From the NCBI GenBank assembly GCA_964425075.1, contig CAYRKM010000002.1:64058-128057 (forward strand): a DNA stretch of 64,000 nucleotides. Reading direction: 5' to 3'. Positions 1 through 64,000 of this stretch are shown one piece after another. Position numbers and translations under genes: made by a program. The notes under the pieces are model-generated. The model was not told where the DNA came from, ran no database searches, and was given only the letters and a program-made list of their open reading frames with translations. Each line of letters begins with the position of its first letter. Position 1 is the stretch's first letter. This DNA comes from an uncultured Gammaproteobacteria bacterium (GTDB taxonomy: Bacteria > Patescibacteriota > Microgenomatia > Levybacterales > GWA1-39-11).

Positions 1-61
1 TTTCCCCTTGACCTCGTGTTGTTTTTTTGCATATAGTATAAGGAAGAGCGCTTAATCATTA

Positions 62-805
62 ATGAGTAAAACAGCCATTATTATTCTCGTTGTTGGAATC
101 CTTATTTTAGGTGGTATTGGAGCAACTATTTTTGTTTTGAATCAACCACAAGACACTCGTTCTAGAGCTTCAAATCCAACTCCCGCCCCAGTAATACCTA
201 CAACAACTACTGCACCATCAATTTCTCCATCACCAAGTACCCTTGTCACTCCAACTGGCGGAATTGGCGGAGGATCAGCGCAACAATCAACTTGCGCCAC
301 TCCTACTTCAGCTCAAAATGTTTTAGTAGAATACCCGGGATGTGAAGGGGATAATTGTCTATTTACTCAAGCAAGCTGTACTTGGGACCCAAATAATGAT
401 GCTACAACATACAATCTTACTGTTACTGAAGTTGAAACAGGAAGTGTCGTTAGAAATGAGTCAATTCCTAATTCTACTACCAAAGTTTTGTTTCCAGTTA
501 CCCAGGGGAGAACTTATAAATGTGATATAAGCGTTGCAAATTCCTGTGGTAACGTCAGCGCTGTATCATCTGACCAATTACTTTGTGAAGCCGACGCGAT
601 TATTCCTACAGCAACACCTACTGTTGCTACCACTCCAGCCCCTACAGCGTCCGCAACAGCAACTATTGCACCAACTACTGCTCCGACTGTAGTACCAACA
701 ATAACACCAACCCCACCAATAGTTGGAGGACTTACTCCAACACTTAGTGTCTTTGGTGTTGTTTTGATTTTAATTATTGGTGGGATAGTATTCTTAGCGC
801 TTTAA
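62..805 (+). CDS. membrane-anchored Thr/Pro-rich surface protein (hypothetical)
   Basis: N-terminal TM (IIILVVGILILGGIGATIFVL), long T/P/A-rich low-complexity tracts, Cys-containing middle domain, C-terminal hydrophobic anchor. Confidence 0.5.
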   Translation: MSKTAIIILVVGILILGGIGATIFVLNQPQDTRSRASNPTPAPVIPTTTTAPSISPSPSTLVTPTGGIGGGSAQQSTCATPTSAQNVLVEYPGCEGDNCLFTQASCTWDPNNDATTYNLTVTEVETGSVVRNESIPNSTTKVLFPVTQGRTYKCDISVANSCGNVSAVSSDQLLCEADAIIPTATPTVATTPAPTASATATIAPTTAPTVVPTITPTPPIVGGLTPTLSVFGVVLILIIGGIVFLAL

Positions 806-820
806 CTAAATTAGTTTTTT

Positions 821-1747
821 ATGGACCCGCAAACACAACAACCAACTTTTCAGCAAACTAATGGGTCTTTTGTGGACCCGACACAAAGAGGCACAAGTTT
901 CTTTAAGAATAAATTATTAATTTTAGTAATAATCTTAATTGTCGCCTTGGGTGCCATTGGTGGACTTTGGTTCATTCTAAGGGGGCAGTCACAAAACACT
1001 GCTAAGACACCGTCGGAGGAACAAAATGTGGTACTTGCAACAATTGGAACGACTAAAATCACAAAGGATTATGTTAGAAACATTGCCCTTGAATCATACG
1101 TTCCTACCGCAATTACAAATGATGTAATAAAACAGCAATTAGATATTGCTATTGAGAGAGTTCTTCTTGAGAAAGAGGCTTTAAAGAAAAACATAGTTTT
1201 GCCAAAAAATGTAAGTAAGTCTGAATACTATAGCTTGCTAAAAAATAAGGTAACTGAGGGGCAAATTCTTTCTGTTGAGGAGCAGGATATTAGTTGGTGG
1301 ATTCCCCCAACACCTGACTACGAACAACGCCCTGAATTTGCAGAACAAAGGAGCGTGCAGCAAGAAATGGCAAATGAAATTGAAAGAAGACTTGCGAATG
1401 ACGATGATCCACTTACAGTGGCTAAAGATATGATCGTTAAGTATCCTGTTTTTGCAAATATTTTGGGTTATAACGGACAGATTGTAAAACAAATTGATCA
1501 GTCCACAACTTCAGCTTCAAGAACTGTACAATATGATGCAATTGATGCAGAAAAGCCCTTTTTTAACCTTTTATACTCAATGGGCTCTAATGAAATAAGA
1601 AGTGGTATCTGGGAAAATGGTTCAGGTGGAGCAGTAATAAAGACAGGCACTGTTACAAGTGGCGCAAAAATTGATTATGCCAAGTGGCTTGCTGACCAAA
1701 TAAAACTTCAAGTCAAATACAACACCGAGGAGATTTCAAAATTATGA
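821..1747 (+). CDS. N-terminally anchored hypothetical protein, possibly SurA/PpiD-like chaperone domain
   Basis: Single N-terminal TM then soluble domain. The resemblance to SurA_N-type chaperone N-domains is impressionistic only. Confidence 0.35.
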   Translation: MDPQTQQPTFQQTNGSFVDPTQRGTSFFKNKLLILVIILIVALGAIGGLWFILRGQSQNTAKTPSEEQNVVLATIGTTKITKDYVRNIALESYVPTAITNDVIKQQLDIAIERVLLEKEALKKNIVLPKNVSKSEYYSLLKNKVTEGQILSVEEQDISWWIPPTPDYEQRPEFAEQRSVQQEMANEIERRLANDDDPLTVAKDMIVKYPVFANILGYNGQIVKQIDQSTTSASRTVQYDAIDAEKPFFNLLYSMGSNEIRSGIWENGSGGAVIKTGTVTSGAKIDYAKWLADQIKLQVKYNTEEISKL

Positions 1748-2988
1748 AAAAACTACTTTTCCTATCGTCAAGTTTTTTGTTCCTATTTCTGCTAATTGCG
1801 TTCCCGCCAAAAACCGACGCACAAAATTTGGCTAACTGCTTAAAGATGAATGTTAATATTCAGGCAACTAATTGGCCAGGAGGAACAGTGAATGTGAGTT
1901 GTGCTGGGGACAATGGACCAAGTGGTTGTGTGGGAAGCTCAAATAGTGGGACACCAGGACAAACAGTACCGCTGGATAAATGTAGCTGTCCACCTTATGC
2001 TGATGGTTGTCTTCAGGCTTCATTTCCTGCTCAATGCACAGAAGTGATTAGTGGACCACGATGTGGAACGAATGGAAATGTAATTGATCCAACAATTACC
2101 GTAAATTGTCCAGAACAAAAGAAAGAGGAACCCAAATGCACAGTTGGTGAAGTTTGTGGAGCTAACGAATGTAGTACTATAAATTGTAATAAAGCATACC
2201 AAAGAAAACGAGATAAGGACTGTAATTGTGTTATAGATCAAAGTACTCAAGTTGATGATAATTCATGCACTCAAGCAGTTACTTGCCCAACACCACCAAC
2301 AACAACACCGACAGTTACAACAACAACTACGCCTCCTGTTACTACAACAACTCCACCAGTGACTACTACAACGCCCCCTGTGAGCCCAACGCCACCATTT
2401 AATGAAACCATGTGTAAGTGCGAAAATATAGAATTTACTCCGATTACATTGGGGCAAAAAACAACAATAACAGCCTTTGGGAAAGTAGAGGGGACTGATA
2501 CTCAATTTGCTAAAATTCCGAGCTTTAATTTTATATTTTATGCAGGAACTGACACGAGCGCGACTGCAATACAGCGTCAAACAGTTGCCGCAACGCAAAT
2601 TGAAAATACTGTTACAAAAGCTCGCTATAAAGCTGTGTGGGAACTCTTAATTCCTTCCAATCTAGATGCTTCCAAAATTTATCGTATTCAAGCAAAGCCA
2701 ACTTGTGTCAAGAAAACTGCTGCAATTGCTCCACCAATTAACCCCACCTCAGCAGTTTTGGCTGCAAAGGATGAAAACACAGGATTTTTTGCTCAACTTG
2801 CAAGATTCTTTGCAAATCTTTTTGGAGGCTCAAAAGATAGCACTTCTGAAGAAGCAACAGTTCAGGATACAGCATCAATACAATCCCAACAATCAAATCT
2901 TCAGATAGGTACATTCCAACCCTTAATTGCAACAAAACAGTCGGACGCGAACAACTGTTCCTTCATTAGGCTAGAATTCGCAAAATAA
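1744..2988 (+). CDS. secreted Cys-rich protein with (T4-P2-V) tandem repeats
   Basis: Signal peptide-like N-terminus, many Cys, repeat TTTPPVTTTTPPVTTTTPPV. ATGA overlap with the upstream ORF suggests an operon. Confidence 0.5.
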   Translation: MKKLLFLSSSFLFLFLLIAFPPKTDAQNLANCLKMNVNIQATNWPGGTVNVSCAGDNGPSGCVGSSNSGTPGQTVPLDKCSCPPYADGCLQASFPAQCTEVISGPRCGTNGNVIDPTITVNCPEQKKEEPKCTVGEVCGANECSTINCNKAYQRKRDKDCNCVIDQSTQVDDNSCTQAVTCPTPPTTTPTVTTTTTPPVTTTTPPVTTTTPPVSPTPPFNETMCKCENIEFTPITLGQKTTITAFGKVEGTDTQFAKIPSFNFIFYAGTDTSATAIQRQTVAATQIENTVTKARYKAVWELLIPSNLDASKIYRIQAKPTCVKKTAAIAPPINPTSAVLAAKDENTGFFAQLARFFANLFGGSKDSTSEEATVQDTASIQSQQSNLQIGTFQPLIATKQSDANNCSFIRLEFAK

Positions 2989-3043
2989 AACTTCTTGTAT
3001 TTGTTTAGTCTGTTAGTCGGTTGGGAAAACTAACCATAAATTT

Positions 3044-3982
3044 ATGTCATTTTTTAAAAAATATTCAGGTGTTTTGGCTCTTCTAGCAGCAACTCTTTGC
3101 TGGGGACCTGCTCCTGTTGTTACAAAATTAGCGCTTGAGGAAATTCCGCAAATGCAGTTTGCTTTTATAACACGAGGAATTGCTTTTGTTTTACTGTTTC
3201 TTATCTTTTTTAGGAAGGGCTATTTTAAAATTTCCAAAAAACATCTCCCTCTTCTTATAACAGCCGGCTTGTCCGGATCTTTCTTGAATTTCTCGCTTTT
3301 CCTTGGTGGAATAAAATTAACAAATGCAATGGATGCACAAGCAATTTTTACTGTAAGTCCTGTTATAACAGCGATATTTGCACACTATTTCTTAAGGGAA
3401 AGGATAAAGTCAGTGCAGATAATAGGCGTAATTATTGGTTTTTTGGGAGCAGTGCTAATTGCAACAAAGGATTATTGGGAAACGGGAAGTTTGGTAGTTG
3501 GGAATATGTTCGGAAATTTTCTTATTTTTTTGGCTGCTGTTTCGTGGGTCGGGTATATACTGGTTAGCAAAAAGCTTTCAAAAACCTATTCTCCAATTAC
3601 TATTACAATTTATTCCTTTATGATAGGCTTTATAACCTTTATTCCTTTTGCTTTCTATGAGGCTATGGGAAATACATCCTGGATCAACTCACTTAGCAAC
3701 TCAGCCCTAATTGGGCTTGTTTATCAAGGAATATTTTCGTCCGTTCTTGCATTTCTTTTTTACCAAATTGGCCTAAAACTAACAAGTGCTTTTGCAGCGG
3801 GGGTAATTTTATACCTCAATCCTGTCTTAACTTCTGTTTTTTCAATCCCAATTTTAGGAGAAAGATTATCTCTTACATTCCTTATTGGGGCTGCACTTAT
3901 AATAGCTGGCAGCTTTACTGCAACTCAATATGAAACAGTTCGAAAGAGAGTATCCTTCGGTTTTTTCAAACCAAAAGCATGA
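3044..3982 (+). CDS. EamA/DMT-family transporter
   Basis: ~10 predicted TM helices in two halves, typical drug/metabolite transporter layout. Confidence 0.7.
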   Translation: MSFFKKYSGVLALLAATLCWGPAPVVTKLALEEIPQMQFAFITRGIAFVLLFLIFFRKGYFKISKKHLPLLITAGLSGSFLNFSLFLGGIKLTNAMDAQAIFTVSPVITAIFAHYFLRERIKSVQIIGVIIGFLGAVLIATKDYWETGSLVVGNMFGNFLIFLAAVSWVGYILVSKKLSKTYSPITITIYSFMIGFITFIPFAFYEAMGNTSWINSLSNSALIGLVYQGIFSSVLAFLFYQIGLKLTSAFAAGVILYLNPVLTSVFSIPILGERLSLTFLIGAALIIAGSFTATQYETVRKRVSFGFFKPKA

Positions 3983-3996
3983 TGTTTTTTTGACTT

Positions 3997-4560
3997 TTAA
4001 TTCGGTTCTTGAAGTGCCCAATTGTGCGATACGGAAGGTTCTGAACACAAATTTCTGTTAAAACAACAAGGCCTTCGCATGCCTTTGCTCAGTTTTGAAA
4101 TCATGATATCTACATGCTTTTTTCGGGTTTCCTCACTTTTTACTGCCCTTACCCAACGTACCCAATCCCAACGCGCAAGCGGTGTAATGTCATTCCACAA
4201 TTTATGAATTTCTTTATCTGCAACAAGAGCTTTTTTCATATCAGGTGGCACTACTGGATTAATCCATTCTTTTGTCGGTTCTAGTGAAACTTGTACTGTG
4301 TCTCCGACTTTAACACCTGCTTCATTAAGTAATTTTTTATCAGGAGAAAACCAATGGCTCGGTTTTAGCCCCGGTCCATATTTCCCATCTGGTTCAAGCA
4401 AAGTCTTAAAGGGAATGTTATTAAAAGTGCCTTTCACCATTAACATACCGCGAGTGGGAAGTTGTGAAGAAGATTCTTCAGGTAATCTGAGAATAATCCA
4501 ATTATTTATCTTATAAAGTTTTGTTTCAAATTTAATTACAGTCATTTTTATTGATAGCAC
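3997..4560 (-). CDS. DUF1905 / YdeI-OmpD-associated family protein
   Basis: Motif pattern typical of DUF1905 fused to a YdeI-like C-terminal domain (recognised by eye, not searched). Confidence 0.45.
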   Translation of the reverse strand: MLSIKMTVIKFETKLYKINNWIILRLPEESSSQLPTRGMLMVKGTFNNIPFKTLLEPDGKYGPGLKPSHWFSPDKKLLNEAGVKVGDTVQVSLEPTKEWINPVVPPDMKKALVADKEIHKLWNDITPLARWDWVRWVRAVKSEETRKKHVDIMISKLSKGMRRPCCFNRNLCSEPSVSHNWALQEPN

Positions 4561-4938
4561 TTATTCATTCTCTATAGCTTGTTTAAGTTTTTCTAAAACT
4601 TTTTGTGTAAATGGCTGACTGACGTCTCCTGTTTCGACATATTCAAGTCGGGTAATATTTTGGTCCGTTGGTGTAAAAGTGTACCTTACATGATAATTTC
4701 CATCTTCAGTTTTCCATTCAACATATTCGTTTTCCTTATAATCAGATAATATTATATTAAAAGAAGTATCGTCATTTTTGTGTTCTGTATAAACCGTTCC
4801 AATCTTCACGGGCCACTCATTTGTTGTTTCGTTAATAATACCTGGTACCCACAATTTGGCTTTTGGGGGTGTAATACAAAATGCAAAAACTTCTGTAAGC
4901 GGTTTGTTTATTAAAATTGTAAGCTTATTCTGTACCAC
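4561..4938 (-). CDS. SRPBCC (AHSA1/START-like) domain protein
   Basis: 125 aa; size and composition fit SRPBCC ligand-binding fold proteins. Confidence 0.4.
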   Translation of the reverse strand: MVQNKLTILINKPLTEVFAFCITPPKAKLWVPGIINETTNEWPVKIGTVYTEHKNDDTSFNIILSDYKENEYVEWKTEDGNYHVRYTFTPTDQNITRLEYVETGDVSQPFTQKVLEKLKQAIENE

Positions 4939-4970
4939 AAAAAGATTATATCAGAGGTTTGAGTTTGTTT

Positions 4971-5046
4971 TGGGGTGGCTGACCGGATTCGAACCGGCGA
5001 CGTCCAGCTCCACAAGCTGGCGCTCTACCACTGAGCTACAACCACC
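4971..5046 (-). tRNA. tRNA-His (GTG), with encoded G-1 and CCA
   Basis: Reverse complement folds as a cloverleaf. Anticodon loop is TTGTGGA. Extra 5' G pairs with discriminator C. 3' CCA is encoded. Confidence 0.9.
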
Positions 5047-5118
5047 ATTTAGTTCTAAATTAAAATTTAACTCTAACTTAGAAAATTCCTAATTACTAAT
5101 TGCTAAAAAATGACCGTG

Positions 5119-5191
5119 CGCCCTCGAAGGGACTCGAACCCCCAACCTAATCGTTAGAACCGATGTGCTCTATCCATTGAGCTACGAGGGC
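5119..5191 (-). tRNA. tRNA-Arg (TCT)
   Basis: Reverse complement has acceptor gccctcg/cgagggc, T-loop TTCGAGT, anticodon loop GTTCTAA. One C-U mismatch at 27-43. Confidence 0.75.
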
Positions 5192-5282
5192 GTATCTTCA
5201 GGAAGCACAACCTATATTTTACTAAAGTTTTGAGGTAAAGTAAAACAAACAGAAGAATTTTCGGAGGTTAAAATTTGCCTAC

Positions 5283-6206
5283 CTAGGTCATTTTGCCTTT
5301 TTCAATGCTGTGCTGACCAAATTGATTACGCATTCCAGTTAAAACTTTTCCTGTAAAACTTGGTGTTTTTTGTGAAGCTTTTCGAAATTTATAACTTCCC
5401 TCAATGATTTTTGCAGGAACTTTAAATTCTCTTGCTGTCTTTGCTGTCCACTCACCTTCACCCGTTGAGCCAACTGAACCCGAAACGTCCTTCAGGTCCT
5501 GACCATATACCTTAAAAGCATCTTGAAGCCAGCCAACAAGTCGAGAGGTAACAACGCTACCATGCTGATAAATTTCAGTCACGTCAATTAAATTAAGCCT
5601 GAAGGGGGATTTTTTCATGATTTCAAAGCCTTCAGCAATTGATTGCATCATTCCATATTCAATTCCGTTATGTACCATTTTTACAAAGTGACCCGCTCCA
5701 TATCCTTCAAAATGCATAACGCCTTTTGGAATTGAAACAGCTTCAAAAAGAGGTTTTAGATATTCAAAAGTAGCTTTCTCACCACCTACCATGCTGCATG
5801 CACCATTTCTAGCGCCTCCTGGTCCACCTGAAATACCTGCGTCCAGAAACTTTATGCCAAACTTTTTAAGCTTTCTAGCCCTAACTGCAGCTTCCTTATA
5901 GAAAGAATTACCCGCATCAATTATGATGTCTCCCTTTTGAAGATAAGTCGTAAGTCCTTTTTTTCCGAAAATAACCTCATCATTTGCTTTTCCGGCAGTT
6001 AACATAACCCAAACTACACGAGGAGCGGATAACTTATTTACTAATTCTTCCAACGAATATGCACCTTCCACGCCTTTCTTTTCAAAATTTTTAGTAACTT
6101 CTGAGGTTCTGTTGTATCCGACTACTTGCCACTTATGATCAATGAGGTTTAATGCAATGCCGCCACCCATGCGGCCCAGACCCACAACACCAATTCGTTT
6201 TTTCAT
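5283..6206 (-). CDS. gnd: 6-phosphogluconate dehydrogenase, decarboxylating (short form)
   Basis: N-terminal Rossmann motif GVVGLGRMGGGIALNL; overall similarity to short-form Gnd; 4-nt overlap with zwf. Confidence 0.8.
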   Translation of the reverse strand: MKKRIGVVGLGRMGGGIALNLIDHKWQVVGYNRTSEVTKNFEKKGVEGAYSLEELVNKLSAPRVVWVMLTAGKANDEVIFGKKGLTTYLQKGDIIIDAGNSFYKEAAVRARKLKKFGIKFLDAGISGGPGGARNGACSMVGGEKATFEYLKPLFEAVSIPKGVMHFEGYGAGHFVKMVHNGIEYGMMQSIAEGFEIMKKSPFRLNLIDVTEIYQHGSVVTSRLVGWLQDAFKVYGQDLKDVSGSVGSTGEGEWTAKTAREFKVPAKIIEGSYKFRKASQKTPSFTGKVLTGMRNQFGQHSIEKGKMT

Positions 6207-7660
6207 GTTTTAGATTGTAATATATTTTCCTCAATTATCATAGCGTCTTGTAATACTTTTTTAGAATTTGGCTTGTATTCCAAAAGTGGTTGAGCATTTT
6301 TCTCCCAAGAGTCAATTATCGGATCTATAAAATTCCACATTGCCTGAACTTCGTCCGTTGATACAAAGAGTAATTGGTTACCCAAAATACAATCTAAAAG
6401 TAATTTTTCATATTCTTCTACATACTGAGCGCGTTTTTTCCTTTCATCCCTATAAAGAAATGATAGGCGCTGAAGCTCCATCGAATATTCAAGCCCAGGT
6501 TTTTTTGACCAAAATTCAATTGCTATTCCTTCCCGAGGGTCAAGGGAGAATATAACTTTATTTTTAAAATGCATACCTGAAGGACAAAGGCATGGTTTAT
6601 TATGCTTAAAAGTGACTACAATCTCCTTGTTGTCGACAATCTTTTTCCCTGCCTCAATTATTATCGGAACATTTTTCCATTGAGATGATTTAAGCATTGC
6701 CACCAATTTAAAATATGTTTCTGTTTTTGAATTTTTACTAACTCCTTCCTCATTTTTATAACCCACAAACTGCGCCCGAAACGTCTTCTCGGTAACTTCA
6801 CGCATGGAAAGAGGTATCAGCTCTTCAAGAACTTTTGAACGAGCTTGCCTTACGTGTATGGGCGTCAGGTCTATGGGTTGCTCCATTGTAAGAAGAGCAA
6901 GCATCTGAAGCGCATGATTTTGCCCGACATCACGAAGAGCACCAATCCCATCATAAAATCCACCACGACTGTCAATTCCCATCTTTTCGAGAAGCCGGAT
7001 TTCTATTTTTTCTATATGCTCATTATTCCAAGTTTTTTCGAATAAATCATTCGAAAATCTAAAAGAAATAATATTTTGCATCATGTCTTTACCTAAATAA
7101 TGGTCAATTCTATAAATTTGCTCTTCCTTAAATAATTTACCCAATAATTCATCTAGTTCTTGGGCAGTATGAGCATCTTTTCCAAAAGGTTTCTCAACAA
7201 TAACCCGTGTCCATCCCTCTTCAGGACTACAGGGAAGAGTAAGACCTGATGAGTGAAGGTGTTCAAAAATGCTTTGGTAGTTACTTGGGGGAACAGCAAG
7301 ATAAAAAAGCTTGTTGGAGCAGGCTCTCCACTCATCATCCACCCGGCCTAAGTATGTTGCCATTTCGTTGTACGCATCTACTTCATCAAAATTTCCTTTT
7401 CTGTATTCAAAATATTTCAAAAAAGCATCAACATCACTTACTTTTATCCTTCTGTCTCGATTGTCTGAAAGAATTTTTCTAACATGCTCCTTGTATTCAT
7501 CCTGAGATATATCTCTTCTAGAAAATGCTATGATCTTGAAAAGATTAGGAAATTTACCACTTTTGTAGAGATGGAAGAGAGCAGGGGTAATTTTCTTGGC
7601 CATCAGATCCCCCGTGGCACCGAAAATGATAAATACTGTGGGGATATTTTTGTTTTCCAT
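6203..7660 (-). CDS. zwf: glucose-6-phosphate 1-dehydrogenase
   Basis: Signature motifs IFGATGDLMAKK and RIDHYLGKDMMQNI. Confidence 0.9.
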   Translation of the reverse strand: MENKNIPTVFIIFGATGDLMAKKITPALFHLYKSGKFPNLFKIIAFSRRDISQDEYKEHVRKILSDNRDRRIKVSDVDAFLKYFEYRKGNFDEVDAYNEMATYLGRVDDEWRACSNKLFYLAVPPSNYQSIFEHLHSSGLTLPCSPEEGWTRVIVEKPFGKDAHTAQELDELLGKLFKEEQIYRIDHYLGKDMMQNIISFRFSNDLFEKTWNNEHIEKIEIRLLEKMGIDSRGGFYDGIGALRDVGQNHALQMLALLTMEQPIDLTPIHVRQARSKVLEELIPLSMREVTEKTFRAQFVGYKNEEGVSKNSKTETYFKLVAMLKSSQWKNVPIIIEAGKKIVDNKEIVVTFKHNKPCLCPSGMHFKNKVIFSLDPREGIAIEFWSKKPGLEYSMELQRLSFLYRDERKKRAQYVEEYEKLLLDCILGNQLLFVSTDEVQAMWNFIDPIIDSWEKNAQPLLEYKPNSKKVLQDAMIIEENILQSKT

Positions 7661-7808
7661 CCGTATTCATTTTAAACAAGAACATCCCTTTATTTCAAGG
7701 AAATTTTGATATTATTATAAATACATCTAGCCAAGCATATCATTTGTGCTAAAATGTAACCTAATTTTAAGTGCTTTCTAAAAATAATGAAAATACGATT
7801 ATTACACC

Positions 7809-10800
7809 TTGAGTATTATGGAGACTTTACATTCCGGTTTTGATCATCCTCCCGTTGGTCCTGCTCCACATCCTGATTCTTCAGGTAGACCCGTCACCCA
7901 CCCACTTCCTGGCGAGCTAGATGGGGAAGGAATGCTTGATCCAACATCTTTGGATTTCTGGCGAAATCTTCATGCTAACCTTACAGGCTTTATAAGCAAG
8001 AACTATCCCTTTTCAGATTTCCTTAAGAATTTCGATAGTGAGAAAGGGAAAGTGGGTCGCACACATTCAAATGGCGATACAAACGCCACATACGCATACC
8101 TTAATGCAATTTATAAACAGCGTTCATTCTCGCATCCCGGCCATCCTACTCTTGAGCAGCATATCGTCTCGCAATTCACACCTCCTACAGATGACCCCGA
8201 CTTTGCTGAAATTGTTGAAGAAACCCGCTCTCTTATTAGACAGCGTTTTCCAGAACATCAGCTTCCTAGAACGACAAGTCTTGTCAAGCTCCAAGATCCG
8301 GAATTTTGGAGCGAATTTGAGGATGAGCTTTCAAAAACTCCTTCGAGTTCAATATTTGCGGATTTTTTAAAAGGAGGAGGTGGCCTTTCTGAAGACGGTA
8401 GTCAGATGCAGGGAAAGTATCATGATGTCTGGCTTGATATATACGATCCTCGGGGTAGAACTGAATTTAGAAATGCATATAAGGAACAAACAGGAAGAGA
8501 TATAGATACTGATTCTGCAAGAGACGCTCAGAGGATTTTCTTCGAAGTAGCACCAGCACGTATAAAAGCACAGCTTATTAAGAGATATCCGAGAATTTTT
8601 AGTGGATTTGCAGTAGAGTGGGTAGGAAATTCTCAATTACCAAAAGCTGCCCAGGCTGTCATTAACACTCTCGGGTGGTTAGGTGAAGATAACCGAAAAA
8701 AAATACTTGACGTACTTTCGAAATATGTGCATATAGAAACAAGTAGTACTTCGGGTTTTGATTTTTCTGCTGAAGATACTAGCATTATTCTTGGACAAGC
8801 AGCAGAACAATCAGAAGTTGTAGCAGCAGAAGTTGGTCCGCCAACACTCGAAACTATTATTCGAGACGCAACTAATACTTTTCAGCTTGTTGAACAAGAA
8901 AAGTTGGATAATGGGAATTCTGAAAATGAACAACTGTCAAGTGAGCTAACAGCTGCCCTTGAAACATCCTATCTTTACCCAACACTTCGTAATGTTTTAT
9001 ATAAACCTTTCGCACTTTTTTGGTCAAAATATCTGGAGACTCATGGTGGGTCCTCTGTTCCCGAAGATGAAATGAGAAGTTTTCTTGACACATATGCACA
9101 TAATGAAATTGCTCAAACATCTCTATCGCCCGAAGAGCAGCAAATGCTTGAGCGTCTTAAAAAAAATGTTTTTTCCACTATTTTTAGTGAATTTATAGAA
9201 ATTGCAAATTACTCTTCTCAAATTAATCACTTCAGGGAAAGAAGCATCGACGGGAAAGCAAAGCATCTGTTTTTTCATCAGGTTGAGGGAATTAAGCATC
9301 TTGTCGAAAAAGGCGCCGGAATTTTAGCTGATGAACCAGGAACCGGCAAAACAGTGACCCTTGCGCTCGCAGCATTAAATCGAGTTGACCAAAAATTTCG
9401 AGAACCTGGAAAAATAGCAAGGGTGCTAGTTGTTGGATCAAAAACTGTTAATAACAACTGGGAGGAAGAACTTGAAATGCATGTTGCGCCAGGTGATGTC
9501 GATACAGTAAATTTCAATTCTGACGAACTTGCACAGTTAAGCCAGGCAAAACGCCTTGAAATAATGGCACAAAGATTGAAAAATCCTACAGCGGATAGAC
9601 AAGTTTTGCTTGTCAATTACGATCTGTTTCGCAATTCATTTTTTCAGGAACTCCTTCATTCTGCAGGAATTGACTGTACAATAATTGATGAAGCTCATAA
9701 TGTAAAATCGCGTTTTATGGATTCTATTGCTGAGCATAACGACGACACGTCCCATAATGCTCGACTTGCAAAACGCACAACAAATCTTTATAGATTTCTT
9801 CTTTCCAACCCGAATATGGATGTTTATTTGGGTACTAGCACTCCCTTCGTCAAAGAATTAATAGAGCCGCTTATCATGGGTCACCTGGTCGATAGGTGGA
9901 GTCTTCCAATTGACCGGGTTTCAGCTTTAAGGGAGGATCCTGCTGGAGCAAATTTGGCACTTCGTGAAGTAATGATTCGGCGACGAAAGGATGCAATCAG
10001 CGATATCCCCCCAAAAGACACAGACTTTATACCAGTAGACTTAAGCCTACTTAGTGCTGCGGAACGCTCGGAGCTTGTTTCATTGGGCCTTGATATAGAA
10101 AGAGCCGATGAAAGCTCTTTCAGAAGATTTTTTTCCATGTTGTCTATTGAAGCTCAAGCAAAAATGCCCTGGCTTATTGAGAAAATAAACGAGTTAACAT
10201 CTGATGGAAGAAAGGTAGTTGTTTTTACTCCATTCGTTAATGACCAGGAAAGACTTACAGCCTCAATAAGTACGAAGGCTATTGCAAAGCGACTTATTGA
10301 TTCAGGAATTACCTCTGTTGGAGTTCTTGATGGAACTTTAAGTGAAAGCGAAAAACTTGCTGTTCAAAGAGATTTTCATGACCCGAATGGGGTAAGAGTT
10401 TTGGTAGGTAATTATCAAACGGCAGGCGAATCAATTACACTTAATTCGCCTTTCAATAGAGCAACTGAAGTAATTATACTCGTTGCACCAAACACAATAA
10501 GTAGATACATTCAAGCAATTGATAGAGTGCATAGAATCGGACAAGATGAGAAGGTTACTATTCACGTGCCTTTTCTTACGGAAGACCCTATCGCAAGGCC
10601 AGACGGAACATATGACAGACGAATTGTTAGTCGAATGCTTAGAGAACTTTCACTCTTTAATGCTGTTGTAGATGGTTTATTTTTTGTTGAAGCTGCAGAT
10701 TATTACGATGAAATTAGACGGGGAAAAAACGGAAACTCAGAACCAAGAACCGCTCTTGAAAGTGGACAAACAGTTCGTTTGGATACAGAACAGAAGCCTC

Positions 10801-12245
10801 CTGCTGCTACTAAAAAAAGGGGCTTAACTCGGGATGTTTTTGACCAAAACACTGACGGAGCAATAGTACTACCAACAAGCAGAGAGGTAAATTTAAACAG
10901 TATTGGCATAAATCACACACGACATCACCAAATAGACAGAGAGGAAGCTTTGGCAATTACAGATTACTTCGACTCAGTGAGTCAATACCCTCTCCTTACA
11001 GTTGAGCAAGAACGTATAGCATTTAGATATCTAACTGAGGGAAAATCTGTCGCACAACTTCGTGATGATGGAGCATTTCTTGCGGCAAATCCTCGTAGCA
11101 CTGCAAAAATGCTTGCTGTACTTTCCGATAGTCGCTCCGTTAGAGATGTACTTGTTGCCTGTAATTTGAGACTCGTTGCCTCAATAGCAAATAGGTACAA
11201 AGGAAGACTTCCTTACACTGACCTGCTCCAGGAGGGAAATATTGGATTAATTAAGGGAATTGACGATTTTGACCCTGAGCGTGGATTAAAGCTTTCAACA
11301 TATGCAACCTGGTGGATTAAGCAATCAATAAGGCGTGCTATTGCTAATACGTCCCGAACTATTGACTTGCCTGTACACATGCATGAAATGGTCACAAAAA
11401 TGGTGCGTGTTTCAAATGAATTTTTTAGTAAACACCAGCGCTATCCATCTATAGAGGAGCTGGTTTCAGAAGGGTTTACTATATCCCAAGTTAACACAGC
11501 TATGCGCATAGCACGACTTGGAATTTCCAACCCCTCATCTCTTGATAGAACAATAGACGATGATGGTGAAACCACAATCGGGTCATTTGTTTCGGACGAA
11601 GGTGATCTTGAAGAAGAAACTATAGCCGCGATGGAAGAGGCTGAGCAAAGTCATATCGTTGGGCGTGCACTTTTATCTTTAAGCGAACGGGAACAGTTGG
11701 TGCTTACTCTTAGATTCGGGCTTGATGGTTCTGGCACTAGAACCCTTGAACAGGTTGGTAAAGAAATTGGTGTGACAAGAGAAAGAGCACGACAAATAGA
11801 AGTTAGTGCCCTAAAAAGACTTCGAGTAAATACCGGGCTTAGGGAGGCATACGATGGAGATTCCCCAAGTTTGCTTTGGTCAAGGGAAGTCTTGCCTACA
11901 AACGTATTGCCTCTTAGACCAGGGCCAATAGACATTGAGAGGGTCTCAGCAATCTCACAAGCTCAAGAAGTAGAAAGGTTGGAGGAGGAGAAAAACAGTC
12001 TTGAATTTGGCAGACAAGTTGTGGAACAAATAAAAATGGTACCTGATATATGGAATGCTTTAACTGATAGAGAGAAGACGCTTTTGACTCTTTATTTTAA
12101 AGGCACATTTGACCACAACACTACTAAAAGTAGACTTTCAAAAATCTTTGGCATAACCGAACAAGAGCTGTCTGTTTACATCGAGTATTCTGTTGCTTCT
12201 CTAGCCAAACACGTTGGTATGACATCCTCTGAGCTTCCTTCTTGA
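7809..12245 (+). CDS. giant fusion protein: N-terminal unknown region + Snf2/RapA-like ATPase + complete RpoD-type sigma-70 + extra sigma-4-like HTH
   Basis: Uninterrupted 1478 codons (TTG at 7809; first ATG at 7818). Snf2 motifs ADEPGTGKT, IIDEAHNV, QAIDRVHRIGQ. Sigma region 2 DLLQEGNIGLIKGIDDFDPERGLKLSTYATWWIKQSIRRAI and region 4.2 TLEQVGKEIGVTRERARQIEVSALKRLR are near-identical to RpoD consensus. Confidence 0.8.
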   Translation: MSIMETLHSGFDHPPVGPAPHPDSSGRPVTHPLPGELDGEGMLDPTSLDFWRNLHANLTGFISKNYPFSDFLKNFDSEKGKVGRTHSNGDTNATYAYLNAIYKQRSFSHPGHPTLEQHIVSQFTPPTDDPDFAEIVEETRSLIRQRFPEHQLPRTTSLVKLQDPEFWSEFEDELSKTPSSSIFADFLKGGGGLSEDGSQMQGKYHDVWLDIYDPRGRTEFRNAYKEQTGRDIDTDSARDAQRIFFEVAPARIKAQLIKRYPRIFSGFAVEWVGNSQLPKAAQAVINTLGWLGEDNRKKILDVLSKYVHIETSSTSGFDFSAEDTSIILGQAAEQSEVVAAEVGPPTLETIIRDATNTFQLVEQEKLDNGNSENEQLSSELTAALETSYLYPTLRNVLYKPFALFWSKYLETHGGSSVPEDEMRSFLDTYAHNEIAQTSLSPEEQQMLERLKKNVFSTIFSEFIEIANYSSQINHFRERSIDGKAKHLFFHQVEGIKHLVEKGAGILADEPGTGKTVTLALAALNRVDQKFREPGKIARVLVVGSKTVNNNWEEELEMHVAPGDVDTVNFNSDELAQLSQAKRLEIMAQRLKNPTADRQVLLVNYDLFRNSFFQELLHSAGIDCTIIDEAHNVKSRFMDSIAEHNDDTSHNARLAKRTTNLYRFLLSNPNMDVYLGTSTPFVKELIEPLIMGHLVDRWSLPIDRVSALREDPAGANLALREVMIRRRKDAISDIPPKDTDFIPVDLSLLSAAERSELVSLGLDIERADESSFRRFFSMLSIEAQAKMPWLIEKINELTSDGRKVVVFTPFVNDQERLTASISTKAIAKRLIDSGITSVGVLDGTLSESEKLAVQRDFHDPNGVRVLVGNYQTAGESITLNSPFNRATEVIILVAPNTISRYIQAIDRVHRIGQDEKVTIHVPFLTEDPIARPDGTYDRRIVSRMLRELSLFNAVVDGLFFVEAADYYDEIRRGKNGNSEPRTALESGQTVRLDTEQKPPAATKKRGLTRDVFDQNTDGAIVLPTSREVNLNSIGINHTRHHQIDREEALAITDYFDSVSQYPLLTVEQERIAFRYLTEGKSVAQLRDDGAFLAANPRSTAKMLAVLSDSRSVRDVLVACNLRLVASIANRYKGRLPYTDLLQEGNIGLIKGIDDFDPERGLKLSTYATWWIKQSIRRAIANTSRTIDLPVHMHEMVTKMVRVSNEFFSKHQRYPSIEELVSEGFTISQVNTAMRIARLGISNPSSLDRTIDDDGETTIGSFVSDEGDLEEETIAAMEEAEQSHIVGRALLSLSEREQLVLTLRFGLDGSGTRTLEQVGKEIGVTRERARQIEVSALKRLRVNTGLREAYDGDSPSLLWSREVLPTNVLPLRPGPIDIERVSAISQAQEVERLEEEKNSLEFGRQVVEQIKMVPDIWNALTDREKTLLTLYFKGTFDHNTTKSRLSKIFGITEQELSVYIEYSVASLAKHVGMTSSELPS

Positions 12246-12281
12246 ATAATTCTAGCCTAAGGTGTAATATTCTTCGATATA

Positions 12282-13505
12282 ATGGCTGTAGATTTTTTTA
12301 GATACTACGTAAATCAAGAATTAATAAAACAAGCATCCGAGCTTAGCTCCAAAATCTCACAACTCTCCCTTGGTGGTCAACAAGAAGAAGCAGTGAGAAG
12401 AATGAGAGAAGCGAGACTTATATTGGAGAAAGTAAGAGGAGTTGATGCTCTAACAAACCAATTTCTTGAAGGACTCGAAGGCTTAGGAATTGAGCAACCT
12501 CCAATCAGTATTTTCTCATCCCCACCGGTCTCGCTTGAGCCCGGGATACCTTCTACAATTCCTGAAGTCACAGAACCCGAAATCCCTTTAGCATCAGGCT
12601 TCGAGACACTTCCTGATGAAAAAAAACATGCGGCAGAACCTGAGACAGATAATGCACAACTAAAACTAGATGACTTGCCTTTAGTTAAAAATGAAAGAAG
12701 AGCTCGTCGTGATTTGGGTGAAATAGAAGAACGTGTTGCATTTGCGCTTTTTGCAATTAATAGAGAGGGTAGTAATTTTGCTTTTCCTACCTATAGAGAA
12801 GTTGCTGAAGCAGTTTATGAAGGCAACACCGTAAATACAAATTATGTCAAAATGTCCGTAGCCAGAATTTTTGAAAAATTTGAGACTTTTAGTAGAAATC
12901 CTGATAATTCTTTACCTGTGCTTCAGAATTTCTACGACTGGCTTGGAACCATTTCTCAATACTCACAGGGGGAAATTCCTATTGAGGTGTTTGAGTCTAT
13001 TGCCTTACGTAAAATATCTTTTGAAGAATTCGAGGCACTTCTGAAAAATGCAGCTCCCCAAGAACCCTCCGGAAGTGATGAGTCTTCATATTTAACTTTA
13101 CCAACAACCGACACGAAAGATAACGAAACTTGGGAAGAAGAGAACCCACAGCCGATTCTTAACTTTCCTGAGATAGACATGCTTTGTCAGGTTATGCTAA
13201 GTGTTCGCAAGGATTTACTTAAGGAAGCTGGACTTGGGTGGCAGGACAGTGACTTTATGGAAATTGAGGGCATTGCAGAAAGACTAGGAATACAGGAGGG
13301 AGGTTCTGATATGGAAGCGCTGTTGCAGTCACTTAGACAAAAATTGGCAATTTTCCTACAAGCAAAGGAGGCCACTCTTGTTGTAAATGCAGACAATGAA
13401 GCAGCTCTAGCGTTATTATTCTTACTTTCAGATATAAGCTCTCAAGAACATCTCGATAAACTATTTGCTTCATTTGTAGCTCAAGCTGCAATAAACATGC
13501 ATTAA
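12282..13505 (+). CDS. acidic hypothetical protein, co-directional immediately downstream of the Snf2-sigma fusion
   Basis: 407 aa, no TM, Glu/Asp-rich, 36-nt gap to upstream gene; no recognisable domain. Confidence 0.55.
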   Translation: MAVDFFRYYVNQELIKQASELSSKISQLSLGGQQEEAVRRMREARLILEKVRGVDALTNQFLEGLEGLGIEQPPISIFSSPPVSLEPGIPSTIPEVTEPEIPLASGFETLPDEKKHAAEPETDNAQLKLDDLPLVKNERRARRDLGEIEERVAFALFAINREGSNFAFPTYREVAEAVYEGNTVNTNYVKMSVARIFEKFETFSRNPDNSLPVLQNFYDWLGTISQYSQGEIPIEVFESIALRKISFEEFEALLKNAAPQEPSGSDESSYLTLPTTDTKDNETWEEENPQPILNFPEIDMLCQVMLSVRKDLLKEAGLGWQDSDFMEIEGIAERLGIQEGGSDMEALLQSLRQKLAIFLQAKEATLVVNADNEAALALLFLLSDISSQEHLDKLFASFVAQAAINMH

Positions 13506-13871
13506 CTAAGATATTATCTTAAAACCCAATACCAAAACTCTATCATCGTCTTTTACATTCTTACCATAATATTTTTCAAATACTTTTCTTTGCTCTTCTT
13601 TGGAAGAATAAACCTCATGACCATTTCTATCTATTAGTAATTCTTCGAAAATAGTCCAATATTTTTCAATGATTTTAACTTTCGCAAAAGGCTTTCCTGT
13701 TTGACTATCTTTTACCATGATTTCATCCTCAATATTTAGAAAGTCGTACTTGTTTCCTAAGCGGTAAGTGAGTGTTTTGGAGCCATTAAGAATGAGAGGA
13801 ATTAAGTCTGTAGCAAAACCTATAGCTGTATTTTTGAAAAACATAGAAGATTTATGCGTGACATTGCTCAA
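13506..13871 (-). CDS. ASCH (PUA-like) domain protein, putative
   Basis: 121 aa; pattern LILNGSKTLTYRLG ... resembles ASCH beta-barrel proteins. Confidence 0.4.
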   Translation of the reverse strand: MSNVTHKSSMFFKNTAIGFATDLIPLILNGSKTLTYRLGNKYDFLNIEDEIMVKDSQTGKPFAKVKIIEKYWTIFEELLIDRNGHEVYSSKEEQRKVFEKYYGKNVKDDDRVLVLGFKIIS

Positions 13872-13981
13872 GTATTACGTATTTTCTTGCCTCACTCATC
13901 CGTCCGAAGGTCGGATGAGCGGGATAAGAACACTTCGCCCTGCTCAGAACCTTGTCCCGTCAAAAAATCCTAGATTTTTTG

Positions 13982-14052
13982 AGCGGGATAGGAGAATCGA
14001 ACTCCTTACCTCAGATTGGAAATCTGATGTTTTACCGGTAAACTAATCCCGC
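13982..14052 (-). tRNA. tRNA-Gly (TCC)
   Basis: Reverse complement has acceptor gcgggat/atcccgc, anticodon stem tcaga/tctga, loop TTTCCAA, T-loop TTCGATT. Confidence 0.85.
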
Positions 14053-14163
14053 TAGTATTTTCAAAGGAAATTAGTTTGCTTATTCATTTCTGAAAACCAA
14101 ACTAATAACGCTTTTGCTTAAGCTAATTAAGCTTCAAAATTATACCAAAGGAAAAAGCAGTAA

Positions 14164-15333
14164 TCAACTTTTTTTCGTGCGTTTGAGTTCAACGAAGTAA
14201 AAAAGAGCAATTCCTATAAGTACTAAAAATGCGCTAATAAAAAATGGGGCTCTTAGGCCAAAACTTGCTATAGAGTAGCCTATCACAATAGGCCCTATGA
14301 CTCTTCCCAAGCTCTCAAATGAGAATGCAAGTCCCATTGTTACTCCCTGGCCCTCAGTTGTTTGCTTTGACAAAAAAGCATTTACTGATGGCCGAGTCAG
14401 TGAGCTCCCTACAACGTAGGATATTGAAAAAATAAGAAAAAATGGCAATAGTGGAACTAGCGTTGCTGCAATTAGTCCTCCGGCAAGCAAAATAATTCCT
14501 ATCAAAATTGCATATAGATCGCCCACCTTTTTCTCAAGTTTTGCAAGAATTACCCATTGCGTAAATGCTGCTGTAAATCCAGTACCTGAAAAAAGTAATC
14601 CATTTTGTAGAGCGCTAAACCCAAAAACTCCCTGTGTATAAAATGGAATAGAAATACTAAAATTTGTAACATAGAATCCCCACACAAGCGTAAGGTAAAA
14701 AAGTACTCCAAACTTACCCTTCAGCGCAAGATACAGTGGCTTTATATTAATTAAACCCTCCCTAATACTAATGGTTTTATCCCTCTCAGTTACTGTTTCT
14801 TGAAGGAAAAACGTAATAATAAGAAGATTGACAAGTCCCACTCCAAATGCGACAAAAAATGGTGTTTGGAGCGCATGACTTCCCAAAAAACCCCCAATTG
14901 CCGGTCCCACAATAAACCCAAGCGCAAATGTACCTGTAACGCGTGAAATGTACTTCGAGCGATTATCCCCCTTTGAAACATCGGCTACATAAGCAAGGGC
15001 TGCGGGCAAAACTCCCGAAGTTCCTATTCCTTGAAAAGCCATACCTACAAAAACCCAACCAAGTGAGGGCGCAAATCCCGTTACCAGGAAAGAGAAAGCA
15101 TTTGCTCCTATTGAAAATAGTAATACAGGTTTTCTACCATACCTGTCTGAGAATTTACCCATGAGAGGAGCAAGTAAAAATTGAACAATTGCAAGAGTTG
15201 AGGCGAGAAGTCCTACTTGAAAAGAAGTTGCATTAAAGTGTTGCGCAAATAAGGGCAATATTGGAAATATCATCCCGACTCCAATAATATTTATAAAAAC
15301 TGTTACATATAACCAATAAAATTTCTTTTCCAT
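14164..15333 (-). CDS. MFS transporter (DHA1/TetA-like)
   Basis: 12 TM helices; MFS motif-A-like GKFSDRYGRKPVLL between TM2 and TM3. Confidence 0.8.
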   Translation of the reverse strand: MEKKFYWLYVTVFINIIGVGMIFPILPLFAQHFNATSFQVGLLASTLAIVQFLLAPLMGKFSDRYGRKPVLLFSIGANAFSFLVTGFAPSLGWVFVGMAFQGIGTSGVLPAALAYVADVSKGDNRSKYISRVTGTFALGFIVGPAIGGFLGSHALQTPFFVAFGVGLVNLLIITFFLQETVTERDKTISIREGLINIKPLYLALKGKFGVLFYLTLVWGFYVTNFSISIPFYTQGVFGFSALQNGLLFSGTGFTAAFTQWVILAKLEKKVGDLYAILIGIILLAGGLIAATLVPLLPFFLIFSISYVVGSSLTRPSVNAFLSKQTTEGQGVTMGLAFSFESLGRVIGPIVIGYSIASFGLRAPFFISAFLVLIGIALFYFVELKRTKKS

Positions 15334-15571
15334 AATCTATTAGTAAATATAGGAGCCCATTAAATACACATTTTCAAATTGGCTCAATGAAGATACTATC
15401 ATTCAAATTGAGGATGAGCAACACAAAAAAATTTCACTAAAAAACAACATCCAGTAAAGGATTTTAGAAATATCAATCTTTCACAAAACCTTCACCTTAT
15501 GTCTTTTCCGGAAATAGTATGTCTACCAATTTTGCAGACATAAGGCAGATAAATGAATCCTTACTACCAAC

Positions 15572-15787
15572 CTATTTCTTTCCACCCATTTGTTTTTCCC
15601 AGAGTAGCCAAAGACCAGATAACCCAACCAAAACGTACACTAACCATTCAACTGTTGGCCAAGCTCCAAGAAGCAAATTCACTACGTTGTAATTCGTTCC
15701 GCCCATAAATCCACCAAGTCCAACGAGCAACCAGTTAACCGCACCTACTATAACTAACCACCAAGCGAGAGTTTGTAATGTTTTCAT
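15572..15787 (-). CDS. DUF378-family small membrane protein
   Basis: 71 aa, two TM helices, WxxVGxxN-like pattern typical of DUF378. Confidence 0.55.
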   Translation of the reverse strand: MKTLQTLAWWLVIVGAVNWLLVGLGGFMGGTNYNVVNLLLGAWPTVEWLVYVLVGLSGLWLLWEKQMGGKK

Positions 15788-15893
15788 TTTTTATCACCTC
15801 CTTTCGTATAGCCTAATTTAATAGTAGAACTGTTTTGGAATATTAGTCAAGGGGGTAAAATATCAGTACAAGAAGCCTTAAGGTGTACATTCC

Positions 15894-16114
15894 GTCGGGG
15901 ATAAAGCAAGTTTGTCCCCTTCTTCATTTCATTCAGTCGGGGATAAGGAAACCTTGTCCCCACCAAATTCTTCGAGTTTGTCGGGGATAGAGGACTCGTT
16001 CTGTGAAACAGCCTGCAAGACAATCCGACCTGCCGAAGGCAATAATGTCGGGGATAGAGGACTCGTTCTGTGAAACAGTCTGCAAGACAATCCGACCTGC
16101 CGAAGGCAATAATG
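15894..16114 (-). repeat. tandem partial copies of the tRNA-Pro 3' end: two 67-nt units plus two degenerate hairpin units
   Basis: Every unit starts with gtcggggata..., the reverse complement of the tRNA-Pro 3' terminus. Units 15980-16046 and 16047-16113 differ at one base. Confidence 0.85.
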
Positions 16115-16187
16115 TCGGGGATAGAGGACTCGAACCTCCGACCTCACGGTCCCAAACCGCGCGCTCTACCAACTGAGCTAATCCCCG
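16115..16187 (-). tRNA. tRNA-Pro (TGG)
   Basis: Reverse complement has acceptor cggggat/atccccg, anticodon loop TTTGGGA, T-loop TTCGAGT. Confidence 0.85.
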
Positions 16188-16408
16188 AATTGTTTATATT
16201 GTAATTCCTCACCTCATCAAATACAAGATTTGAGTCTAAGTGGTGTAAAGTGTATCAAACCACATAATGACCATGTGGATAAGTTCAAATAGTACTTGAC
16301 AAACAGAGTTTGAACGTGCATATTAGTATGGTAAGTTCAAATGAGCTTAAATCATTCTAAAGAATATTTAGAAAGATTATTATAATTGAAAGGAGGTGAA
16401 GTAAAGAT

Positions 16409-16585
16409 ATGAAAATGCAATTTTATGATGTAAAGACTCGAAGCAAAGTTGACGCTGAAGTAACTGAAAAGACTACTTACCAAGTAAAGGGACAAACTAA
16501 ATACGCTGTAAAGGGAAAGACTTCAGACGGACGAAATTTGACTAGATTCGTAAGCAAAGATGCATACGACTCAGCAAACGTTTAG
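16409..16585 (+). CDS. small basic protein (58 aa), hypothetical; not in the ORF track because <60 aa
   Basis: ATG preceded by strong SD aaaggaggtgaa at consensus spacing; Lys-rich product MKMQFYDVKTRSKVDAEV...; inverted repeat follows the stop. Confidence 0.4.
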   Translation: MKMQFYDVKTRSKVDAEVTEKTTYQVKGQTKYAVKGKTSDGRNLTRFVSKDAYDSANV

Positions 16586-16650
16586 TCAGCAGTGTGTTGT
16601 ACGCAATACACTACAAATTACATTAACAGGCCGCTTGACGGTCTGTTAAT

Positions 16651-17448
16651 GTGTATAAAAAACATATGGAAGTTTTAGTATATATTCTCTTATTTAACCT
16701 TTTTGGGAGCGTCATTTCACTTTTTGGTGGAGTACTTCTTCTCCTAAATAGAAATTTTTCACATAGTGTCTCTCATTATCTTTCCTCATTTGCTGCTGGA
16801 ACACTACTTGGAGCAGCTTTTTTTGACCTTTTACCTGAAGCATTGGGTGAGGGAGAGCATTCTGGGATAAAGATAATTACAATTTTTGCTTGGACACTAA
16901 CAGGTATTTTGTTTTTCTTTCTTATTGAAAGATTTTTGCATTGGTTTCATCATCATGGCTACGAAGACCATGAAGCTACCGGAAAACCCACAATTCCACT
17001 AATTGTAATAGGAGATACAATCCATAACTTCATTGATGGGATTGCAATTGCCGCAACATTTATGCTTAGTATTCCACTTGGAATAGTTACCACCTTTGCA
17101 GTTGCCGCTCATGAAATACCTCAAGAAATTGGTGACTTTGGTATTATGCTTAAGAATGGGCTAAGCCGAAGAAAGATACTGACAGTAAATATAGGCAGCG
17201 CATTAGCCTCCTTTATTGGAGCCATTCTTGCTTTTTATTTCATAGAGCAAGTAGAGGGTCTTACTGCAATATTTCTATCTCTAACCGCCGGCTTTTTCTT
17301 ATATATAGCACTTTCAGATCTTATTCCAGAGATTCATCACGAAAACAAAAAAGGGCTTGCTCTTTGGGAAACAACTTGCCTTTTAACTGGAGTAATTGTT
17401 ATGTACCTTGCTATTTTAATTCTGGAGAGTTCATTGGGGGGACACTAG
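16651..17448 (+). CDS. ZIP-family metal (Zn/Fe) transporter
   Basis: 8 TM; ZIP signature HEIPQEIGDFGIMLKNG and His-rich loop HWFHHHGYEDHE. Confidence 0.8.
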   Translation: MYKKHMEVLVYILLFNLFGSVISLFGGVLLLLNRNFSHSVSHYLSSFAAGTLLGAAFFDLLPEALGEGEHSGIKIITIFAWTLTGILFFFLIERFLHWFHHHGYEDHEATGKPTIPLIVIGDTIHNFIDGIAIAATFMLSIPLGIVTTFAVAAHEIPQEIGDFGIMLKNGLSRRKILTVNIGSALASFIGAILAFYFIEQVEGLTAIFLSLTAGFFLYIALSDLIPEIHHENKKGLALWETTCLLTGVIVMYLAILILESSLGGH

Positions 17449-17452
17449 AAGA

Positions 17453-17959
17453 TTATTGAACAATCAAAGTTCCTACCATTCCCATTGCTCGATGATTACC
17501 AACGCTACAGTAGTATTCGAAACTTCCTTTTTTAGTAGCCTTAAATTTAATAGTTTCAGAACTTCCGGCCTGTAAAACTTTGGTTCTTGCACTAAATTCA
17601 TCAATCACCCAGTCATGTGTACCCTGAGCATTAGTAAACACTATTTCAACAATATCTCCCTCATTTACCGTAATAGTTTTGGGATCAAACTTAAAAGCGC
17701 TTCCTGTAACTTTAAAGGATTTAACTTCACCCTCAGCCATATCTCCATTTGACTCAGACTGTAATTCTTGGGCAACTGTAGGCTCGGCTTGAATATCAGT
17801 TGTGGTTTGCGTAGAAGGTTTTTGTGTTAAAAAGTAGGCTATTATTCCAATGACTGCAACCGCAGCAACAATTCCAATAATGATAGTGGTGCTCATTCCT
17901 TTCTGTGAATTTCTGAATTTCATAATAATTAATATGCCATTCTTTGAAAAAAATGTCAA
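17453..17959 (-). CDS. membrane-anchored cupredoxin (blue-copper) domain protein
   Basis: N-terminal TM; C-terminal type-1 copper ligand pattern H..C..H..M (GTHDW ... YYCSVGNHRAMGM). Confidence 0.7.
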   Translation of the reverse strand: MTFFSKNGILIIMKFRNSQKGMSTTIIIGIVAAVAVIGIIAYFLTQKPSTQTTTDIQAEPTVAQELQSESNGDMAEGEVKSFKVTGSAFKFDPKTITVNEGDIVEIVFTNAQGTHDWVIDEFSARTKVLQAGSSETIKFKATKKGSFEYYCSVGNHRAMGMVGTLIVQ

Positions 17960-17961
17960 GC

Positions 17962-19482
17962 CTAGAACCCTGGGAAGTAGTCGGTTACAATGTTCTGCCT
18001 TGAAACACCAAGACCCAAAAGCATTTTTCTATATCCATCTACCATTGAGATAGGCCCTGATAAATAAAACGTTCTGTTTTTATAGTCATTTACATATTTC
18101 TTAAGGTTTTCTTTGTTTAATCTTCCCACCCCACCTTTCCAATCAGGAGGAATATTCTTTTCATCAGTCAAGCAATAAATAGTAGTTATTCCTAGTTTTT
18201 TTGCCTCATTAAATAATTCTTTATAAACAATTTCTTCTTCTCGCCCATTGGAATAGAGCAAAACAATATCTCTTTTCTCATTGGAGTCAACTAGATATTT
18301 AATAATGCTTCGAAAAGGGGTTATTCCAATTCCTCCTGCAATAAATACCAATTTCTTGTTCTTTTCACTTGGTAAAATAAAGTCTCCAGTCAATTGGTCC
18401 GCTGTTATTTTTTCCTTTTCCCTAAATTCAAAGAGCCTTTGCTTAAAACTACTAGACTTTTCACTATATCGTACACCCAGTCTTAAAATATCCTCAGTCG
18501 GAGATGATGCGATAGTAAAAAATCTTCTGTTACCCCTTATGTCAGTTTTTAATTGAGGAACCGTCCACTCAAAATACTGCCCAGCTTTAAAAACCAAATT
18601 TTTTGGCTTTTCAAAAACAAACTCATAAGTGTTCTTGGCAATCTCTTTTTTTTCAATAAACGGAACTATGTATTTTTGTCTTTTGCTAATCAAAAATGAA
18701 AACAAATTTCCTATTACAAGCGAAAGTTCAGGTGAGGAAGCAATGAAACCGAAGGAAAACGGAGTTGAATATAGCGCTCCTACAAAAACCCCATATAAAA
18801 TCTGTAACCTTCTTGTTGGAGGAGTCGTATATGGTTCGGTGAGCATAATTGTAGCAAAAAAAACAGTTGGTAAAGCCATAAAAAACTCCTGAGTGGAGTC
18901 GCCCACGCTATTTACGCGAAACAATCCAAACAGAATATAAAACAAAAGTGAAGGGAGTATAAAGGAAAATAAAAAAACAAATCTTCTAATCTTTCTAACA
19001 ACTAACAACCCTAAGACAATAGTTGGGAATAACAAAAATGGATGTGCCACCCACCAAATGCCGCCTCCCAAATTTAAAAGACTTAAAACAACCAAGGTGA
19101 ATGCAACTGGGTTGAAGATATGGTGTTTTTTGTATGCAAAAATGTATTTTGAACCCATAGCTATAACTATGGCCATTAGATAAACTTTAACGTCTAAAAG
19201 TGATTGAAGGGGAATGAGTAAGAAAAAGAGAATAAGCCCCGTTATGTAGGCAGACTCAGAATTTATTGTAGCTTTGAATAATTTTGCAAAAAGGAAATTC
19301 ACAAAAAAAGTTACCCCAAAAAGAAATATGAGAGAAAACAATAGAGAAATTCCACCATCAGGCAAAATTCCCAGAAAGCCCAAAATTATTGAATAGAATG
19401 CTAAAGCAAGAAGTCCATACATCACGAGCCTATACATCGTGATGGAGTTGAGCAACTGGTCAATGCGTTGAAGGACAAACAT
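17962..19482 (-). CDS. polytopic membrane protein fused to FNR-like FAD/NAD(P)-binding oxidoreductase module
   Basis: ~8-9 N-terminal TMs; C-terminal RFFTIASSP (RxYS-type FAD motif) and GGIGITPF (NAD(P) motif). Confidence 0.6.
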   Translation of the reverse strand: MFVLQRIDQLLNSITMYRLVMYGLLALAFYSIILGFLGILPDGGISLLFSLIFLFGVTFFVNFLFAKLFKATINSESAYITGLILFFLLIPLQSLLDVKVYLMAIVIAMGSKYIFAYKKHHIFNPVAFTLVVLSLLNLGGGIWWVAHPFLLFPTIVLGLLVVRKIRRFVFLFSFILPSLLFYILFGLFRVNSVGDSTQEFFMALPTVFFATIMLTEPYTTPPTRRLQILYGVFVGALYSTPFSFGFIASSPELSLVIGNLFSFLISKRQKYIVPFIEKKEIAKNTYEFVFEKPKNLVFKAGQYFEWTVPQLKTDIRGNRRFFTIASSPTEDILRLGVRYSEKSSSFKQRLFEFREKEKITADQLTGDFILPSEKNKKLVFIAGGIGITPFRSIIKYLVDSNEKRDIVLLYSNGREEEIVYKELFNEAKKLGITTIYCLTDEKNIPPDWKGGVGRLNKENLKKYVNDYKNRTFYLSGPISMVDGYRKMLLGLGVSRQNIVTDYFPGF

Positions 19483-19550
19483 AGATCTAGTTTATCAAAA
19501 AAACTTAACACGGAGGGTATTTTCTCTAAAGAACTCGCAAAGTGAACGAA

Positions 19551-19627
19551 ACTAAAGTGCCTGCGCTGAATGAAGCTGAAGTGCTTGCACTGAGTGAAGC
19601 TGAAGTGCTTGCACTGAGTGAAGCGAA
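19551..19627 (+). repeat. tRNA-flanking tandem repeat (24-nt units, core AGTGC-YT-GCRCT), 3' side of tRNA-Ala
   Basis: ctaaagtgcctgcgctgaatgaag / ctgaagtgcttgcactgagtgaag x2. Confidence 0.8.
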
Positions 19628-19698
19628 GTGGACCCGAGGGGAATTGAACCCCTCCCTCATCCATGCCATGGATGCATTCTACCGATGAACTACGGGCC
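19628..19698 (-). tRNA. tRNA-Ala (GGC)
   Basis: Reverse complement has acceptor gggcccg with the G3:U70 identity pair, anticodon loop ATGGCAT, T-loop TTCAATT. Confidence 0.85.
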
Positions 19699-19728
19699 CG
19701 CTGTTTCATATTCTACAAAACTTAATAC

Positions 19729-19799
19729 TAGATTTGAAGTGCCTGTGCTGAGGAACGTAAAGACGAAGTGCCTGCACTGAGAAACGTAAAGACGAAGTG
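19729..19799 (+). repeat. tRNA-flanking tandem repeat (29-nt units), 5' side of tRNA-Ala
   Basis: gaagtgcctgtgctgaggaacgtaaagac / gaagtgcctgcactgagaaacgtaaagac / gaagtgc. Confidence 0.8.
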
Positions 19800-19806
19800 C
19801 TACAAT

Positions 19807-21018
19807 ATGGCTACTATGCACATACCCCTCGCTGAAAAATTACGACCTCTAACTTTGGATGATTTCGTGGGGCAGGAACATTTAGTTGGAAAAGGTAAAC
19901 CTATCAGAAGGATGATTGAAACTGGAAATATAACCTCAATGATGTTCTGGGGACCTCCAGGATGTGGCAAAACAACACTTGCAACTGTAATTGCAAATTC
20001 TCTGGACGCTGAGTTTGTCTTCTTCTCCGCTGTAACAAGTGGGGTAGAGGACGTAAGAAAAGTTATAAAGCACGCTTCAACTGTCCGTGAACAGGAAAAT
20101 AAAAAAACCATTCTTTTTGTTGACGAAATTCATAGGTTTAATAAATCGCAACAAGATGCTTTTTTACCTCACGTAGAAAATGGGACGATAATTTTAATTG
20201 GTGCTACAACAGAAAACCCTGGATTCCGAATAAATGCACCTCTATTGTCTCGTAGTCAGCTATTTGTTCTTAAGCCTTTAACTAACGAGAATATTGAGCA
20301 AGTAGTAAAAAGAGCTGTTTCCTTTTTTCCAAAACATTCAATAGAGAATGAGGCCGTTGAGCATATTACGCGTATGTCAAATGGGGACGCCAGATTTGCA
20401 ATTAACGCGATAGAAGTTGCTACGTCTTTGGCTAAAAAAATTACTTTAAAAGTGGTTGAAGAGGCTATGCAAAAAAGAGCTGTGTACTATGACAAAAAGG
20501 GGGATTATCATTACGACACAATTTCAGCCTTTATAAAATCCATGCGTGGAGGAGATCCTGACGCAACTCTTCATTATCTTGCCCGCATGCTAAAAGCAGG
20601 AGAAGACCCGATGTTTATAGCCAGACGTATGGTAATATTTGCCTCAGAAGACATAGGAAACGCTCAGCCAACAGCACTTGTGCTTGCAACAAGCGCAATG
20701 CAGGCGGTACATATGATAGGACTTCCCGAGGCACAACTTATTCTTGCCCAAACCGCAACGTATCTTTCAACGGCTCAGAAATCTATCGCTTCAACTATAG
20801 GAATAAGTGAGGCTATGCAAGACGTTGAGATAGATAATCTACCAGAAATTCCACTTCACTTAAGAAATGCCGCAAATAAAGTCATGAAGAATTTGAATTA
20901 TGGAAAAGGACATGTGAGATACGCCTGGAAGGAAGAAAGAGAAACAGGAAAAAAGGTTAACCAAGACTATTTACCAGATAAGCTTAAGGGCAAGAAGTAC
21001 TACAAACGCGATTGGTAA
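19807..21018 (+). CDS. rarA: replication-associated recombination protein A (AAA+ ATPase)
   Basis: Walker A GPPGCGKTTLA, Walker B ILFVDEIHRFNK. The ATG at 19807 is preferred because the 19768 start lies inside the repeat array. Confidence 0.85.
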   Translation: MATMHIPLAEKLRPLTLDDFVGQEHLVGKGKPIRRMIETGNITSMMFWGPPGCGKTTLATVIANSLDAEFVFFSAVTSGVEDVRKVIKHASTVREQENKKTILFVDEIHRFNKSQQDAFLPHVENGTIILIGATTENPGFRINAPLLSRSQLFVLKPLTNENIEQVVKRAVSFFPKHSIENEAVEHITRMSNGDARFAINAIEVATSLAKKITLKVVEEAMQKRAVYYDKKGDYHYDTISAFIKSMRGGDPDATLHYLARMLKAGEDPMFIARRMVIFASEDIGNAQPTALVLATSAMQAVHMIGLPEAQLILAQTATYLSTAQKSIASTIGISEAMQDVEIDNLPEIPLHLRNAANKVMKNLNYGKGHVRYAWKEERETGKKVNQDYLPDKLKGKKYYKRDW

Positions 21019-21089
21019 AAGTGTTTCAAGCTTTACTTTAAAAAAGACTAGTAAAATATTCTCTTTTTCCTATAAACTAAAATTGACTT

Positions 21090-21668
21090 ATGACAGGTAG
21101 AACTCATGATCTTGCTGCATTTACAGCTCTAACCATAACTGTTGCTTTCTTTCCTCTTGAGAAAATGACCTTAGCAACTGCATTTGTGGCAGTGGGAAGC
21201 AATATGTTGGGAGGCCTTGCTCCTGACATAGATCAGTCAACCGGTGCATTATGGAAAAAAATACGATTCGGTGCGATTTTGGGAAAATTATTATACCCCA
21301 TTTTTGGAGGTCATAGACATATTTCTCATTCCTTTTTAGGACTTATTTTCTTTGGAATTTTGGCAAAATTTCTTTTGACATTAATTTCGAATGTTTTACT
21401 AGTTGATATAAATATTGTCTGGTGGTCATTTATGATAGGAGTCGTTTCGCATTTGGTAACAGACACATTTACTCATTCGGGTGTCCCTTGGTTATTCCCA
21501 ATTCCTACGAAATTTGGAATTCCTCCAATAAAAGCATTACGATTTCATACCGGAAGTTTTGTAGAGAAGGGTCTCGTCTTCCCTGGGTTAGTTTTGGTAA
21601 ATATGTATATTGTCTACAGCAATTACCCAAGATTTCTAGAATTTATTAGGGAATATATTGTTCGCTGA
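21090..21668 (+). CDS. membrane-bound metal-dependent hydrolase-like protein (DUF457/YdjM-like)
   Basis: 4-5 TM helices with conserved His/Asp pattern. Confidence 0.45.
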   Translation: MTGRTHDLAAFTALTITVAFFPLEKMTLATAFVAVGSNMLGGLAPDIDQSTGALWKKIRFGAILGKLLYPIFGGHRHISHSFLGLIFFGILAKFLLTLISNVLLVDINIVWWSFMIGVVSHLVTDTFTHSGVPWLFPIPTKFGIPPIKALRFHTGSFVEKGLVFPGLVLVNMYIVYSNYPRFLEFIREYIVR

Positions 21669-21678
21669 GTCTATCAAG

Positions 21679-21754
21679 GTTTGCCTGCACTGAACAAAGC
21701 TGAATGTGCTTGCACTGAACAAAGCTGAATGTGCTTGCACTGAGTGAAACGAAG
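21679..21754 (+). repeat. tRNA-flanking tandem repeat (25-nt units), 3' side of tRNA-Leu(TAA)
   Basis: gaatgtgcttgcactgaacaaagct x2 plus variants. Confidence 0.8.
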
Positions 21755-21835
21755 TGCCTGGAAAGGGACTCGAACCCTTATCCCCGAAGGGACACGCTCT
21801 TAAGGCGTGCGTGTATACCATTCCACCACCCAGGC
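21755..21835 (-). tRNA. tRNA-Leu (TAA)
   Basis: Reverse complement has anticodon stem cacgc/gcgtg, loop CTTAAGA, long variable arm, T-loop TTCGAGT. Confidence 0.85.
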
Positions 21836-21871
21836 AACAAAAAGAATTATACCAAATAATGAGGTTAAAAC

Positions 21872-22846
21872 CTACGTGTGTGGTGGAGGATGCACTCCAA
21901 GTCTCTCAAGGCTATAGTCAAGCAAGTCTTTCATTTCTTGTCTTCTATTTTCACTATTTAGAAGTACGGCAATAATTCTGTGTCCCTTGTATTCTAAATA
22001 GGTTACCAAGCACATTCCTGCCTCATCTGTATAGCCTGTTTTTACGCCCTTAACACCTGGGTAGGTTGTTAATAAATTTGTCTGATTGGAAAGAAGGAAA
22101 TATTTATGATTTGATGTTTGTTCAATCTCATGAGTGACAGTTGAAGCAATGTTTACAAAATCTTTGTTTTGAAGAGCGAGGCGGGTTAAAACCAGCAGGT
22201 CTTTTGCAGTACTATATTGTTTCCCCTCACCCTCAAGCCCACTTGGGTTCGTGAAACGAGTATCGGAAAGACCTAAATCTTCAGCTTTTTTATTCATAAG
22301 ATGCACAAAGTCTTGTCTTTGAAATTGACTTCCCTGAGCTAGTGCCTCTGCTGCATCATTTCCTGAATGCAGGATCAATCCATATAGTAAATCCTCTACG
22401 CTTACCTTCTCACCTGCAGTTAACCCCATGGCATTTTCCCCAACTTCAGCAGCTGACTTACTAATCAAAAGTTCTTCATTCAAATTCATATTCTCAAGAA
22501 CTATTACAGCAGTCATTATCTTTGTAAGCGAGGCTATTGGTAGTTTTTCAGATACATTTTTTCCATAAATAAATGTATCTGTTGTAAGGTCATATGAAAG
22601 CGCTGCTCTTGAATTCAATTTGAGGTCATTTGTACCCTTTTCGTCTTCTGGAATCCTTGGAGTCCAAAAATCGGTTGCATCAGCTTCCTTGTAAAAAGAG
22701 TTTACTAATAGAGCGGGAAGAGGTGAAAGTATTTTTGCTGCATTCTGGAATCTTGATTCACTGAAATATGAAAGACTTGAAAGAACTGTTGTTACAACAA
22801 GAAACAAAACTACGCACCAAAACAAAAAGGAGCCTAAAGTTTTCAT
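21872..22846 (-). CDS. D-alanyl-D-alanine carboxypeptidase (PBP5/6-type)
   Basis: SxxK (ASLTK), SGN and KTG(Y)T motifs in order; signal peptide. Confidence 0.8.
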   Translation of the reverse strand: MKTLGSFLFWCVVLFLVVTTVLSSLSYFSESRFQNAAKILSPLPALLVNSFYKEADATDFWTPRIPEDEKGTNDLKLNSRAALSYDLTTDTFIYGKNVSEKLPIASLTKIMTAVIVLENMNLNEELLISKSAAEVGENAMGLTAGEKVSVEDLLYGLILHSGNDAAEALAQGSQFQRQDFVHLMNKKAEDLGLSDTRFTNPSGLEGEGKQYSTAKDLLVLTRLALQNKDFVNIASTVTHEIEQTSNHKYFLLSNQTNLLTTYPGVKGVKTGYTDEAGMCLVTYLEYKGHRIIAVLLNSENRRQEMKDLLDYSLERLGVHPPPHT

Positions 22847-22958
22847 AGAGTTTTTAGTATATCCTTATTGGATAGTTCGTTTCAATCTTTTTGTACGTTG
22901 TAAATCCCTTCGTTTTTTTATAATCGAAGATTGCATTTCTAAGTGATATAATTAGGAA

Positions 22959-23552
22959 ATGTCTTCGACCACAAATTATCAGAAACACATCAACCAAAAT
23001 CCAATCCAACGCCTCCTTATACAAAATTTTTATAACTCATTTTTCAAAGTCATAAAACCCTTAAGAGCAAAGAGTGTGCTTGATGTAGGTTGTGGGGAGG
23101 GATTTACGCTTAAAAAGCTTGAGGAAAAAAAGATTGGACAAAACAATGTTGGAGTAGATTATTCAAATACTGCCATAAAGTTGGGTAAAAAAATGTACCC
23201 AAACCTTAAACTTCAAACCGGAAGTGTATATGATATGGATTTTAAAGATAATTCATTTGACCTTATTATTTGCACAGAAGTCCTAGAGCATCTTGATGAC
23301 CCAAATAAGGCTATTGAAGAGATGAAAAGAGTAGGAAGTAAATATTTATTGTTCTCAGTACCAAATGAACCTTTTTTTATTGGAGCTAATTTACTGAGAG
23401 GCAAATATTTAAAAACTTTTGGAAATCATCCAGAACATATTAATCATTGGACATTTTGGAGTTTCGAAAAACTACTAAGAAAGCATGGGCTAAAAATAAT
23501 GAAAAAAAGATATCCCTTTGCTTGGACGATGATTTTGGCAAAAAAAGTGTGA
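22959..23552 (+). CDS. class I SAM-dependent methyltransferase
   Basis: Motif I VLDVGCGEGF; Methyltransf_11-like layout. Confidence 0.7.
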   Translation: MSSTTNYQKHINQNPIQRLLIQNFYNSFFKVIKPLRAKSVLDVGCGEGFTLKKLEEKKIGQNNVGVDYSNTAIKLGKKMYPNLKLQTGSVYDMDFKDNSFDLIICTEVLEHLDDPNKAIEEMKRVGSKYLLFSVPNEPFFIGANLLRGKYLKTFGNHPEHINHWTFWSFEKLLRKHGLKIMKKRYPFAWTMILAKKV

Positions 23553-23553
23553 A

Positions 23554-24708
23554 CTAACGACCAATAAACCTTCTGAAGTATACAAATAAAACTCCTAGTC
23601 CAAGCGTCATCGCTACAAATGATATTAACCAACCAATTATTGGAATCCAAGTTATTACCCACAACACAGGAACTCCAACAAAAGAGGCTAGTGGTAGAGA
23701 GACTTTGTATGTCTTTTTTTTATTGTAAGAAAGAATCTCGTGTCCTAAGTAAATACCTGCAAGCATTTTACTAAGCATTAATGCAATAATCCAAATAAGT
23801 CCCAATAAAACAGCAATGGGGATACCTATGAGTGTGAATAGAAGAAATATCACCAAAATTGGAGTAAGGAAAAGCACAACAAGTCCCCAACCAAAAAGAG
23901 ATATTTTATCATGCTTAATACCCTCAACTAACTCTTGAATTAGTTTTGGAAGGAAAAATGCCAACAGTATCGCAAAAAGAGTAAACGAAACCAAGGACAT
24001 GATTTGTCCCACTAACCATACTAAAGTAAAAAACTTGGCGAATTCAGAAGCTTGCTTGTTCTGTGTCTGCAACTCAATCTGCTTATAGTTAGTCCTTCCT
24101 GAAACCGTAGCGTTGTCTAAAATTTCTGCTTTTTGTGGTGAACGATAGGAGAAATTCCCTTTTATAAGTGCGTCATCAGCAAGAGTCACTTTTTGAGACT
24201 CTACATCTACTTTTCCATTAACAGTGCCTGTTACATATAAATCTTGCATGACACCTGATATGTCTCTGGAAACAACACCCATAATGTTTACAGATTGTCC
24301 CGCAGACATAATCTCACCATTTATTCTTCCGTTTTTCTCTATGATTAACTCTTGCCCCAAAAAAGCAACATTTCTTTCAACAGTACCGGCAATAATTAGT
24401 GTTTGCCCAGCAAATCTAACATCACCATTGACCGTTCCCTCAATTCGTAAAGTTTGCCCAGCACATAGTACGTCCCCTTGGACAACGCCTACAACCTTTA
24501 AACTTTGCCCGGCACAAAACACGTCGCTTGCTACATTTCCATTAACTGTTACATTTTGTCCCGTACCAATAAGAGTCTCATTGATAATTACGTCTCGTGG
24601 AACAGTAATATTGTCACCAGAACGTACGGAAATGGCATGCGAGGTTGAAGGAAAAAAAACAAAAAGGAGAACAAACGTTATCACAAAATACTGAATCAAA
24701 CGTTTCAT
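23554..24708 (-). CDS. bactofilin-like beta-helix repeat protein with N-terminal signal/TM and C-terminal multi-TM domain
   Basis: Repeats VxGxVxxDVxCAGQxL typical of bactofilin (DUF583) beta-helix; hydrophobic termini. Confidence 0.45.
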   Translation of the reverse strand: MKRLIQYFVITFVLLFVFFPSTSHAISVRSGDNITVPRDVIINETLIGTGQNVTVNGNVASDVFCAGQSLKVVGVVQGDVLCAGQTLRIEGTVNGDVRFAGQTLIIAGTVERNVAFLGQELIIEKNGRINGEIMSAGQSVNIMGVVSRDISGVMQDLYVTGTVNGKVDVESQKVTLADDALIKGNFSYRSPQKAEILDNATVSGRTNYKQIELQTQNKQASEFAKFFTLVWLVGQIMSLVSFTLFAILLAFFLPKLIQELVEGIKHDKISLFGWGLVVLFLTPILVIFLLFTLIGIPIAVLLGLIWIIALMLSKMLAGIYLGHEILSYNKKKTYKVSLPLASFVGVPVLWVITWIPIIGWLISFVAMTLGLGVLFVYFRRFIGR

Positions 24709-24985
24709 AAGAGAAGATTATTACAAAGTGGTAAAGAAGTCAACCAAACAGACGACAACCCATCCCCCGTAGTTTTTAATTTGCCAGAGCGATGGGTTGT
24801 ATTTATCTTAAGTTGCCTTAAGACTCGGTAGCCCAAAACAATTCTATAATAGAATGATTTGTAACACGTGTCAACAACAGCAATACTATAAGAAACAAAT
24901 TCTTTTCATAAATAGGCTTTGCTGTTTAAAACATACTGATTTAACAACCTAAATCAGAAAGTGGGGGGCATTAAAAAGGGATATC

Positions 24986-25927
24986 CTAGAGCCACTTTTT
25001 GTAGAAAAATATAAGAAGTATGCCAACTACTGAAATAGCCATTATCCACAATATAAAAATAAAAGCTGAAGGATTGGATGCAATGGGAAGTGATATGTTC
25101 ATTCCATAAAATCCTGTAATTATATTGGGTATTGTTACAACAATCGTAAGAGCAGTAAGAAGTTTTATTATTTTATTTAAGTTGTTTGTATAAATTACCT
25201 GATATGAGTCCCTAATTCCACGAATGCTCTTAAGACTTACAGTACAAATATCAGCAGACTGCTTAATACCAATTAAAAGGTCTTGTAGCAAATCTCTATC
25301 TTCTTCATAAACCTGTAAATACTTCTTGCTTGAAAGAGTTTCAACAACATTGTTTAGTGGCACGAGTGCCGAAAGGTATTGATTTAACAATTCTTCGCTT
25401 TCACTTAATATCAAAAAGTCCTCAGCGTTAATTTTCTTCATTTCGCGCCTTCCGTGTGGAACTCTGGCTGCAGCATTTTTAATATCAAGAGTGAATTGTT
25501 GGGCAATTTTAAGAAGTAATTTTATAAGAAGCTTCGTTTTCTGAGTAGTTGCAAGCATCGTATTTTGCTCCAAGATTTTCTGAACAAGTTGGTTTTTGGT
25601 AGGACATATTGTCACCAAATATTTATCAGTAATTACAACTGTTAGAAGTTCAGTATAAAGCTCGTCACCCTCATCAGAAGGAAATCTAAGATAAATAAGA
25701 ACACCTTCCTCTTGGCGTTCGATACGCGGAATTTCATAGATATCAAGCGCATCTTGCAAATCAAGATATTGAAGACCAGTAAGTTCACTGACTTTTTCAA
25801 GATCTTCGCGTTTTGCATTCTCAACATTCATCCAGCTTCCTGGCTTATATTTGTCCGTTTCCTTAAACTTTTTGTCTTTAAGTGTTTTGTAATAAATTGA
25901 AATCATAATTAATATTAATTGTAACAA
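24986..25927 (-). CDS. corA: CorA-family Mg2+/Co2+ transporter
   Basis: YGMN signature (GFYGMNISLP) before the two C-terminal TM helices. Confidence 0.8.
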   Translation of the reverse strand: MLQLILIMISIYYKTLKDKKFKETDKYKPGSWMNVENAKREDLEKVSELTGLQYLDLQDALDIYEIPRIERQEEGVLIYLRFPSDEGDELYTELLTVVITDKYLVTICPTKNQLVQKILEQNTMLATTQKTKLLIKLLLKIAQQFTLDIKNAAARVPHGRREMKKINAEDFLILSESEELLNQYLSALVPLNNVVETLSSKKYLQVYEEDRDLLQDLLIGIKQSADICTVSLKSIRGIRDSYQVIYTNNLNKIIKLLTALTIVVTIPNIITGFYGMNISLPIASNPSAFIFILWIMAISVVGILLIFFYKKWL

Positions 25928-26093
25928 TACTTTTCACTAAAGAACAAGAAGACACTCGTGCATTGTGGAAACATAAAAAAACATGTATAATACAAGTTGA
26001 GCAATGAAAGTAATCCCTCGGGAACTATTTCTTCTCTTTTTACTATCGATATATACATAATTTAATCCTCAGAATGAAAGGCGGTGAAATCAA

Positions 26094-26459
26094 ATGACAA
26101 AACTTTACATAGGAAATCTTCCTTATTCTGTAACCAATGATGATCTTACAAATCTTTTTGGAGAATATGGAACTGTTACCTCAGCATCCGTTGTGACCGA
26201 CAGGGAAACCGGTCGAAGCAAGGGATTTGGATTCGTAGAAATCGAAGAAGATGATAAAGCTCTTGAAGCTATCGAAAAACTCGATAAATCATCTTTCCAA
26301 GAAAGAACAATCTTTGTTTCTGTTGCTAGACCTCGCGAAGATAGACCATCAAACGGTGGTGGATATTCAGGCGGAGGCGGAGGCAGAAGCTTTGGGAATG
26401 ACAGACGTGGTGGTGGAGGAAGTGGCGGATTTAGACGCGACGACCGACGCGGTCACTAA
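26094..26459 (+). CDS. RRM-type RNA-binding protein with Gly/Arg-rich tail
   Basis: RNP-2 LYIGNL and RNP-1 KGFGFVEI motifs; C-terminal GGYSGGGGGRSFGNDRRGGGG. Confidence 0.85.
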   Translation: MTKLYIGNLPYSVTNDDLTNLFGEYGTVTSASVVTDRETGRSKGFGFVEIEEDDKALEAIEKLDKSSFQERTIFVSVARPREDRPSNGGGYSGGGGGRSFGNDRRGGGGSGGFRRDDRRGH

Positions 26460-26533
26460 ACAAAATACCACAAGAAAGATAGTTTTTTAAATGATATTTA
26501 ATTGACGTGACTTGTGGTATTTTTTTGGCAAAA

Positions 26534-27040
26534 TTAGCCCTTATTAGCTGCACCCAAATTAGCATCCGGCGCAAATACTTGCGCTACAATTTTTACCTCC
26601 GGTCTTTGCAAATGCCAATCTCTTGCTTGCCTCTCTCTTTGTAGGCCTCGCAAGTCCCCTACAGTAACTTCAATTGATTGGTGATCAATAGACAAACCAC
26701 CAGCGGGTAGCACTCCTGTCTTTGCATATTCACGATATCTATCTTGAATCATTCTGAAAGCTTTCGCTTTTTGTATTGAACCCTCTGTTACCAATAAGGC
26801 GTCCACTAAAGCACCACTTTGACTCTTAAACATAATTGCAAGGTAACCCTCCCATTCCTCGATAACCCTTCTTTCTTCAACCGTTAGGCCATCAATAGTG
26901 CCAGGAATTCTTCCACAATAAACATCAACTATGGGGGTCTCGTCGGAAAGAATAACTGCCTTAGCCCTAACACCAGTCAGAAACTCTGGAGTTAAAACTT
27001 CCATGTCTGGAGTTGTACCGACAACTTCTGCTCGTTGCAT
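26534..27040 (-). CDS. hypothetical protein (GC content visibly above neighbours)
   Basis: 168-aa ORF, no recognised motif. Confidence 0.35.
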   Translation of the reverse strand: MQRAEVVGTTPDMEVLTPEFLTGVRAKAVILSDETPIVDVYCGRIPGTIDGLTVEERRVIEEWEGYLAIMFKSQSGALVDALLVTEGSIQKAKAFRMIQDRYREYAKTGVLPAGGLSIDHQSIEVTVGDLRGLQRERQARDWHLQRPEVKIVAQVFAPDANLGAANKG

Positions 27041-27089
27041 AATATAAATTGTTTGAGGGATTTTGAGGGAGATTTTTTTAAGAGAAGTA

Positions 27090-27551
27090 TTATTGTTTCC
27101 TACGAAGCTTTGCTACGTATACAATTTCCTGAACTGTCCCGTCAGCTGCTTCAAAATAATTTTGTCCAGAAAGCTGACTATATTCCTGTATATAATTAGA
27201 AAGTTCACCCTGCGTTTCTTTCAAATTTTCTTTTACTTCATTAAGTTTTTCAACAACGTGTTTTACGTCTGACCTCTTAAATATTTCTTTTTTAGTGTTT
27301 CCTTTTACTCTTGCTGCTTCCTTTGCTTTTTCCGCGTGATCCTTATATGTTGCATCATTTGCAAGTACGCTGTCAAGCATTTCCTTATGCTTTAAAGCCT
27401 CTTGGCGAAGATTTTCTATTTCACCGAGATTAGAATTTATAAGATTAGTAAGACTTATTATTGTTTGGGCCGTATTTTCTCCATCAGACACTGGAGTTTC
27501 GTTAATTACTTCTGCTTCAATTACTTCATTTTGAGGTGAATTGTCGTCCAT
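27090..27551 (-). CDS. hypothetical coiled-coil protein
   Basis: 153 aa, acidic N-terminus, heptad-like central region. Confidence 0.35.
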   Translation of the reverse strand: MDDNSPQNEVIEAEVINETPVSDGENTAQTIISLTNLINSNLGEIENLRQEALKHKEMLDSVLANDATYKDHAEKAKEAARVKGNTKKEIFKRSDVKHVVEKLNEVKENLKETQGELSNYIQEYSQLSGQNYFEAADGTVQEIVYVAKLRRKQ

Positions 27552-27642
27552 AGATTACCAATATACTCTAAATTAAAGTGCCAAATCAAGAGGGAAAAGA
27601 CAAAATGGGGTATAATATATTGTTTGCTTAAGCATTATTTCT

Positions 27643-29013
27643 ATGCGAAATTATTTGATCTGGAGAGTGCTATTGTATCTTCGTTTTTGGGCCAAGGTTG
27701 CATTGTTTATTGGTCGACCATATGTGATTGGAATTGCTGGTTCCGTCGGAAAATCATCCACCAGAAACGCGCTTGCTGCAGTATTGAGTGAACACTTCAA
27801 AACAAAAGTGGTTGCAGGAAATTCAGAGACCGGGGTCCCCCTTGGTATTTTAGGATTGGAACTTTCAAGCTACAGCAATAAAGAGTGGCTTTCACTTATT
27901 TATAAAGCACCACGCGCTATTTTAAATCTAAGAAAAACACAATATCTTATTGTTGAAATGGGAATAGATGATCCTTATCCACCAAAAAATATGTCATATT
28001 TACTGACAATAGTAAAACCACATATGGCAATTGACCTAAACGCAACCGCAACCCATACAATGCAGTTTGAAAAACTTTTGTCGCGTCATACAAAGGACAG
28101 TTTGGAGTTTATTTTGGGCAAAATTGCAGATGAAGACAGCAAAATCATTACGAACGGATTTACAAAGGTTGGAATATATAATAAAGACGACTTAAGACTT
28201 AAGGAAAGAATTGAGAAGAAAACGACCAAGGCAAGGCTTTTAACTTTTGGGGCCGATAACTCTAGTTCTATTTATTATAAGGATTACATCCTAACGACAA
28301 AAAAAACTAAGTTTTCTTATTTGTTTACCACAGAAAAAGGGGACAAGGAAATTGAAATATCTTTTCGTGGAATGCTTTTGCCTCCAGCATCTCGCGAGAG
28401 CTTTGCTGCAGTTATGCTTGCAGGAATAGAATTAGGATTAAAGCCAATACAAATTAAAGCGTCGCTAGAAGCAAATTTCACAATTCCAAATGGACGCTCA
28501 TCATACTTAACAGGCATTAAAAATTCACTTATTATTGACTCCTCTTATAATTCTTCAAAAAGCACAGTGCTCTCATTCCTTGACATGTTAAAGCTTTTAA
28601 AAGACCGAACTCGTAGACCAATTGTATTTGTAATGGGAGATATGCGTGAACTTGGAGCCCAGGCAAAAGAAGAGCACGAAGAAATAGCACAAAAAATCCT
28701 AAATATTGTTGATGAATTACATTGCGTTGGACCTCTAACTCAAGAGTTTGTAGTTCCCATTGTAAGGAAGGGTATGGGAAAAAAGGGAAAAACTAAAAGA
28801 GTAGAGTGGTATAAAAATGCTATTCAGGCAGGACTTCATATAAAAGAAGAGTTAAAAAAGGATTCAATTATTCTTTTTAAGGGTTCTCAAAATGAAATTT
28901 TCCTTGAGGAGGCCATCAAATTTTTACTGGAAAACCCAAATGATACGAAATTTCTATGCCGCCAGGATGAATTTTGGATGAATAAAAAATCAGAATTCTT
29001 TGATTTCTCTTAG
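27643..29013 (+). CDS. murF: UDP-N-acetylmuramoyl-tripeptide--D-alanyl-D-alanine ligase
   Basis: Mur ligase P-loop GIAGSVGKSST; MurF-type C-terminal VMGDMRELG. Confidence 0.7.
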   Translation: MRNYLIWRVLLYLRFWAKVALFIGRPYVIGIAGSVGKSSTRNALAAVLSEHFKTKVVAGNSETGVPLGILGLELSSYSNKEWLSLIYKAPRAILNLRKTQYLIVEMGIDDPYPPKNMSYLLTIVKPHMAIDLNATATHTMQFEKLLSRHTKDSLEFILGKIADEDSKIITNGFTKVGIYNKDDLRLKERIEKKTTKARLLTFGADNSSSIYYKDYILTTKKTKFSYLFTTEKGDKEIEISFRGMLLPPASRESFAAVMLAGIELGLKPIQIKASLEANFTIPNGRSSYLTGIKNSLIIDSSYNSSKSTVLSFLDMLKLLKDRTRRPIVFVMGDMRELGAQAKEEHEEIAQKILNIVDELHCVGPLTQEFVVPIVRKGMGKKGKTKRVEWYKNAIQAGLHIKEELKKDSIILFKGSQNEIFLEEAIKFLLENPNDTKFLCRQDEFWMNKKSEFFDFS

Positions 29014-29028
29014 AAAATAGACGGCAAC

Positions 29029-29298
29029 TTAGCGTGTCTTAGATTTCTTTTTTCCACCCCAATTCCAGTAAGGCTTCTCGCCAGTTAAATAGCAAATTCC
29101 AATTAAAACAACACTTAGAATTATTACATTTGGAACAAAATTTATAATAGTATCAGTTACTGAATGGGAATTTGAATCAATTGAAAAAAACAACATTATT
29201 ACAACTAATACATACAAAATAATTACACTCCAGCCTTCCCAGGTAGCTGGAGTCCATCCCCAACCATATTTTTTGGCCTTAAACCATTTTTCTTTCAT
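29029..29298 (-). CDS. small membrane protein, hypothetical
   Basis: 89 aa, two TM helices, Trp-rich N-terminus. Confidence 0.3.
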   Translation of the reverse strand: MKEKWFKAKKYGWGWTPATWEGWSVIILYVLVVIMLFFSIDSNSHSVTDTIINFVPNVIILSVVLIGICYLTGEKPYWNWGGKKKSKTR

Positions 29299-29420
29299 AT
29301 ATTTATATTAACCAATACGCTTGTTGTATTCAATCTTCATGTATCCAATGAAGCTATGCCTTTAGAAAAACATCAGGCACTATTGAGGAATTTAAATTTT
29401 GCTGATAAGCTAAATTTAAG

Positions 29421-30080
29421 ATGTTAAGGCAACTAAGTGATAGAATTCTTCGACTTAGAATTAAAAGAGACGAGAAGGAAGTAAAAATAGGTTTTCTAAT
29501 TACTGGATTAATAATAATCTTACTTTTTGCAAATGTATTCTATCTAAATTTTATAGTCATCAAAACCAATTCCAAACCATCATATTCAGCCTCCAATCCA
29601 CAATTCCCCTCCCCAACAGAAACAATTCAACAAAAAACTGAATCTCTTACTCAAACCCCCACCCAAATTCCTGTGCAACAACCAAAGCAGAGTACTGAAA
29701 CCTACAATATTGTTTATAAAGACTATTATTTTAATTTGGGTTCAGGCTCCAATCAATCAAGCGACTGGGCAGACGTTCCAGGCGCAATTGCAACCTTTAA
29801 TATCGCTTCATATAAAAATATTAAAGAAGTTAGACTTGAAACGACTACGAATGTTCCAACAGCAAATGGAACAATATCTGTAAGACTTTTTAACAAAACG
29901 GATGGTTACGCGGTTTGGAATTCAGAACGTACTGTTCAAGCTGAATCTCAAGGAAGTCTTTTAATTTCCGAGAAAATTAATTACGATTATGGACCAAAAA
30001 TGTATCAAGTGCAGATGAAGTCGCAGCTTAATGTTCCTGCCACTCTAACTCAGGCTAGAGTACATGTTGTTGCAGAGTAA
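29421..30080 (+). CDS. membrane-anchored hypothetical protein
   Basis: N-terminal TM then Q/P/T-rich linker and beta-rich domain. Confidence 0.4.
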   Translation: MLRQLSDRILRLRIKRDEKEVKIGFLITGLIIILLFANVFYLNFIVIKTNSKPSYSASNPQFPSPTETIQQKTESLTQTPTQIPVQQPKQSTETYNIVYKDYYFNLGSGSNQSSDWADVPGAIATFNIASYKNIKEVRLETTTNVPTANGTISVRLFNKTDGYAVWNSERTVQAESQGSLLISEKINYDYGPKMYQVQMKSQLNVPATLTQARVHVVAE

Positions 30081-30231
30081 TGAATTTCCCGCGGGCATCT
30101 GCCCGGGGCACTTCTCTCACTGCTTCTTCGGGAGTAAAATCCCTCGAAGCAGAAAATTTCTTCGCATTCATTCTCGGACTTGCGTCCGAGGCTTTCTGCG
30201 AAGTAAGATAAAGAAATTTACAATAAAATAA

Positions 30232-31074
30232 ATGAAAATACTTTTACTAATTCTTGTTTTATTGCTAATTCCACCCTCCGTTTTTGCACATGGAGGAAAT
30301 GATACCCCCTTTGAAATAAATGGGGAAGAGGTACTAGTTAATCCTGCACAGATAACTCGAAACGACCTTTTTGATCTTCCTCCAGATAGTGATCTTGGCC
30401 CCAAAAATTATTTAGTAAATCAAACTTTAACTTTTTCTATCGATACATCAGAACTACCTTATGAAGACAAGGAAGTCCACGATGCAAATTTTATCTGGGA
30501 CTTTGGAGACGGCACTAAACTTAATAAAAAAGGGGCAACAACTTATACATATACTTACAAAAAACCTGGAACTTATAACCTCGTTGTGTATTCAGATTAC
30601 GCGGGTGACGGAAAGCAACTCGTTAAATCTGTACTTATTAACGTCATTCCAAACCTAAATTACAAGCTTCCAATTGCTAAAATCGCTATCAATGGAATTG
30701 AACTAAAAGAGAACAAATTATCGTTACCACTTGGAAAAAACAACACTTTTGATGGATTAAGCTCAAGTGCCGCCTCATCGAAAATTGTTTCATACGAATG
30801 GGATTTTGATGATGGATCAACAAGCAAAGAGAAGACAGTCACGCACAAATATAAATTACCTCAATATTCTGCTTCTGTTGCGCTCAGAGTAACCGATGAA
30901 AATGGGTTTTATTCAGACGCCGTAGTAAACCTTACAAACAATGGAAGCAACGAACCAAGCATTTTTGATAACTTGGGAATTACTAAGAAGTTATTTGCGA
31001 TAATAATCCTAGGGGTATTAAGTTCTATTTTTCTTGTATTTATTTTAAGAAAAAGGTTATTCAACAAAAGTTAA
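30232..31074 (+). CDS. secreted PKD-domain protein with C-terminal membrane anchor
   Basis: Signal peptide; two WDFGDG-type PKD motifs (FIWDFGDGT, YEWDFDDGS); C-terminal TM. Confidence 0.65.
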   Translation: MKILLLILVLLLIPPSVFAHGGNDTPFEINGEEVLVNPAQITRNDLFDLPPDSDLGPKNYLVNQTLTFSIDTSELPYEDKEVHDANFIWDFGDGTKLNKKGATTYTYTYKKPGTYNLVVYSDYAGDGKQLVKSVLINVIPNLNYKLPIAKIAINGIELKENKLSLPLGKNNTFDGLSSSAASSKIVSYEWDFDDGSTSKEKTVTHKYKLPQYSASVALRVTDENGFYSDAVVNLTNNGSNEPSIFDNLGITKKLFAIIILGVLSSIFLVFILRKRLFNKS

Positions 31075-32256
31075 AGCAACACCTTTTTTACCGGCTCTTC
31101 CAGTTCTTCCAATTCTGTGAATATAGTCCTCGTATGAAGTTGGTGCGTCGTAATTTATAACGTGAGTTACATCTTCTACATCTATTCCACGAGACACAAC
31201 GTCAGTTGCTATAAGAACTTGTAATCTATCTGTTTTGAAGTCCTCAAGAGCCCTCTGGCGCTGATTTTGTGACTTATTACCATGAATTGCTGCTACCCTA
31301 AAACCTCTATCCGCTAAAACCTTACTAAGCTTTTCCATTCCCCATTTAGTGCGTCCAAATATAAGGACTTTATCAAAACCTGGCTGAATAAGAAGATCAT
31401 GAAGAACATCAATTTTTGCTTGTCTTCCATTAATTTTTATAATGTCCTGATCGATATTTTCAGCCGTATCATTTTGCTTTACAGAAACAGTTACGGGATC
31501 ATTTACAAAACTTTGAAGAATTTCGTTTGTTTTTCCGTCAACTGTAGCTGAGAAGAATAATGATTGACGTTTTTTGGGCAAAAGAGAAATAAGATATCGA
31601 ATTTCGCGAATAAATCCTATATCAACCATTCTATCTACCTCATCGAGCACAATGTTATTAAACAAAGCCAAGTTGAGTTTTCGTCTTTCTATCAAATCCT
31701 TAAGTCTACCTGGAGTACCTATAACAAAATGGGGGCTGTGGCGTAACTCATGCATTTGGCCTTTAATGTTAACCCCACCAATTGCTGCTACGGCTTCCAA
31801 ACCGGTTCCTTTTGCAAATATTCTAAATTCATCGGCTATTTGAACGACCAATTCACGTGTTGGTGCCACAATGAGCACGCGCTGGGTTCTGTCAAGAAAA
31901 GCCTTATTGATAAGGGTTATAAGAAAAGCTGCGGTTTTGCCTGTTCCTGTGTTGGCTATGCCAATGATATCTCGACCTGAAAGTATTTCTGGAATTGCCT
32001 TTATTTGAATTGCTGTTGGGGTGGTGTATCCGTGATCTGCAATATTTCTCTTTAATTTTTCGTCAATAGCATAATCATTGAACGAAACAGAACTATCTAC
32101 TATTTCCAAGGGTTGTGTAACTTCAGTATTTGCTTTTCTTATGAAAAGCTTTGGATCAAGTTTTTTTCCCATTCCACGACCACCACCACGTCCATTAAAT
32201 GGAGTAGGGCGACCATTATGCCTGCTATGTCCGTTATTGTTTCTTTGTTTATACAT
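31057..32256 (-). CDS. DEAD-box ATP-dependent RNA helicase with N-terminal RG-rich region
   Basis: Q-motif, Walker A GTGKT, DEVD, SAT, HRIGRTGR. Confidence 0.85.
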   Translation of the reverse strand: MYKQRNNNGHSRHNGRPTPFNGRGGGRGMGKKLDPKLFIRKANTEVTQPLEIVDSSVSFNDYAIDEKLKRNIADHGYTTPTAIQIKAIPEILSGRDIIGIANTGTGKTAAFLITLINKAFLDRTQRVLIVAPTRELVVQIADEFRIFAKGTGLEAVAAIGGVNIKGQMHELRHSPHFVIGTPGRLKDLIERRKLNLALFNNIVLDEVDRMVDIGFIREIRYLISLLPKKRQSLFFSATVDGKTNEILQSFVNDPVTVSVKQNDTAENIDQDIIKINGRQAKIDVLHDLLIQPGFDKVLIFGRTKWGMEKLSKVLADRGFRVAAIHGNKSQNQRQRALEDFKTDRLQVLIATDVVSRGIDVEDVTHVINYDAPTSYEDYIHRIGRTGRAGKKGVALTFVE

Positions 32257-32475
32257 ATTATTAGTTTATCTTTATAATACACAAATACGTCTGCTCCAAA
32301 ATGAAATCGTTAGAATGATAGATGATACAAGTGGAAAATGAGGTATCTTTTATCTTTTCAAAAACTAATCATCGAAAGCAGAAGTACTTATGTACTATCT
32401 GCGACTAAATGAATTATACCATAACAAAACCATCAAATCAAACTATAGGGTAATTTTTGGCTGAATTTAGCCTAG

Positions 32476-32661
32476 TTATTTCGATTTTTCTGGCAGGTAC
32501 CAAAGGAGAAATCCGCCAACCAAGAGAATTGATGAAACAATACGGCCGTCCCCAGCTGTTACATCAAATGAAGGTGCAAAAAGAAATCCATTCCAATGAG
32601 GGAAAAACCAAATAATTCCGCTCAAGACAAACAATAATATTGAATTATTCCTTTTGTTCAT
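32476..32661 (-). CDS. small membrane protein, hypothetical
   Basis: 61 aa, two hydrophobic helices. Confidence 0.25.
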   Translation of the reverse strand: MNKRNNSILLFVLSGIIWFFPHWNGFLFAPSFDVTAGDGRIVSSILLVGGFLLWYLPEKSK

Positions 32662-32688
32662 GAAGAGATTATAGCACGGCCTTAATAG

Positions 32689-33141
32689 CTACATCGAAAG
32701 TCTTTCAATTGAGGTCTGGTTATCTGAGAAGAATAGTTTTGTTGAAGGTTGAATTCTTAATTTTTTCAATTCATTAAGCCCAAAAAACTGCAATATGCGT
32801 CCTTCAGCTCTTTGCATGTTATTAACATGCTTATCGCTTAATCTTGCATGGAATAAATATTGGACTACGTCATTATGAACGACACTTGAAAGGAAAGTAA
32901 CTCTATCTAGTTTTATTTTAGTTTCACGCTCAACCTCTTGAAGAATTGTTTTTTCAGCCGATGTATCTTTAAGCTTGAATTTTTTAATAAAATGCCACGC
33001 ATCACTATTTTGTGGCTCAAGGATATTTTCTTGCTGCAAAAGAAGAACTTTACCCTTATATGTAAGAAGAATGAGGCATAAGCCTATTGTGGATGACACT
33101 AAAGATAGTATAGCACTGTGGGAGACTAAAAATTTGAGCAA
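32689..33141 (-). CDS. hypothetical protein with N-terminal TM
   Basis: 150-aa ORF. Confidence 0.3.
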   Translation of the reverse strand: MLKFLVSHSAILSLVSSTIGLCLILLTYKGKVLLLQQENILEPQNSDAWHFIKKFKLKDTSAEKTILQEVERETKIKLDRVTFLSSVVHNDVVQYLFHARLSDKHVNNMQRAEGRILQFFGLNELKKLRIQPSTKLFFSDNQTSIERLSM

Positions 33142-33210
33142 TCTGGACTGAGCTGCTTTAGTATTTTTGCTTTCCTTGTCTCCATTTTAAAAGACTCTTC
33201 CTAATTAACT

Positions 33211-34050
33211 CTAATACATACCACTGACATCACAATTTGTACCAGAAATGGGGGAACTGGTATTCCCTAAGAGCGAAAGGAATTCTGATCGAATTGGTTG
33301 GACAAATTGGTCATATGGACATACAGCTTGCTTGTCTACAAAAATACCAAAGTCAAAGTTGTGTGCGGAAGGAGTACCCGTAGTTGTTCCAATTTGTTGA
33401 CCAGCTTTTACATATATATTGTTTTTTGGTCTTGCATCCCTATCATCAAAGCCGGATCCGGGTTTTAACTCAAGTGGTTCAGATATTGGCTTTTGAGATG
33501 TGATCTCGTCAATTGGATCCGTAATATGGTTTATTCGATACATCGTATGGCAATCCACGAAGAAAACAAGGTCATAATCTGGTTTTGACAAATCTGATGA
33601 TAAATCTGCTCGCGTTTTATAAAAAATTTGTACTAACACCCCATCTGCTGGAGCAAATACTGGTATGCTTTGCCTATTTTTTATCCAAAGGTAAGTAAAG
33701 CGTGCGTCTCCAACCAACTTCCCTGGAGAGATAACGCGAATTGAGCTTGCAGTAGTAACTGCCGAAGTGAATGCACCATTCGCAGTGGATCGTGGCGCAT
33801 CAATTATTCCATAATCTGTTGAACAAGTATTCTGACTACTATCCGAATCATTTGAGGTTCCATATTTACCATCCTGGTTAGCTTTATTTTGATTATTTAC
33901 CTGTTTGTAAATATTGTTATACAGCGCCCCTCCAACCAATACCAAAACTACTATTCCTAAAGCAACAAATAAGAGTTTCCTATTCATTTTTATATATTTT
34001 TTTTCAAGTTTTAGTATTACATCCTCCCAAAAAATAATCAATATGTACAA
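33211..34050 (-). CDS. secreted/anchored hypothetical protein
   Basis: N-terminal TM (LLFVALGIVVLVLVGGALY), Ser/Thr-rich linker, globular C-terminal domain. Confidence 0.4.
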   Translation of the reverse strand: MYILIIFWEDVILKLEKKYIKMNRKLLFVALGIVVLVLVGGALYNNIYKQVNNQNKANQDGKYGTSNDSDSSQNTCSTDYGIIDAPRSTANGAFTSAVTTASSIRVISPGKLVGDARFTYLWIKNRQSIPVFAPADGVLVQIFYKTRADLSSDLSKPDYDLVFFVDCHTMYRINHITDPIDEITSQKPISEPLELKPGSGFDDRDARPKNNIYVKAGQQIGTTTGTPSAHNFDFGIFVDKQAVCPYDQFVQPIRSEFLSLLGNTSSPISGTNCDVSGMY

Positions 34051-34128
34051 GGCTAGCGGTTAGAATTAAACAGAGCTTAAGGTGTTTTCAAAGAATTGTC
34101 GAGGCTAAAATAAGAGCAAAAACCCTTG

Positions 34129-34199
34129 CTGCCGGTCCTGGATTCGAACCAGAATAAACGGATCCAAAGTCCGTTGTCCTACCGTTAGACGAACCGGCA
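34129..34199 (-). tRNA. tRNA-Gln (TTG)
   Basis: Reverse complement has U1-A72, anticodon stem acgga/tccgt, loop CTTTGGA, T-loop TTCGAAT. Confidence 0.8.
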
Positions 34200-34345
34200 A
34201 AAAATAAACTCGGGCAAATCACTTCACCAGAGCCTACCAATTATATACCTGTTTTGGGATATTTTCACCTTTTGCAAAGCAAAATCGAAATCTTTTTAAG
34301 ACAAAAGTCGTGCTCTTTTTGAAGGAAAAGTTCTATGACTAAGAA

Positions 34346-34786
34346 TTATTCGCGAGTATACAAACCCAATAGTTCGGCTTTATCGATTACATGATGCTCC
34401 ATCATCTCTTCCAATTCCTGCCTAGTGATATCCTCATTTGCATCAAGCATTGTGTTAAGAGCATAAAGTCTGAAAAAATACCTATGTGGACCAGTTGGAG
34501 GACAGGGACCCCCATATCCAGCATGTCCAAAATCAGTTACGCCCTCAACACTGTCTTCAGGAACAGAATCCTCCCCAATTCCTCGGGTATGCGGATCTAT
34601 ATTAAAAACAACCCAATGAACCCAAACTTTACCAGGAGCATCAGGATCATCAACTATAAGAACAAGACTTTGGGCATCTTCTGGTACATCCTGAAACACT
34701 AACGGAGGATTTATGTCCTCTCCATCGCATGTATATTGAGTTGGAATGTTTTGGTTATGTGTAAAAGCTGGACTTGTTATTCTCAC
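34346..34786 (-). CDS. YbhB/YbcL-family PEBP (Raf-kinase-inhibitor-like) protein
   Basis: Motifs DAPGK.WVHWVVFNI and GYGGPCPPTGPHRYFF. Confidence 0.75.
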   Translation of the reverse strand: MRITSPAFTHNQNIPTQYTCDGEDINPPLVFQDVPEDAQSLVLIVDDPDAPGKVWVHWVVFNIDPHTRGIGEDSVPEDSVEGVTDFGHAGYGGPCPPTGPHRYFFRLYALNTMLDANEDITRQELEEMMEHHVIDKAELLGLYTRE

Positions 34787-34853
34787 ATATTAACTCTACC
34801 AAAAGAGTTAAATAGACACAATAATATAATTTTGGTAGAATATGTAACACGTT

Positions 34854-34937
34854 TGGGCTTGTGCTGAAATTGGTATACAGGCATGCTTGAGGTGCATGTG
34901 TCAGTAATGGCGTGGAGGTTCGAGTCCTCTCAGGCCC
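34854..34937 (+). tRNA. tRNA-Leu (GAG)
   Basis: Anticodon stem catgc/gcatg, loop TTGAGGT, long variable arm, T-loop TTCGAGT. Confidence 0.85.
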
Positions 34938-35088
34938 ACACAGAAAGGTTTGGATAGGACTCGGATTTTGTCAAAGAGTCCTCTCAGGCCCACTTCGTCC
35001 GCCTACCGGCGGACTCAGTGCGGGCACTTTTATAAATATAGAATAGGTTTTCCTTTTTGGGCTTGTCCTGAGAAGGCAAAGCCGACGA

Positions 35089-35161
35089 AGGGCGATTAGC
35101 TCAGTTGGTAGAGCGCTTCGTTTACACCGAAGATGTCAGGGGTTCGAGCCCTCTATCGCCC
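35089..35161 (+). tRNA. tRNA-Val (TAC)
   Basis: Acceptor gggcgat/atcgccc, anticodon stem cttcg/cgaag, loop TTTACAC. Confidence 0.85.
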
Positions 35162-35185
35162 ACAAAGATATGACCAAGTGAGATT

Positions 35186-35258
35186 TGCCAAGATTGCCAA
35201 GTTGGTCAAGGCGCGTGTCTGAAGAACACGTTATCCGGGTTCGATTCCTGGTCTTGGC
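35186..35258 (+). tRNA. tRNA-Phe (GAA)
   Basis: Acceptor gccaaga/tcttggc, anticodon stem cgtgt/acacg, loop CTGAAGA. Confidence 0.85.
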
Positions 35259-35264
35259 ACAAAA

Positions 35265-35519
35265 ATGCAATATTTTGTGTACATTCTTGAATGCAGTGAT
35301 GGTTCGCTTTATACAGGCTATACAACTGATATAGAGCGAAGGGTGAAAGAGCACAACAAAGGAAAGAGCGGAGCTAAGTCTGTACGAGGGAAATTACCTG
35401 CCGAATTAGTTTACTCCGAAACCTTTGTAACTCTTTCAGAGGCATTGAAACGAGAAGCTGAAATCAAAAGTTGGAAGAGATACGAAAAACAAATGTTAAT
35501 AGCGACGAAGCGGGCGTAA
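35265..35519 (+). CDS. GIY-YIG nuclease-superfamily small protein (UPF0213/YhbQ-like)
   Basis: YFVYILECSDGSLYTGYTTDIERRVKEHN is a GIY-YIG core. Wedged between tRNA-Phe and tRNA-Gly. Confidence 0.75.
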   Translation: MQYFVYILECSDGSLYTGYTTDIERRVKEHNKGKSGAKSVRGKLPAELVYSETFVTLSEALKREAEIKSWKRYEKQMLIATKRA

Positions 35520-35567
35520 GAACCTTTCAATTTCATTGAAAGAACCTTGACCCCGCTCACTACGTTC

Positions 35568-35639
35568 GCGGGGGTAGTTCAGTGGTAGAACGCTTCCTTG
35601 CCAAGGAAGAGGTCGCCGGTTCGAATCCGGTTCCCCGCT
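35568..35639 (+). tRNA. tRNA-Gly (GCC)
   Basis: Acceptor gcggggg/tccccgc, anticodon stem cttcc/ggaag, loop TTGCCAA, T-loop TTCGAAT. Confidence 0.9.
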
Positions 35640-35668
35640 CATAAACGATTTCTTTAGTACCTCAAAAC

Positions 35669-36076
35669 CTACATTGCAGCCAAAACTGCACCCATCAAAA
35701 CCAATGTTACCAATTGATAACTTGCATTTATCCAATACAAATTCAATGATTTTCCCTCATAAAGAACTGAGCTAATCATGATTGTTGCAACAAATCCAAG
35801 CCACACCCAAAATCCAACTATAGCACCGCTCATTATGTCCATTGCACCCGCAAATGAAATAATGTTTGAGAGAACATAGGCAGTAATTATAGAGGCAACA
35901 GCTTGTACTCCATAAATCATTGGCATATTAGTCTTTGAACCATTCATTTTTTTTCGACTTATACCAGTTAACTTCATCCATTGTTTACCAAATCCAGCTG
36001 GAGAGTACCAAAAAGTTCCAAGCGCCATAGCAATCACTGCAGAAATAATAACAGCAACCCAATTTGTGTCCATCAT
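35669..36076 (-). CDS. DUF1761-family membrane protein
   Basis: 135 aa, 4 TM, N-terminal WVAVIISAVIAMALGTFWYSP. Confidence 0.5.
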   Translation of the reverse strand: MMDTNWVAVIISAVIAMALGTFWYSPAGFGKQWMKLTGISRKKMNGSKTNMPMIYGVQAVASIITAYVLSNIISFAGAMDIMSGAIVGFWVWLGFVATIMISSVLYEGKSLNLYWINASYQLVTLVLMGAVLAAM

Positions 36077-36207
36077 ATAACTTCACCTCCCCTCACATTT
36101 CAGATACTTTTAAAGTATCACCATAAGAGTTATGAAGTCAAATGCCTAAAACATGAGTAGATACTTCAATTTATGTTAAAAAACAATAACTCTGATATAA
36201 TGCTGCA

Positions 36208-36699
36208 ATGACTGAATTTGACCCTAAAAGAACTGGACCTGACCAAACTCCGCACTCACTTACACCAGAAAAGGTGAAAAGACTATTACCTCAAGGCGAT
36301 AGATTTAGATTTGTGAGTGAAGTTTTAGAGTATGAACCAGGGAAGCGGATCCTTGCAAGATTGGCAGATTTGGAAGGGCCTGAATTTGACTACCTAAAGG
36401 ATCACATGCCCGGAAACCCATTTATTCCAGGAACCATTCTCCAAGAAGCACTGGAACAAGCAGGAAGTTTGATTATAGCTGACTCTATTCCAGAAAATAG
36501 TTTTGCATTTCTCCGAGGAATTGATAAGTTTAGATGGTATGGATTTGTTGGGCTCGATGAGGAAGTGCTACTTGAAGCCAAAATAATCACGTTGAGATCC
36601 AATGCCGGGAAGGCTTCGCTAACAGCAACGAGGAGTGGTGAAATTGTGGCTTCAGGGCGAGTAATATTTGGTATTGGAGAAAAACCTCAGCTTGCTTAA
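36208..36699 (+). CDS. fabZ: 3-hydroxyacyl-ACP dehydratase (hotdog fold), FabZ-like
   Basis: Active-site region HMPGNPFIPGTILQEALEQAG matches FabZ/FabA HxPGxPxxPG signature. Confidence 0.6.
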   Translation: MTEFDPKRTGPDQTPHSLTPEKVKRLLPQGDRFRFVSEVLEYEPGKRILARLADLEGPEFDYLKDHMPGNPFIPGTILQEALEQAGSLIIADSIPENSFAFLRGIDKFRWYGFVGLDEEVLLEAKIITLRSNAGKASLTATRSGEIVASGRVIFGIGEKPQLA

Positions 36700-36804
36700 G
36701 ACTTTTTTTAACATATTTGACCTTAAGTCTTCTAGACTGAGATTTTCAACAAAATCTTGCTACATAATTTTTTTCTAAGGATTAAAAATAAAGCCTATAA
36801 TACT

Positions 36805-36832
36805 TGACATTTTGAACATCTCGTGCTAATAT
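36805..36832 (+). promoter_or_regulatory. sigma-70-type promoter for the structured RNA: TTGACA-16-TAATAT
   Basis: ttgaca at 36805-36810, 16-nt spacer, taatat at 36827-36832. Confidence 0.55.
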
Positions 36833-36839
36833 GCGCCTA

Positions 36840-37312
36840 TTCTGACTGATGGAAGTTTGAAGTGGTCAGCACTTATGTGTCTGAGCAGGGAGAACCTCCA
36901 AAGGTCTAGGAAGGACGGTTCGTTGAAACAGGTGGATAGCTAGCCGGCTTCGGCCGGATCCGGTGAAGGACCGGAAATGCAGCATGCTTGTGGAAGTCGG
37001 TCCCGGAAGGGATGACAACCACGCAGCCCGGGTGAAACCGGGTACGGAAAGGAGCAAGCCACATATGCTTGCGACCAGCACCGGACGGATGCTAAAGTTC
37101 GACGCGATCGACACCGCCGACCCGAACGACGTCATCGTCGGCTACTCGCCCACCCCGGATGGGGTCAACGGCACGTAGCTCGCCGCGACCGTCCCGAACG
37201 CTGCTAGACCGCTAGCCTAGAGAGGGAAACCTTTCTTTGCTAGCCAAAGCTAGCGCCACGTTCACCGCCCCCCGTCTTGGCACTGCCAAGTCGGGGGGCA
37301 ACTCTTTTCCTC
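36840..37312 (+). ncRNA. GC-rich structured ncRNA (~470 nt), identity unresolved; SRP RNA-like or RNase P RNA are candidates
   Basis: Sharp local GC rise with many nested helices. Contains a GGAA tetraloop hairpin (gucccGGAAgggau) and GGGUGAAAC. Consensus promoter upstream; GC hairpin plus T-run terminator at the 3' end. Confidence 0.45.
37267..37312 (+). terminator. intrinsic terminator of the structured RNA
   Basis: gccccccg-loop-cggggggc followed by aactcttttcctctcc. Confidence 0.7.
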
Positions 37313-37349
37313 TCCAAAAAAAATTCTTGAGAAATTAAATTAGAGACAA

Positions 37350-37491
37350 TGATGTGCCTGCACTGTGCAAGAAGTGTTACGTTGTGAAACAAAGTCTCGA
37401 AGTGCTTTCATCGATCAAGAAGTGCTTGCGCTGAACGAAATGGAAGCCTGCACTGAATGAAGTTGAGGTGCTTGCACTGAACGTAGTGAAG
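37350..37491 (+). repeat. tRNA-flanking repeat array (>=5 irregularly spaced units), 3' side of tRNA-Leu(CAG)
   Basis: Five irregularly spaced GTGCYTGCRCTGA-type cores, e.g. gatgtgcctgcactgtg, gaagtgcttgcgctgaa, gaggtgcttgcactgaa. Confidence 0.75.
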
Positions 37492-37574
37492 TGCCCGAAA
37501 AAGGAGTCGAACCTTCACACCCATAAGGGCACAGCGTTCTGAACACTGCGTGTCTACCATTCCACCATTCGGGC
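37492..37574 (-). tRNA. tRNA-Leu (CAG)
   Basis: Reverse complement has acceptor gcccgaa/ttcgggc, anticodon loop TTCAGAA, long variable arm. Confidence 0.85.
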
Positions 37575-37718
37575 AACAAACATATTGTAACAGAGACAAT
37601 TTATATCATAATTACTCAATTTCAAAGAAAAAAATTTGCCTGTAAATATTACCTTTAGACTATCTTATCAATCCAAACAGCACTTGACCAGAATTTTTTT
37701 TTATGGTTCTATAGAAAG

Positions 37719-38351
37719 ATGCAAGACAGGGTAAACACTAATTCCTCTAATTTTGAAAGCAAAAGCAATTCATCTCTTAAAAAGGTTTTGTTAGTAAGCA
37801 TTTATTTATCAGCCATTCCAATATTTATCGTTTTTGTAATGCTGTTTTCTCTTTACGCAAAGTACGACGTCAATGGATATATTTCTCGTCAGAATATTTC
37901 CCTTAATTACCGAGCTTTACCTGAAAATAGTAATAATAGTACTGTTTCTCTTGAAGCAGACGACGCTAGAATTCAAGCTCTCGAGGAGTTATTTGATACT
38001 TATGACTCACCTCTAGTTGGTCATGCAGCAAAAATAGTAGAAGAGGCTGATAAGCACAATATAGACTATAGACTTTTACCCTCAATCGCTATGCAAGAAA
38101 GCACTTTGTGTAAAAAAATTATAAAAGACTCTCATAATTGCTGGGGTTTTGGAATTTATGGAGGAAAAGTAACAAAATTTGATAACTATAATGAGGCAAT
38201 AGAAACTGTAACAAGAACATTATCCAAAAAATATGTTCAAGCTGGACTTGAAGAACCACATGAAATTGTAGAGAAATATACGCCATCTGATGACGGAAAA
38301 TGGGCAAATGTAGTCAATATGATGATGGAAACTATCAAAAACTCACTTTAA
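37719..38351 (+). CDS. N-anchored putative peptidoglycan N-acetylglucosaminidase (GH73-like)
   Basis: N-terminal TM; region LLPSIAMQESTLCKK resembles the GH73 catalytic-Glu block (A.A.LESGWG). Confidence 0.4.
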   Translation: MQDRVNTNSSNFESKSNSSLKKVLLVSIYLSAIPIFIVFVMLFSLYAKYDVNGYISRQNISLNYRALPENSNNSTVSLEADDARIQALEELFDTYDSPLVGHAAKIVEEADKHNIDYRLLPSIAMQESTLCKKIIKDSHNCWGFGIYGGKVTKFDNYNEAIETVTRTLSKKYVQAGLEEPHEIVEKYTPSDDGKWANVVNMMMETIKNSL

Positions 38352-38538
38352 TAGCCTCAAAAGCACATTTGCATCCCGTAGTATACCCCTTGACAAACCC
38401 ATAGTGTAATGATATACTTCGTACTAGATCCTAAGGTAGCCCAAAACTACTTTAGGATTTTTTTTGCCTAAAAAACTTAGGTAATTCTTCTCATTAATTT
38501 CCCCAAATCGGCCGAGAGTAAGACTCGACCCATATCTA

Positions 38539-39129
38539 ATGCAACTTATAAAGGTTACATTAAATATGAAAAGATATATTTTACCTATTATACTTTTGGC
38601 TTTTGCCAACGCAGCTATGCCATGGGCCCTTATGCCTAGGGTGTATCAAGCCTACGCGAAAGATACTGCATATACAAATGCGGAACTTTCTGTGGCTTTA
38701 AAAAATACTTCAGGAAATGACATGCGTGTTGATGCTTTGAGAATTATTTTTGAAAAGCGCAACTCTCCTTTAGTGCCTTATGCTAAGGCATATGTAGAAC
38801 TTGCTGATAAGCACGGTGTTGACTGGAAACTTTTACCTGCTATTTCAGGTCTTGAATCCTCATTTGGTATTCATTTAATGCCTGGCTCCCACAATGGTTA
38901 TGGGTGGGGTGGTGGACATATCTACTTCTCGTCTTGGGAAGAGGGTATTGATACTATTAACAAGGCTCTTGCTGAAAAGTATTATGGCCGTGGGGCAAAT
39001 ACTGTATGGAAAATTGGTCCTATTTATGCTGAGTCGCCTACTTGGGCTGTGAGAGTAAATAGCTTTATGGAGCAAATTGAGGCCGAGCATAACAAATTGC
39101 AAAACTCTAAGCTTGCCTTGACTATTTAA
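38539..39129 (+). CDS. paralog of the upstream GH73-like protein
   Basis: Shares the blocks YDSPLVGHA/RNSPLVPYA and LLPSIAMQES/LLPAISGLES with the 37719-38351 ORF. Confidence 0.4.
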   Translation: MQLIKVTLNMKRYILPIILLAFANAAMPWALMPRVYQAYAKDTAYTNAELSVALKNTSGNDMRVDALRIIFEKRNSPLVPYAKAYVELADKHGVDWKLLPAISGLESSFGIHLMPGSHNGYGWGGGHIYFSSWEEGIDTINKALAEKYYGRGANTVWKIGPIYAESPTWAVRVNSFMEQIEAEHNKLQNSKLALTI

Positions 39130-39170
39130 GGATAGCCTCAAACCCTCTTTTAGAGTATAATTGCCATATT

Positions 39171-39253
39171 GCCCGAGTGGTGAAATGGTATACACGCTAG
39201 TTTTAGGAACTAGTACCCTTACAGGTGTGGAGGTTCGAGTCCTCTCTCGGGCA
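39171..39253 (+). tRNA. tRNA-Leu (TAG)
   Basis: Acceptor gcccgag/ctcgggc, anticodon stem ctagt/actag, loop TTTAGGA, long variable arm. Confidence 0.85.
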
Positions 39254-39352
39254 CTTCACTACGTTCAGTGCAAGCACCTCAACTTCATTCAGTGCAGGCT
39301 TCCATTTCGTTCAGTGCAAGTACTTCGGGGCCTTGTTTCTCAGCGCTTGCAC
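39254..39352 (+). repeat. tRNA-flanking repeat array, 3' side of tRNA-Leu(TAG); same family in reverse orientation
   Basis: ttcagtgcaagcacctc / ttcagtgcaggcttcc / ttcagtgcaagtacttc. Confidence 0.75.
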
Positions 39353-39387
39353 AAAAAATACCTATTCTCTTGCACCCATAATTTCGC

Positions 39388-40341
39388 TTGTGTTACGCTA
39401 AATACATGGTATTTCTTCAGGCTTTAGTGCTGCTTGGCTCTTTTGTAACCATTTGGTATGGGGCAGGACTTATTGTTGCTTCTGCGAATAAATTTGCGCA
39501 CAAAATACGAATTTCATCATTTGCTTTTTCTTTCCTTGTATTAGGAATTCTTACGTCAACACCTGAGTTTGGTGTCGGCGTAACTGCTGTTGCTGAAAAT
39601 AGCCCCGAAATATTTATCGGAAACCTAATCGGAGGAATACCCGTGCTTTTTCTCTTTGTAATACCAATCCTTGCTATCTTTGGGAGGGGAATAAACCTCA
39701 AAAATAAAATTAATCCCAAAAATCTTTTCTTCTCATTTATTGTTATGCTTCTGCCTGCTTTTTTTATAATCGATAAAGAGGTTACAAATTTTGAGGCTAT
39801 TATTATGATAGGTGCATACTTAGCCCTAGCTTATTCTATTCAGAAAAGTCACGGTTTTCTGGATGCAAATAATAGAAATATTCTTCACATAAAGTCATAC
39901 TCAACACAGGATATTTTAAAGATTCTCTATGGGGTTGGACTTGTTTTTGTTGCAAGTCACTATATTGTTGACGGGACTCGATTTTTTGCGGATCAATTAC
40001 AGGTATCGACATTTTATATCAGCCTTATTTTGCTCTCGATTGGTACTAATTTGCCAGAATTATCGCTTGCAATAAGAAGTATCATCTCGGGCAACAAAGA
40101 TGTAGCATTTGGAGACTATGTAGGCTCTGGAGCTGCTAATACCGTGCTCTTTGGGATATTTACACTTTTAACGCATGGTAACGTCTTGACGGTTAATCAT
40201 TTTCTTCCAGCCTTTATCCTGATGGGTGTAGGGCTTGGACTATTTTATGTATTCGCACGCTCAAAAGACATTATTTCTCAAAAGGAGGGGCTAGCTCTTT
40301 TTGCAGTATATATACTTTTTCTTATTCTTGAATTAAGTTAA
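39388..40341 (+). CDS. CaCA-family (Na+/Ca2+ exchanger-like, YrbG-type) membrane protein
   Basis: Two alpha-repeat signatures GILTSTPEF and GTNLPELSLAI. Confidence 0.7.
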   Translation: MCYAKYMVFLQALVLLGSFVTIWYGAGLIVASANKFAHKIRISSFAFSFLVLGILTSTPEFGVGVTAVAENSPEIFIGNLIGGIPVLFLFVIPILAIFGRGINLKNKINPKNLFFSFIVMLLPAFFIIDKEVTNFEAIIMIGAYLALAYSIQKSHGFLDANNRNILHIKSYSTQDILKILYGVGLVFVASHYIVDGTRFFADQLQVSTFYISLILLSIGTNLPELSLAIRSIISGNKDVAFGDYVGSGAANTVLFGIFTLLTHGNVLTVNHFLPAFILMGVGLGLFYVFARSKDIISQKEGLALFAVYILFLILELS

Positions 40342-40383
40342 TATTCTTTACAAACTTATCAATCCCCCCTATAATATCAACTT

Positions 40384-41244
40384 ATGGCTGAAACAAAAGC
40401 ACCCAAAACTACAAAACCAACCGAGGGAATTACAAGAAAACCCGATGGAACTATCGAGCTTACTGTTGTTATTCCTTGGTCAACGGCTTTAAAGGCACGA
40501 GAGGAAATAGAGGAGGATCTTCTTAAACACGTACAAGTTGCAGGCTTTAGAAAAGGTGCCGCTCCCAAAAATATTGCTAAAGGAAAACTAAATCCGGAGT
40601 TGGTTAGGGAAGAAATGCTTAAAAAGCTTATCGGAAAAGCATATAACGAAGCAGTAGAAAAGGAAAAACTTGTTCCTATTATTTCCCCAAGAATTCATAT
40701 AGACGTCTTTGAGGAAGGAACTGATATTGTATTTACAGCGGAAACTTGCGAAGAGCCTCAGGTTGAGCTTGGCAAATATAAAGACGACATACAGAAAGTG
40801 ACAGCGAAAGGTAAAATTATTGTACCCGGAAAAGAAGAAGAAAAGCCCTCCGTAGACGAGATACTTACCGCAGGTATTTCAGGAACAAAAATACAAATTC
40901 CCAATGTATTGGTAGAAAATGAAATCTCAAGACTTTTATCTCAAATGCTTGATGAGCTGAAGAAAATTGGCCTTACGCTTGATCAATATTTAGAATCTCG
41001 CAAACTTAATCCTGAACAACTTAGAGAAGAGTATAAAAATAAAGCTGAAAATGACCTTAAATTAGAATTCTTTTTAAGAAAAGTTGCAGATAGTGAGAAA
41101 ATAACTGTTGAAAAAGAGGATATTGAAAAGGCCCTAAACACTATAGAAAATCCAAAAGAACGTGAAGAAATTATGAAAAACCCATATCTTGTCGCCTCAA
41201 TTATAAGACAGCAAAAAACCCTCGATTTTCTTACGAAACTTTAG
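40384..41244 (+). CDS. tig: trigger factor, short form lacking the PPIase domain
   Basis: Ribosome-binding signature GFRKGAAPKN in the N-domain; 286 aa versus ~430 aa for the canonical protein. Confidence 0.6.
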   Translation: MAETKAPKTTKPTEGITRKPDGTIELTVVIPWSTALKAREEIEEDLLKHVQVAGFRKGAAPKNIAKGKLNPELVREEMLKKLIGKAYNEAVEKEKLVPIISPRIHIDVFEEGTDIVFTAETCEEPQVELGKYKDDIQKVTAKGKIIVPGKEEEKPSVDEILTAGISGTKIQIPNVLVENEISRLLSQMLDELKKIGLTLDQYLESRKLNPEQLREEYKNKAENDLKLEFFLRKVADSEKITVEKEDIEKALNTIENPKEREEIMKNPYLVASIIRQQKTLDFLTKL

Positions 41245-41365
41245 ATTCTTGCATAATTCTGTCTTTTTTATTTAAGAATTTCTGATACAATTGAGAAAAG
41301 TACTGCCACTTAGAATAAATTAATATAGGTTGATTTTTGAGCTTAAATCACATATAATTTAGGTT

Positions 41366-42028
41366 ATGAAACGGCAGGGGACAACCCCAAAATTTAAATA
41401 CACTGGTGAAGAAAGGGTTCGCTCTGAGGGAAGTGACTTGCTTGAGAGATTTTTCAAAACCGCAAAAACCGCAACTGAGGCTAAGAAAGTAGTAAGCGGT
41501 GTTCAGTCTGAGGCTAAAAAAAGCTTAGAAACCGCAGCTTTTCAGCTTTTTGGTGTATCTAGAGAGCTTAAGTCTGGACAAGAAGTAAAACTTCAACACG
41601 ACAATGAGGGAAAAGCCCCACATGAAGCAAAACCACAAGTAACTGAGGCTTTTCTTGAATATAGAGCTTCTCTTAGCAAACCAGAGTCCAGAAAGGACAG
41701 AGAGGCTCAGACTGAAATAAGTCAGCAAATTGAAATGGTTTTGGCCGAACTTCGCAACCTAAAAGAATCTTCCGACGAACTAAATGCCGCTTTTAAAGAT
41801 GTTGTTGTGGATGAAGTTCCTGAAAAACCAGGTATTTACCACCTAAGATTCTTTGAGGGATTTTTGAAAATGATAATGAAATTAAGAGAAAAAGTAGACG
41901 ATGCATCCATCTTTGCTAAGCTTTTTAGAAGCCGAAAGCAGGAAAGAAGATACTCATCTATGGCCAAAAAGAGTGGCACAAGCTTTACGCTTCACCACGA
42001 TAGAGCTGTAGCAACCCAAAGCGGATAA
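41366..42028 (+). CDS. hypothetical charged protein
   Basis: 220-aa ORF, Lys/Glu-rich. Confidence 0.4.
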   Translation: MKRQGTTPKFKYTGEERVRSEGSDLLERFFKTAKTATEAKKVVSGVQSEAKKSLETAAFQLFGVSRELKSGQEVKLQHDNEGKAPHEAKPQVTEAFLEYRASLSKPESRKDREAQTEISQQIEMVLAELRNLKESSDELNAAFKDVVVDEVPEKPGIYHLRFFEGFLKMIMKLREKVDDASIFAKLFRSRKQERRYSSMAKKSGTSFTLHHDRAVATQSG

Positions 42029-42042
42029 CTTCCCCAATAATA

Positions 42043-42071
42043 TTGACAAGCAGGCAGTTTCGTTGTTAAAT
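42043..42071 (+). promoter_or_regulatory. sigma-70-like promoter TTGACA-17-TTAAAT, immediately after the stop of the upstream gene
   Basis: ttgaca at 42043-42048, ttaaat at 42066-42071. Confidence 0.4.
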
Positions 42072-42177
42072 ATAATTTATTCTATGAATAAAAACCTTTA
42101 CCACATTGCTATGGTGCTCCTTCTAGGAGTGTAGTAGTGTGGGAGGAAGAGTGATCTAAAACACAAAAAATATTTAT

Positions 42178-42204
42178 AAACCTCCCACCAGGGGAGGTTT
42201 TTTT
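42178..42204 (+). terminator. intrinsic terminator-like hairpin plus T-run
   Basis: aaacctccc-acca-ggggagg-ttttttt. Confidence 0.6.
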
Positions 42205-42228
42205 GTGTGTAAAAAGGAGGTGAAAAAT

Positions 42229-42351
42229 ATGAGAGAAAATAAATTTACAGATGTATCTGAGACAGTGCAGGCTTTGCCTGTCATATTTAAAGTGCAAGAA
42301 AACTCTCAATTCAAAACATGTTTGAACGAAATAATTTTCCTAAAAATTTAG
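42229..42351 (+). CDS. small ORF (40 aa), hypothetical; overlaps the 5' end of the 42318 ORF in another frame
   Basis: ATG 10 nt after SD aaaaaggaggtgaa. Confidence 0.3.
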   Translation: MRENKFTDVSETVQALPVIFKVQENSQFKTCLNEIIFLKI

Positions 42352-42533
42352 ACTTTCTCCCGTTGGAAGAAAGAGAAGCGTTGAGAGCATGCGGACGACT
42401 AGTTGAAGGAGATTTTGGTGGTGAGGAACCTATAAGAGTATTTGAAAGCTCAACCAATTCTTGGGAAACTAGAGAGGTTACACGTTTCGTAGCGCTGGAA
42501 AACGGTGTGCCAGTTACAATTTTTTCCTTATGA
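42318..42533 (+). CDS. small ORF (71 aa), hypothetical
   Basis: ORF-track entry; no obvious SD. Confidence 0.25.
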   Translation: MFERNNFPKNLDFLPLEEREALRACGRLVEGDFGGEEPIRVFESSTNSWETREVTRFVALENGVPVTIFSL

Positions 42534-42620
42534 TACTTGACATAGTATTCGGAAGTTATTAGAATAGATTTTATGCAAAACCAGGTAAAACTATTTTCGT
42601 TTTACTTTACCTTCGCCTAG

Positions 42621-42694
42621 CGGAGGTTGGTTTTCATTGTAAAAATTAACCTCCGAAGACTCGAACAGTCGAGTCGCTAGCGGAGGTTTTTTTG
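42621..42694 (+). promoter_or_regulatory. terminator/antiterminator-type leader: central aacctccg can pair with either of two cggaggtt copies
   Basis: cggaggtt (42621-28), aacctccg (42648-55), cggaggtt (42681-88) followed by TTTTTTT; the inner gactcg/cgagtc helix extends the terminator. Confidence 0.5.
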
Positions 42695-42759
42695 TGGATT
42701 AATGGAAAAAATTGGCTTGCCCAGAGGAAGTAAAGCCAACGAAAGGAGGTGAATTATTT

Positions 42760-42972
42760 ATGGTTATAGAAACAAGACAACAAATGAAAGCTGGTGTTAT
42801 GGACACTATGGCTATGCCAGGGCCTACAGCTAAGGGATCGAACTCTCTGTGGCTTGAAAAGGCTATTGCGTTTAATAAACTTGCACGCGAAGGAGCTGAG
42901 CATGATGCCCAAGTAATTGCTTTTGCTGAACTAGCTGCAAATGTTCCTTACACATTAAAGGTAATCCGCTAG
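42760..42972 (+). CDS. small protein (70 aa), hypothetical
   Basis: ATG 9 nt after SD gaaaggaggtgaa; in frame with track ORF 42712-42972. Confidence 0.4.
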   Translation: MVIETRQQMKAGVMDTMAMPGPTAKGSNSLWLEKAIAFNKLAREGAEHDAQVIAFAELAANVPYTLKVIR

Positions 42973-43010
42973 CTAGCACACAAAATTTTAAAAGAAAGGA
43001 GGAAAAAAAT

Positions 43011-43241
43011 ATGAGCGAAATATTAAGAAGAGCAGGTTATCATAGCACTCTTGCAGACGTTGGTACTCTACGTGAAGCAAGACCAGCTAACCATCACACC
43101 ACTAATATGCCAGATGGTGATTTGCCTGTTTTTGATCAGGAACAAGCCGAATTTGGATATCCTGCGCAATCAGCATTACCAAAAGAAACGCCTATGCCAG
43201 AGTCCTTGCTTCATGCAGGAGAACCTTTGAAGATTTTATAA
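43011..43241 (+). CDS. small protein (76 aa), hypothetical
   Basis: ATG after SD gaaaggagg. Confidence 0.4.
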   Translation: MSEILRRAGYHSTLADVGTLREARPANHHTTNMPDGDLPVFDQEQAEFGYPAQSALPKETPMPESLLHAGEPLKIL

Positions 43242-43451
43242 TATTAAGAGTTTCTTGATTTGAGGCAAAAAATACATTACACTACGGAAAAGTGAACAAT
43301 TGGTTCAGTTGGTTGCGATGAATTCATTCATCGAGCGATGTTAGAAGTGTGGAGTTGTAACTCAGTTGGGGTTCGACTTTTGAAAAATGGACTCATAAGC
43401 AGAGTTTGCTTTTTGTTTTCGAAAAGTAGCTCAGTTGGTTACATTTTGTGT

Positions 43452-43525
43452 GGACGATTAGCTCAGTTGGTTAGAGCGTTGCATTGACATTGCAAAGGTC
43501 ACAAGTTCGAATCTTGTATCGTCCA
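43452..43525 (+). tRNA. tRNA-Val (GAC)
   Basis: Acceptor ggacgat/atcgtcc, anticodon stem ttgca/tgcaa, loop TTGACAT, T-loop TTCGAAT. Confidence 0.85.
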
Positions 43526-43620
43526 CACAAAATGCGCTGAAGCGTTGCATTGACATTGCAGAGGCCAGAGAAGGAATTTCATTAATGAAATTCGACTGTC
43601 GTCAGCGAATCCTCTTGGGT

Positions 43621-43694
43621 CCACTTCACTTCGTTCAGTGCAGGCACTTCAGTTTCGTTCAGCACGGGTACTTCGTTACACTCAGCACAGACAC
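43621..43694 (+). repeat. tRNA-flanking repeat array, 3' side of tRNA-Val(GAC)
   Basis: ttcagtgcaggcacttc / ttcagcacgggtacttc / ctcagcacagacac. Confidence 0.65.
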
Positions 43695-43761
43695 ATTTTC
43701 CCATACTTGATACATACTTCAAAATACTTAATACTTAATACTAAATACTTAATTCTTTCTT

Positions 43762-44340
43762 ATGACCCGGCAAGAGGCATATCAAACACTACAGCTATAT
43801 ACAAAGTCTCAAACTCTAATTCGCCATCATTTGGCAGTTGAGGCAGCCATGCGTGCTGTTGCAAAAAAACTCATTTCTAAAGGTATTGAAAACATTGATA
43901 TTGAGCTTTGGGGGTTAACTGGACTGTTGCATGACGCAGACTACGAGATTACACGCAAAAATCCTGAAAGACATACTCTTTATCTCGAAGAAAAACTAGG
44001 CAAAACCCTTCCCCCAGGCGTAATTCAAGCAATAAAATCTCATAACAGCAAACACACAAACACTCAGCCCCAAACACCTATGGACTGGGCACTTTTCTGC
44101 GTAGATGAGCTTACAGGATTTGTTATCAAAACTGCGATGCTTACGAATGACAAGAGAATAGCAAGCCTTTCCTCGGACGGAGTGATATTACAGATAAACG
44201 ATAAATCAAATGCGAAATATGTAAAAAAAGAGCAAATTCTCGCATGCGAAACTCAACTTCACATTCCACTAAAAGAATTTGTAGAGCTCGTCCTTAACTC
44301 GATGAAGACTGTTGCAAACCAGCTTGGATTTACTCAATAA
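43762..44340 (+). CDS. HD-domain phosphohydrolase
   Basis: HD motif in GLLHDADYEIT with upstream His. Confidence 0.6.
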   Translation: MTRQEAYQTLQLYTKSQTLIRHHLAVEAAMRAVAKKLISKGIENIDIELWGLTGLLHDADYEITRKNPERHTLYLEEKLGKTLPPGVIQAIKSHNSKHTNTQPQTPMDWALFCVDELTGFVIKTAMLTNDKRIASLSSDGVILQINDKSNAKYVKKEQILACETQLHIPLKEFVELVLNSMKTVANQLGFTQ

Positions 44341-44347
44341 TAGAAAT

Positions 44348-44569
44348 ATGGAACCTGTTGAAAAAATACACCGCTCTAGGGGGAAAATGATGTTTGAAAA
44401 TTTCCTGGGTGGTATTGCTTGGTCGCTTGGGGTTACATTTGGATGGGCTATAATAATTGCGATAATTGCTATAGTCCTTTCAAAAATCAACTATGTGCCC
44501 GTAGTTGGCGATTTTATTTTAAATATAATAAATTATGTTGCAAAACATCAAAGCCCTTTTTCTTTTTAA
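44348..44569 (+). CDS. small membrane protein, hypothetical
   Basis: Hydrophobic core GIAWSLGVTFGWAIIIAIIAIVL; start ambiguous (ATG 44348 or 44387). Confidence 0.35.
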   Translation: MEPVEKIHRSRGKMMFENFLGGIAWSLGVTFGWAIIIAIIAIVLSKINYVPVVGDFILNIINYVAKHQSPFSF

Positions 44570-44618
44570 AAATGCTTTCCATCTTCAATCTTGAGGCTAT
44601 TTCTGTTAGAATACATAC

Positions 44619-45869
44619 ATGGATGATTTAGCACCAAATGACCACAAAAGACTTGGCCGCGAACTTGGTCTTTTTACGTTTTCCGACACTGTAGGAAAAG
44701 GACTGCCACTTTTTACCCCAAAAGGCTCAGTTATTAGACGCGAGTTAGAGCGTTTTATTGTTGACGAGGAGTTAAAGCGAGGCTACCAACACGTATATAC
44801 CCCTGACATTGCAAAGCTTGAATTGTATAAAAAATCAGGACATTATCCCTACTACAAAGACTCTATGTATGCCCCAATCACTATAGAGGATGAGGAATTT
44901 ATGCTTCGTCCCATGACTTGCCCTCATCATTTTGAGCTTTATCTTACTCGTCCACATAGCTACAAAGAACTTCCAATGAGAATCGCAGAGCTTGCAAAAC
45001 TGTATAGATTTGAGCAATCAGGTGAGCTAATGGGCCTGCAACGCGTACGGACATTTTGCCTAGCTGATGCCCATATTATTACCTCGCTTATAAATGTTGA
45101 AGAGGAAATCCAAAGCGTCCTTGATCTTATTGAATTTATTGCAAATACATTCAAACTCGAACAAGGAAAAGACTATCGTTATCGATTATCTTTGGGGGAC
45201 AGGAAGGACAGTAAGAAATACTTTAAAGATGATGCTTCTTGGGATATGGCAGAGAAAACTTTAAAAAAGGTATTAACCGACAGAAAAGCTCACTTTGTTG
45301 AAGCTGAAAATGAAGCAGCGTTTTATGGTCCAAAAATTGATATTCAAATGAAAAACACTAATGGTAAAGAGGATACAGCCTTTACTGTCCAGCATGACTT
45401 TGTTATGCCAAAACGTTTTGAATTAAGATATATAAATGAAAAAGGAGAAGAAGAGCAACCTGTTGTCATACACCGCTCATCAATTGGTGCAATTGAGCGT
45501 GTGATGGCTTTTTTAATAGAACACTATAAAGGCGCTTTCCCAATGTGGTTATCCCCTGTCCAGGCGGTTGTAATGGCAGTTTCTGATAAGTTTGATGCAT
45601 ACGCAAAAGAAGTATTTGAGGAGTTAAAAAGCAATGGGATTAGGGTTGAATTCGACAATTCTAATAACACGCTTGGTAACAAAATCCGTGAGGCTACTTT
45701 ACAAAAAGTACCCTACATGTGTATAATAGGCGGTCAGGAAGAACAAGAGTTTAAAGAAAGTGGAAAAAGAGTAATTACAGTAAGAACCCGAGAAGGAAAG
45801 GATCTGGGCAAGAAAGAACTTGACGAATTTATCAAGGGATTAAAAAAAGAAATTGAGACCAAACAATAA
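44619..45869 (+). CDS. thrS: threonyl-tRNA synthetase, catalytic core plus anticodon-binding domain only (no N-terminal TGS/editing domains)
   Basis: Starts at the class-II core (NDHKRLGRELGLF); motifs FMLRPMTCPHH and TVQHDFVMPKRF; 416 aa versus ~640 aa. Confidence 0.8.
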   Translation: MDDLAPNDHKRLGRELGLFTFSDTVGKGLPLFTPKGSVIRRELERFIVDEELKRGYQHVYTPDIAKLELYKKSGHYPYYKDSMYAPITIEDEEFMLRPMTCPHHFELYLTRPHSYKELPMRIAELAKLYRFEQSGELMGLQRVRTFCLADAHIITSLINVEEEIQSVLDLIEFIANTFKLEQGKDYRYRLSLGDRKDSKKYFKDDASWDMAEKTLKKVLTDRKAHFVEAENEAAFYGPKIDIQMKNTNGKEDTAFTVQHDFVMPKRFELRYINEKGEEEQPVVIHRSSIGAIERVMAFLIEHYKGAFPMWLSPVQAVVMAVSDKFDAYAKEVFEELKSNGIRVEFDNSNNTLGNKIREATLQKVPYMCIIGGQEEQEFKESGKRVITVRTREGKDLGKKELDEFIKGLKKEIETKQ

Positions 45870-46386
45870 ATTTCAAAAAAAAGAGTTTTACAGACGCAAT
45901 CACCAGATCCGGGCTGTAACAGTACGAGTAATTGATGCTGAGGCAAAGCAGGTTGGAGTAATGGCACTTTCTGAAGCCTTAAAAATGGCTGAGGAACAAG
46001 AACTTGACCTAGTTGAGGTTGCGCCGCTTGCTCAACCGCCAGTTGCAAAGCTAATTGATTACTCGAAATTTTTGTATCAACTCAAAAAAAAGAAACAAGA
46101 GGAGAAAAAGGGAGCAAAGACTTCCGAAACCAAACAAATCAGATTTGGTCCCTTTATCGGAGAACATGATTTGGATATAAAAATTAAGAAGGCGAAAGAA
46201 TTTTTGACTGACGGAGATAAAGTGAAATTTACAGTAAGATACACGGGACGGCAGATGGCACATCAAGAAGTGGGAAGAAAAGTATTAGAGCAGGTTATAG
46301 AGAAGCTAGGCGACCTTGCGAAAATCGAGAGAGAAATGAAAATGGAGGGCAGACAGTTAAATATGTTTGTCACTAAAAATAAATAA
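45853..46386 (+). CDS. infC: translation initiation factor IF-3
   Basis: IRAVTVRVIDAEAKQVGVM... matches IF-3 N- and C-domains. True start uncertain (IF-3 often uses a non-ATG start; the track start overlaps thrS by 17 nt). Confidence 0.8.
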   Translation: MRPNNKFQKKEFYRRNHQIRAVTVRVIDAEAKQVGVMALSEALKMAEEQELDLVEVAPLAQPPVAKLIDYSKFLYQLKKKKQEEKKGAKTSETKQIRFGPFIGEHDLDIKIKKAKEFLTDGDKVKFTVRYTGRQMAHQEVGRKVLEQVIEKLGDLAKIEREMKMEGRQLNMFVTKNK

Positions 46387-46470
46387 AGTAAAAGTCAGCT
46401 AACAACTAATATATGCCAAAATTAAACAAAGTTTGGTTTTGTCATATATCATTAGATTAAATAATTGAAT

Positions 46471-46668
46471 ATGCCAAAATTAAAAACTAAAAGAAGCGTT
46501 TCGAGAAGATTCAAGGTTACCAAAACCGGAAAAGTTCTGCGTGGATCTCAAATGAGAAGTCATTTACGTTCTAAAAAATCTAAAGGAACACAAAGAGCAT
46601 CCAAAGAGCAAAAATTTGTAACAGGAAAATTTGCGAAAAAAGTGAGACAAATGCTTGGAGAAGCATAA
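46471..46668 (+). CDS. rpmI: 50S ribosomal protein L35
   Basis: MPKLKTKRSVSRRFKVTKTGKVLR. Confidence 0.85.
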   Translation: MPKLKTKRSVSRRFKVTKTGKVLRGSQMRSHLRSKKSKGTQRASKEQKFVTGKFAKKVRQMLGEA

Positions 46669-46736
46669 AATCAGTTATTAGTTCTCAGGAGCAGTTGAGA
46701 ACAATAACTAATTACTAAAAACTAACAACTAAATTT

Positions 46737-47090
46737 ATGGCAAGAGTTAAAAGGGGAGTTGTTTCCCACAGAAAGCACAATAAAGTTCTAAACCTTACAA
46801 AAGGATATAGAGGAACTCGTTCAAAACTTATAAAAGTCGCGAAAGAGGCCTTACTGCACTCTGATGCATATGCTTATCATGGACGAAAGCGTCGAAAACG
46901 CGATATGCGAAGACTTTGGATTACGAGAATCGGGGAAGCAGTAAAGAAAGATGGCTACTCATACAGCGTGTTTATGAACGCATTGAAAACCAAAAAAATC
47001 GAAATTGATAGAAAGATCTTGTCACAACTTGTAACTGATGATCCTGACGCATTTACAATGGTTGTAAAAAAGGCTTTCGAGGGGAAGTAA
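46737..47090 (+). CDS. rplT: 50S ribosomal protein L20
   Basis: MARVKRGVVSHRKHNKVLNLTKGYRG. Confidence 0.9.
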   Translation: MARVKRGVVSHRKHNKVLNLTKGYRGTRSKLIKVAKEALLHSDAYAYHGRKRRKRDMRRLWITRIGEAVKKDGYSYSVFMNALKTKKIEIDRKILSQLVTDDPDAFTMVVKKAFEGK

Positions 47091-47113
47091 ATTTAGACTG
47101 AAATATACCTGAA

Positions 47114-47140
47114 GGCCTCCCAAACGGGAGGTTTTTTTGT
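47114..47140 (+). terminator. intrinsic terminator after rplT
   Basis: ggcctccc-aaac-gggagg followed by tttttttgtttt. Confidence 0.7.
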
Positions 47141-47553
47141 TTTCAAACATGAAGCATATTGAAGAAGTCGCAGTTGTGGTTATCGTAAACAGTAATGGAG
47201 AAGTGCTTGTAACTCAAAGGGATGATCCATCTACCCCTATAATTCATCTGAAGTGGCAACTACCAGGTGGAGGCAAAGAGAAAAACGAAACGCTTGAGGA
47301 AACATGCATCAGAGAGGCAAAAGAGGAAACTGGATTAACAGTTAAACTTGTTACAAAAACTCCTCATAAAATTACTCAAGAGCTTCCAAGAAGAAATTTG
47401 TTGCTTTGTGGTTTTAAGGCCATACCAACTTCTGGTACAATTAATACTGAACTTGATAAAGAAACGAGGGACGCAAAGTGGTTATCTCGAGATGAGATAA
47501 ATAAACTCGATTTGCTACCAAAAACAATTGAAATGATTGATGCGTGTTATTAA
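47137..47553 (+). CDS. NUDIX hydrolase
   Basis: Nudix box GGGKEKNETLEETCIREAKEETGL. Confidence 0.7.
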   Translation: MFSNMKHIEEVAVVVIVNSNGEVLVTQRDDPSTPIIHLKWQLPGGGKEKNETLEETCIREAKEETGLTVKLVTKTPHKITQELPRRNLLLCGFKAIPTSGTINTELDKETRDAKWLSRDEINKLDLLPKTIEMIDACY

Positions 47554-48593
47554 CTATGGAAGAAGAATTAATTAAAATCAAAAATGATGCTGTAGGGCTC
47601 TTGATGCATGAGACTGAGGATGGAATTGATGAAATTGCTCTGGATTTTTTGGGAAAACAAGGAAGGCTTACTACGATTATGAAAGAAATTCCAAAACTTC
47701 CTCCAGAGAAAAGACCAGAACTTGGAAAACTCGCAAATGAAATAAAAAAAACAATTGAGAGTCTGATAGAGGATAAAAGAAATGAGAAAAAAGCATCATC
47801 TTCAAGAGGTGCCAGGATAACTGGTGCAATTGATGTAACACAACCCGGTGTAAAACCTCCTCTTGGAACTCTCCATTTAGTAACACAGGCAATTAGTGAA
47901 ATTACAGCAATATTTGAGAAAATTGGATTTACTCGTGTCCGCTATCCTGAAGTAGAATTTGATTGGTACGCATTTGGCTCACTTAATTTTCCCGATAATC
48001 ATCCGGCACGGGATGACTGGGAAACTTTCTTTGTTGAACTTCCAACTGATTCACAGAAAGGTCCGATTTTACTTACTCCTCACACCTCGTCTGGTCAAGT
48101 TAGAGAGCTTGAAAAGGGTAATATGCCTGTAAAAATGCTTAACATTGCAAAATGTTATAGAAGACAAAGTGACGTTTCCCACACTCAAATGTTTCATCAA
48201 TTTGAAGGCCTTGTTGTTGCTGAAGGAATAAATATTTCTCATCTCAAAGGAGTGTTGGATTACTTTGTAAAGTCCTACTTTGGAGAGAAAAGAACGTTTC
48301 GTATTCGCCCATATCATTTCCAATTTACTGAACCATCATTTGAAATAGATATTTCCTGCGGTGTTTGTAATGGTAAGGGATGCAAGCTGTGTAAGGAAGG
48401 TTGGCTTGAATTGGGAGGAGCAGGAATGGTTCATCCTGAAGTTCTAAAAGCAGGAAAAGTAGATCCTAAGAAATATACTGGGTTTGCTTTTGGTTGGGGA
48501 GTTGAACGAGTTTTAATGATGAAAGAAGGACTTAGTATTGATGACCTTAGAATTCTTTATTCAAATGATCTTAATTTCCTAGAGCAATTCTAG
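47544..48593 (+). CDS. pheS: phenylalanyl-tRNA synthetase alpha subunit
   Basis: Class-II core motifs; conserved pheS-pheT adjacency. Confidence 0.9.
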   Translation: MLLTMEEELIKIKNDAVGLLMHETEDGIDEIALDFLGKQGRLTTIMKEIPKLPPEKRPELGKLANEIKKTIESLIEDKRNEKKASSSRGARITGAIDVTQPGVKPPLGTLHLVTQAISEITAIFEKIGFTRVRYPEVEFDWYAFGSLNFPDNHPARDDWETFFVELPTDSQKGPILLTPHTSSGQVRELEKGNMPVKMLNIAKCYRRQSDVSHTQMFHQFEGLVVAEGINISHLKGVLDYFVKSYFGEKRTFRIRPYHFQFTEPSFEIDISCGVCNGKGCKLCKEGWLELGGAGMVHPEVLKAGKVDPKKYTGFAFGWGVERVLMMKEGLSIDDLRILYSNDLNFLEQF

Positions 48594-48669
48594 ACTAGTC
48601 TATAGTCTTTAGTTCATGGTTTATAGTTAAAAAACTAAGGACTAAAAACTAATAACTAAAAACTGGATT

Positions 48670-50622
48670 ATGAATATTTTAATACCAAACAGTTGGCTAC
48701 AAGACCATCTTAAAACAAATGCAACTCCTGAGGAGTTTGCACGAGAAATGAGTCTTACAAGTGTCTCAATTGAGAGAATTGAGAAGGTTGGTGATGACTC
48801 TGTCTTTGATATAGAAATTACAACAAACAGACCTGACCTAATGTCTATTCAAGGAATTGCAAAGGAAGCTTCTGCTATACTTCCCCAAGCAGGTTTCAAC
48901 GCTAAATATATACCCCATGAATATAGTAAGACTTTAAAAACTGTTGAAAAAAATGACTTGTTGACAATATCTTATGACAAATCATTTATTAATCGCATTA
49001 TGGCAGTTGTAATAGACGTAAACCTTCATGATTCGTTAGATATTATTCGTGACAGACTTGAAAAAACCGGCATTCGAAGTATTAACAATATAGTTGATGT
49101 TACCAATTACATAATGCGCGAACTTGGTCATCCAACTCATGCATTTGATTATGACAAATTACAAACCCATACACTAAACATCCGAGAGTCAAAAAAAGGT
49201 GAAAAACTTACAACCTTGGACGGAAAAGAATATATTCTTCCTGGGGGAGACATAATAGCTGACAATGGAAAGGGTGAAATAGTTGATCTCTTGGGCATAA
49301 TGGGAACTGATAATATCGCAATAACTACAGACACAAAACGAATTGTACTTTTTATTAATAACAGTGACAGACATAAAATAAGAAAAACTTCTATGGCCCT
49401 TGGAATCCGTAGTGAAGCTGCGGTTTTGAACGAAAAAGGGGTCGACCCAGAGCTTGCCTTTCCTACGTTACTTAGGGGGGTAGAGCTTTACAAAGAGATA
49501 GCAAATGGAAATGTAGTTGGAGAAATTATTGATATTTATCCAAATCCCTTGAAAACAAAAAGGGTAAATATCGAAAAAGAAAAAATAAACTCAGTAATTG
49601 GAGTAGAGATAAAAGACGTAGTCATAAAAGACATATTAACCAATTTGGGGTTTGGTGTTTCTCAAAAAAATAATAGCTTCGAAATCACGGTTCCATCAAC
49701 AAGAGTTGCTGATATAGATATTCCTGAGGATATAATTGAGGAAGTTGCAAGAGTATATGGATATACAAAAATTCCAAATTTGCTCCCAACATTACCACAA
49801 CAAGCATATTATCATCAAGATAAAAATGAATTTTATTGGATTTCCAAACTTAAAGACGCATTTCAATTTTGGGGTTTTAATGAGGTGTATACATATTCAA
49901 TGGTCGCTGAAGAATTATTTGATGGTCCAATAAGTAATGCCGTTAAACTTAAGAATCCATTAACCGAAGATAGAACTTATCTTAGAAATACTATCACGCC
50001 AAGCATACTTGAAGTTGTAAGGATTAATAAGAACCGAGAATTCCTAAAGCTTTTTGAAATTGCGAATGTATACGTAAAACAAGCCAAAGGACTTCCAAAC
50101 GAGGTGCTTCATCTTGCGGGAGTTATTAAACATTCAAACATCACTTTTTATGAAATCAAAGGAATTGTTGAGCAAATTTTCTATATTCTGGGTATTGATT
50201 CCTACTCATTTAAAAAACGCACTGACGGGCTAAATGGAGCTTTCATTGTTTATGATAAAACACATATAGGTGGAATTGAAATCGAGGATGGTGAAGCGAC
50301 ATTTGAGATTGATATCCAAGAGCTAATAAAAAACGCAACAACTCACAAAAAATACAGTGAACCTACAAAATTTCCACCGGCGATTGAAGATGTAAGAATA
50401 GAAGTTTCTCAGCATTATACTTTTAAAGAAATTGCAGATATTATTTCTTCTCAAGACGATAGAATAAAAGATGTTAGCTTGCTTGATGTATATCAAAACA
50501 AAAAGACTTTCCGTGTGATTTTTATGGACAGAACAAAAAATTTAACAGCGGAAGATATAACCCCCATGAGAGAGAGAATTTATAAAGCATTAGAGTCCAA
50601 TTTTAAAGCTAAAATAGGCTGA
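48670..50622 (+). CDS. pheT: phenylalanyl-tRNA synthetase beta subunit (short form, 650 aa)
   Basis: B3/B4 and B5 region similarity; follows pheS. Confidence 0.85.
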   Translation: MNILIPNSWLQDHLKTNATPEEFAREMSLTSVSIERIEKVGDDSVFDIEITTNRPDLMSIQGIAKEASAILPQAGFNAKYIPHEYSKTLKTVEKNDLLTISYDKSFINRIMAVVIDVNLHDSLDIIRDRLEKTGIRSINNIVDVTNYIMRELGHPTHAFDYDKLQTHTLNIRESKKGEKLTTLDGKEYILPGGDIIADNGKGEIVDLLGIMGTDNIAITTDTKRIVLFINNSDRHKIRKTSMALGIRSEAAVLNEKGVDPELAFPTLLRGVELYKEIANGNVVGEIIDIYPNPLKTKRVNIEKEKINSVIGVEIKDVVIKDILTNLGFGVSQKNNSFEITVPSTRVADIDIPEDIIEEVARVYGYTKIPNLLPTLPQQAYYHQDKNEFYWISKLKDAFQFWGFNEVYTYSMVAEELFDGPISNAVKLKNPLTEDRTYLRNTITPSILEVVRINKNREFLKLFEIANVYVKQAKGLPNEVLHLAGVIKHSNITFYEIKGIVEQIFYILGIDSYSFKKRTDGLNGAFIVYDKTHIGGIEIEDGEATFEIDIQELIKNATTHKKYSEPTKFPPAIEDVRIEVSQHYTFKEIADIISSQDDRIKDVSLLDVYQNKKTFRVIFMDRTKNLTAEDITPMRERIYKALESNFKAKIG

Positions 50623-51083
50623 TGGCAGTTCTTGCAACACTTTGTTATCTTCAACAAAACGGTAAGACGTTAATGATATTTCCAACTGGTAAAAAAGATT
50701 CCCATTATAATGAAAAGTGGAATGGAGTAGGGGGGAAATTTAAGAGTGGTGAAACCCCTGAAGAATGCGCAATTCGCGAAATAAAAGAGGAAACAAGCCT
50801 TGCTGCAAAAAATCCCCAATTAGCAGGCATTCTTACTTTTCCTAAAATGACAGGAGGAGAAGATTGGTATGTCTTTGTATTTGTAATAAAAGAATTTTCT
50901 GGCAAACTAAAAGCATCAAAGGAAGGAAAACTTCAGTGGTTTGCGAACGAAGAAATTTTAAAACTTAATTTATGGGAGGGGGATTATATTTTCCTTCCAT
51001 GGTTATTTGCAGGTAAATTCTTCTTAGGGGAGTTTGTTTATGACGACGGCAAACTAAAAAACCATTCAGTTACCTTTTATTAG
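50622..51083 (+). CDS. NUDIX hydrolase (MutT-like)
   Basis: Nudix box GGKFKSGETPEECAIREIKEETSL. Confidence 0.7.
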   Translation: MAVLATLCYLQQNGKTLMIFPTGKKDSHYNEKWNGVGGKFKSGETPEECAIREIKEETSLAAKNPQLAGILTFPKMTGGEDWYVFVFVIKEFSGKLKASKEGKLQWFANEEILKLNLWEGDYIFLPWLFAGKFFLGEFVYDDGKLKNHSVTFY

Positions 51084-51099
51084 TTCGGGAAACAATCTA

Positions 51100-51489
51100 T
51101 TATTCCCCCAAAGCAAGTTTTTCTAAGCCCTCCTTTAATTGTTCGGGAGTCACCTGAAATTCATCACTAATAGTTCCGTTAACTTTATCCATAAACGACT
51201 CGTAATGTTGTCTTCTTTCCTCCAACGGAAAACTATCCATTTCTATTGGATCGGGACCTTCAAAAGTTCTGAGATAAAAAGTGTATTCTGTGTGTCCATT
51301 AAGCATTACGCTTGCTGCCACAATATTTTCTCTGTCAGGAGGCTTCATGTGATATACAAGACCTTATCCTATCTCACTGCTCACCCACCAAGAAGGTGTA
51401 TCTCCATCGTTATTAAGTGCAAGAGCATTAGCAACATCACTCCCAACAATTCCTAATGGTCCGAATATTATTCCTCGCTCATGTTGCAT
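51100..51489 (-). pseudogene. ORF interrupted by a single in-frame TAA (41 codons, stop, 5 codons, then the 82-aa track ORF)
   Basis: ATG at 51489 and the track ORF start at 51348 are in the same frame; the only stop between them is TAA at 51364-51366. Confidence 0.35.
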
Positions 51490-51545
51490 AGCGGCATTAT
51501 ATCAAACTCAGTGAGAGAAAGATGAAACTTTTTTATATGACGAAT

Positions 51546-53831
51546 TTACTGTTTGTAGTCTGATTTTTCTGTAATTCTCCTATATTTATCATCATCTTTA
51601 TAGTGCTCTGCTACCCACGCATCGATTGCCTCTTGCCAACGATTTTTTCCATCTGTTGAAACTGGATCGCTTTCTTCAAAATTTATGACGTCTTTTGTGT
51701 CATAATCATTTCGCGACACCTCGTCGTCTGATGCTAATTTACCTCCGTCGTGCTTTGACATTTTTAACGTTTTGTATATTGCAGCCTTTGTTGTAGGCTC
51801 TGTTCCTTTTACAAAATACTCAGTTCTTCGCGCCTGACCGTCAACAGGAAGTCCCCCACCAAGAGAATCAATCTCCATTGCAATTACATTTGATGGAACC
51901 TTAAATTCTTCATTCTTTTTACCCTTAAGGGCAGCCTGCATCACTCGATTCCATATAGGAGAAGCACCTGTTACACCCGAGGCAATGCGAGGGTCGAGTG
52001 GGGTATTGTCGTTGTTACCCACCCAAACTCCAACCACATATGATGGGGTGTATCCAACCGTCCAGTTATCCCTCTTTTGATCAGTAGTACCTGTCTTTAC
52101 AGCAACTGTCTTACCAGGAACGACAAGATAAGATCGGGTTCCAAATACATCCGCTCGTGCATTATTATCAAGAAGTATGTGGGAAATAATAAATGAAACC
52201 TCAGGGCTTAAAACTTGTTCTTCGCCTTCGTCTTTGTGCTTATATAATGTTTTTCCTTTTCTGTCTTTTACCTCAATAATCGAGAATGGTTCTTTTCTCT
52301 TGCCTTCCCTTGCAAAAACAGAATATGCAGACGTAATCTGAGTAAGGGACGCCTCGCGTCCTCCAAGAACAAGAGAAAGTCCCACGTTTTGCATATTTTT
52401 CGTTGTTGGCTCCCAATTTTCAATTCCCATTTCATACCCCTTTTGCATGACAGGTTTTATCCCAACTCGCGCAAGCATCTTAACAGCAGGCAAATTAAGA
52501 GAATTTCCTAATGCAAAACGTACCTGAACAGGACCGCGATACTTTCCATCGTAATTCACGGGTTTATAGGTCGGCTGTCCATCGATAGGAAATTCTGTAC
52601 CGACATCCATCAGGAGAGTAGAAGCTGTGTATCCCTTTTCAAGAGCTACAGCATATGTGATTGGCTTTAAAGAAGAACCCGGCTGTCTTAGAGCATTTGC
52701 TGCATTAAAATTTCCATCGTTATCAATATCAAAATAATCTTTACTTCCAACCATAGCCAAAATTCCACCACTTTTAACATCCTCCACAACTACTGCTGCA
52801 TTATTCACTTTGAAATTCTTGAACTTTTCAAACTCACTGGTGACTACCTCTTCTGCATCTGCCTGCAACTCATCATCAAGCGTTGTTGTAATACTAAGAT
52901 TACCATTCTCGACTAAATTCTCGTCGAACATGTTTACCAATTGCTGTCTTACGTACATTACGAAATGTGGTGCTTTAATACTTTCTGTTCTGCGCTCTTT
53001 AAATTGAAGTTTCTTAACTTCTTCAAGAGACTTTTCCTCCTGCTGCTTTGAAATGTATCCATCTTCCCGCATGCGTCTAAGTACTGCCTCAGTTCTTCCA
53101 ATATAAGCTTTGTCCTTGTTCTGATATGGTGAGTAATAAGATGGGAGCTGTGGAAGACCTGCTAGAAACGCGCTTTCGGCAAGAGTGAGTTCTTTTGCTT
53201 TTTTTGCAAAGTATAGGTTACTTGCAGCCTCAACGCCAACAGCTGTACCTCCATATGGAATATTATTCAAATACATTTCAAGAATTTCATCTTTTTTATA
53301 CCGGCTGTCTACCTGAATTGCGAGTATCAGTTCTTTAAGTTTTCTCGTGGCACTACGCTCAGGAGACAATAAAGCATTTTTCACTAACTGCTGAGTTATT
53401 GTTGAACCACCACTTGCGCGACCCTTAAATATGGGGTCTAACACCAAACCACGAATCGTTCCCGTAATGGAAAATCCTTGATTGGAGTAAAAATTTTTAT
53501 CTTCAATTGCGATTGTTGCATGCTTAAGATTATCGGGAATATCTTTAAGAGGAACATAAATCCTGTTGTAGTCTTTATAAAAAGAGTATAGAAGGTCTCC
53601 ATCCTTATCAAGAATTCTTGTTGAGTCCTTAATGTCTCCATTGGCAAGTTTTCCCGGCTCTGGAATATCGCGACTAACCCACAATATATAGAAAAAACCC
53701 AAAACAATAAACCCAATGAGTCCAAAAAAAGCAAATTTTGCAGCTCTATTTGCAAGAAAAGCTCTGTGTGAAGAAAGGAGTAGGCCTCGTTTTATAGCAT
53801 TGCGCTTCAGCCTACTACTATAATGTCGCAT
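51546..53831 (-). CDS. class A penicillin-binding protein (PBP1A-type)
   Basis: GT51 motifs (EDKNFYSNQG, GGSTITQQ); transpeptidase SxxK (GSSLKP), SLN, KTGT. Confidence 0.85.
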   Translation of the reverse strand: MRHYSSRLKRNAIKRGLLLSSHRAFLANRAAKFAFFGLIGFIVLGFFYILWVSRDIPEPGKLANGDIKDSTRILDKDGDLLYSFYKDYNRIYVPLKDIPDNLKHATIAIEDKNFYSNQGFSITGTIRGLVLDPIFKGRASGGSTITQQLVKNALLSPERSATRKLKELILAIQVDSRYKKDEILEMYLNNIPYGGTAVGVEAASNLYFAKKAKELTLAESAFLAGLPQLPSYYSPYQNKDKAYIGRTEAVLRRMREDGYISKQQEEKSLEEVKKLQFKERRTESIKAPHFVMYVRQQLVNMFDENLVENGNLSITTTLDDELQADAEEVVTSEFEKFKNFKVNNAAVVVEDVKSGGILAMVGSKDYFDIDNDGNFNAANALRQPGSSLKPITYAVALEKGYTASTLLMDVGTEFPIDGQPTYKPVNYDGKYRGPVQVRFALGNSLNLPAVKMLARVGIKPVMQKGYEMGIENWEPTTKNMQNVGLSLVLGGREASLTQITSAYSVFAREGKRKEPFSIIEVKDRKGKTLYKHKDEGEEQVLSPEVSFIISHILLDNNARADVFGTRSYLVVPGKTVAVKTGTTDQKRDNWTVGYTPSYVVGVWVGNNDNTPLDPRIASGVTGASPIWNRVMQAALKGKKNEEFKVPSNVIAMEIDSLGGGLPVDGQARRTEYFVKGTEPTTKAAIYKTLKMSKHDGGKLASDDEVSRNDYDTKDVINFEESDPVSTDGKNRWQEAIDAWVAEHYKDDDKYRRITEKSDYKQ

Positions 53832-54036
53832 AAGATATATTATAGCAGTTTTCGCTTTGAGGGCGAAAACTGATACAAGCTGTGCTTAAAGCAGTTTTCG
53901 CTTTGCGCAGATTTCAATAAAAATTATTTCAGCGTTTTATTGTTGAAATAAGGTTCAAATTCAGCGTATAATGTAGTTATTATATAAACAAACCCATGAA
54001 TTTCATCTTGAAGAGTTTGCGAAATATAATTATCAC

Positions 54037-55215
54037 ATGAATGAGATCACTGAATTATTGACACGAGGTGTTGCAAACATAATCCCATCCAAAGAGAAGC
54101 TAGAAGAACTTCTTAAATCTGGGAAAAAGCTTAATATTTATATGGGTATTGACCCGACTGCAGTAAATATCCATCTTGGACATGCTGTAACGCTTCGCAA
54201 ACTGCAAAAGTTTGCAGATCTTGGCCACAATGTAACATTTCTAGTTGGGGACTTTACAGCAAGAATTGGAGATACTTCTGATAAAGAAACTGAACGTCCA
54301 CAATTAACTACAGAGGAGATAGCGCAAAATCTTGCAACTTATAAAGAGCAGGCATCTAAAATCCTGGACTTTTCAAAAGTTACGGTTAAATTCAATAGTG
54401 AATGGTTACAAGAATTGAAGTTTGGTGAAGTTTTAAAACTCGTCAAGCATTTCACATTAAATGATTTTATTTCTCGAGAACTTATTAAAAAGCGCTTAAC
54501 TGAAGGCAAAAGCGTAGGGCTTTTGGAAACAATGTATCCCTTAATGCAAGGCTATGACAGTTATATGCTTGATACTGATATACAACTTGGTGGAACTGAT
54601 CAGACATTTAACATGCAGGCGGGGAGAACTTTAATAAAAAACTTAAAAGGGAAAGAATCCTTTATTATCACTAATGAATTTTTATCGGGAACTGATGGGC
54701 GAAAGATGAGTAAAACATGGGGAAATGCAATTTGGCTTACGGATACCGCTTCTGATATGTATGGAAAAGTGATGTCCTTAAAGGATGAATTAATTATTGA
54801 GTATTTTACCCTTGCGACGAATGTATTACTTGATGAAATAAAGGAGATTGGGAACAGAGTAAAAACTGCTCCAATGGAGGAAAAGAAGAAATTAGCATAT
54901 ATTATTGTGTCCCAGTTTTATGGAGAGAAAACTGCTGATAAAGCACAGGAAGAATTTGAAAAAGTAGTACAGCACAAGGAAACGCCTGAAGATATTGAAA
55001 GTCTAGAGTTTAAAGAAAATCAACCTCTTTCAAAGTTTATTATAGAAAGTGGTCATGTCTCGTCAATATCTGAATGGAAGCGCCTCATAGAGCAGCATGG
55101 TGTAGAATATAACGACGAAAAGATCGATAATCCTTTTATAAATACTAATGAACTTGAAAATGAAGGCATTTTAAAAATAGGCAAAAGAACATTTTTAAAA
55201 TTAAAGAAAGGATAA
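54037..55215 (+). CDS. tyrS: tyrosyl-tRNA synthetase
   Basis: GIDPTAVNIHLGHAV (HIGH) and KMSKT (KMSKS). Confidence 0.8.
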   Translation: MNEITELLTRGVANIIPSKEKLEELLKSGKKLNIYMGIDPTAVNIHLGHAVTLRKLQKFADLGHNVTFLVGDFTARIGDTSDKETERPQLTTEEIAQNLATYKEQASKILDFSKVTVKFNSEWLQELKFGEVLKLVKHFTLNDFISRELIKKRLTEGKSVGLLETMYPLMQGYDSYMLDTDIQLGGTDQTFNMQAGRTLIKNLKGKESFIITNEFLSGTDGRKMSKTWGNAIWLTDTASDMYGKVMSLKDELIIEYFTLATNVLLDEIKEIGNRVKTAPMEEKKKLAYIIVSQFYGEKTADKAQEEFEKVVQHKETPEDIESLEFKENQPLSKFIIESGHVSSISEWKRLIEQHGVEYNDEKIDNPFINTNELENEGILKIGKRTFLKLKKG

Positions 55216-55339
55216 ACTAACTTGGATTTTATTCGCAAAAATAAATGGATTTGGAGGATACTTATCATTATTGTGGTTATCTCCATGATAACAACTGCAG
55301 TACTTCCATACTTACTAGGACTTTACTAAGTATTTTTCA

Positions 55340-57370
55340 ATGGCACAACTTTCAACTCCCATCAAAGAGGCGGGCTTTGTTTATAGGGTGAAAAGTGCAC
55401 CCCTTGCGCGTCTTGGCATATTAACGCTTAATGACCTTCTGTCCCATATTCCCTTTCGATATGAGGATTATTCCAAAAGCTCTAAAATATCTGACCTTCC
55501 CATTGGAGAACTTACAACGATAAAAGCTACTGTAATCGATATAAAAAACGAGTACACAAGAAGAAAATTTGTCCTTCAAAAAGCCCATGTTAAAGATGAG
55601 ACGGGAGAAATTGAGTGCTTGTGGTTCAATCAAAGTTATATCACAAGAGTTATACACCCAGGAGATGTAGTCGGTCTTGTTGGGAAACTTGAACCCTCAG
55701 GCAGAAGGTATACTTTTCAAGTAAAAGACTATGAAGTCCTTTCTGGAAAAGAGGCGCTACATACATCTGGACTTGTACCAGTATATAGTGAAACTTACGG
55801 TATCTCATCAAAATGGATAAGGAGCAGAATATATGAAGTGTTAAATGAAAATAAAGATGATCTTGAGGACTTCATACCACCTGATACCATAAAAAGACTT
55901 TCACTTCCGACTCTTAAAGAAGCTCTTTCAACAGTTCACTTCCCAAATTCTATTGAAAATGCTATCTCTGCAAGAAAAAGAATTTCTTTTGACGAGCTTC
56001 TTCTTGCACATTTAAGCGCACTTGTTAGGCGAGATGAGTGGAAACAAAAGAAAAACGGAATACCAATGATTGTTGATAAATACGAAAAAGAGCTTTCAGA
56101 ATTTATAACCTCCCTTCCATTCACATTAACTAATGCTCAAAAAAAAGCCGTTGAAGACTTAAAAAAAGACCTTCAGAAGGATACCCCCATGAATAGACTT
56201 TTGGAGGGAGATGTCGGAAGCGGAAAAACGGTAATTGCTGCAATTGGCATGTATATAGCGTACCTTAATGGCTATCAATCTGTATTAATGGCACCAACTG
56301 AAATACTTGCACAGCAACATTTTGCTTCAATTTCAGCTTTGTTTTCAAAACACAATATGGAAATTGCACTTTTCACTTCAAGTAAAAAAACACATGAGAA
56401 TAATTACTACAATATTGCAATTGGCACTCACGCACTTCTCCAAAAAAGAGTAGCCCCCGAAAAATTGGGATTTGTTGTAATTGATGAACAGCAACGATTT
56501 GGTGTAGAACAACGTGCAATTTTGCGCGATAAGGGAAGTAACCCACACTTCCTTACAATGACTGCTACTCCTATTCCAAGAACGGTTCTTTTAGCAGTTT
56601 ATAAGGATCTTGACGTATCAGTTCTTGATGAGATGCCAAAGGGAAGAAGAACAATCAAGACATGGCTGGTTCCGCCACAAAAAAGAGAAGCTGCCTATGC
56701 GTGGGTCAAAAAACAGATTGAGGAAAGCAAATTTACAAATCAAGCATTTATTGTTTGCCCATTTATTGAAGAGTCTGAAAGCCTAACAACTGTAAAAGCT
56801 GCAAAAAGTGAGTTTGAAAGACTACAAAAAGAGGAATTTAGGGGTTTATCTTTGGGACTATTGCACGGAAAATTAAAACCAAAAGAAAAAGAAGAGGTGC
56901 TTAAAAAGTTTAGAGAAAAGGAATTTCAAATTTTAGTATCCACTCCTGTAGTTGAAGTTGGGATAGATATTCCTGATGCAACAATAATGGTGATTGAAGC
57001 TTCAGATAGATTTGGGCTTGCACAACTTCATCAATTACGTGGAAGGGTTGGAAGAAGCGAAAAAGAATCATACTGTCTCCTTTTTACTGAATCCCAAAGC
57101 GAAATTACCATAAAACGTCTTAAATATATGGAAGAGGCGCACACCGGTTTTGAATTGGCTGAATTTGACCTAAAATTACGAGGTGGAGGAGATATTTTTG
57201 GAAGAATGCAACATGGTGTTGTTGGCCTTAAAACAGCCGATTTTTCTGACTTTGAACTAGTAGATAAGGCAAAAAAAGAGGCGGAGATTATATTTCCCAA
57301 ACTATCAGCCTACAAAGAGTTGCGCGCGAGGGTAAAATCTACTATAATAGCAAGCATTACACCGGACTAA
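55340..57370 (+). CDS. recG: ATP-dependent DNA helicase RecG
   Basis: Wedge domain; helicase motifs GDVGSGKT, DEQQRFGV, TATPIPRT. Confidence 0.85.
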   Translation: MAQLSTPIKEAGFVYRVKSAPLARLGILTLNDLLSHIPFRYEDYSKSSKISDLPIGELTTIKATVIDIKNEYTRRKFVLQKAHVKDETGEIECLWFNQSYITRVIHPGDVVGLVGKLEPSGRRYTFQVKDYEVLSGKEALHTSGLVPVYSETYGISSKWIRSRIYEVLNENKDDLEDFIPPDTIKRLSLPTLKEALSTVHFPNSIENAISARKRISFDELLLAHLSALVRRDEWKQKKNGIPMIVDKYEKELSEFITSLPFTLTNAQKKAVEDLKKDLQKDTPMNRLLEGDVGSGKTVIAAIGMYIAYLNGYQSVLMAPTEILAQQHFASISALFSKHNMEIALFTSSKKTHENNYYNIAIGTHALLQKRVAPEKLGFVVIDEQQRFGVEQRAILRDKGSNPHFLTMTATPIPRTVLLAVYKDLDVSVLDEMPKGRRTIKTWLVPPQKREAAYAWVKKQIEESKFTNQAFIVCPFIEESESLTTVKAAKSEFERLQKEEFRGLSLGLLHGKLKPKEKEEVLKKFREKEFQILVSTPVVEVGIDIPDATIMVIEASDRFGLAQLHQLRGRVGRSEKESYCLLFTESQSEITIKRLKYMEEAHTGFELAEFDLKLRGGGDIFGRMQHGVVGLKTADFSDFELVDKAKKEAEIIFPKLSAYKELRARVKSTIIASITPD

Positions 57371-57392
57371 GTGTCCTGTGTTTTTTGATGTT

Positions 57393-57563
57393 ATGCCACA
57401 AGAACCAAAAAGAAGACATTCAAAACAGAGAAAGGGAAAGAGGCGCTCCTCAATCTCTTTAGCTGGAATTTCTACCTCAGTTTGTAGTAACTGTGGTTCA
57501 GTAGTTGTTCCACACACAATTTGTAAAGCATGCGGATTTTATAAAGGAAGAAAAACCATTTAA
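57393..57563 (+). CDS. rpmF: 50S ribosomal protein L32
   Basis: Basic N-terminus plus C4-type pattern CSNCGS...HTICKACGFYKGRK; start taken at the internal Met of the track ORF. Confidence 0.65.
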   Translation: MPQEPKRRHSKQRKGKRRSSISLAGISTSVCSNCGSVVVPHTICKACGFYKGRKTI

Positions 57564-57596
57564 CCTTCTTTTTTAAAAAGCGTGTCATAAACAAAT

Positions 57597-57959
57597 ATGA
57601 AAACCGCTTTTGACCCCCGGCACAAAAAAAGACAAGAGATTGTAAAACTTCTTTTTTCATTTAGTTTCCATGATCAAAACATACAAGATTCCAAAGCCAG
57701 AGAAATTATTGCCAACATCTCCAAAATCGACAAAAAAATAGAGGAGGTTGCACCAGAATTTCCAATTGATAAAATAAATAAAGTAGATCTTGCTATACTT
57801 AGACTTGCTATTTTTGAATTAGAAAATGAGAAAAAAGAACCTCCGAAAGTCGTAGTGGATGAAGCAATTGAACTTGCTAAAGAATTTGGAGGAGATACAT
57901 CCCCAGCATTTATTAATGGGGCCTTGGGAAAAGTAATTTTAAAAGTAAATAAAATTTAA
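57597..57959 (+). CDS. nusB: transcription antitermination factor NusB
   Basis: DLAILRLAIFEL ... VVDEAIELAKEFGG. Confidence 0.8.
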   Translation: MKTAFDPRHKKRQEIVKLLFSFSFHDQNIQDSKAREIIANISKIDKKIEEVAPEFPIDKINKVDLAILRLAIFELENEKKEPPKVVVDEAIELAKEFGGDTSPAFINGALGKVILKVNKI

Positions 57960-57964
57960 TAAAA

Positions 57965-58630
57965 ATGCAGCTACCAACATTTAACGATTTGGCAATTAGA
58001 CAACTAGCTTTTACGCATCGTTCCTATCTAAACGAGAACAAAAATGCAACTCAATCCAACGAACGATTGGAATTTTTGGGCGATAGCATCCTTTCTTTTA
58101 TAGTCTCTTCGAACATTTACAAAACGTACACCAATCTTCCGGAGGGAGAATTAACCAGTCTTCGCTCGGTTCTCACAAACACTCAAACATTATATGAGGT
58201 TGCGAAATCACTAAATCTTGGTCAAGAACTTCTTATGTCAAAAGGGGAAGAAGAGGGTGGAGGACGAAGCAGCAAAACAATTTTGGCAAACACATACGAG
58301 GCGGTAGTTGGTGGGATTTACTTGGACCAAGGGCTTGAAGCAGCGACCACTTTTGTAACCAATACAATCCTTGATAATGCAGATAAGTTTGTTGACTCCC
58401 AAGGCCTAAAGGACCCCAAAAGCAAACTACAAGAATATATGCAAGAAAAATTTAAAACATCCCCTGATTATGAAATTCTCGAGGAAACTGGCCCAGATCA
58501 CAATAAAATATATACTTCGGGTGTTATGTATAATGGAGAACTTGTTGCAAAAGGCTCAGGACATTCAAAACAAGAAGCCGAAAAAGACGCTGCACAAAGG
58601 GCACTTGAGACTTTGACATCTTCTGCTTGA
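57965..58630 (+). CDS. rnc: ribonuclease III
   Basis: Catalytic signature ERLEFLGDSIL plus C-terminal dsRBD. Confidence 0.85.
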   Translation: MQLPTFNDLAIRQLAFTHRSYLNENKNATQSNERLEFLGDSILSFIVSSNIYKTYTNLPEGELTSLRSVLTNTQTLYEVAKSLNLGQELLMSKGEEEGGGRSSKTILANTYEAVVGGIYLDQGLEAATTFVTNTILDNADKFVDSQGLKDPKSKLQEYMQEKFKTSPDYEILEETGPDHNKIYTSGVMYNGELVAKGSGHSKQEAEKDAAQRALETLTSSA

Positions 58631-58662
58631 TATTAAGCCTCAAAACTAGTAAAATATACCTT

Positions 58663-58932
58663 ATGCTAATTATAAGATTTACAAGAACTGGAAGAAAGGG
58701 TGAAAGAAAATTTCGTCTGGTTGTAAAAGAGAAGCGCAGCAAGCGTGACGGCAAACCAGTGGATACGCTTGGTTTTTATGAAAAAACTGCAGTTTCTGAA
58801 GTTAAAAATTTTGATAATGATAAAATCAAGTACTGGCTTTCAAAGGGAGCTCGGCTTACACCTTCAGTAAAGGATATTTTAGATGGAAAGAAAAAAGAAA
58901 AAAAACTTCCAAAAGTAAAAAATTCCAACTAA
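58663..58932 (+). CDS. rpsP: 30S ribosomal protein S16
   Basis: MLIIRFTRTGRKGERKFRLVV. Confidence 0.85.
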   Translation: MLIIRFTRTGRKGERKFRLVVKEKRSKRDGKPVDTLGFYEKTAVSEVKNFDNDKIKYWLSKGARLTPSVKDILDGKKKEKKLPKVKNSN

Positions 58933-58933
58933 C

Positions 58934-59170
58934 ATGAAAGAACTTCTCGAGTATATTTTAGATTCTCTTTTTGCAAATCCAGCAATAACCGTAACTGAGG
59001 AGGTTGAAGACGAATATATTAACCTTATCATTAATGCACCTCAGGATGAAATTGGGAGAATAATCGGTAAAAAGGGCAAAGTTATTAATGCAATAAAACA
59101 GCTTATAAAAATTCAGGCAATTAAGGATAATAAAAGAGTAGAAATTCAGGTTTCTGAAACCGAATCTTAA
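58934..59170 (+). CDS. KH-domain RNA-binding protein (YlqC-like)
   Basis: GRIIGKKGKVINAIKQLIK is a GXXG KH motif. Confidence 0.75.
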   Translation: MKELLEYILDSLFANPAITVTEEVEDEYINLIINAPQDEIGRIIGKKGKVINAIKQLIKIQAIKDNKRVEIQVSETES

Positions 59171-59853
59171 TGCTTATTTCTATAATCACTCTTTTTCCTG
59201 AGATATTTCCCCAAATCTTAGGACATTCAATTCTCAAACGAGCCGAGGAAAAAGGCTTGGTAAAATTCAATCTAGTTAATCATAGAGAGTTCGGTATTGG
59301 AAAACACAAAGTCGTTGATGATAGACCATATGGTGGAGGCGCTGGAATGGTCCTAAGAGTAGACGTATTGGAAAAGGCTATTTTGTCAACAAAAAAAGGG
59401 CTTAAAGACGAAATAGTAATTTTACTTGATCCAAAAGGAATTCCTTACACACAACAAGTCGCAGAAAATCTCTCAAAATATGCGCATATAATACTTGTTT
59501 GTGGACATTACGAAGGGTTTGATGAGAGAATAAGAAATCTTGTAGACCTGGAAATCTCTATTGGAGACTACGTATTAACCGGAGGAGAGATTCCTGCCAT
59601 GACGATAGTTGATAGCGTAACTAGACTTGTTCCTGGGGTTTTGAAAGACGAGACAGCTACTCAATTTGAGTCACATTCAAAAAGTGGTGACAAACGGATT
59701 CTGGAAGGTCCTCATTATACTCGCCCCGAAGAATACAACGGACAAAAAGTTCCTGAAATTCTATTGTCTGGGGATCCAAAAAAAGTACAAAAATTCAGGG
59801 CGGAGGAGGCAAGAAAAATTACAAAAAGTAGACGCCCCGAACTCCTGGACTAG
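59170..59853 (+). CDS. trmD: tRNA (guanine37-N1)-methyltransferase
   Basis: SPOUT/TrmD motifs (LVCGHYEGFDERI, GGE.PAM). Confidence 0.9.
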   Translation: MLISIITLFPEIFPQILGHSILKRAEEKGLVKFNLVNHREFGIGKHKVVDDRPYGGGAGMVLRVDVLEKAILSTKKGLKDEIVILLDPKGIPYTQQVAENLSKYAHIILVCGHYEGFDERIRNLVDLEISIGDYVLTGGEIPAMTIVDSVTRLVPGVLKDETATQFESHSKSGDKRILEGPHYTRPEEYNGQKVPEILLSGDPKKVQKFRAEEARKITKSRRPELLD

Positions 59854-60507
59854 TTATTGGGTCATCCATCCGTCAAGTTGATTTAGTAAATTAGCCTCAC
59901 TTGGTGTTAATGCTTTCACGTCATTAAGAAGCGCAGTAGGCAATACGTCGTAGGGTTTAAAAAAGAATTTTACATCATAACTTCCCAGTCCTTTATCGAT
60001 TCCTATTCTTGTTAACTCTACAAGAGGCAAACTTTGATAAAGATTTTCAGCGAATTTTTTTAAATTATTATTACTACCTTCCGCCTGAATTGTAACTGTC
60101 AAATAAGGTAATCCCTCAATGGATTTATTTGAACCAATTTTCTTACCTGTATCATAAATGTCACCAACGCGAAGACTAAATCCTTGAAGCCTAACATCTG
60201 CCCTGTTTGCAGCACTATTTAGCATCGTGAACATCAGCGCTACATCTTTTTGTGGTGGAAGTGCAGTTGTTGCTACAGTAAAATTTCTATCTAATACTTC
60301 TTTTGGAGTGGTTTGGATAAGTGTTAAAGAGTTTTGTAAATTTCCTACTGCTCCTGATTTTTTTTCAATTTGCTGATTGATTAATGATATTTCAGATAAT
60401 TGTGGAAGTGCAATTCTAAATAATATAAAAAACGAAGCAAAAATTAAGGCCACAGGCAATAACTGTTCTTTATATTTTTTATAAATCTGTCTTAATTCCT
60501 TCTCCAT
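59854..60507 (-). CDS. pilO: type IV pilus assembly protein PilO-like
   Basis: N-terminal TM plus coiled-coil; position after pilN. Confidence 0.55.
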   Translation of the reverse strand: MEKELRQIYKKYKEQLLPVALIFASFFILFRIALPQLSEISLINQQIEKKSGAVGNLQNSLTLIQTTPKEVLDRNFTVATTALPPQKDVALMFTMLNSAANRADVRLQGFSLRVGDIYDTGKKIGSNKSIEGLPYLTVTIQAEGSNNNLKKFAENLYQSLPLVELTRIGIDKGLGSYDVKFFFKPYDVLPTALLNDVKALTPSEANLLNQLDGWMTQ

Positions 60508-60509
60508 TT

Positions 60510-61046
60510 TTAATTATAAGTTATCCCAAATATAACACTGTAAACTTTTGTAGTAGGGTTCAGCATAAAATTCTTCATTTCAATTTTCTTTATTCCTCTT
60601 TTTTTGTCTGTGGTTAAAGTTGAGATTTTTTCATTGATAAGCTCACCAAGAGAATCGAGACTATCCGACTCAACTTGCAACTCAATTTCTTCATCGGTCC
60701 CCGTAAATGTCTCAAGAGTAGCTTTTTGAGGGATTATGGTTGCCAATTCGTCAAATTTTGATGTTATATTAAGTCTTTTTCCTATTATTCTTTGGGACTC
60801 TTCGAGACGTTCTTTTATTGTTAGCATTTTGTCCCTCTGTTCTCTAAGTGAATTCAACTGAATTATTAAAGTCTCCTCATTATTAGACAAACTCGAAAGT
60901 TTTGTGCTTAAAACTAGTCTATACGACAGTATTCCAATCGAAATTATAACTACAACACTAAAAAGAACAGAAGCACCAAGAAGAACCCTTTTGGAAAGAG
61001 TGCTTTCCTTTTTTCTTCCAAGGGTAAGATTGATTTCTTTTTTCAT
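60510..61046 (-). CDS. pilN: type IV pilus assembly protein PilN-like
   Basis: N-terminal TM, coiled-coil; between pilM and pilO. Confidence 0.55.
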   Translation of the reverse strand: MKKEINLTLGRKKESTLSKRVLLGASVLFSVVVIISIGILSYRLVLSTKLSSLSNNEETLIIQLNSLREQRDKMLTIKERLEESQRIIGKRLNITSKFDELATIIPQKATLETFTGTDEEIELQVESDSLDSLGELINEKISTLTTDKKRGIKKIEMKNFMLNPTTKVYSVIFGITYN

Positions 61047-61054
61047 TTCGCATT

Positions 61055-62077
61055 TTAAAGCAAATCTTTTAAAGCAAGCCCTACAACAACATTAAAGCTT
61101 AAAGCCTCTGGGGCAATTTCCGGTGGAACATTTTGCATATCATATACCTGAAATGAGTTACCCAATACTACTTGAATATTTAATTGGTTTGTAAAATAAA
61201 TATCGATACCTGGAAGTTGCGCTGAACCCCCAGAAAGAATTACTTGATTAACCTGCTCTTCGGGAAACTTTTCTTTGAATAGCAATAAAGTTTTTCGTAT
61301 ATCGCCTAGAATTGACTCCAAAATTGGAAATAACGATTTTCCTATTTTTCCTTCAAATGCTTCCTTATTAAGTCCATATGCTTTTTTGTATGATTCCGCC
61401 TGCGTAAGATCAATTCCTAGATCAAGAGATATCGCGCGAGTTATTGCTAATCCACCTTTGTCCACAGTGAAAACAGTTAGAATTTCTCCATCTTTGATAA
61501 CTGCAATTGTGGTTGTTATTGCCCCCATATGCACGATAATGCTTGCAGTTGGAACATTTACCAAAGGAAATAACGCCCTAACAACTGAAAGAATTTCCGT
61601 TTCAATAGTTACTACCGTAAAACCCGCTTGCTCTATAACACCTTCGTACTTTTCAAGCAATGCGTTGGGTGCTGCAACAATAAAAACACTGGTTGTGCCC
61701 TTATTATTACTATTGGAACCCAATATTTGCCAATCTGTTTTAACTTGATCTAGTGGAAGAGGGACGTACTGTTCCATTTCGTATTTAAGGGCAGCAGCTA
61801 ATTCTTTTTCGGACAATAACGGCATCTCCACAATTTTTGTGTAAACCTGATTCTCTGGAAGCGAAAGATTAACGTTTTTCTCCTTTATGTTTGCGCCTTC
61901 AACAGCCTTTTTAATTGCATCTGCGGATTCCATTAAGTCATCAGGAGCCTCAGAGAGAATTCCTTTTGTGGGTGCGATACCAACACCCAAATTTTCCACA
62001 GCGAGACTATTCCCATTTTTTTTAAGGGATAATGCTTTAATAGATGTCGTACCGATATCAAGTCCGAATGCGCTCAT
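61055..62077 (-). CDS. pilM: type IV pilus assembly ATPase-fold protein PilM
   Basis: Actin-like fold start FGLDIGTTSIKAL. Confidence 0.8.
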   Translation of the reverse strand: MSAFGLDIGTTSIKALSLKKNGNSLAVENLGVGIAPTKGILSEAPDDLMESADAIKKAVEGANIKEKNVNLSLPENQVYTKIVEMPLLSEKELAAALKYEMEQYVPLPLDQVKTDWQILGSNSNNKGTTSVFIVAAPNALLEKYEGVIEQAGFTVVTIETEILSVVRALFPLVNVPTASIIVHMGAITTTIAVIKDGEILTVFTVDKGGLAITRAISLDLGIDLTQAESYKKAYGLNKEAFEGKIGKSLFPILESILGDIRKTLLLFKEKFPEEQVNQVILSGGSAQLPGIDIYFTNQLNIQVVLGNSFQVYDMQNVPPEIAPEALSFNVVVGLALKDLL

Positions 62078-62922
62078 TGAGAGAGTAGAGAATATGGAAA
62101 TACTTCAAGTGGCAATTGTGGAAATGATCTAAAATAAGTAACCTTTCTTACGGTGTTTCCTGCGGTTCCTGTAGACTCAACAACCGATCCCTGGGCTGGA
62201 AACGCAATAGGCGTTCCTCCGCTTACAGCGGTAACACCAATAAGCCCGGAATTAAAAACTGGTATTACCTTCATTATAAGACCATTGGTAACAGAAATAG
62301 TTGCTGAATTTCGAAATTCTTCGCTATTTTCACCAATTGTATAGTTTCCACTCGTACCCTGAGTGGCCCCGGTTATCCTACTGCACCCGCTTGCTTCAAA
62401 TACATACCTTGCCATTGAAGGAGAATTTTTGGAGCCCTGCAATACTGCTACTTCAATTGCAGGTGAGGTAGTATCACCACTGTTTGGCAAGCATGATATC
62501 TGCGAAGGACTTCGCCAATAAATTGTCACCAAAACAGGAGCTCCTGCTCCCATAGGATTATTAAATACTTCAGATTGAGTAGTCGAATAATCTGAAAGCC
62601 ATATATCAGCTCCTACGGCTTGATCAACCTCTTGACCATTATTAATAAGAAGTGATGCTCCGCTTTCAGCAGTGAATGAGGTAGTAAATGATGCATTGTT
62701 TTCATCAAAATTTAACGAGCTTGAGATAGACTGCTCTTGCTTTAAAGTTTGTTCTATTCCAGCTTCTGCAGCCTGAAATGCTCTTTGTGATTCTTCATTC
62801 TGGCGTGAAAGTCTAAGTTCCGTTACGATTCTTGAGGCAATAGAGAGACCAACAGTAAGCGCTACAATCATAGTCAAAACAACTATAAGAAGTATTTGGC
62901 CATTCTGGCGTTTTAAATTCAT
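62074..62922 (-). CDS. PilX-like minor pilin/pilus assembly protein
   Basis: PilX_N-like N-terminus MNLKRQNGQILLIVVLTMIVAL. Confidence 0.45.
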   Translation of the reverse strand: MNLKRQNGQILLIVVLTMIVALTVGLSIASRIVTELRLSRQNEESQRAFQAAEAGIEQTLKQEQSISSSLNFDENNASFTTSFTAESGASLLINNGQEVDQAVGADIWLSDYSTTQSEVFNNPMGAGAPVLVTIYWRSPSQISCLPNSGDTTSPAIEVAVLQGSKNSPSMARYVFEASGCSRITGATQGTSGNYTIGENSEEFRNSATISVTNGLIMKVIPVFNSGLIGVTAVSGGTPIAFPAQGSVVESTGTAGNTVRKVTYFRSFPQLPLEVFPYSLLSQ

Positions 62923-62978
62923 GCTGCTTTAATAATAGGGTCAAATGGGCAATTATGTCAAGCTCACTTGGCTAAAAA

Positions 62979-63575
62979 TTACTTAGGATTAAAATTGCGC
63001 ATCGTAGTTGATGTGGTAAAGACAGCAGTTGAACTGTTTTCTACAGTAGCATTTGCGTTTAGCTGAGAAAGTGTAAAAGTAATGTTAATTATGGGTATTG
63101 AATAAGGATTATTATCGCTTTGCTTACAGACAAAACTACAAGTAGCACTATCTGCCTTAACCGTGTTGTTGTCAATTAAATATGTTGTTGAAGATGCACT
63201 TGTTGATGCTATTGTGTCGTTCTGGCAAGCAAAAGTTATTAGGGACCCAGTTGATTGCTTTAGCTCTATACTACTTCCACTAGGATTTGCTGTACAATCG
63301 GTTATGGATACTCCTCCAATTTGTGTTACTGATTCTGAAAGGAGAATAGTATTTGAAATGACTGATAGGGCATAATTGCCGTTTTGCGCAACTTCATTTG
63401 TAACTTTTGATTTATTCCCACCCCTTAATGTTGAATACAATATTCCTGCAATAAGACTTGCAACGATTACGATAATTGTTGTAACTGCCAAAAGCTCAAT
63501 AAGGGTATACCCCCTATTGTCTATTGAGCATTTGACTGGATTATTAAATAAATTAAAATTTGAGATAGTTTTCAT
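62979..63575 (-). CDS. type IV prepilin (N-terminal cleavage/methylation motif)
   Basis: RGYTLIELLAVTTIIVI is a G(F/Y)TLIE prepilin motif. Confidence 0.75.
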   Translation of the reverse strand: MKTISNFNLFNNPVKCSIDNRGYTLIELLAVTTIIVIVASLIAGILYSTLRGGNKSKVTNEVAQNGNYALSVISNTILLSESVTQIGGVSITDCTANPSGSSIELKQSTGSLITFACQNDTIASTSASSTTYLIDNNTVKADSATCSFVCKQSDNNPYSIPIINITFTLSQLNANATVENSSTAVFTTSTTMRNFNPK

Positions 63576-63601
63576 TATTTTAGTATAGAATAATTTGTTA
63601 T

Positions 63602-64000
63602 TTAGGGTGTGGCATTACCAGCATAGGGAAAACACGACGAAAGGATGGAAGAATGGCAAAACGAATTGGAACTAGGACATTTACTTGAGGACCATTTACT
63701 TGTTACGGTTACCCGCGTTTCTCCATCTCTACATGGTGAAACATCTTTATTTAATTGGATAGTTCTAACATGAGTACCCCCTACGTTTACACTTGTGCAA
63801 TTTTCGGTTGTAAGGGTGGATGTATTTTCGTCAATACATGTTGTAATAAGATCATAGGACGCAAATTGCTGAATATCGTTTTGCTGCATGTTTCTTACAA
63901 ATTCCATGCCTTGCTGAGAATATTTGTTGGCAAGATTTTGATTTCTAATAAATTGGGAATTATAAATACTACTAACAACAACAATTGAAATTGCCGATAA
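63602..64000 (-). CDS. pilin-like protein, 5'-partial (frame stays open to the window edge)
   Basis: Codons upstream of the track Met (LSAISIVVVSSIYNS...) are stop-free and hydrophobic like a pilin N-helix. Confidence 0.4.
   Translation of the reverse strand, partial: LSAISIVVVSSIYNSQFIRNQNLANKYSQQGMEFVRNMQQNDIQQFASYDLITTCIDENTSTLTTENCTSVNVGGTHVRTIQLNKDVSPCRDGETRVTVTSKWSSSKCPSSNSFCHSSILSSCFPYAGNATP

Follow-up and report, generated by a model that had tools for sequence, protein, structure and literature searches.

The tRNA-Pro locus

The window considered here, a 64-kb stretch of DNA that was analysed as a whole, belongs to the genome of a Candidatus Levyibacteriota (CPR) bacterium. It harbors on its minus strand a tRNA-Pro(TGG) gene (Rfam score 67.2 bits), behind which an array of four repeat units, designated U1, U2, H3 and H4 in the order in which they follow the tRNA, starts directly after the end of the gene (Table 1). 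The gene is without an encoded CCA, and terminates instead with a single encoded C74; that same base was found to be encoded behind 106 of the 106 tRNA genes examined in the lineage, with the full CCA encoded behind only 16.

A putative promoter upstream of the tRNA, the hexamers of which are also kept in the relative L038, was not called by a consensus promoter scan because its -35 hexamer matches at only three of six bases. The co-directional downstream neighbour of tRNA-Pro is a DUF378 membrane-protein gene, which lies outside the array and is preceded by a promoter-like block that is kept in both L038 and a second relative, L039. Judged by its position, this promoter-like site would mark the distal limit of the tRNA-Pro trailer; since the array lies between the tRNA and that site, it fills the trailer of the tRNA transcription unit.

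Table 1. Features of the tRNA-Pro locus, with positions given in window coordinates
Feature	Position	Strand	Description	Basis
Putative tRNA-Pro promoter	16198..16226	minus	TTGTAT, 17 nt, TACAAT; ends 10 nt 5' of the tRNA	read from sequence
tRNA-Pro(TGG)	16114..16187	minus	73 nt (16187..16115) plus encoded C74 at 16114	ARAGORN, Rfam RF00005
Unit U1, 67 nt	16047..16113	minus	48-nt tail at 16066-16113 plus 19-nt tRNA 3'-end copy at 16047-16065	
Unit U2, 67 nt	15980..16046	minus	U1 sequence except one base; 19-nt copy at 15980-15998	
Unit H3	15936..15979	minus	18-nt spacer, then minihelix relic GGGGAcAAGGtttCCTTaTCCCCGAC at 15936-15961	
Unit H4	15894..15935	minus	16-nt spacer, then minihelix relic GGGGAcAAActtgcTTTaTCCCCGAC at 15894-15919	
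Promoter-like site of the DUF378 gene	15821..15850	minus	TTGACT, 18 nt, TACTAT	promoter scan
DUF378 membrane-protein gene	15572..15787	minus		Pfam PF04070, E 2.2e-12

Anatomy of the array

A first-pass annotation of the locus had described two 67-nt units that differ at a single base and that each bear a 19-nt tRNA end, a description that was confirmed both by Tandem Repeats Finder (positions 15979-16132, with a period of 67, 2.3 copies, 98% match and a score of 301) and by the exact copies themselves. Each of these units comprises a 48-nt tail followed by CGAGTCCTCTATCCCCGAC, the final 19 nt of the tRNA-Pro gene, which spans the T loop from C56, the 3' strand of the T stem, the 3' strand of the acceptor stem, A73 and C74. 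The annotation's account of identical copies of the tRNA 3' end stands with one correction, namely that the copies include the base beyond the discriminator (that is, C74). The tail of U1 carries AGGTCGGA, together with a tgccTTCggca hairpin; the former, which had previously been noted as a 'ccgacct' block, proved to match the variable-loop/T-stem part of tRNA-Pro exactly over 8 nt. The sole difference between U1 and U2 is an A/G change (GCAGACTG versus GCAGGCTG), and a difference at only one of 67 bases marks the pair as a recent tandem duplication.

The two degenerate hairpin units that had been reported beyond these repeats were likewise found, both of them ending in TATCCCCGAC, the last 10 nt of tRNA-Pro. 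H3 folds as GGGGA-c-AAGG-ttt-CCTT-a-TCCCC, with five plus four pairs and a C-A mismatch, and is then followed by GAC (-13.3 kcal/mol, z -1.4), and H4 folds as GGGGA-c-AAA-cttgc-TTT-a-TCCCC, with five plus three pairs (-8.1 kcal/mol, z -1.8); by energy alone, neither z-score is remarkable. The stems of H3 and H4 are identical, and include GGGGACAA, a sequence that is absent from the tRNA and is shared with a minihelix behind tRNA-Gly(tcc). That the stems have remained identical despite the divergence of their loops and spacers hints at a constraint on the hairpin and points to selection or horizontal spread, an observation that sits uneasily with the explanation that we favor for the array as a whole.

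All of the copies lie in the orientation of tRNA-Pro. The decamer GTCGGGGATA occurs exactly five times, always within positions 15894-16123 and nowhere else in the 64-kb window, and as this count was reached in none of 100 shuffles the array is not a product of chance. Two ORFs that had been dismissed as spurious (15929-16147 and 15933-16172) do exist, and overlap both the tRNA gene and the repeats. The tRNA strand of the array contains no U-tract, such that the definition of an intrinsic terminator fails there; the sole terminator-like call was H4 read on the plus strand, where the hairpin and a T-rich tail lie antisense to the tRNA. A scan of positions 15700-16300 against Rfam 15 matched the tRNA alone, all other matches having E > 3.

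The copy number of the 67-nt unit rests on one assembly; the same-strain short-read contigs L002 and L003 end inside tRNA-Pro, and exact-protein look-ups of the neighbouring MFS, DUF378 and NQR-like proteins, made for the sake of strain-level copy number, returned no match. An array that is in part an artefact of assembly, with its 67-nt copies inflated or collapsed in the metagenome bin, is a very improbable explanation. The breakage of contigs within tRNA-Pro, the end of another contig inside a repeat array, and a disagreement between the window and the 99.87%-identical contig L080 upstream of tRNA-Phe all speak for it, but an artefact would not create the one-base difference between U1 and U2 or the distinct units H3 and H4, and related arrays are present in independent assemblies of other species.

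Descent of the units from the tRNA-Pro gene

By their sequence, all four units are pieces of the tRNA-Pro gene. Every one of the four ends where the gene ends (A73-C74), and the identity block of the array begins inside the T loop, between T55 and C56. The 67-nt units retain AGGTCGGA and the terminal 19 nt of the tRNA as two separate blocks, between which a 25-nt filler occupies the place of G52-T55, where the T stem and T loop should have their 5' side; U1 and U2 may accordingly be read as the 3' portion of a copy of tRNA-Pro. A comparison of AAGGTTTCCTTATCCCC with GAGGTT(cgag)TCCTCTATCCCC points to T-arm descent for H3, which would then consist of a short-looped T arm between the 5' and 3' strands of the acceptor stem, with A73 and C74 at its end, corresponding to a minihelix form of the tRNA. 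H4, in turn, is a diverged duplicate of H3. The DNA between the tRNA 3'-end copies amounts to only 32-48 nt, and is itself partly tRNA-derived.

Distribution of the array among relatives

Related loci were collected by an exact-pattern scan with the 3' half of tRNA-Pro, which yielded 31 species-representative contigs. About half of these are titled Candidatus Levyibacteriota, Microgenomates or Patescibacteria, and most of the remainder are titled 'uncultured Gammaproteobacteria', which we took to be mislabelled bins. Array-like sequence was found behind tRNA-Pro in six of approximately 34 species, with nothing resembling the array in most. Of the two closest syntenic relatives, L039, which shares the tRNA-Pro 3' end, the tRNA-Pro/DUF378/MFS gene order and a DUF378 protein that is 85% identical, is without an array, and has about 170 nt of unrelated sequence at the site; L038 (88% identical) is also without one, its site being occupied by an insertion with an ORF of 156 aa and a resemblance to sigma-70 region 4. 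A decayed array in L039, as suggested by a MAFFT alignment, was rejected when the local alignment score was found to equal that of shuffles. Bigger arrays lie behind tRNA-Pro in L029 and L018, a single 10-nt copy in L015 (the same as L037), a tRNA-Pro relic missing only the D arm in L013, and a degenerate 17-mer copy of the tRNA-Pro end in L035. The earlier suggestion that this is a variable spot, to be recognised by comparison across relatives, was borne out by these differences between species. Being absent from L038 and L039, and present in other versions elsewhere, the array is not a conserved trailer.

In L029, tRNA-Pro is followed by two pseudo-tRNA-Pro copies whose blocks GTAGCTCAGTTGG, TAGAGCGCGC, AGGTCGGA and CAAGTCCTCTTTCCCCGAC (the last 19 nt) succeed one another in tRNA order, with unrelated inserts at the positions of the D loop, the anticodon and the T loop. 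The units of L029 contain D-arm and anticodon-stem blocks, the repeat runs 12 nt beyond the tRNA (CCGAC AGAATTCAG), and the unit encloses a conserved TCCGAC-AG-GTCGGA inverted repeat; one of the pseudo-copies is split by about 400 bp that carry a 98-aa ORF, which belongs to no Pfam family. The 67-nt unit of the window matches, and is homologous to, the 3' third of these pseudo-copies, and its 48-nt tail is homologous to unit B1 of L029 with a score of 47 (shuffle mean 13.8, maximum 26, 0 of 1000 shuffles reaching it) and approximately 81% identity. The copies track the tRNA variant of their host, reading CGAG..TAT in the window and CAAG..TTT in L029 and L015. The hairpins of the homologous units in the window and in L029 do not align with one another. 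A structured RNA in the 67-nt unit, or in its homologues from L029 and L018, was rejected for want of a fold signal, the U, A and B units giving z values of 0.17 (the 67-nt unit), -1.1, 0.04, 0.35 and 0.48.

The resemblance between these units weighs against the explanation that we favor. L029 is a distant genome by amino-acid identity (ZIP 64%, NQR-like 49% and cupredoxin 37%), yet the tail is some 81% identical between the two, while neither L038 nor L039, which are closer, has the unit. Such a distribution is not to be expected of a relic that is neutral and inherited vertically; the array is too patchy, and too similar to that of L029, to be a simple relic of that kind, and the pattern implies either selection or horizontal spread.

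Horizontal spread might take the form of a small non-autonomous cassette that is specific to the tRNA-Pro 3' end, either integron-like or MITE-like, in which every unit would be a cassette that terminates in a recombination site mimicking the tRNA 3' end and that is moved by an enzyme encoded elsewhere. Such a cassette could account for the occurrence of a highly similar unit in the window and in L029 and not in closer relatives, for the inverted repeat within the L029 unit, and for the split pseudo-copy, which resembles an ORF together with its site. It is nevertheless an improbable explanation, as no candidate enzyme was found, the ORF in question has no recognisable family, and the 67-nt-type unit was seen only behind tRNA-Pro in all loci searched, with two species known to have it. 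A metagenome scan for this type of unit gave no matches, and a scan for a second 3' copy at a distance of 26-56 nt found only L037, the duplicate of L015. In addition, the promoter and operator of a gene for a 58-aa protein are equally conserved between equally distant genomes, and since functional non-coding DNA can be conserved to this extent, the high similarity of the units does not by itself show transfer. A recent horizontal transfer of the entire tRNA-Pro neighbourhood was also considered and rejected: behind the identical 58-aa protein of L001 lie 27 synonymous differences, and the identity of that protein therefore reflects selection rather than transfer.

Copies of tRNA 3' ends behind other tRNA genes

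By sequence comparison, the 3'-end copies are not special to tRNA-Pro, and recur throughout the lineage. An exact copy of a tRNA's own 3' end, 10-21 nt in length and situated within 350 nt, was found for 8 of 106 tRNAs, and all such copies end at N73-C74. Those of 17-21 nt start at T54-A58 (six copies at five tRNA genes, these being Pro in the window and in L029, Leu-gag in the window, Gly and Arg in L013, and Gly in L021). Within the window, tRNA-Leu(gag) has an 18-nt copy of its own end 36 nt downstream (34976-34993), tRNA-Val(gac) lies within a split older copy of itself, and five tRNAs that end in CAC are followed by tandem units of 23-24 nt, each of which ends in GCAC like the tRNA. Behind tRNA-Gly(tcc), at about 13917-13959, is a near-identical minihelix (GGGACAAGG...CTTATCCC / GGGACAAGG...CTTATCCCGCTC); hairpins related to it follow tRNA-Gly(tcc) in L015 and L029, and the first hairpin behind this tRNA displays two compensatory pair changes. 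Trailer modules are present behind 8 of the 14 tRNAs in the window, and behind none of those that are closely followed by another tRNA. Two more general interpretations were rejected: a general terminator or REP-like element, as neither type of hairpin occurs in the window except behind tRNAs, and a leader-trailer pairing common to these tRNAs, as tRNA-Val(gac) alone shows it.

In two further instances, in relatives, the fragments record the replacement of a whole gene. In L035, the last 53 nt of the old tRNA-Ala allele stand behind a new one, and in L041 and L040, which are strains of one species, different tRNA-Arg alleles are found, with L041 holding a 7-nt relic of the other allele.

The recurrence of such modules bears on the possibility that the units form a selected, cis-acting trailer that is co-transcribed with tRNA-Pro and works as RNA. 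The minihelices, with A73-C74, would in that case present a tRNA-like site to RNase P, RNase Z or the CCA-adding enzyme, allowing the last tRNA of the transcription unit to be cut free, or would serve as a barrier to 3' exonucleases or as a terminator without a U-tract. We judge this to be unlikely, although several observations agree with it: the copies share the orientation of the tRNA, are confined to the stretch between it and the following promoter, and stop precisely at N73-C74; all 106 tRNA genes encode C74; the H3 and H4 stems are identical beside diverged loops and spacers; a near-identical minihelix with two compensatory changes stands behind tRNA-Gly(tcc), with related hairpins in L015 and L029; modules occur behind 8 of 14 window tRNAs and behind none that are closely trailed by another; and the tail is 81% conserved with distant L029. 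On the other side, tRNA-Pro has no array behind it in L038, in L039 or in the majority of the approximately 34 species, the U, A and B units lack a fold signal, the hairpins of the window and L029 units fail to align, and neither a U-tract on the tRNA strand nor any Rfam family except tRNA was found. A terminator or processing module, which the first-pass annotation had offered as its alternative, meets with thin evidence for the same reasons (no U-tract, no fold signal in the 67-nt unit, and no conservation in the nearest relatives).

The question of integration

The first-pass annotation had attributed the stacked copies primarily to repeated integration and excision at a tRNA attB, while remarking that no integrase was present in the window. 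The latter remark was upheld by a Pfam scan of 50 window ORFs, which returned housekeeping genes and no integrase, recombinase or transposase. A tblastn search of approximately 350 kb of related loci with XerD and resolvase queries, the sensitivity of which was low, also found none; the 19-mer is contained in 0 IMG/VR contigs, and no phage record matches the array. A phage or viral origin of the 48-nt tail was rejected in turn, as all of its 34 IMG/VR seed matches were attributable to chance.

Of the features that characterise an att scar, a direct repeat of the tRNA 3' segment is present (as two 19-nt and two 10-nt exact copies), whereas a recombinase gene or remnant beside the repeats is absent among the 50 window ORFs and the related loci, and neither foreign DNA between the repeats nor a free attP element was found in the spacers, IMG/VR or phage records. 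Precise excision of an integrated element leaves no scar. Scars at a tRNA-Pro attB would be what is left of successive elements that have decayed to tens of bases, or else the occupant would reside elsewhere. Sites of the T-loop att class reportedly run from the T loop to the end of the gene, and the direct repeats of the array, which cover the same segment, resemble them; the DNA behind tRNA-Pro differs in each relative, with small ORFs in L029 and L038; and the extension of the L029 repeat 12 nt past the tRNA is of a kind that an att identity block could produce. Partial tRNA genes are also known to arise commonly from integrating elements (PMC9897764), which adds to the case for scars. We nonetheless hold them to be quite unlikely, given that no integrase lies in 64 kb and none was detected in the approximately 350 kb of related loci by the low-sensitivity queries, that no viral contig or phage record contains the 19-mer or the tail, that the supposed elements are 32-48 nt in length and partly tRNA-derived, that the D-arm and anticodon-stem blocks of L029 lie upstream of any T-loop crossover, and that four independent decays, all sparing both att copies, are improbable. 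The DNA between the copies is itself tRNA-derived (AGGTCGGA here, and D-arm and anticodon-stem blocks in L029), which would not be expected of a simple att scar; of the earlier proposal, the variability of the site was retained and the mechanism was not.

GIY-YIG nucleases in tRNA clusters

While no recombinase accompanies the array, nuclease genes of a different type are found among the tRNA genes of these organisms. A small GIY-YIG ORF (84 aa; Pfam E 4.9e-18) lies at positions 35265-35519 of the window, between tRNA-Phe and tRNA-Gly(gcc). Such an ORF was flanked by tRNA genes in nine of nine loci examined, three of which had been chosen by protein homology alone, and was located directly upstream of tRNA-Pro in four species (L001, L011, L021 and L026). 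In L001, a direct repeat of 17 nt from the 5' end of tRNA-Pro stands on either side of the cassette, and between L040 and L041 the presence or absence of the ORF goes with the change of tRNA-Arg allele. The CPR proteins are approximately 85 aa in length and consist of the catalytic domain alone; matches to homing-endonuclease families were weak, and were obtained for the protein of L001 only.

The SegB protein of phage T4 is a GIY-YIG homing endonuclease that is encoded in a tRNA cluster and recognises the T-psi-C stem-loop of tRNA genes (PMC2330249). SegB is required for the tandem segmental amplification of a tRNA-containing segment, by way of recombination at microhomology, and its cleavage motif is RAWTSGAAC (PMC13096335); by our reading, this motif would correspond to the reverse complement of the T-loop consensus. 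The CPR genes resemble segB of phages T4 and T6 in being embedded in tRNA clusters (nine of nine loci here being flanked by tRNAs), and the repeat junctions of the lineage, in the T loop at T54-A58, fall in the stem-loop that SegB recognises; the outcome of SegB action, in addition, is tandem segmental amplification and a one-way replacement of tRNA regions. There are also differences. The host here is a cellular CPR genome rather than a phage, the proteins are confined to a catalytic domain of some 85 aa with a weak or absent homing-endonuclease family match, and the amplified pieces are 3' fragments and minihelix relics, whereas SegB amplicons comprise the whole tRNA and the nuclease gene. 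The array locus, moreover, has no nuclease gene of its own, the nearest GIY-YIG ORF (that at 35265-35519) being 19 kb off. The absence of such a gene from the locus, the confinement of the CPR proteins to a catalytic domain, and the presence of whole tRNA genes in SegB amplicons all count against the explanation set out below.

A proposed origin of the array

Tentatively, and with a confidence that falls somewhat short of an even chance, we favor an explanation in which the array consists of pseudo-tRNA-Pro fragments that were generated locally and at the DNA level, by the repair of breaks and by unequal recombination in the 3' portion of the gene. The units look like the debris of a repeated breakage and copying at tRNA genes that is a habit of the lineage, rather than traces that a virus-like element has left. 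At first there would have been an older, partial tRNA-Pro duplicate, a homologue of which would survive in L029, where it forms the 3' third of a complete pseudo-tRNA-Pro that has insertions in all three loops. That older unit would later have been doubled as its 19-nt repeats underwent slippage or unequal exchange, and the same exchange would expand and contract the array and prevent its copies from diverging from the live gene. The small GIY-YIG endonucleases of the lineage's tRNA clusters probably made the initiating breaks, by analogy with phage SegB, and breaks in tRNA genes would have been repaired with partial duplication; a SegB-like nuclease may, we infer, have been the trigger of the array. 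Once present, the array would form a 3' trailer of the transcript that starts at the tRNA promoter, to be removed in processing, and its hairpins might incidentally stabilise or end the transcript, with no dedicated function being required of them.

A wider proposal, which extends the analogy with SegB and which we regard as doubtful, is that in Levyibacteriota, and perhaps in CPR bacteria generally, small resident GIY-YIG enzymes cut at the T loops of tRNA genes and thereby bring about segmental duplication, one-way allele replacement and the horizontal exchange of tRNA cassettes, the resulting fragments being recruited as 3' trailers. The recruited fragments would include the minihelices, the 3'-end mimics and the 23-nt 'CAC' units, which would then be standard trailers of terminal tRNAs.

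Comparison with known systems

The closest classical parallel to the array is the tyrT trailer of Escherichia coli, and the closest mechanistic parallel is SegB-driven amplification. Behind the tRNA-Tyr gene of tyrT, a 178-bp unit is reportedly repeated approximately 3.14 times. Each tyrT unit begins with approximately the last 19 nt of tRNA-Tyr, and unequal recombination is the usual explanation. The array likewise consists of head-to-tail units that lie directly 3' of a tRNA, in the same orientation, and that each contain its terminal 19 nt or so; it differs in that its unit is 67 nt in length, non-coding, and furnished with a second tRNA block (AGGTCGGA), in that minihelix relics follow the units, and in that the pattern recurs at many tRNAs of one lineage.

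A second comparison is with tRNA-like punctuation, as exemplified by the t-elements of plant mitochondria and by hairpin substrates of RNase P such as the 4.5S RNA precursor. H3 and H4 share with these an acceptor and T-stem-like hairpin that is followed by a discriminator base and C74, but such a role for H3 and H4 is putative, they are not conserved in the nearest relatives, and they are located behind a tRNA rather than at the ends of mRNAs. As to the persistence of the minihelices, they are absent behind tRNA-Pro in L038 and L039, and comparable hairpins stand behind tRNA-Gly(tcc) in the window, L015 and L029. The remnants of attL and attR sites, finally, resemble the array in displaying a partial 3' tRNA copy downstream of an intact gene at a variable locus (PMC9897764), and differ from it in that the array is without a recombinase, cargo or attP element, and in that its spacers are tens of bases long and partly tRNA-derived.

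Repeats of tRNA 3' ends are already known, and it is a lineage-wide, integrase-free version in CPR bacteria, linked to GIY-YIG genes, that we did not find described; a literature search on CPR tRNA trailers or tRNA fragments retrieved nothing specific.

Implications

Partial copies of tRNA genes are usually taken to indicate integrated mobile elements, and the limits of genomic islands are drawn from them. Here, that signature seems to come about with no integrase, and to do so in a lineage of minimal genomes where spare DNA is rare. One practical consequence is that short-read assemblies are interrupted at tRNA genes by such repeats, which in CPR bins also give rise to spurious ORFs and to pseudo-tRNA calls. 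If the link to the GIY-YIG genes is true, then the homing-endonuclease-driven amplification and replacement of tRNA genes, which has so far been shown in phages, would also take place in cellular genomes, where it would shape an essential gene set.

Relics of earlier alleles at tRNA genes

The present tRNA-Val(gac) gene is enclosed by an older, split copy of itself. The 5' piece of that copy, GTAGCTCAGTTGGTTA, lies 10 nt upstream of the gene, while the downstream 3' relic comprises, in order, an anticodon arm identical at 22 of 23 positions, a hairpin insert at the position of the T-arm, and a diverged 3' end. The decamer just before the gene forms a perfect pairing with the decamer starting at its discriminator base (A73); of 118 tRNAs checked, only this one shows such leader-trailer pairing.

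In related loci, replacement of a tRNA allele has likewise left pieces of the earlier one behind, both in L035 and in L041 as compared with L040, a strain of the same species (Table). In addition, the Logan contig L080 is 99.87% identical to the window across 2.3 kb and then diverges completely just upstream of tRNA-Phe (window 35183, L080 721), with a 215-aa ORF and its own promoter standing in L080 where the window has tRNA-Leu(gag) and tRNA-Val(tac). Either the strains differ by a rearrangement at this tRNA boundary, or one of the assemblies contains a chimeric join.

Table. Positions of features at and near tRNA genes
Feature	Locus	Position	Strand	Detail
1478-aa ORF	window	7809-12245	+	
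tRNA-Gly(tcc) trailer	window	13917-13980	minus	A/T hairpin, then minihelix GGGACAAGG...CTTATCCCGCTC
tRNA-Gly(tcc)	window	13981-14052	minus	
Comparable tRNA-Gly(tcc) trailer hairpins	L015	1940-2080		
Comparable tRNA-Gly(tcc) trailer hairpins	L029	about 250-315		
58-aa ORF	window	16409-16585	+	adjoins tRNA-Pro
23-24-nt tandem units	window	19557-19627, 21681-21753, 37354-37490, 39255-39323, 43620-43680		
Lone unit of the same family	window	35014-35027		
GIY-YIG nuclease gene	window	35265-35519	+	small, stand-alone
tRNA-Val(gac)	window	43452-43526		split copy, 43427-43640
tRNA-Pro leader hairpin	L029	3270-3300		
tRNA-Pro leader hairpin	L001	710-760		
Old tRNA-Ala 3' fragment, 53 nt	L035	within 7100-7284		behind different tRNA-Ala
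7-nt 5' relic	L041	within 4600-4800 (L040, 6840-6960)		in front of different tRNA-Arg

Repeats and hairpins flanking tRNA genes

Tandem units of 23-24 nt (consensus about TTCAnnTTCAnTCAGTGCARGCAC) are found in the window 3' of tRNA-Ala, Leu(taa), Leu(cag), Leu(tag), the tRNA-Val(gac) relic and a tRNA-Leu(gag) copy. Every unit ends in GCAC, as do the tRNAs that precede them, and 15 of the 22 matches to the unit lie in tRNA trailers in the orientation of the tRNA; related motifs also follow tRNAs in three other loci (L011, L013 and L026).

The minihelix in the tRNA-Gly(tcc) trailer shares 11+8 nt with H3, the minihelix-like hairpin behind tRNA-Pro(TGG), and comparable hairpins occupy the equivalent site in two relatives (L015 and L029). 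The first hairpin displays two compensatory pair changes, and in the L015 hairpin GAGAGGGA...TCCCTCTC pairing is restored following a change in the copy.

Conserved hairpins were also observed in tRNA leaders, upstream of tRNA-Leu(taa) (L006, L010, L020, L022, L027), tRNA-Ala(ggc) (L014, L021, L034, L035) and tRNA-Pro (L029, L001). In the tRNA-Pro leader hairpins, the 5' acceptor strand of the tRNA itself is paired to a copy of its 3' acceptor strand located upstream (CTCCCCG...CGGGGAG).

Protein-coding genes near and between tRNAs

The 58-aa protein encoded beside tRNA-Pro has no Pfam family, and is 100% identical to that of the distant locus L001, with 27 synonymous differences in the DNA. 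Its promoter (region 16228-16400) contains a conserved inverted repeat, TTTGAAC...GTTCAAA, and the presence of FUR and ZIP genes downstream in relatives suggests a metal-regulated small protein. Elsewhere in the window, the 1478-aa ORF unites SNF2-family helicase domains and sigma-70 regions 2 and 4 in a single protein, an unusual fusion.

Stand-alone GIY-YIG nuclease genes of 82-88 aa lie between tRNA genes at all nine loci examined (the window, L001, L011, L021, L026, L040 and L081-L083), often abutting or overlapping the next tRNA downstream at its 5' end, and their presence differs between strains (L040 versus L041). In their location among tRNA genes they resemble phage segB, the homing endonuclease gene in the tRNA cluster of T4.

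Encoded tRNA 3' ends

All 106 tRNA genes in the window and in L001-L036 encode C74 directly after the discriminator base, whereas only 16 encode the full CCA and position 75 is mostly A. This pattern suggests that 3' or RNase P processing has a requirement particular to the lineage.

Follow-up and report, generated by a model that had tools for sequence, protein, structure and literature searches.

The window, meaning the whole 64-kb stretch of a Levybacteria-like genome that was analyzed, contains 14 tRNA genes, on which ARAGORN and Rfam agree, together with short repeat units at seven places (Table 1). A unit HMM run over the whole 64 kb at E<1 found 19 copies of 21 to 34 nt, every one at the end of a tRNA or of a decayed (pseudo-)tRNA, and no copy outside the seven array places. 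Where the initial annotation had placed the arrays, TRF gave periods of 23 to 29 nt. Within the 64-kb window, AGTGCNNGCACT occurs 5 times against 0.02 expected, and the two-core tandem pattern 6 times against 0 expected. Six of the seven arrays lie at most 170 nt 3' of a tRNA (chance ~1e-8). The proposed attachment of a repeat family to tRNA ends in this genome is thus borne out by the 19 units, as is the reported lack of the motif at tRNA-His, Arg, Gly(TCC), Gln, Phe, Gly(GCC) and Pro in the window, to which the unit HMM adds tRNA-Val(TAC). All seven arrays read in tRNA sense. The claim of a constant sense on the tRNA strand therefore holds for the window, but it does not extend to the family, as at two loci elsewhere an array abuts the tRNA 5' end in antisense.

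Units start immediately behind N73 plus C (tRNA ...GCAC|TTC...) and each ends in GCAC; CPR arrays always start at N73+C, and the overlap of the junction with the tRNA's CAC is variable. Likeness of units is higher within one array than between arrays (TRF). Window units abut, with a period equal to unit length and none of the unique spacers of similar length that mark CRISPR arrays, a candidate we rejected for that reason. Two loci differ from their first description. At tRNA-Val(GAC), the units come after an additional, incomplete copy of the tRNA 3' end rather than after the functional gene, and the supposedly degenerate core copy at tRNA-Leu(GAG) is an entire unit whose core has a stable hairpin inserted, again placed behind a tRNA 3'-end copy. 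The latter 18-nt copy looks like an insertion footprint, and exact 18-nt copies of this kind start at the same tRNA position, G57. The module after tRNA-Gly(TCC) has the same layout as the close of the GIY-YIG cassettes in loci L067 and L075, described below.

Table 1. Repeat arrays, tRNA genes and associated features (positions counted from the first nucleotide of the window)
Feature	Position	Strand	Basis or detail
Right-end-type module after tRNA-Gly(TCC)	13917..13958	-	5' arm, antisense core (CTGAGCAGGGCGAAG), 13-nt copy of tRNA 3' end
Array directly 3' of tRNA-Ala	19543..19627	-	three units (19605-19627, 19581-19604, 19557-19580) and a degenerate partial (19543-19556)
tRNA-Ala(GGC), anchor of two arrays	19628..19699	-	ARAGORN, Rfam
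Array 5' of tRNA-Ala, between tRNA and rarA start	19739..19796	-	two 29-nt units, tRNA sense; unit HMM
Three-unit array directly 3' of tRNA-Leu(TAA)	21682..21753	-	TRF, unit HMM
tRNA-Leu(TAA)	21754..21835	-	ARAGORN, Rfam
tRNA-Leu(GAG)	34855..34939	+	ARAGORN, Rfam
Exact 18-nt copy of tRNA-Leu(GAG) 3' end (T-loop G57 to C74)	34976..34993	+	at +37
Single unit with hairpin inserted in core, TTCG-TCCGCCTACCGGCGGA-CTCAGTGCGGGCAC	34994..35027	+	follows tRNA-Leu(GAG) 3'-end copy
Stand-alone GIY-YIG nuclease ORF, 84 aa, between tRNA-Phe and tRNA-Gly(GCC)	35265..35519	+	Pfam PF01541, E=5e-18
Array 3' of tRNA-Leu(CAG)	37354..37490	-	three intact units (37422-37490), decayed units, last unit 37354-37373
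tRNA-Leu(CAG)	37491..37574	-	ARAGORN, Rfam
tRNA-Leu(TAG)	39171..39254	+	ARAGORN, Rfam
Four-unit array 3' of tRNA-Leu(TAG)	39255..39352	+	unit HMM
Functional tRNA-Val(GAC)	43452..43526	+	ARAGORN, Rfam
Decayed partial older tRNA-Val(GAC) copy: anticodon arm and 3' end finishing in GGGTCCAC	43542..43624	+	
Three-unit array after decayed tRNA-Val 3' end	43625..43694	+	TRF, unit HMM

Unit architecture and the wider family

Each module consists of an arm, a conserved core of the CTTCGRC-NNN-GCTCAG type and a complementary arm. The 16-nt core is conserved across phyla, the arms (4 to 5 bp) co-vary, and the 5' arm opens arrays while the 3' arm closes them. In 120 metagenome loci, gathered without constraint on the arms, we counted 45 double-change cells versus 23 ± 3.4 in shuffles, and none of 500 shuffles reached 45. 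The AGTGC-NN-GCACT "palindrome" merely results from the packing of units in tandem.

The family occupies more than 118 genome loci in at least 10 phyla, its arrays begin in one phase, and nearly all of those elsewhere are head-to-tail tandems, as are all arrays of the window. In CPR (Patescibacteria), arrays are present in several classes despite compact genomes. Other phyla carry the family away from tRNAs, and also inside ORFs; a test of tRNA association outside CPR found 1 of 126 arrays within 1 kb of a tRNA, that is, no tRNA link. No Rfam 15 family matched the units, only tRNAs reaching the gathering threshold; the C/D-box family sR17, whose antisense-strand match comes from periodic CUGA and scored 18 bits where the threshold is 36, was rejected. 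The repeat family is large and spans many phyla, and our literature search found no paper describing it.

Turnover of arrays among relatives

Arrays are absent at the orthologous tRNAs of seven relatives of this genome. The 3' side of tRNA-Ala has no array in four relatives, and the array at tRNA-Leu(TAA) is missing from the orthologous tRNA in relatives. On the 5' side of tRNA-Ala, two relatives with 92% RarA identity (L310 and L311) have an empty site, ...CCAC|TTCAAATCTAG, relative to which the window carries a 58-nt insertion bounded by CACTTC. At tRNA-Leu(TAG), the site is empty in one relative (L320), where it reads ...GCAC|AAAAAAG, and in the closest relative (L319) another array occupies this junction. 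The L319 unit behind tRNA-Leu(TAG) agrees with the window's single unit behind tRNA-Leu(GAG) at 30 of 34 nt. Within the window, the first 70 nt of the Leu(CAG) and Leu(TAG) arrays are 97% identical (68/70), compared to 80% (67/84) for the tRNA bodies.

Because the same tRNAs in relatives have no array or another one, with clean empty sites, the arrays are recent and unstable rather than conserved regulatory sites. Absence from close relatives was also what the initial annotation had said would indicate a recent selfish repeat, and on that criterion the family here is one. Its suggestion that the motif is tied to the tRNA transcript is not supported, given these losses and differences, the antisense arrays at tRNA 5' ends and the distribution outside CPR.

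GIY-YIG nuclease genes between inverted units

Small stand-alone GIY-YIG genes are bracketed by inverted units in CPR, Alphaproteobacteria, Cyanobacteria and Gemmatimonadota. This arrangement is found at seven loci (L067, L075, L111, L212, L324, L326 and L329), and its carriers include a member of the Gemmatimonadaceae (L111), a metagenome contig (L212), Methylobacterium, Sphingomonas and Planktothrix. Of 10 GIY-YIG ORFs in the collected loci, which were selected for arrays, at least 8 lie within ~100 nt of units (chance ~2e-8). In L067 and L075, the order is tRNA, sense array, GIY-YIG gene, antisense unit(s) and, at +410 and +449, an exact 18-nt duplicate of the tRNA 3' end. One antisense unit of the CPR cassette encodes a conserved protein tail, CTELVEV. 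The tail, ...GYNxCTELVE(V/A)L, is conserved in all 120 homologues of the L067/L075-type nuclease, and its codons read as the unit's reverse complement. Precomputed PF01541 hits cover the same 120 of 120; the GIY-YIG proteins have 84 to 105 aa, and we saw a match to the catalytic domain only and no obvious DNA-binding domain.

One nuclease subfamily lies behind three tRNAs (Ser, Gln and Asn), each time with that tRNA's own end duplicated, and one copy is a pseudogene. A gene-less version of 81 nt (L076) retains both ends and a 17-nt duplication. The GIY-YIG gene of the window is of a different subfamily and lacks adjacent intact units; its syntenic homologues in CPR loci L066 and L076 are flanked by family arrays. 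The Phe-GIY-Gly order is common to the Levybacteria-like, Woesebacteria and another CPR genome, and two nuclease subfamilies in this conserved synteny look domesticated rather than mobile. Next to the window arrays, tblastn at E<10 found no nuclease gene or remnant, and ~230 of 240 array loci elsewhere have no GIY-YIG gene in the fetched stretch. Conversely, small GIY-YIG genes occur without units in Bacillus subtilis (yazA), S. paeninsulae, Subdoligranulum and L327. We know of no prokaryotic GIY-YIG transposase.

We interpret the window arrays, with moderate confidence, as tandemly multiplied, gene-less solo ends or miniature derivatives of very small GIY-YIG mobile elements. A full element would measure ~410 to 450 bp and consist of a stand-alone GIY-YIG nuclease between inverted copies of the unit, a weak hairpin with variable complementary arms around a conserved core that is presumably the nuclease's recognition target. 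Mobilization of units by the nuclease, like the chemistry used, is what we infer here. In Patescibacteria, the element would insert at tRNA gene ends, exactly after N73(+C), and duplicate the segment from T-loop G57 to C74, so that the tRNA is left intact. Once established, an array may grow by slippage, be copied by gene conversion between tRNA genes with similar 3' ends, and decay quickly. The window arrays would simply be transcribed within 3' trailers; RNase Z takes off the trailers of CCA-less precursors.

Alternative readings and comparable systems

A passive minisatellite without an enzyme of its own is the alternative that we take most seriously, although we consider it unlikely. Acceptor-stem ends supply ...C-A-C, and arrays could be seeded at CAC/CACTTC microhomology; template switching and gene conversion could spread them, and slippage could enlarge them, with GIY-YIG genes and repeats merely collecting in the same permissive spots. 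The 6-nt overlap between the empty CCAC|TTCAAATC and the filled CAC-[unit]x2-TTCAAATC, the variable junction overlap with the tRNA CAC, the greater likeness of units within arrays, the block common to Leu genes and the distance of most arrays from any nuclease gene are all consistent with this. However, a 16-nt core shared across phyla and co-varying arms are unexpected of neutral slippage products, in 120 nuclease homologues a unit is part of the coding sequence of the conserved tail, the gene lies between inverted units in four phyla, and exact 18-nt duplications from G57 point to a defined insertion event.

The units might instead be functional modules of the pre-tRNA 3' trailer, acting as an RNase Z/RNase P guide or decoy, a terminator substitute, or a protein sponge of the 3'ETS-leuZ or CsrB type. 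Their exact start at position 74 and their tRNA sense, seen at all tRNA 3' ends inspected (7 window ends and ~15 at other CPR loci), their spread through several CPR classes with compact genomes and their conserved loop on a variable stem, which resembles protein-binding RNA hairpins, would fit. Yet the arrays are not conserved at relatives' orthologous tRNAs, and in tRNA sense five of six fold no better than shuffles. No terminator-like site (a G+C-rich hairpin plus T run) overlaps any window array, and these points, with the lack of an Rfam match, the antisense arrays at two tRNA 5' ends and the siting in other phyla away from tRNAs and inside ORFs, make such a role improbable. We give little credence, too, to the idea that the units are sites for a host-domesticated GIY-YIG nuclease with a cellular job (repair or defense), as REPs can be gyrase or IHF sites, rather than parts of a mobile element. 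The conserved Phe-GIY-Gly synteny and the YazA-type small GIY-YIG proteins of housekeeping operons favor it; the same subfamily behind Ser, Gln and Asn tRNAs with each tRNA's end duplicated, the pseudogene copy and the rapid array turnover do not.

The initial annotation saw the dyads as suited to a dimeric DNA-binding protein. Such a reading, with operator or centromere-like sites for a dimer dedicated to tRNA operons, is largely refuted and barely credible: perfect 5-bp dyad arms do recur in tandem, and the GCACT/AGTGC pair at 11-nt separation fits CIRCE core geometry, but the length of the dyad centre is not fixed in the family (0 to 5 or more nt), single units (behind tRNA-Leu(GAG), in L038 and in L076) have no dyad, it is the arms of a unit that co-vary, the sites are not conserved in relatives, and the arrays lie downstream of tRNAs rather than at their promoters. 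The CIRCE/HrcA operator (TTAGCACTC-N9-GAGTGCTAA), found upstream of chaperone genes, had no match at up to 3 mismatches, and the arrays sit in tRNA flanks.

Miniature GIY-YIG elements, our preferred reading, resemble REPs and REPtrons, and among the roles first offered for the repeats, REP-like elements come closest. REPs are short hairpin-forming repeats, imperfect palindromes of 20 to 40 nt with an unpaired GTAG/CGTC tag at one end, mostly in inverted dimers and rarely head-to-tail (PMC3733652). Both kinds of repeat form hairpins in many copies, the 21- to 34-nt units falling within REP stem/loop ranges (PMC3733652), and are intergenic and now and then within genes, and in both a few nuclease genes lie between inverted copies of the repeat. 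Unlike the REPtron's RAYT, a Y1 HUH tyrosine transposase, the flanked gene here is GIY-YIG (PF01541), and the 64-kb window encodes no Y1 transposase. The unit consensus sequences have no GTAG or CGTC tag, the units are head-to-tail tandems, it is the loop that is conserved and not the stems, a single family extends over many phyla, and in CPR the attachment to tRNA ends comes with an 18-nt duplication.

Free-standing GIY-YIG homing endonucleases include I-TevI and the products of the T4 seg genes, and segB lies within the T4 tRNA cluster. They share the catalytic domain, the small selfish cassette and the association with tRNA regions, whereas the 84- to 105-aa proteins here have no separate DNA-binding domain for a long site, the cassettes come with inverted terminal repeats and flanking target duplications that are not products of homing, in which cassette-free alleles are cut and the cassette is copied in by repair, and gene-less derivatives are abundant. 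Tandem repeats also adjoin tRNA genes in E. coli (the 178-bp tyrT repeats) and Entamoeba (tRNA-linked short tandem repeats), and their unit can end in a tRNA 3'-end copy; unlike the present family, they are species-specific, with no conserved cross-phylum core and no associated nuclease, and Entamoeba is a eukaryote with tRNA genes in arrays. The 81-nt element of L076, which has inverted ends and a target duplication and lacks a gene, resembles prokaryotic MITEs, but the window arrays are one-ended tandem repeats rather than TIR pairs, and the presumed autonomous partner codes for a GIY-YIG nuclease, not a DDE transposase. As in tRNA-targeting integrative elements of tyrosine or serine recombinases, the tRNA is left intact and the far side bears a copy of it from T-loop to 3' end; unlike them, the cassette is ~0.4 kb without a recombinase, and one element type lies behind many tRNAs, duplicating each tRNA's own sequence.

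Units and arrays at tRNA ends

With a profile built from 13 units (cut-off, E<1), we searched the 64-kb window and found 19 unit copies, which are confined to seven places, all in the sense of the tRNA. The chance probability of this placement at tRNA ends is ~1e-8, which bears out the initial annotation's description of repeats attached to tRNAs in a fixed orientation. The sequence AGTGCNNGCACT occurs five times in the window versus 0.02 expected, a tandem two-core pattern occurs six times versus 0 expected, and TRF returned arrays with periods of 23 to 29 nt at the places named in that annotation. The arrays had all been placed 3' of tRNA genes, apart from one on the 5' side of tRNA-Ala; this holds for Ala, Leu(TAA), Leu(CAG), and Leu(TAG), but the units assigned to Val and Leu(GAG) lie behind decayed or duplicated tRNA ends rather than behind the working genes.

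Features of the window by position, sense, and basis of assignment
Feature	Position	Sense or strand	Context	Basis
Array		tRNA sense	3' of tRNA-Ala(GGC)	unit profile
Array		tRNA sense	5' of tRNA-Ala	unit profile
Array		tRNA sense	3' of Leu(TAA)	unit profile
Array		tRNA sense	3' of Leu(CAG)	unit profile
Array		tRNA sense	3' of Leu(TAG)	unit profile
Unit(s)		tRNA sense	after partial second copy of Leu(GAG) 3' end	unit profile
Array		tRNA sense	after partial second copy of Val(GAC) 3' end	unit profile
Single unit without dyad	34994-35027
Stand-alone GIY-YIG ORF, 84 aa	35265-35519		between tRNA-Phe and tRNA-Gly	PF01541, E=5e-18
Promoter-like site of rarA	19777-19806
Working and decayed tRNA-Val(GAC)	43427-43624
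ORF-free stretch	36880-37320	-	directly downstream of tRNA-Leu(CAG) and its array
67-nt tandem repeat	15979-16132		at tRNA-Pro (16114-16187, -)

None of the 14 tRNA genes in the window encodes CCA; C74 is present in all of them, mostly followed by A. (Several of the orthologous tRNAs of relatives do encode CCA, unlike these 14.) Units start exactly after N73+C, and every unit itself ends in GCAC. The window contains four arrays directly at tRNA ends, two behind displaced old tRNA ends, one at a CACTTC site upstream of tRNA-Ala, and one right-end-type module behind tRNA-Gly(TCC), and it holds no intact cassette (a tRNA, units, a GIY-YIG gene, antisense units, and a copy of the tRNA end). The working tRNA-Val(GAC) is set between an 8-bp inverted repeat (cattttgt/acaaaatg) inside a decayed older copy of the gene, with the D-arm of that copy upstream and its anticodon arm and 3' end downstream. 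An independent short-read Logan contig (L001) is identical to window positions 19488-21715 and terminates within the Leu(TAA) array.

In tRNA sense, a unit reads (CAC)TTC-N-TTCRYTCAGTGCARGCAC. The AGTGC-NN-GCACT dyad consists of the 3' arm of one unit and the 5' arm of the next, and both arms can also pair across the 11- to 13-nt core (GCACT-core-AGTGC). Arrays open with a 5' arm and close with a 3' arm at more than 60 loci, dyad-free single units exist (one in the window and others in the fetched loci L038 and L076), some with a stable hairpin inserted in the core, and the spacer between units ranges across the family from 0 to 5 or more nt. Together, the array ends, the single units, and the variable spacer favor an arm-core-arm module over the dyad. 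Among 102 distinct units, we observed compensatory changes at all three free arm pairs, with 45 double-change cells compared to 23±3.4 in shuffles (0/500), while slid registers scored far lower. RNA folding in tRNA sense gave z values of ~0 in five arrays and -3.9 in the Ala 3' array, so the arrays, the last excepted, fold no better than shuffled sequence and form no stable RNA structure.

The source genome is Levybacteria-like. In seven relatives (79 to 92% RarA identity), the tRNA set is syntenic, and no arrays are present at Ala, Leu-TAA, Pro, Gly, Arg, or His. In the 92% relatives, the site of the Ala 5' array is empty (...CCAC|TTCAAATCTAG); the window insert measures 2 x 29 nt and is bounded by CACTTC. 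At tRNA-Leu(TAG), where the window has four units, one relative has an empty site (...GCAC|AAAAAAG) and the closest relative has a different array, made up of a hairpin-bearing unit and a short unit. In the window, the unit that follows the Leu(GAG) footprint (a copied tRNA 3' end left beside the working gene) agrees with this hairpin unit at 30 of 34 nt. The Leu-CAG and Leu-TAG arrays are identical at 68 of 70 positions, and the tRNA bodies at 67 of 84. The related genomes to which the initial annotation had pointed thus show no conservation of arrays at the same tRNAs; instead, the empty or different sites and the near-identical Leu arrays show that arrays are gained, altered, and transferred among similar tRNA genes over short time spans. 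The promoter-like site of rarA has its -10 (TACAAT) in the conserved flank and its -35 within the inserted Ala 5' array, indicating that the insertion replaced the sequence seen upstream of the -10 in relatives.

The wider family and its attachment to tRNAs

A genome scan for the window core in tandem returned at least 118 stretches. Hosts among the matches listed were Chloroflexota, Acidobacteriota, Bacteroidota, Eremiobacterota, Planctomycetota, a Nostoc isolate, Flavobacterium isolates, and several groups of Patescibacteria (CPR), and the usual unit among these matches was CACTTCG(A/G)C-NNN-GCTCAGTGCA(A/G)G. When we scanned metagenomes with only the core fixed (CTTCGRC-NNN-GCTCAG, twice) and the arms free, the arm variants among the matches listed included GCCCT/AGGGC, GTCCT/AGGAC, ATCCT/AGGAT, GTACT/AGTAC, ACACT/AGTGT, and GGCCT/AGGCC, and 1 of 126 listed arrays lay within 1 kb of a tRNA. 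All tRNA-abutting arrays among the genome-scan matches listed are in Patescibacteria-type MAGs, including Saccharibacteria, Woesebacteria, Parcubacteria, Gottesmanbacteria, and two labeled Gammaproteobacteria that share CPR synteny, and all of them start at N73+C(AC)TTCG. Attachment to tRNAs is a CPR habit within a wider family, and tRNA gene ends would be the main landing and turnover sites of selfish DNA in these compact genomes. One Woesebacteria MAG has arrays behind Phe, three Leu, and two Arg tRNAs and none behind Val-TAC, Lys, and Gly-GCC. In two other loci (L051 and L037), an antisense array lies at the 5' end of tRNA-Thr, with the junction again ...GGC|AC TTCG, which argues against a role that needs the pre-tRNA transcript.

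A four-unit query matched none of 5,426 E. coli genomes and no INPHARED phage, and it hit one unannotated place among 72,556 plasmids. A loose three-core pattern returned mostly unrelated simple repeats from viral contigs, and Rfam at gathering and permissive thresholds found only tRNAs in the window and ten family loci. In the literature, which was covered in part, we found no published description of the unit family or of a prokaryotic GIY-YIG protein with a MITE or REP; the closest item is a survey of REP elements (PMC3733652). In metagenome loci L202, L205, L206, L251, L263, L235, and L299, two sense units with arms GGGTGGTGAGTC are followed by GTGAGCCTGTCGAACGG-type repeats, which carry the core in the opposite orientation and produce BIME-like mosaics. 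Two Flavobacterium arrays (L102, 5176-5224; L123, 6621-6654) lie 3 to 25 nt from the 3' end of a tyrosine recombinase gene, the stop codon of which falls within the array in L102.

Small GIY-YIG genes flanked by units

The small stand-alone GIY-YIG ORF is the only mobile gene found in the 64-kb window. Its syntenic homologues in L066 and L076 have arrays before them and antisense units after them. Ten GIY-YIG ORFs are present in all fetched loci, at least eight of them within ~100 nt of units; the chance probability of this proximity is ~2e-8, calculated on loci that were all chosen for containing arrays except those centered on RarA, exchangers, or GIY-YIG genes. Among neighboring genes of at least 120 aa in 240 loci, the recurrent ones are confined to ABC ATPases (11 loci) and tyrosine recombinases (7 loci), indicating no consistent cassette at that size, a filter that hid the small GIY-YIG ORFs.

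We observed a recurring cassette layout, complete in L067 (Saccharibacteria, tRNA-Ser) and L075 (Parcubacteria, tRNA-Gln). In both, the tRNA is followed by three to five sense units, the GIY-YIG ORF, an antisense unit inside the 3' end of the ORF, a second antisense unit, and, at +410 and +449, 18 nt that exactly repeat the 3' end of the same tRNA. This nuclease subfamily also lies behind tRNA-Asn in L104. The protein tail ...KLGYNxCTELVE(V/A)L is kept in 120/120 database homologues (62 to 100% identity; Pace-, Jorgensen-, and Woesebacteria and others), and the codons of this tail correspond to the unit in reverse complement; many tail-bearing homologues extend into the second antisense unit, where they end in ...DDLP or ...ENLL before the stop. 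The duplicated tRNA segment begins at T-loop G57 in L067, L075, the Leu-GAG and Val-GAC footprints of the window, L038, and L095, one base earlier in the Pro copies of the window and of L318, and one or two bases later in L076 and L066. Behind tRNA-Phe, L076 carries an 81-nt version that lacks a gene but has both ends and a duplication of 17 nt. Elsewhere in this locus (2200-2800), tRNA-Val(GAC) has a second GIY-YIG ORF immediately upstream; before this ORF come 14 nt copied from the 5' end of that tRNA and an antisense unit that carries an inserted hairpin, a layout that suggests insertion at a tRNA 5' end.

Outside CPR, inverted units surround GIY-YIG genes in a Gemmatimonadaceae MAG (L111), a metagenome contig (L212), Methylobacterium bullatum, Sphingomonas parapaucimobilis YK209 (where the sole annotation of the bracketed gene is "GIY-YIG nuclease family protein"), and Planktothrix agardhii No.66, the last three being culturable. 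Bracketing units were absent at the GIY-YIG genes of B. subtilis (yazA), S. paeninsulae, Subdoligranulum, and locus L327.

A proposed element, its alternatives, and other features of the window

We propose a model in which a small element encoding a GIY-YIG nuclease has the unit as its terminal repeat; in CPR, the element would land at tRNA ends and duplicate G57 to C74. Left ends would multiply by slippage and genes would be lost, while solo arrays and footprints would stay. The window would hold only remnants (solo arrays, displaced tRNA ends, and the right-end-type module), and the Val and Leu-GAG arrays would fit a later insertion that displaced the old end, together with its array, in the downstream direction. 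From these sequence patterns we infer that the nuclease recognizes the hairpin and moves the element. A GIY-YIG protein of 84 to 100 aa without a DNA-binding domain is an unusual transposase candidate. Tentatively, the unit and the small GIY-YIG gene may constitute an unrecognized class of autonomous element, ~0.4 kb long and ranging from CPR to Alphaproteobacteria and Cyanobacteria, whose CPR nuclease targets the near-universal T-loop/3'-end geometry of tRNAs to give the 18-bp duplication and whose non-autonomous offspring are the 23- to 24-nt tandem repeats found widely in environmental genomes.

A purely passive minisatellite would account for the microhomology and the slippage, but it is unlikely, as it leaves the cross-phylum core, the coding tail, and the inverted bracketing unexplained. 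It is quite improbable that the units are a functional pre-tRNA trailer; the exact start at position 74 fits such a role, but conservation, folding, and the antisense cases all contradict it. A domesticated nuclease with the units as its binding sites is a reading that we consider highly improbable: it agrees with the Phe-GIY-Gly synteny but not with the three different tRNA targets, each of which has a duplication of its own. The initial annotation's suggestion that the dyad serves a dimeric DNA-binding protein as its operator is scarcely credible, being contradicted by the variable spacing, the dyad-free single units, and the lack of conservation of the sites.

A weak antisense-strand Rfam match to the C/D-box RNA sR17 was rejected, the CIRCE operator gave no match, and a terminator and promoter scan of the window found no terminator-like sites overlapping arrays. 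Coding repeats were also rejected, as periods of 23, 25, and 29 nt do not preserve the reading frame and Pfam searches with five open-frame translations gave nothing meaningful. Twelve nucleotides resemble an ONT adapter; a sequencing artifact was dismissed because the Logan short-read contig is identical across the arrays and the family is present in isolate genomes.

The nearest analogue is the REP/RAYT system (REPtron), which likewise combines an excess of hairpin repeats with a nuclease gene that has inverted repeats on both sides, but the units described here depart from REPs in tag, head-to-tail arrangement, and enzyme class (criteria of PMC3733652). The T-loop-to-3'-end duplication is shared with tRNA-targeting integrative elements, whereas the element here has no recombinase. 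Free-standing GIY-YIG homing endonucleases have the catalytic domain in common, but their DNA-binding domains are missing here, and the cassettes, unlike them, have terminal repeats and duplications. To our knowledge, homing makes no duplications.

If the proposal is correct, the ~0.4-kb element would rank with the smallest known, would provide REP/RAYT with a GIY-YIG counterpart, and would give the ubiquitous 80- to 100-aa "GIY-YIG nuclease family protein" genes a first functional context. It would also explain a very common unannotated repeat of uncultured bacteria that breaks assemblies (as in L001) and makes spurious ORFs. Peptides of the FDKLRAG, LRQAQ, and SLSKG types are widely prevalent, and the 23- to 24-nt repeats would lie behind many such spurious peptides. 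The window arrays should not be read as regulatory elements in tRNA studies.

The ORF-free stretch beyond the Leu(CAG) array has ~60% G+C in a 38% G+C genome, an RNA folding z of -4.2, and no Rfam match at any threshold; it probably represents a structured RNA, ~440 nt long and unannotated. The 67-nt unit at tRNA-Pro (2.3 copies, 98% identity) comprises the last 18 to 19 nt of the tRNA and a 49-nt spacer, and two shorter hairpins, both ending in TTATCCCCGAC, follow the repeats; L318, a relative with 79% RarA identity, shares this architecture at its orthologous tRNA-Pro. In other relatives, large serine recombinase genes (L315, 1724-3352; L317, 4629-6173) adjoin tRNA-His and overlap with the tRNA-Pro end; these two tRNAs are also targeted by larger integrative elements. 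The cumulative GC skew reaches its minimum at ~34 to 38 kb, and tRNA and gene orientation changes from minus to plus at ~34.5 kb; this region may be the replication origin.

Follow-up and report, generated by a model that had tools for sequence, protein, structure and literature searches.

What is an island of approximately 470 nt, rich in G and C, doing in an intergenic region of a bacterial genome with 38% GC? Within the window, by which we mean the whole 64-kb stretch of DNA that was analyzed, positions 36838-37308 of the plus strand form the sole GC peak other than the tRNA genes, and when GC content was calculated in 150-nt windows only the tRNAs and 36841-37339 exceeded 53%, the latter with a peak of 67%. 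The predicted transcript (36838-37308) has 59% GC, compared to 37.8% for the window, bearing out the abrupt rise in GC described in a first-pass annotation of this DNA; values reach 62.2% over 36903-37299 and 62–64% in the core. The 14 tRNAs of the window range from 45 to 63% GC, with a mean of 55.5%, and the element lies about 25 GC points above the genome. Its plus strand is A-rich and U-poor (A 23%, U 18%). The host has the traits of a reduced bacterium of the CPR/Patescibacteria type, such as an RpoD of 1478 residues and shortened versions of ThrRS, PheT and trigger factor. With a probability of about one in two, we favor the reading that the element is a structured RNA gene, specific to the lineage of this CPR/Patescibacteria-type bacterium and transcribed independently, possibly with a small ORF.

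Position and boundaries of the element

On its left the element borders on the hairpin that terminates a FabA-like gene (36208-36699), and on its right on the 3' trailer of tRNA-Leu(cag), a convergent gene (37491-37574, minus strand), with a repeat array (37340-37490) between the element and the tRNA; the tRNA-Leu and the array had both been named as neighbors in the first-pass annotation, and both are present. The small terminator hairpin of the FabA-like gene has undergone a compensatory change in a relative (AGTCT/AGACT vs CGTCT/AGACG), and because this hairpin has been maintained there, the element can be regarded as a separate transcription unit. Pfam scans of the eight neighboring ORFs showed no partner genes, such as those for peptide-modifying enzymes, near the element. 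The surrounding tRNA-rich region shows strain-level rearrangement and contains duplicated tRNA ends. The predicted transcript and the signals that mark its two ends are as follows.

36804..36832, plus strand: sigma-70-type promoter, TTGACA, 17 nt, TGc-TAATAT (extended -10)
36838..37308, plus strand: predicted primary transcript, ~470 nt, with ends inferred from the promoter and the hairpin
37267..37308, plus strand: terminator-like hairpin, 14 bp with one U-U mismatch and a 3-nt loop, ACU (stem-loop 37267-37299)

The TTGACA (36804-36809) and the TGc-TAATAT (36824-36832) match the consensus at 10 of 12 positions, with a predicted transcription start at about 36838-36840. The TTGACA and TAATAT hexamers had been reported previously with a spacer of 16 nt; the hexamers are indeed present, and the spacer needs correction to 17 nt. 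Four sites of the type TTGACA-N16-18-TANNAT occur in the window, compared to 0.92 expected. ORF coordinates show that, besides the site at the element, two lie a short distance ahead of large genes (24708, 62922) and one ahead of small ORFs with an SD. Since this type of site is over-represented, and its other copies precede genes or small SD-preceded ORFs, the promoter of the element is probably functional. At the opposite end, the hairpin at 37267-37299 is followed by AACUC-UUUU-CC (AACUCUUUUCC), with UUUU at 37305-37308. The strong GC stem of the terminator proposed earlier was thus recovered, and its T-run proved to be weak; a consensus terminator scan made no call at the 3' end of the element because the U-run is short and offset.

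Predicted fold and candidate small ORF

The whole element folds on the plus strand with a minimum free energy (MFE) of -216 kcal/mol (z -6.3), compared to a z score of -4.2 for the minus strand. The signal is unevenly spread, with a z score of -8.7 over the 3' 117 nt, of -2.8 for the 5' hairpin, and of only -2.6 (plus strand) and -2.3 (minus strand) over the central 310 nt, which are thus about strand-symmetric. The bulk of the folding signal comes from the two 3' hairpins. The MFE structure of the plus strand contains 13 hairpins, and the nested complementary segments and hairpins listed in the first-pass annotation were found, every one of them, as given. The predicted structural features are listed below.

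36844..36906, plus strand: 5' irregular hairpin domain, 45% GC (native-like), -26.3 kcal/mol, 86% of the ensemble, z -2.8
36903..36923, plus strand: 5' strand of the long-range closing helix, GGUCUAG..GGACGGU.., pairing with 37187-37210 in both the MFE and the centroid
36924..37186, plus strand: central multi-hairpin domain, several short hairpins inside the closing helix
36944-36957, plus strand: C(UUCG)G hairpin, central domain
36960-36974, plus strand: CCGGU-GAAGG-ACCGG hairpin, central domain
36996-37016, plus strand: GGAA hairpin with one bulged G, central domain
37027-37042, plus strand: CCCGG-GUGAAA-CCGGG hairpin, central domain
37054-37072, plus strand: GCAAGC-CACAUAU-GCUUGC hairpin, central domain
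37187..37210, plus strand: 3' strand of the long-range closing helix, CGACCGUCC....CUAGACC
37196..37263, plus strand: 3' nested stem-loop with GCUAGC palindromes, capped by AGAGAGG-GAAA-CCUUUCU with the GNRA loop at 37226-37229
36939-36944, 37211-37216, 37239-37244 and 37249-37254, plus strand (within 36939..37254): four GCUAGC palindromes

Together, the 3' nested stem-loop and the terminator hairpin account for -64.8 kcal/mol and are present in 75% of the ensemble (z -8.7). Comparison with 300 dinucleotide shuffles revealed seven perfect stems of at least 5 bp on the plus strand, a number reached by 1% of shuffles (mean 2.95), and three GNRA or UNCG tetraloops (36949, 37005, 37226), reached by 0.3% (mean 0.29), while the fold of the minus strand contained no UUCG or GNRA tetraloop. 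The base composition of paired versus unpaired positions was the same as in the shuffles. The folding excess, the strand-specific tetraloops and the A-rich plus strand support a model in which selection may act on an RNA read from this strand.

We infer that the element is transcribed and acts as an RNA. In the mechanism that we propose, RNA polymerase would start at the extended -10 promoter (36804-36832) and stop at the GC hairpin (37267-37299), and the ~470-nt product would fold in four parts, consisting of the 5' hairpin, a central bundle, the 3' nested stem and the terminator stem. The short hairpins of the central bundle would be closed by a long-range helix of 17–19 bp, and the very stable 3' nested stem would be built on the GCUAGC palindromes. 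Such a product would most likely be a stable protein-binding or scaffold RNA rather than an antisense regulator, because a core of 62% GC has little pairing partner in a genome of 38% GC.

CTAG, the center of the palindromes, occurs seven times in the element compared to 1.7 expected, an approximately fourfold excess, and is avoided in the remaining window (observed/expected 0.43); four of the nine GCTAGC sites in the window fall within the element. This enrichment is compatible with either a functional motif or a foreign origin. Tandem Repeats Finder reported nothing in the element.

The element may also be the messenger for a 37-residue acidic peptide, MLATSTGRMLKFDAIDTADPNDVIVGYSPTPDGVNGT, which is the predicted product of 37065-37178.

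37046..37178, plus strand: candidate small ORF, with the SD-like GGAAAGGAG at 37046-37054, a 10-nt spacer, ATG at 37065, 37 codons and TAG at 37176-37178

The internal ORF had been described as lacking an SD, which holds for the GTG at 36963; the ATG at 37065 in the same frame, however, has GGAAAGGAG ahead of it, and the SD-preceded 37-codon ORF with its codon-phase GC bias had been overlooked. The SDs of the neighboring genes are of the form AAAGGAGG, with spacers of 8–10 nt. As an SD, GGAAAGGAG is weak evidence because purine-rich strings of this kind are common in the element; GAAGGA, for example, stands 6 nt ahead of an ATG at 36977 that opens an ORF of 12 codons only. The ATG at 37065 is in frame with a stretch (37095-37178) in which 25 of 26 third codon positions are G or C and second positions have 42% GC, and the codon-phase contrast there (0.54) was reached by 1.3% of shuffles. 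This periodic stretch covers about 85 nt and consists in part of a loose 9-nt repeat, nnCGACnCn, in four copies, so that it holds fewer independent data than 26 codons would. An open frame of 37 codons is expected by chance at 60% GC. The 37-residue product had no homologue, and no family was assigned to it by Pfam or PHROGs. A fragment of a HAD-IIA gene was considered on the basis of a marginal NCBIfam match (E 0.04–0.09) and was set aside, as neither a PDB search nor BLASTP against Escherichia coli NagD gave any backing.

Known RNA families and relatives

Rfam 15 at the gathering threshold identified the 14 tRNAs and nothing else in the whole window. At E<=10, in runs on stretches of 901 and 486 nt for which filters were lax, there was no match to SRP RNA, RNase P RNA, tmRNA, 6S RNA, ROOL, GOLLD, OLE, raiA, HEARO or a group II intron, and four sub-threshold chance matches were obtained besides the tRNAs. 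The best of these was to the DUF3800-X RNA motif (RF02984), at 36986-37059 over the full model length (17.7 bits), and included an outer stem and AAGUC / GGAUGA / GUA-GG strings in common. However, its E value (0.7–1.4) and its score, far below the gathering score of 38.2, led us to consider this sub-threshold match a product of chance; Pfam scans also found no DUF3800 domain in the eight neighboring ORFs.

Several RNA classes, among them those named in the first-pass annotation, were examined individually. Bacterial SRP RNA, whether 4.5S or the long form, has a domain IV with a GGAA-capped hairpin that the element's GGAA hairpin (UCCC-GGAA-GGGA) resembles; however, the latter is a plain stem with one bulged G and lacks the symmetric and asymmetric internal loops of SRP RNA. 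Neither the small nor the large bacterial SRP model matched, at the gathering threshold or at E<=10, and the domain-IV consensus GGUCCGGAAGGAAGCAGC had no match in the element at up to three mismatches, so the SRP-like reading was abandoned. The suggestion of an RNase P RNA fared no better, since the RNaseP_bact_a and RNaseP_bact_b models had no match at E<=10 and the P4 strands CR-I (GAGGAAAGUCC) and CR-V (ACAGAAnnnGGCUUA) were absent from the element at three and two mismatches, respectively. For tmRNA, ARAGORN was negative by default, no Rfam tmRNA model matched, and relaxed settings produced calls of permuted tmRNAs on the two strands that were mutually incompatible and spurious, marked 'tag not identified'. 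ROOL, GOLLD, OLE, raiA and HEARO were rejected for want of any family match at E<=10. Domain V of group II introns is a 34-nt hairpin with an AGC triad, a 2-nt 3' bulge and a GNRA loop. The 34-nt GAAA hairpin of the element (37211-37244) has a symmetric 2x2 internal loop rather than a 3' bulge, and with no Rfam match a group II intron was rejected.

The cmscan comparison with the Rfam classes proposed earlier was thus carried out, and none matched. By the refuting condition set in the first-pass annotation, the known-class readings do not hold, given that no covariance model matched and the only close relative that we found lacks the element. The proposed analogy with the genomic context of ROOL and GOLLD is also weak; arrays follow 6 of the 14 tRNAs in the window, as well as tRNAs in other CPR genomes, without such an RNA nearby, and because the window holds 14 tRNAs, adjacency to one of them is uninformative. 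What survives is the fallback of an unclassified large ncRNA, which gains somewhat from the plus-strand bias of the tetraloops and from the surplus of perfect stems. On the favored reading, the element is neither a housekeeping RNA nor a member of any RNA family described so far. A search of the literature on structured RNAs of the CPR found nothing relevant.

Two types of mobile or diversifying sequence were also rejected. A template repeat of a diversity-generating retroelement (DGR) was discarded, as no YxDD reverse transcriptase was found among ORFs of at least 80 aa in the window, and no second copy of the element is present there. The single YxDD match among these ORFs, located where the one for threonine-tRNA ligase begins, is due to chance. 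A MITE with terminal inverted repeats was discarded, as the weak AT-rich inverted repeat concerned (I14) sits in a flank that is conserved in the relative and hence does not mark an end of the element.

An independent Logan assembly (L001) carries the element with 100% identity across both junctions, and therefore the element is not an assembly chimera; this was the sole other copy found, identical throughout. When 5.8 billion proteins were searched with the adjacent FabA-like protein, a single homologue (79% identity) was recovered, and the lineage is thus almost unsampled. In the relative that encodes this homologue (L002), approximately 55 unrelated nt take the place of the ~550-nt element, and the flanks align up to ATAAAGCC and then again from the tRNA-trailer repeats. 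A genome scan for the tRNA-trailer repeat yielded 31 loci, of which four, in three CPR MAGs, are CPR loci that have such arrays as well, and at these loci blastn and nhmmer did not find the element, nor was there a comparable GC island.

Nucleotide searches, which needed exact words or exact 20–23-mers and may have missed distant homologues, gave no matches for two exact motifs in viral contigs, for an exact 23-mer in GTDB species genomes or for an exact 20-mer in JGI metagenomes. Blastn and tblastn against phages and plasmids returned chance matches only (E>=0.4). Protein searches in six frames were aimed at homologous RNA loci mis-called as genes, and the six concatenated frames had no match among 5.8 billion proteins at E<=10. 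No homologue was found for the plus-strand frame in protein collections, for the minus-strand ORF among 1.84 billion representatives, or for the frames of the element in the PDB. Scans of viral and metagenome contigs for peptide patterns of the plus-strand frame gave pattern matches only, none of which was confirmed.

Weighing the readings

A structured RNA is favored by the promoter, by the terminator that sets the upstream gene apart, by stable tetraloops confined to the plus strand, by more perfect hairpins than in shuffles and by the lack of a protein homologue in six frames. Others speak against it. The element is absent from the relative, no homologue was found and hence neither covariation nor conservation is demonstrable, the z score of its central domain is modest and its U-tract is weak; in addition, the codon-phase GC signal and the SD-ATG point to coding or formerly coding sequence, and the CTAG/GCTAGC excess would also be expected of foreign DNA. 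In an alternative reading, one that we regard as unlikely although deserving of serious weight, the element is non-functional foreign DNA, a fragment of about 500 bp recently acquired from a higher-GC organism or a mobile element. It would represent the 3' end of a coding gene, running through the TAG at 37176-37178, together with the terminator hairpins of that gene, and the promoter match would be fortuitous or irrelevant. Consistent with this are the third-position bias over 37095-37178 (GC3 25/26, GC2 0.42), which runs precisely up to the stop codon, with two highly stable hairpins beyond it, and the fact that the syntenic site of the relative lacks the element. The CTAG contrast between element and host (about fourfold over versus 0.43, with 4/9 GCTAGC sites) fits as well, as do the central domain, whose folding is strand-symmetric and barely above that of shuffles, and the strain-level rearrangement and tRNA-end duplication nearby. 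However, a 10/12 extended -10 promoter of a type that otherwise marks genes in the window lies exactly at the 5' edge, the UUCG/GNRA caps are strand-specific at a level reached by 0.3% of shuffles, and neither a donor nor a homologous protein was found in the six-frame search of 5.8 billion proteins or in the peptide-pattern scans of metagenome and viral contigs. The periodic signal, moreover, spans only ~85 nt and coincides with the loose 9-nt repeat, and the marginal HAD-IIA match was unsupported by PDB or BLASTP. The GC content of the element does not exceed that of the GC-richest host tRNAs, and because the 62% of the core falls within the host tRNA range of 45–63%, a foreign origin is not required to explain it.

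The candidate ORF could instead be the primary product of the locus, which would then be a small-protein messenger for the 37-residue acidic peptide with a structured 5' leader of ~227 nt and a double 3' hairpin. RNA structure would here serve stability or translational control, as the start codon lies in the loop of the GCAAGC-CACAUAU-GCUUGC hairpin. The placement of GGAAAGGAG 10 nt ahead of the ATG, with an SD type and spacing like those of neighboring genes, the agreement of the ATG with the frame of the GC3-periodic stretch, and the bracketing of the unit by promoter and terminator are all consistent with a messenger. Against it, the codon usage of a native gene should, in a genome of 38% GC, be opposite to the GC3 of ~0.9 seen here, the peptide has neither a homologue nor a family match, the SD match is weak in an element where such strings are common, chance would be expected to open a frame this long at 60% GC, and there are no partner genes nearby; we therefore think it quite improbable that coding is the main role. 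It is also conceivable that a highly divergent SRP RNA, RNase P RNA or tmRNA has escaped the standard models. Size and GC-richness would fit tmRNA or RNase P RNA, as would a long-range closing helix and an internal frame with a stop, and no such gene was found elsewhere in the 64-kb window, which is expected in any case with one gene per ~1 Mb genome. However, no Rfam model matched at E<=10 even with lax filters, there is no tRNA-like domain (ARAGORN being negative by default and contradictory when relaxed), CR-I, CR-V and the domain-IV consensus are absent, and the syntenic site of the relative lacks the element, leaving a divergent housekeeping RNA a very slim chance. Whatever probability remains after these four readings falls to an artefact.

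The element is an orphan of one genome and plausibly a new structured RNA. We can further postulate, as a rather unlikely extension, that it is the first representative of a previously unrecognized class of large structured RNAs in CPR/Patescibacteria. Members would be ~470 nt long from promoter to terminator, with hairpins capped by UUCG and GNRA loops and four self-complementary GCUAGC sequences that possibly mediate self-association, and perhaps with a dual function via the 37-codon ORF; such a class would have gone unseen because the lineage is almost unsampled. The Breaker laboratory has reportedly used screens of intergenic regions by GC content versus length to reveal GC-rich ncRNA candidates in AT-rich genomes. 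The element would stand out in the same way, being long, intergenic, bounded by a promoter and a hairpin, and rich in stable hairpins. Those candidates become RNA classes once homologues show covariation, whereas the element is an orphan of a single genome, and its promotion to an RNA class requires expression data or homologues.

The element also has traits in common with known large RNAs. The dual-function RNAIII of Staphylococcus aureus is ~514 nt long, has 14 hairpins and encodes the 26-residue delta-haemolysin. The element is similar in length and hairpin count (13 in its MFE structure), and has its own promoter and terminator and an internal small ORF preceded by an SD. However, there is no sequence relation to RNAIII, composition is very different, and translation of the element is putative, as any target pairing would be. 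ROOL (RF03087) and GOLLD (RF01998) RNAs, like the element, are several hundred nt long, contain many hairpins, lie next to tRNAs and have no known function. They are reported to form homo-oligomers (PMC12286853). The self-complementary GCUAGC of the element could in principle allow RNA-RNA contacts; unlike ROOL and GOLLD, the element has no Rfam match at E<=10, no phage context and no match in viral contigs. Whether the element is an RNA gene or a foreign remnant, the SRP-like, RNase P-like and ROOL/GOLLD-like labels do not apply.

A real RNA gene at this locus would add an unclassified large RNA to the CPR, whose ncRNA repertoire is almost unexplored, and would lend itself readily to structure probing or cryo-EM. 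If the element is instead a foreign remnant, it would show that a bacterium of the episymbiont type, with a reduced genome, took up DNA from an organism of higher GC content. The order of the tRNAs in the window is similar to that in a Woesebacteria MAG.

Tandem repeat arrays trailing tRNA genes

At six of the 14 tRNA genes in the window, the 3' end is directly abutted by tandem units of about 22–24 nt each, and in every case these units lie on the same strand as their tRNA. The consensus, read on the tRNA strand, is about TTCGTTCAGTGCAAGCAC-TTC; at its core stands GTGCTTGCAC, a perfect 10-bp palindrome. GCAC-TTC closes each unit, resembling a tRNA end followed by its trailer. Matches to the repeat numbered 22, compared with an expectation of 5.35.

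tRNA-trailer repeat arrays in the window
19557–19618, tRNA strand, trailer array
21681–21744, tRNA strand, trailer array
35014–35027, tRNA strand, trailer array
37340–37490, tRNA strand, trailer array
39255–39330, tRNA strand, trailer array
43620–43660, tRNA strand, trailer array

The same arrays adjoin tRNAs in the contig of a close relative (L002, array at 2290–2395), and tRNA-abutting arrays of this kind were also found in Gottesmanbacteria, Woesebacteria and Parcubacteria MAGs (L015, L017, L018 and L022). Among Anaerolineae/Anaerolineales, the repeat-array pattern was matched on several contigs in each of two MAGs (L006, L008, L019, L016, L020 and L025), as pattern matches alone, which suggests that a similar dispersed repeat may exist outside the Patescibacteria-type bacteria (CPR). 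A literature search for tRNA-trailer tandem arrays returned no description of them, and we know of no published account.

Duplications and possible rearrangement at tRNA genes

The final 18 nt of tRNA-Leu(gag) are exactly duplicated (34922–34939 and 34976–34993, copy starts 54 nt apart), and tRNA-Val(gac) has a copy of its own anticodon arm (GCGTTGCATTGACATTGCAGAGG) downstream of the gene (43527–43565). Both duplications resemble the scars that integration or recombination would leave at tRNA genes. The arms of a 158-nt inverted repeat, which are 86% complementary, lie at 37419–37576 and 39169–39326. This repeat is composed of tRNA-Leu(cag) and tRNA-Leu(tag) together with the trailer arrays of both; it encloses two paralogous glucosaminidase-like genes (37719–38351 and 38539–39129).

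The independent Logan assembly L001 is identical to the window except immediately upstream of tRNA-Phe (window 35183–35202, L001 1–720), where it carries a 215-residue ORF in place of the window's tRNA-Leu/Val cluster. Either the strains differ by a rearrangement, or the assembly graph branches at the tRNA cluster.

Protein-coding genes and a small-ORF stretch

The FabA-like (hotdog-fold) protein of 163 residues encoded at 36208–36699, upstream of the GC-rich RNA candidate, is a near-orphan: a search of 5.8 billion proteins gave a single homologue. The terminator hairpin of its gene is kept in the relative through compensatory change (AGTCT/AGACT versus CGTCT/AGACG). The RpoD-like sigma factor at 7809–12245 has 1478 residues, its sigma-70 regions being confined to about residues 1050–1340, behind an N-terminal extension of about 1000 residues.

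A stretch without large ORFs at 42030–43260 (its size given as 1.7 kb) is a possible small-protein gene cluster. It holds several small ORFs of about 48–86 aa, each with AAAGGAGG upstream. A consensus promoter lies at 42537–42565, and the stretch also contains hairpins with a T-run behind them, for example CCTCCCACCAGGGGAGG.
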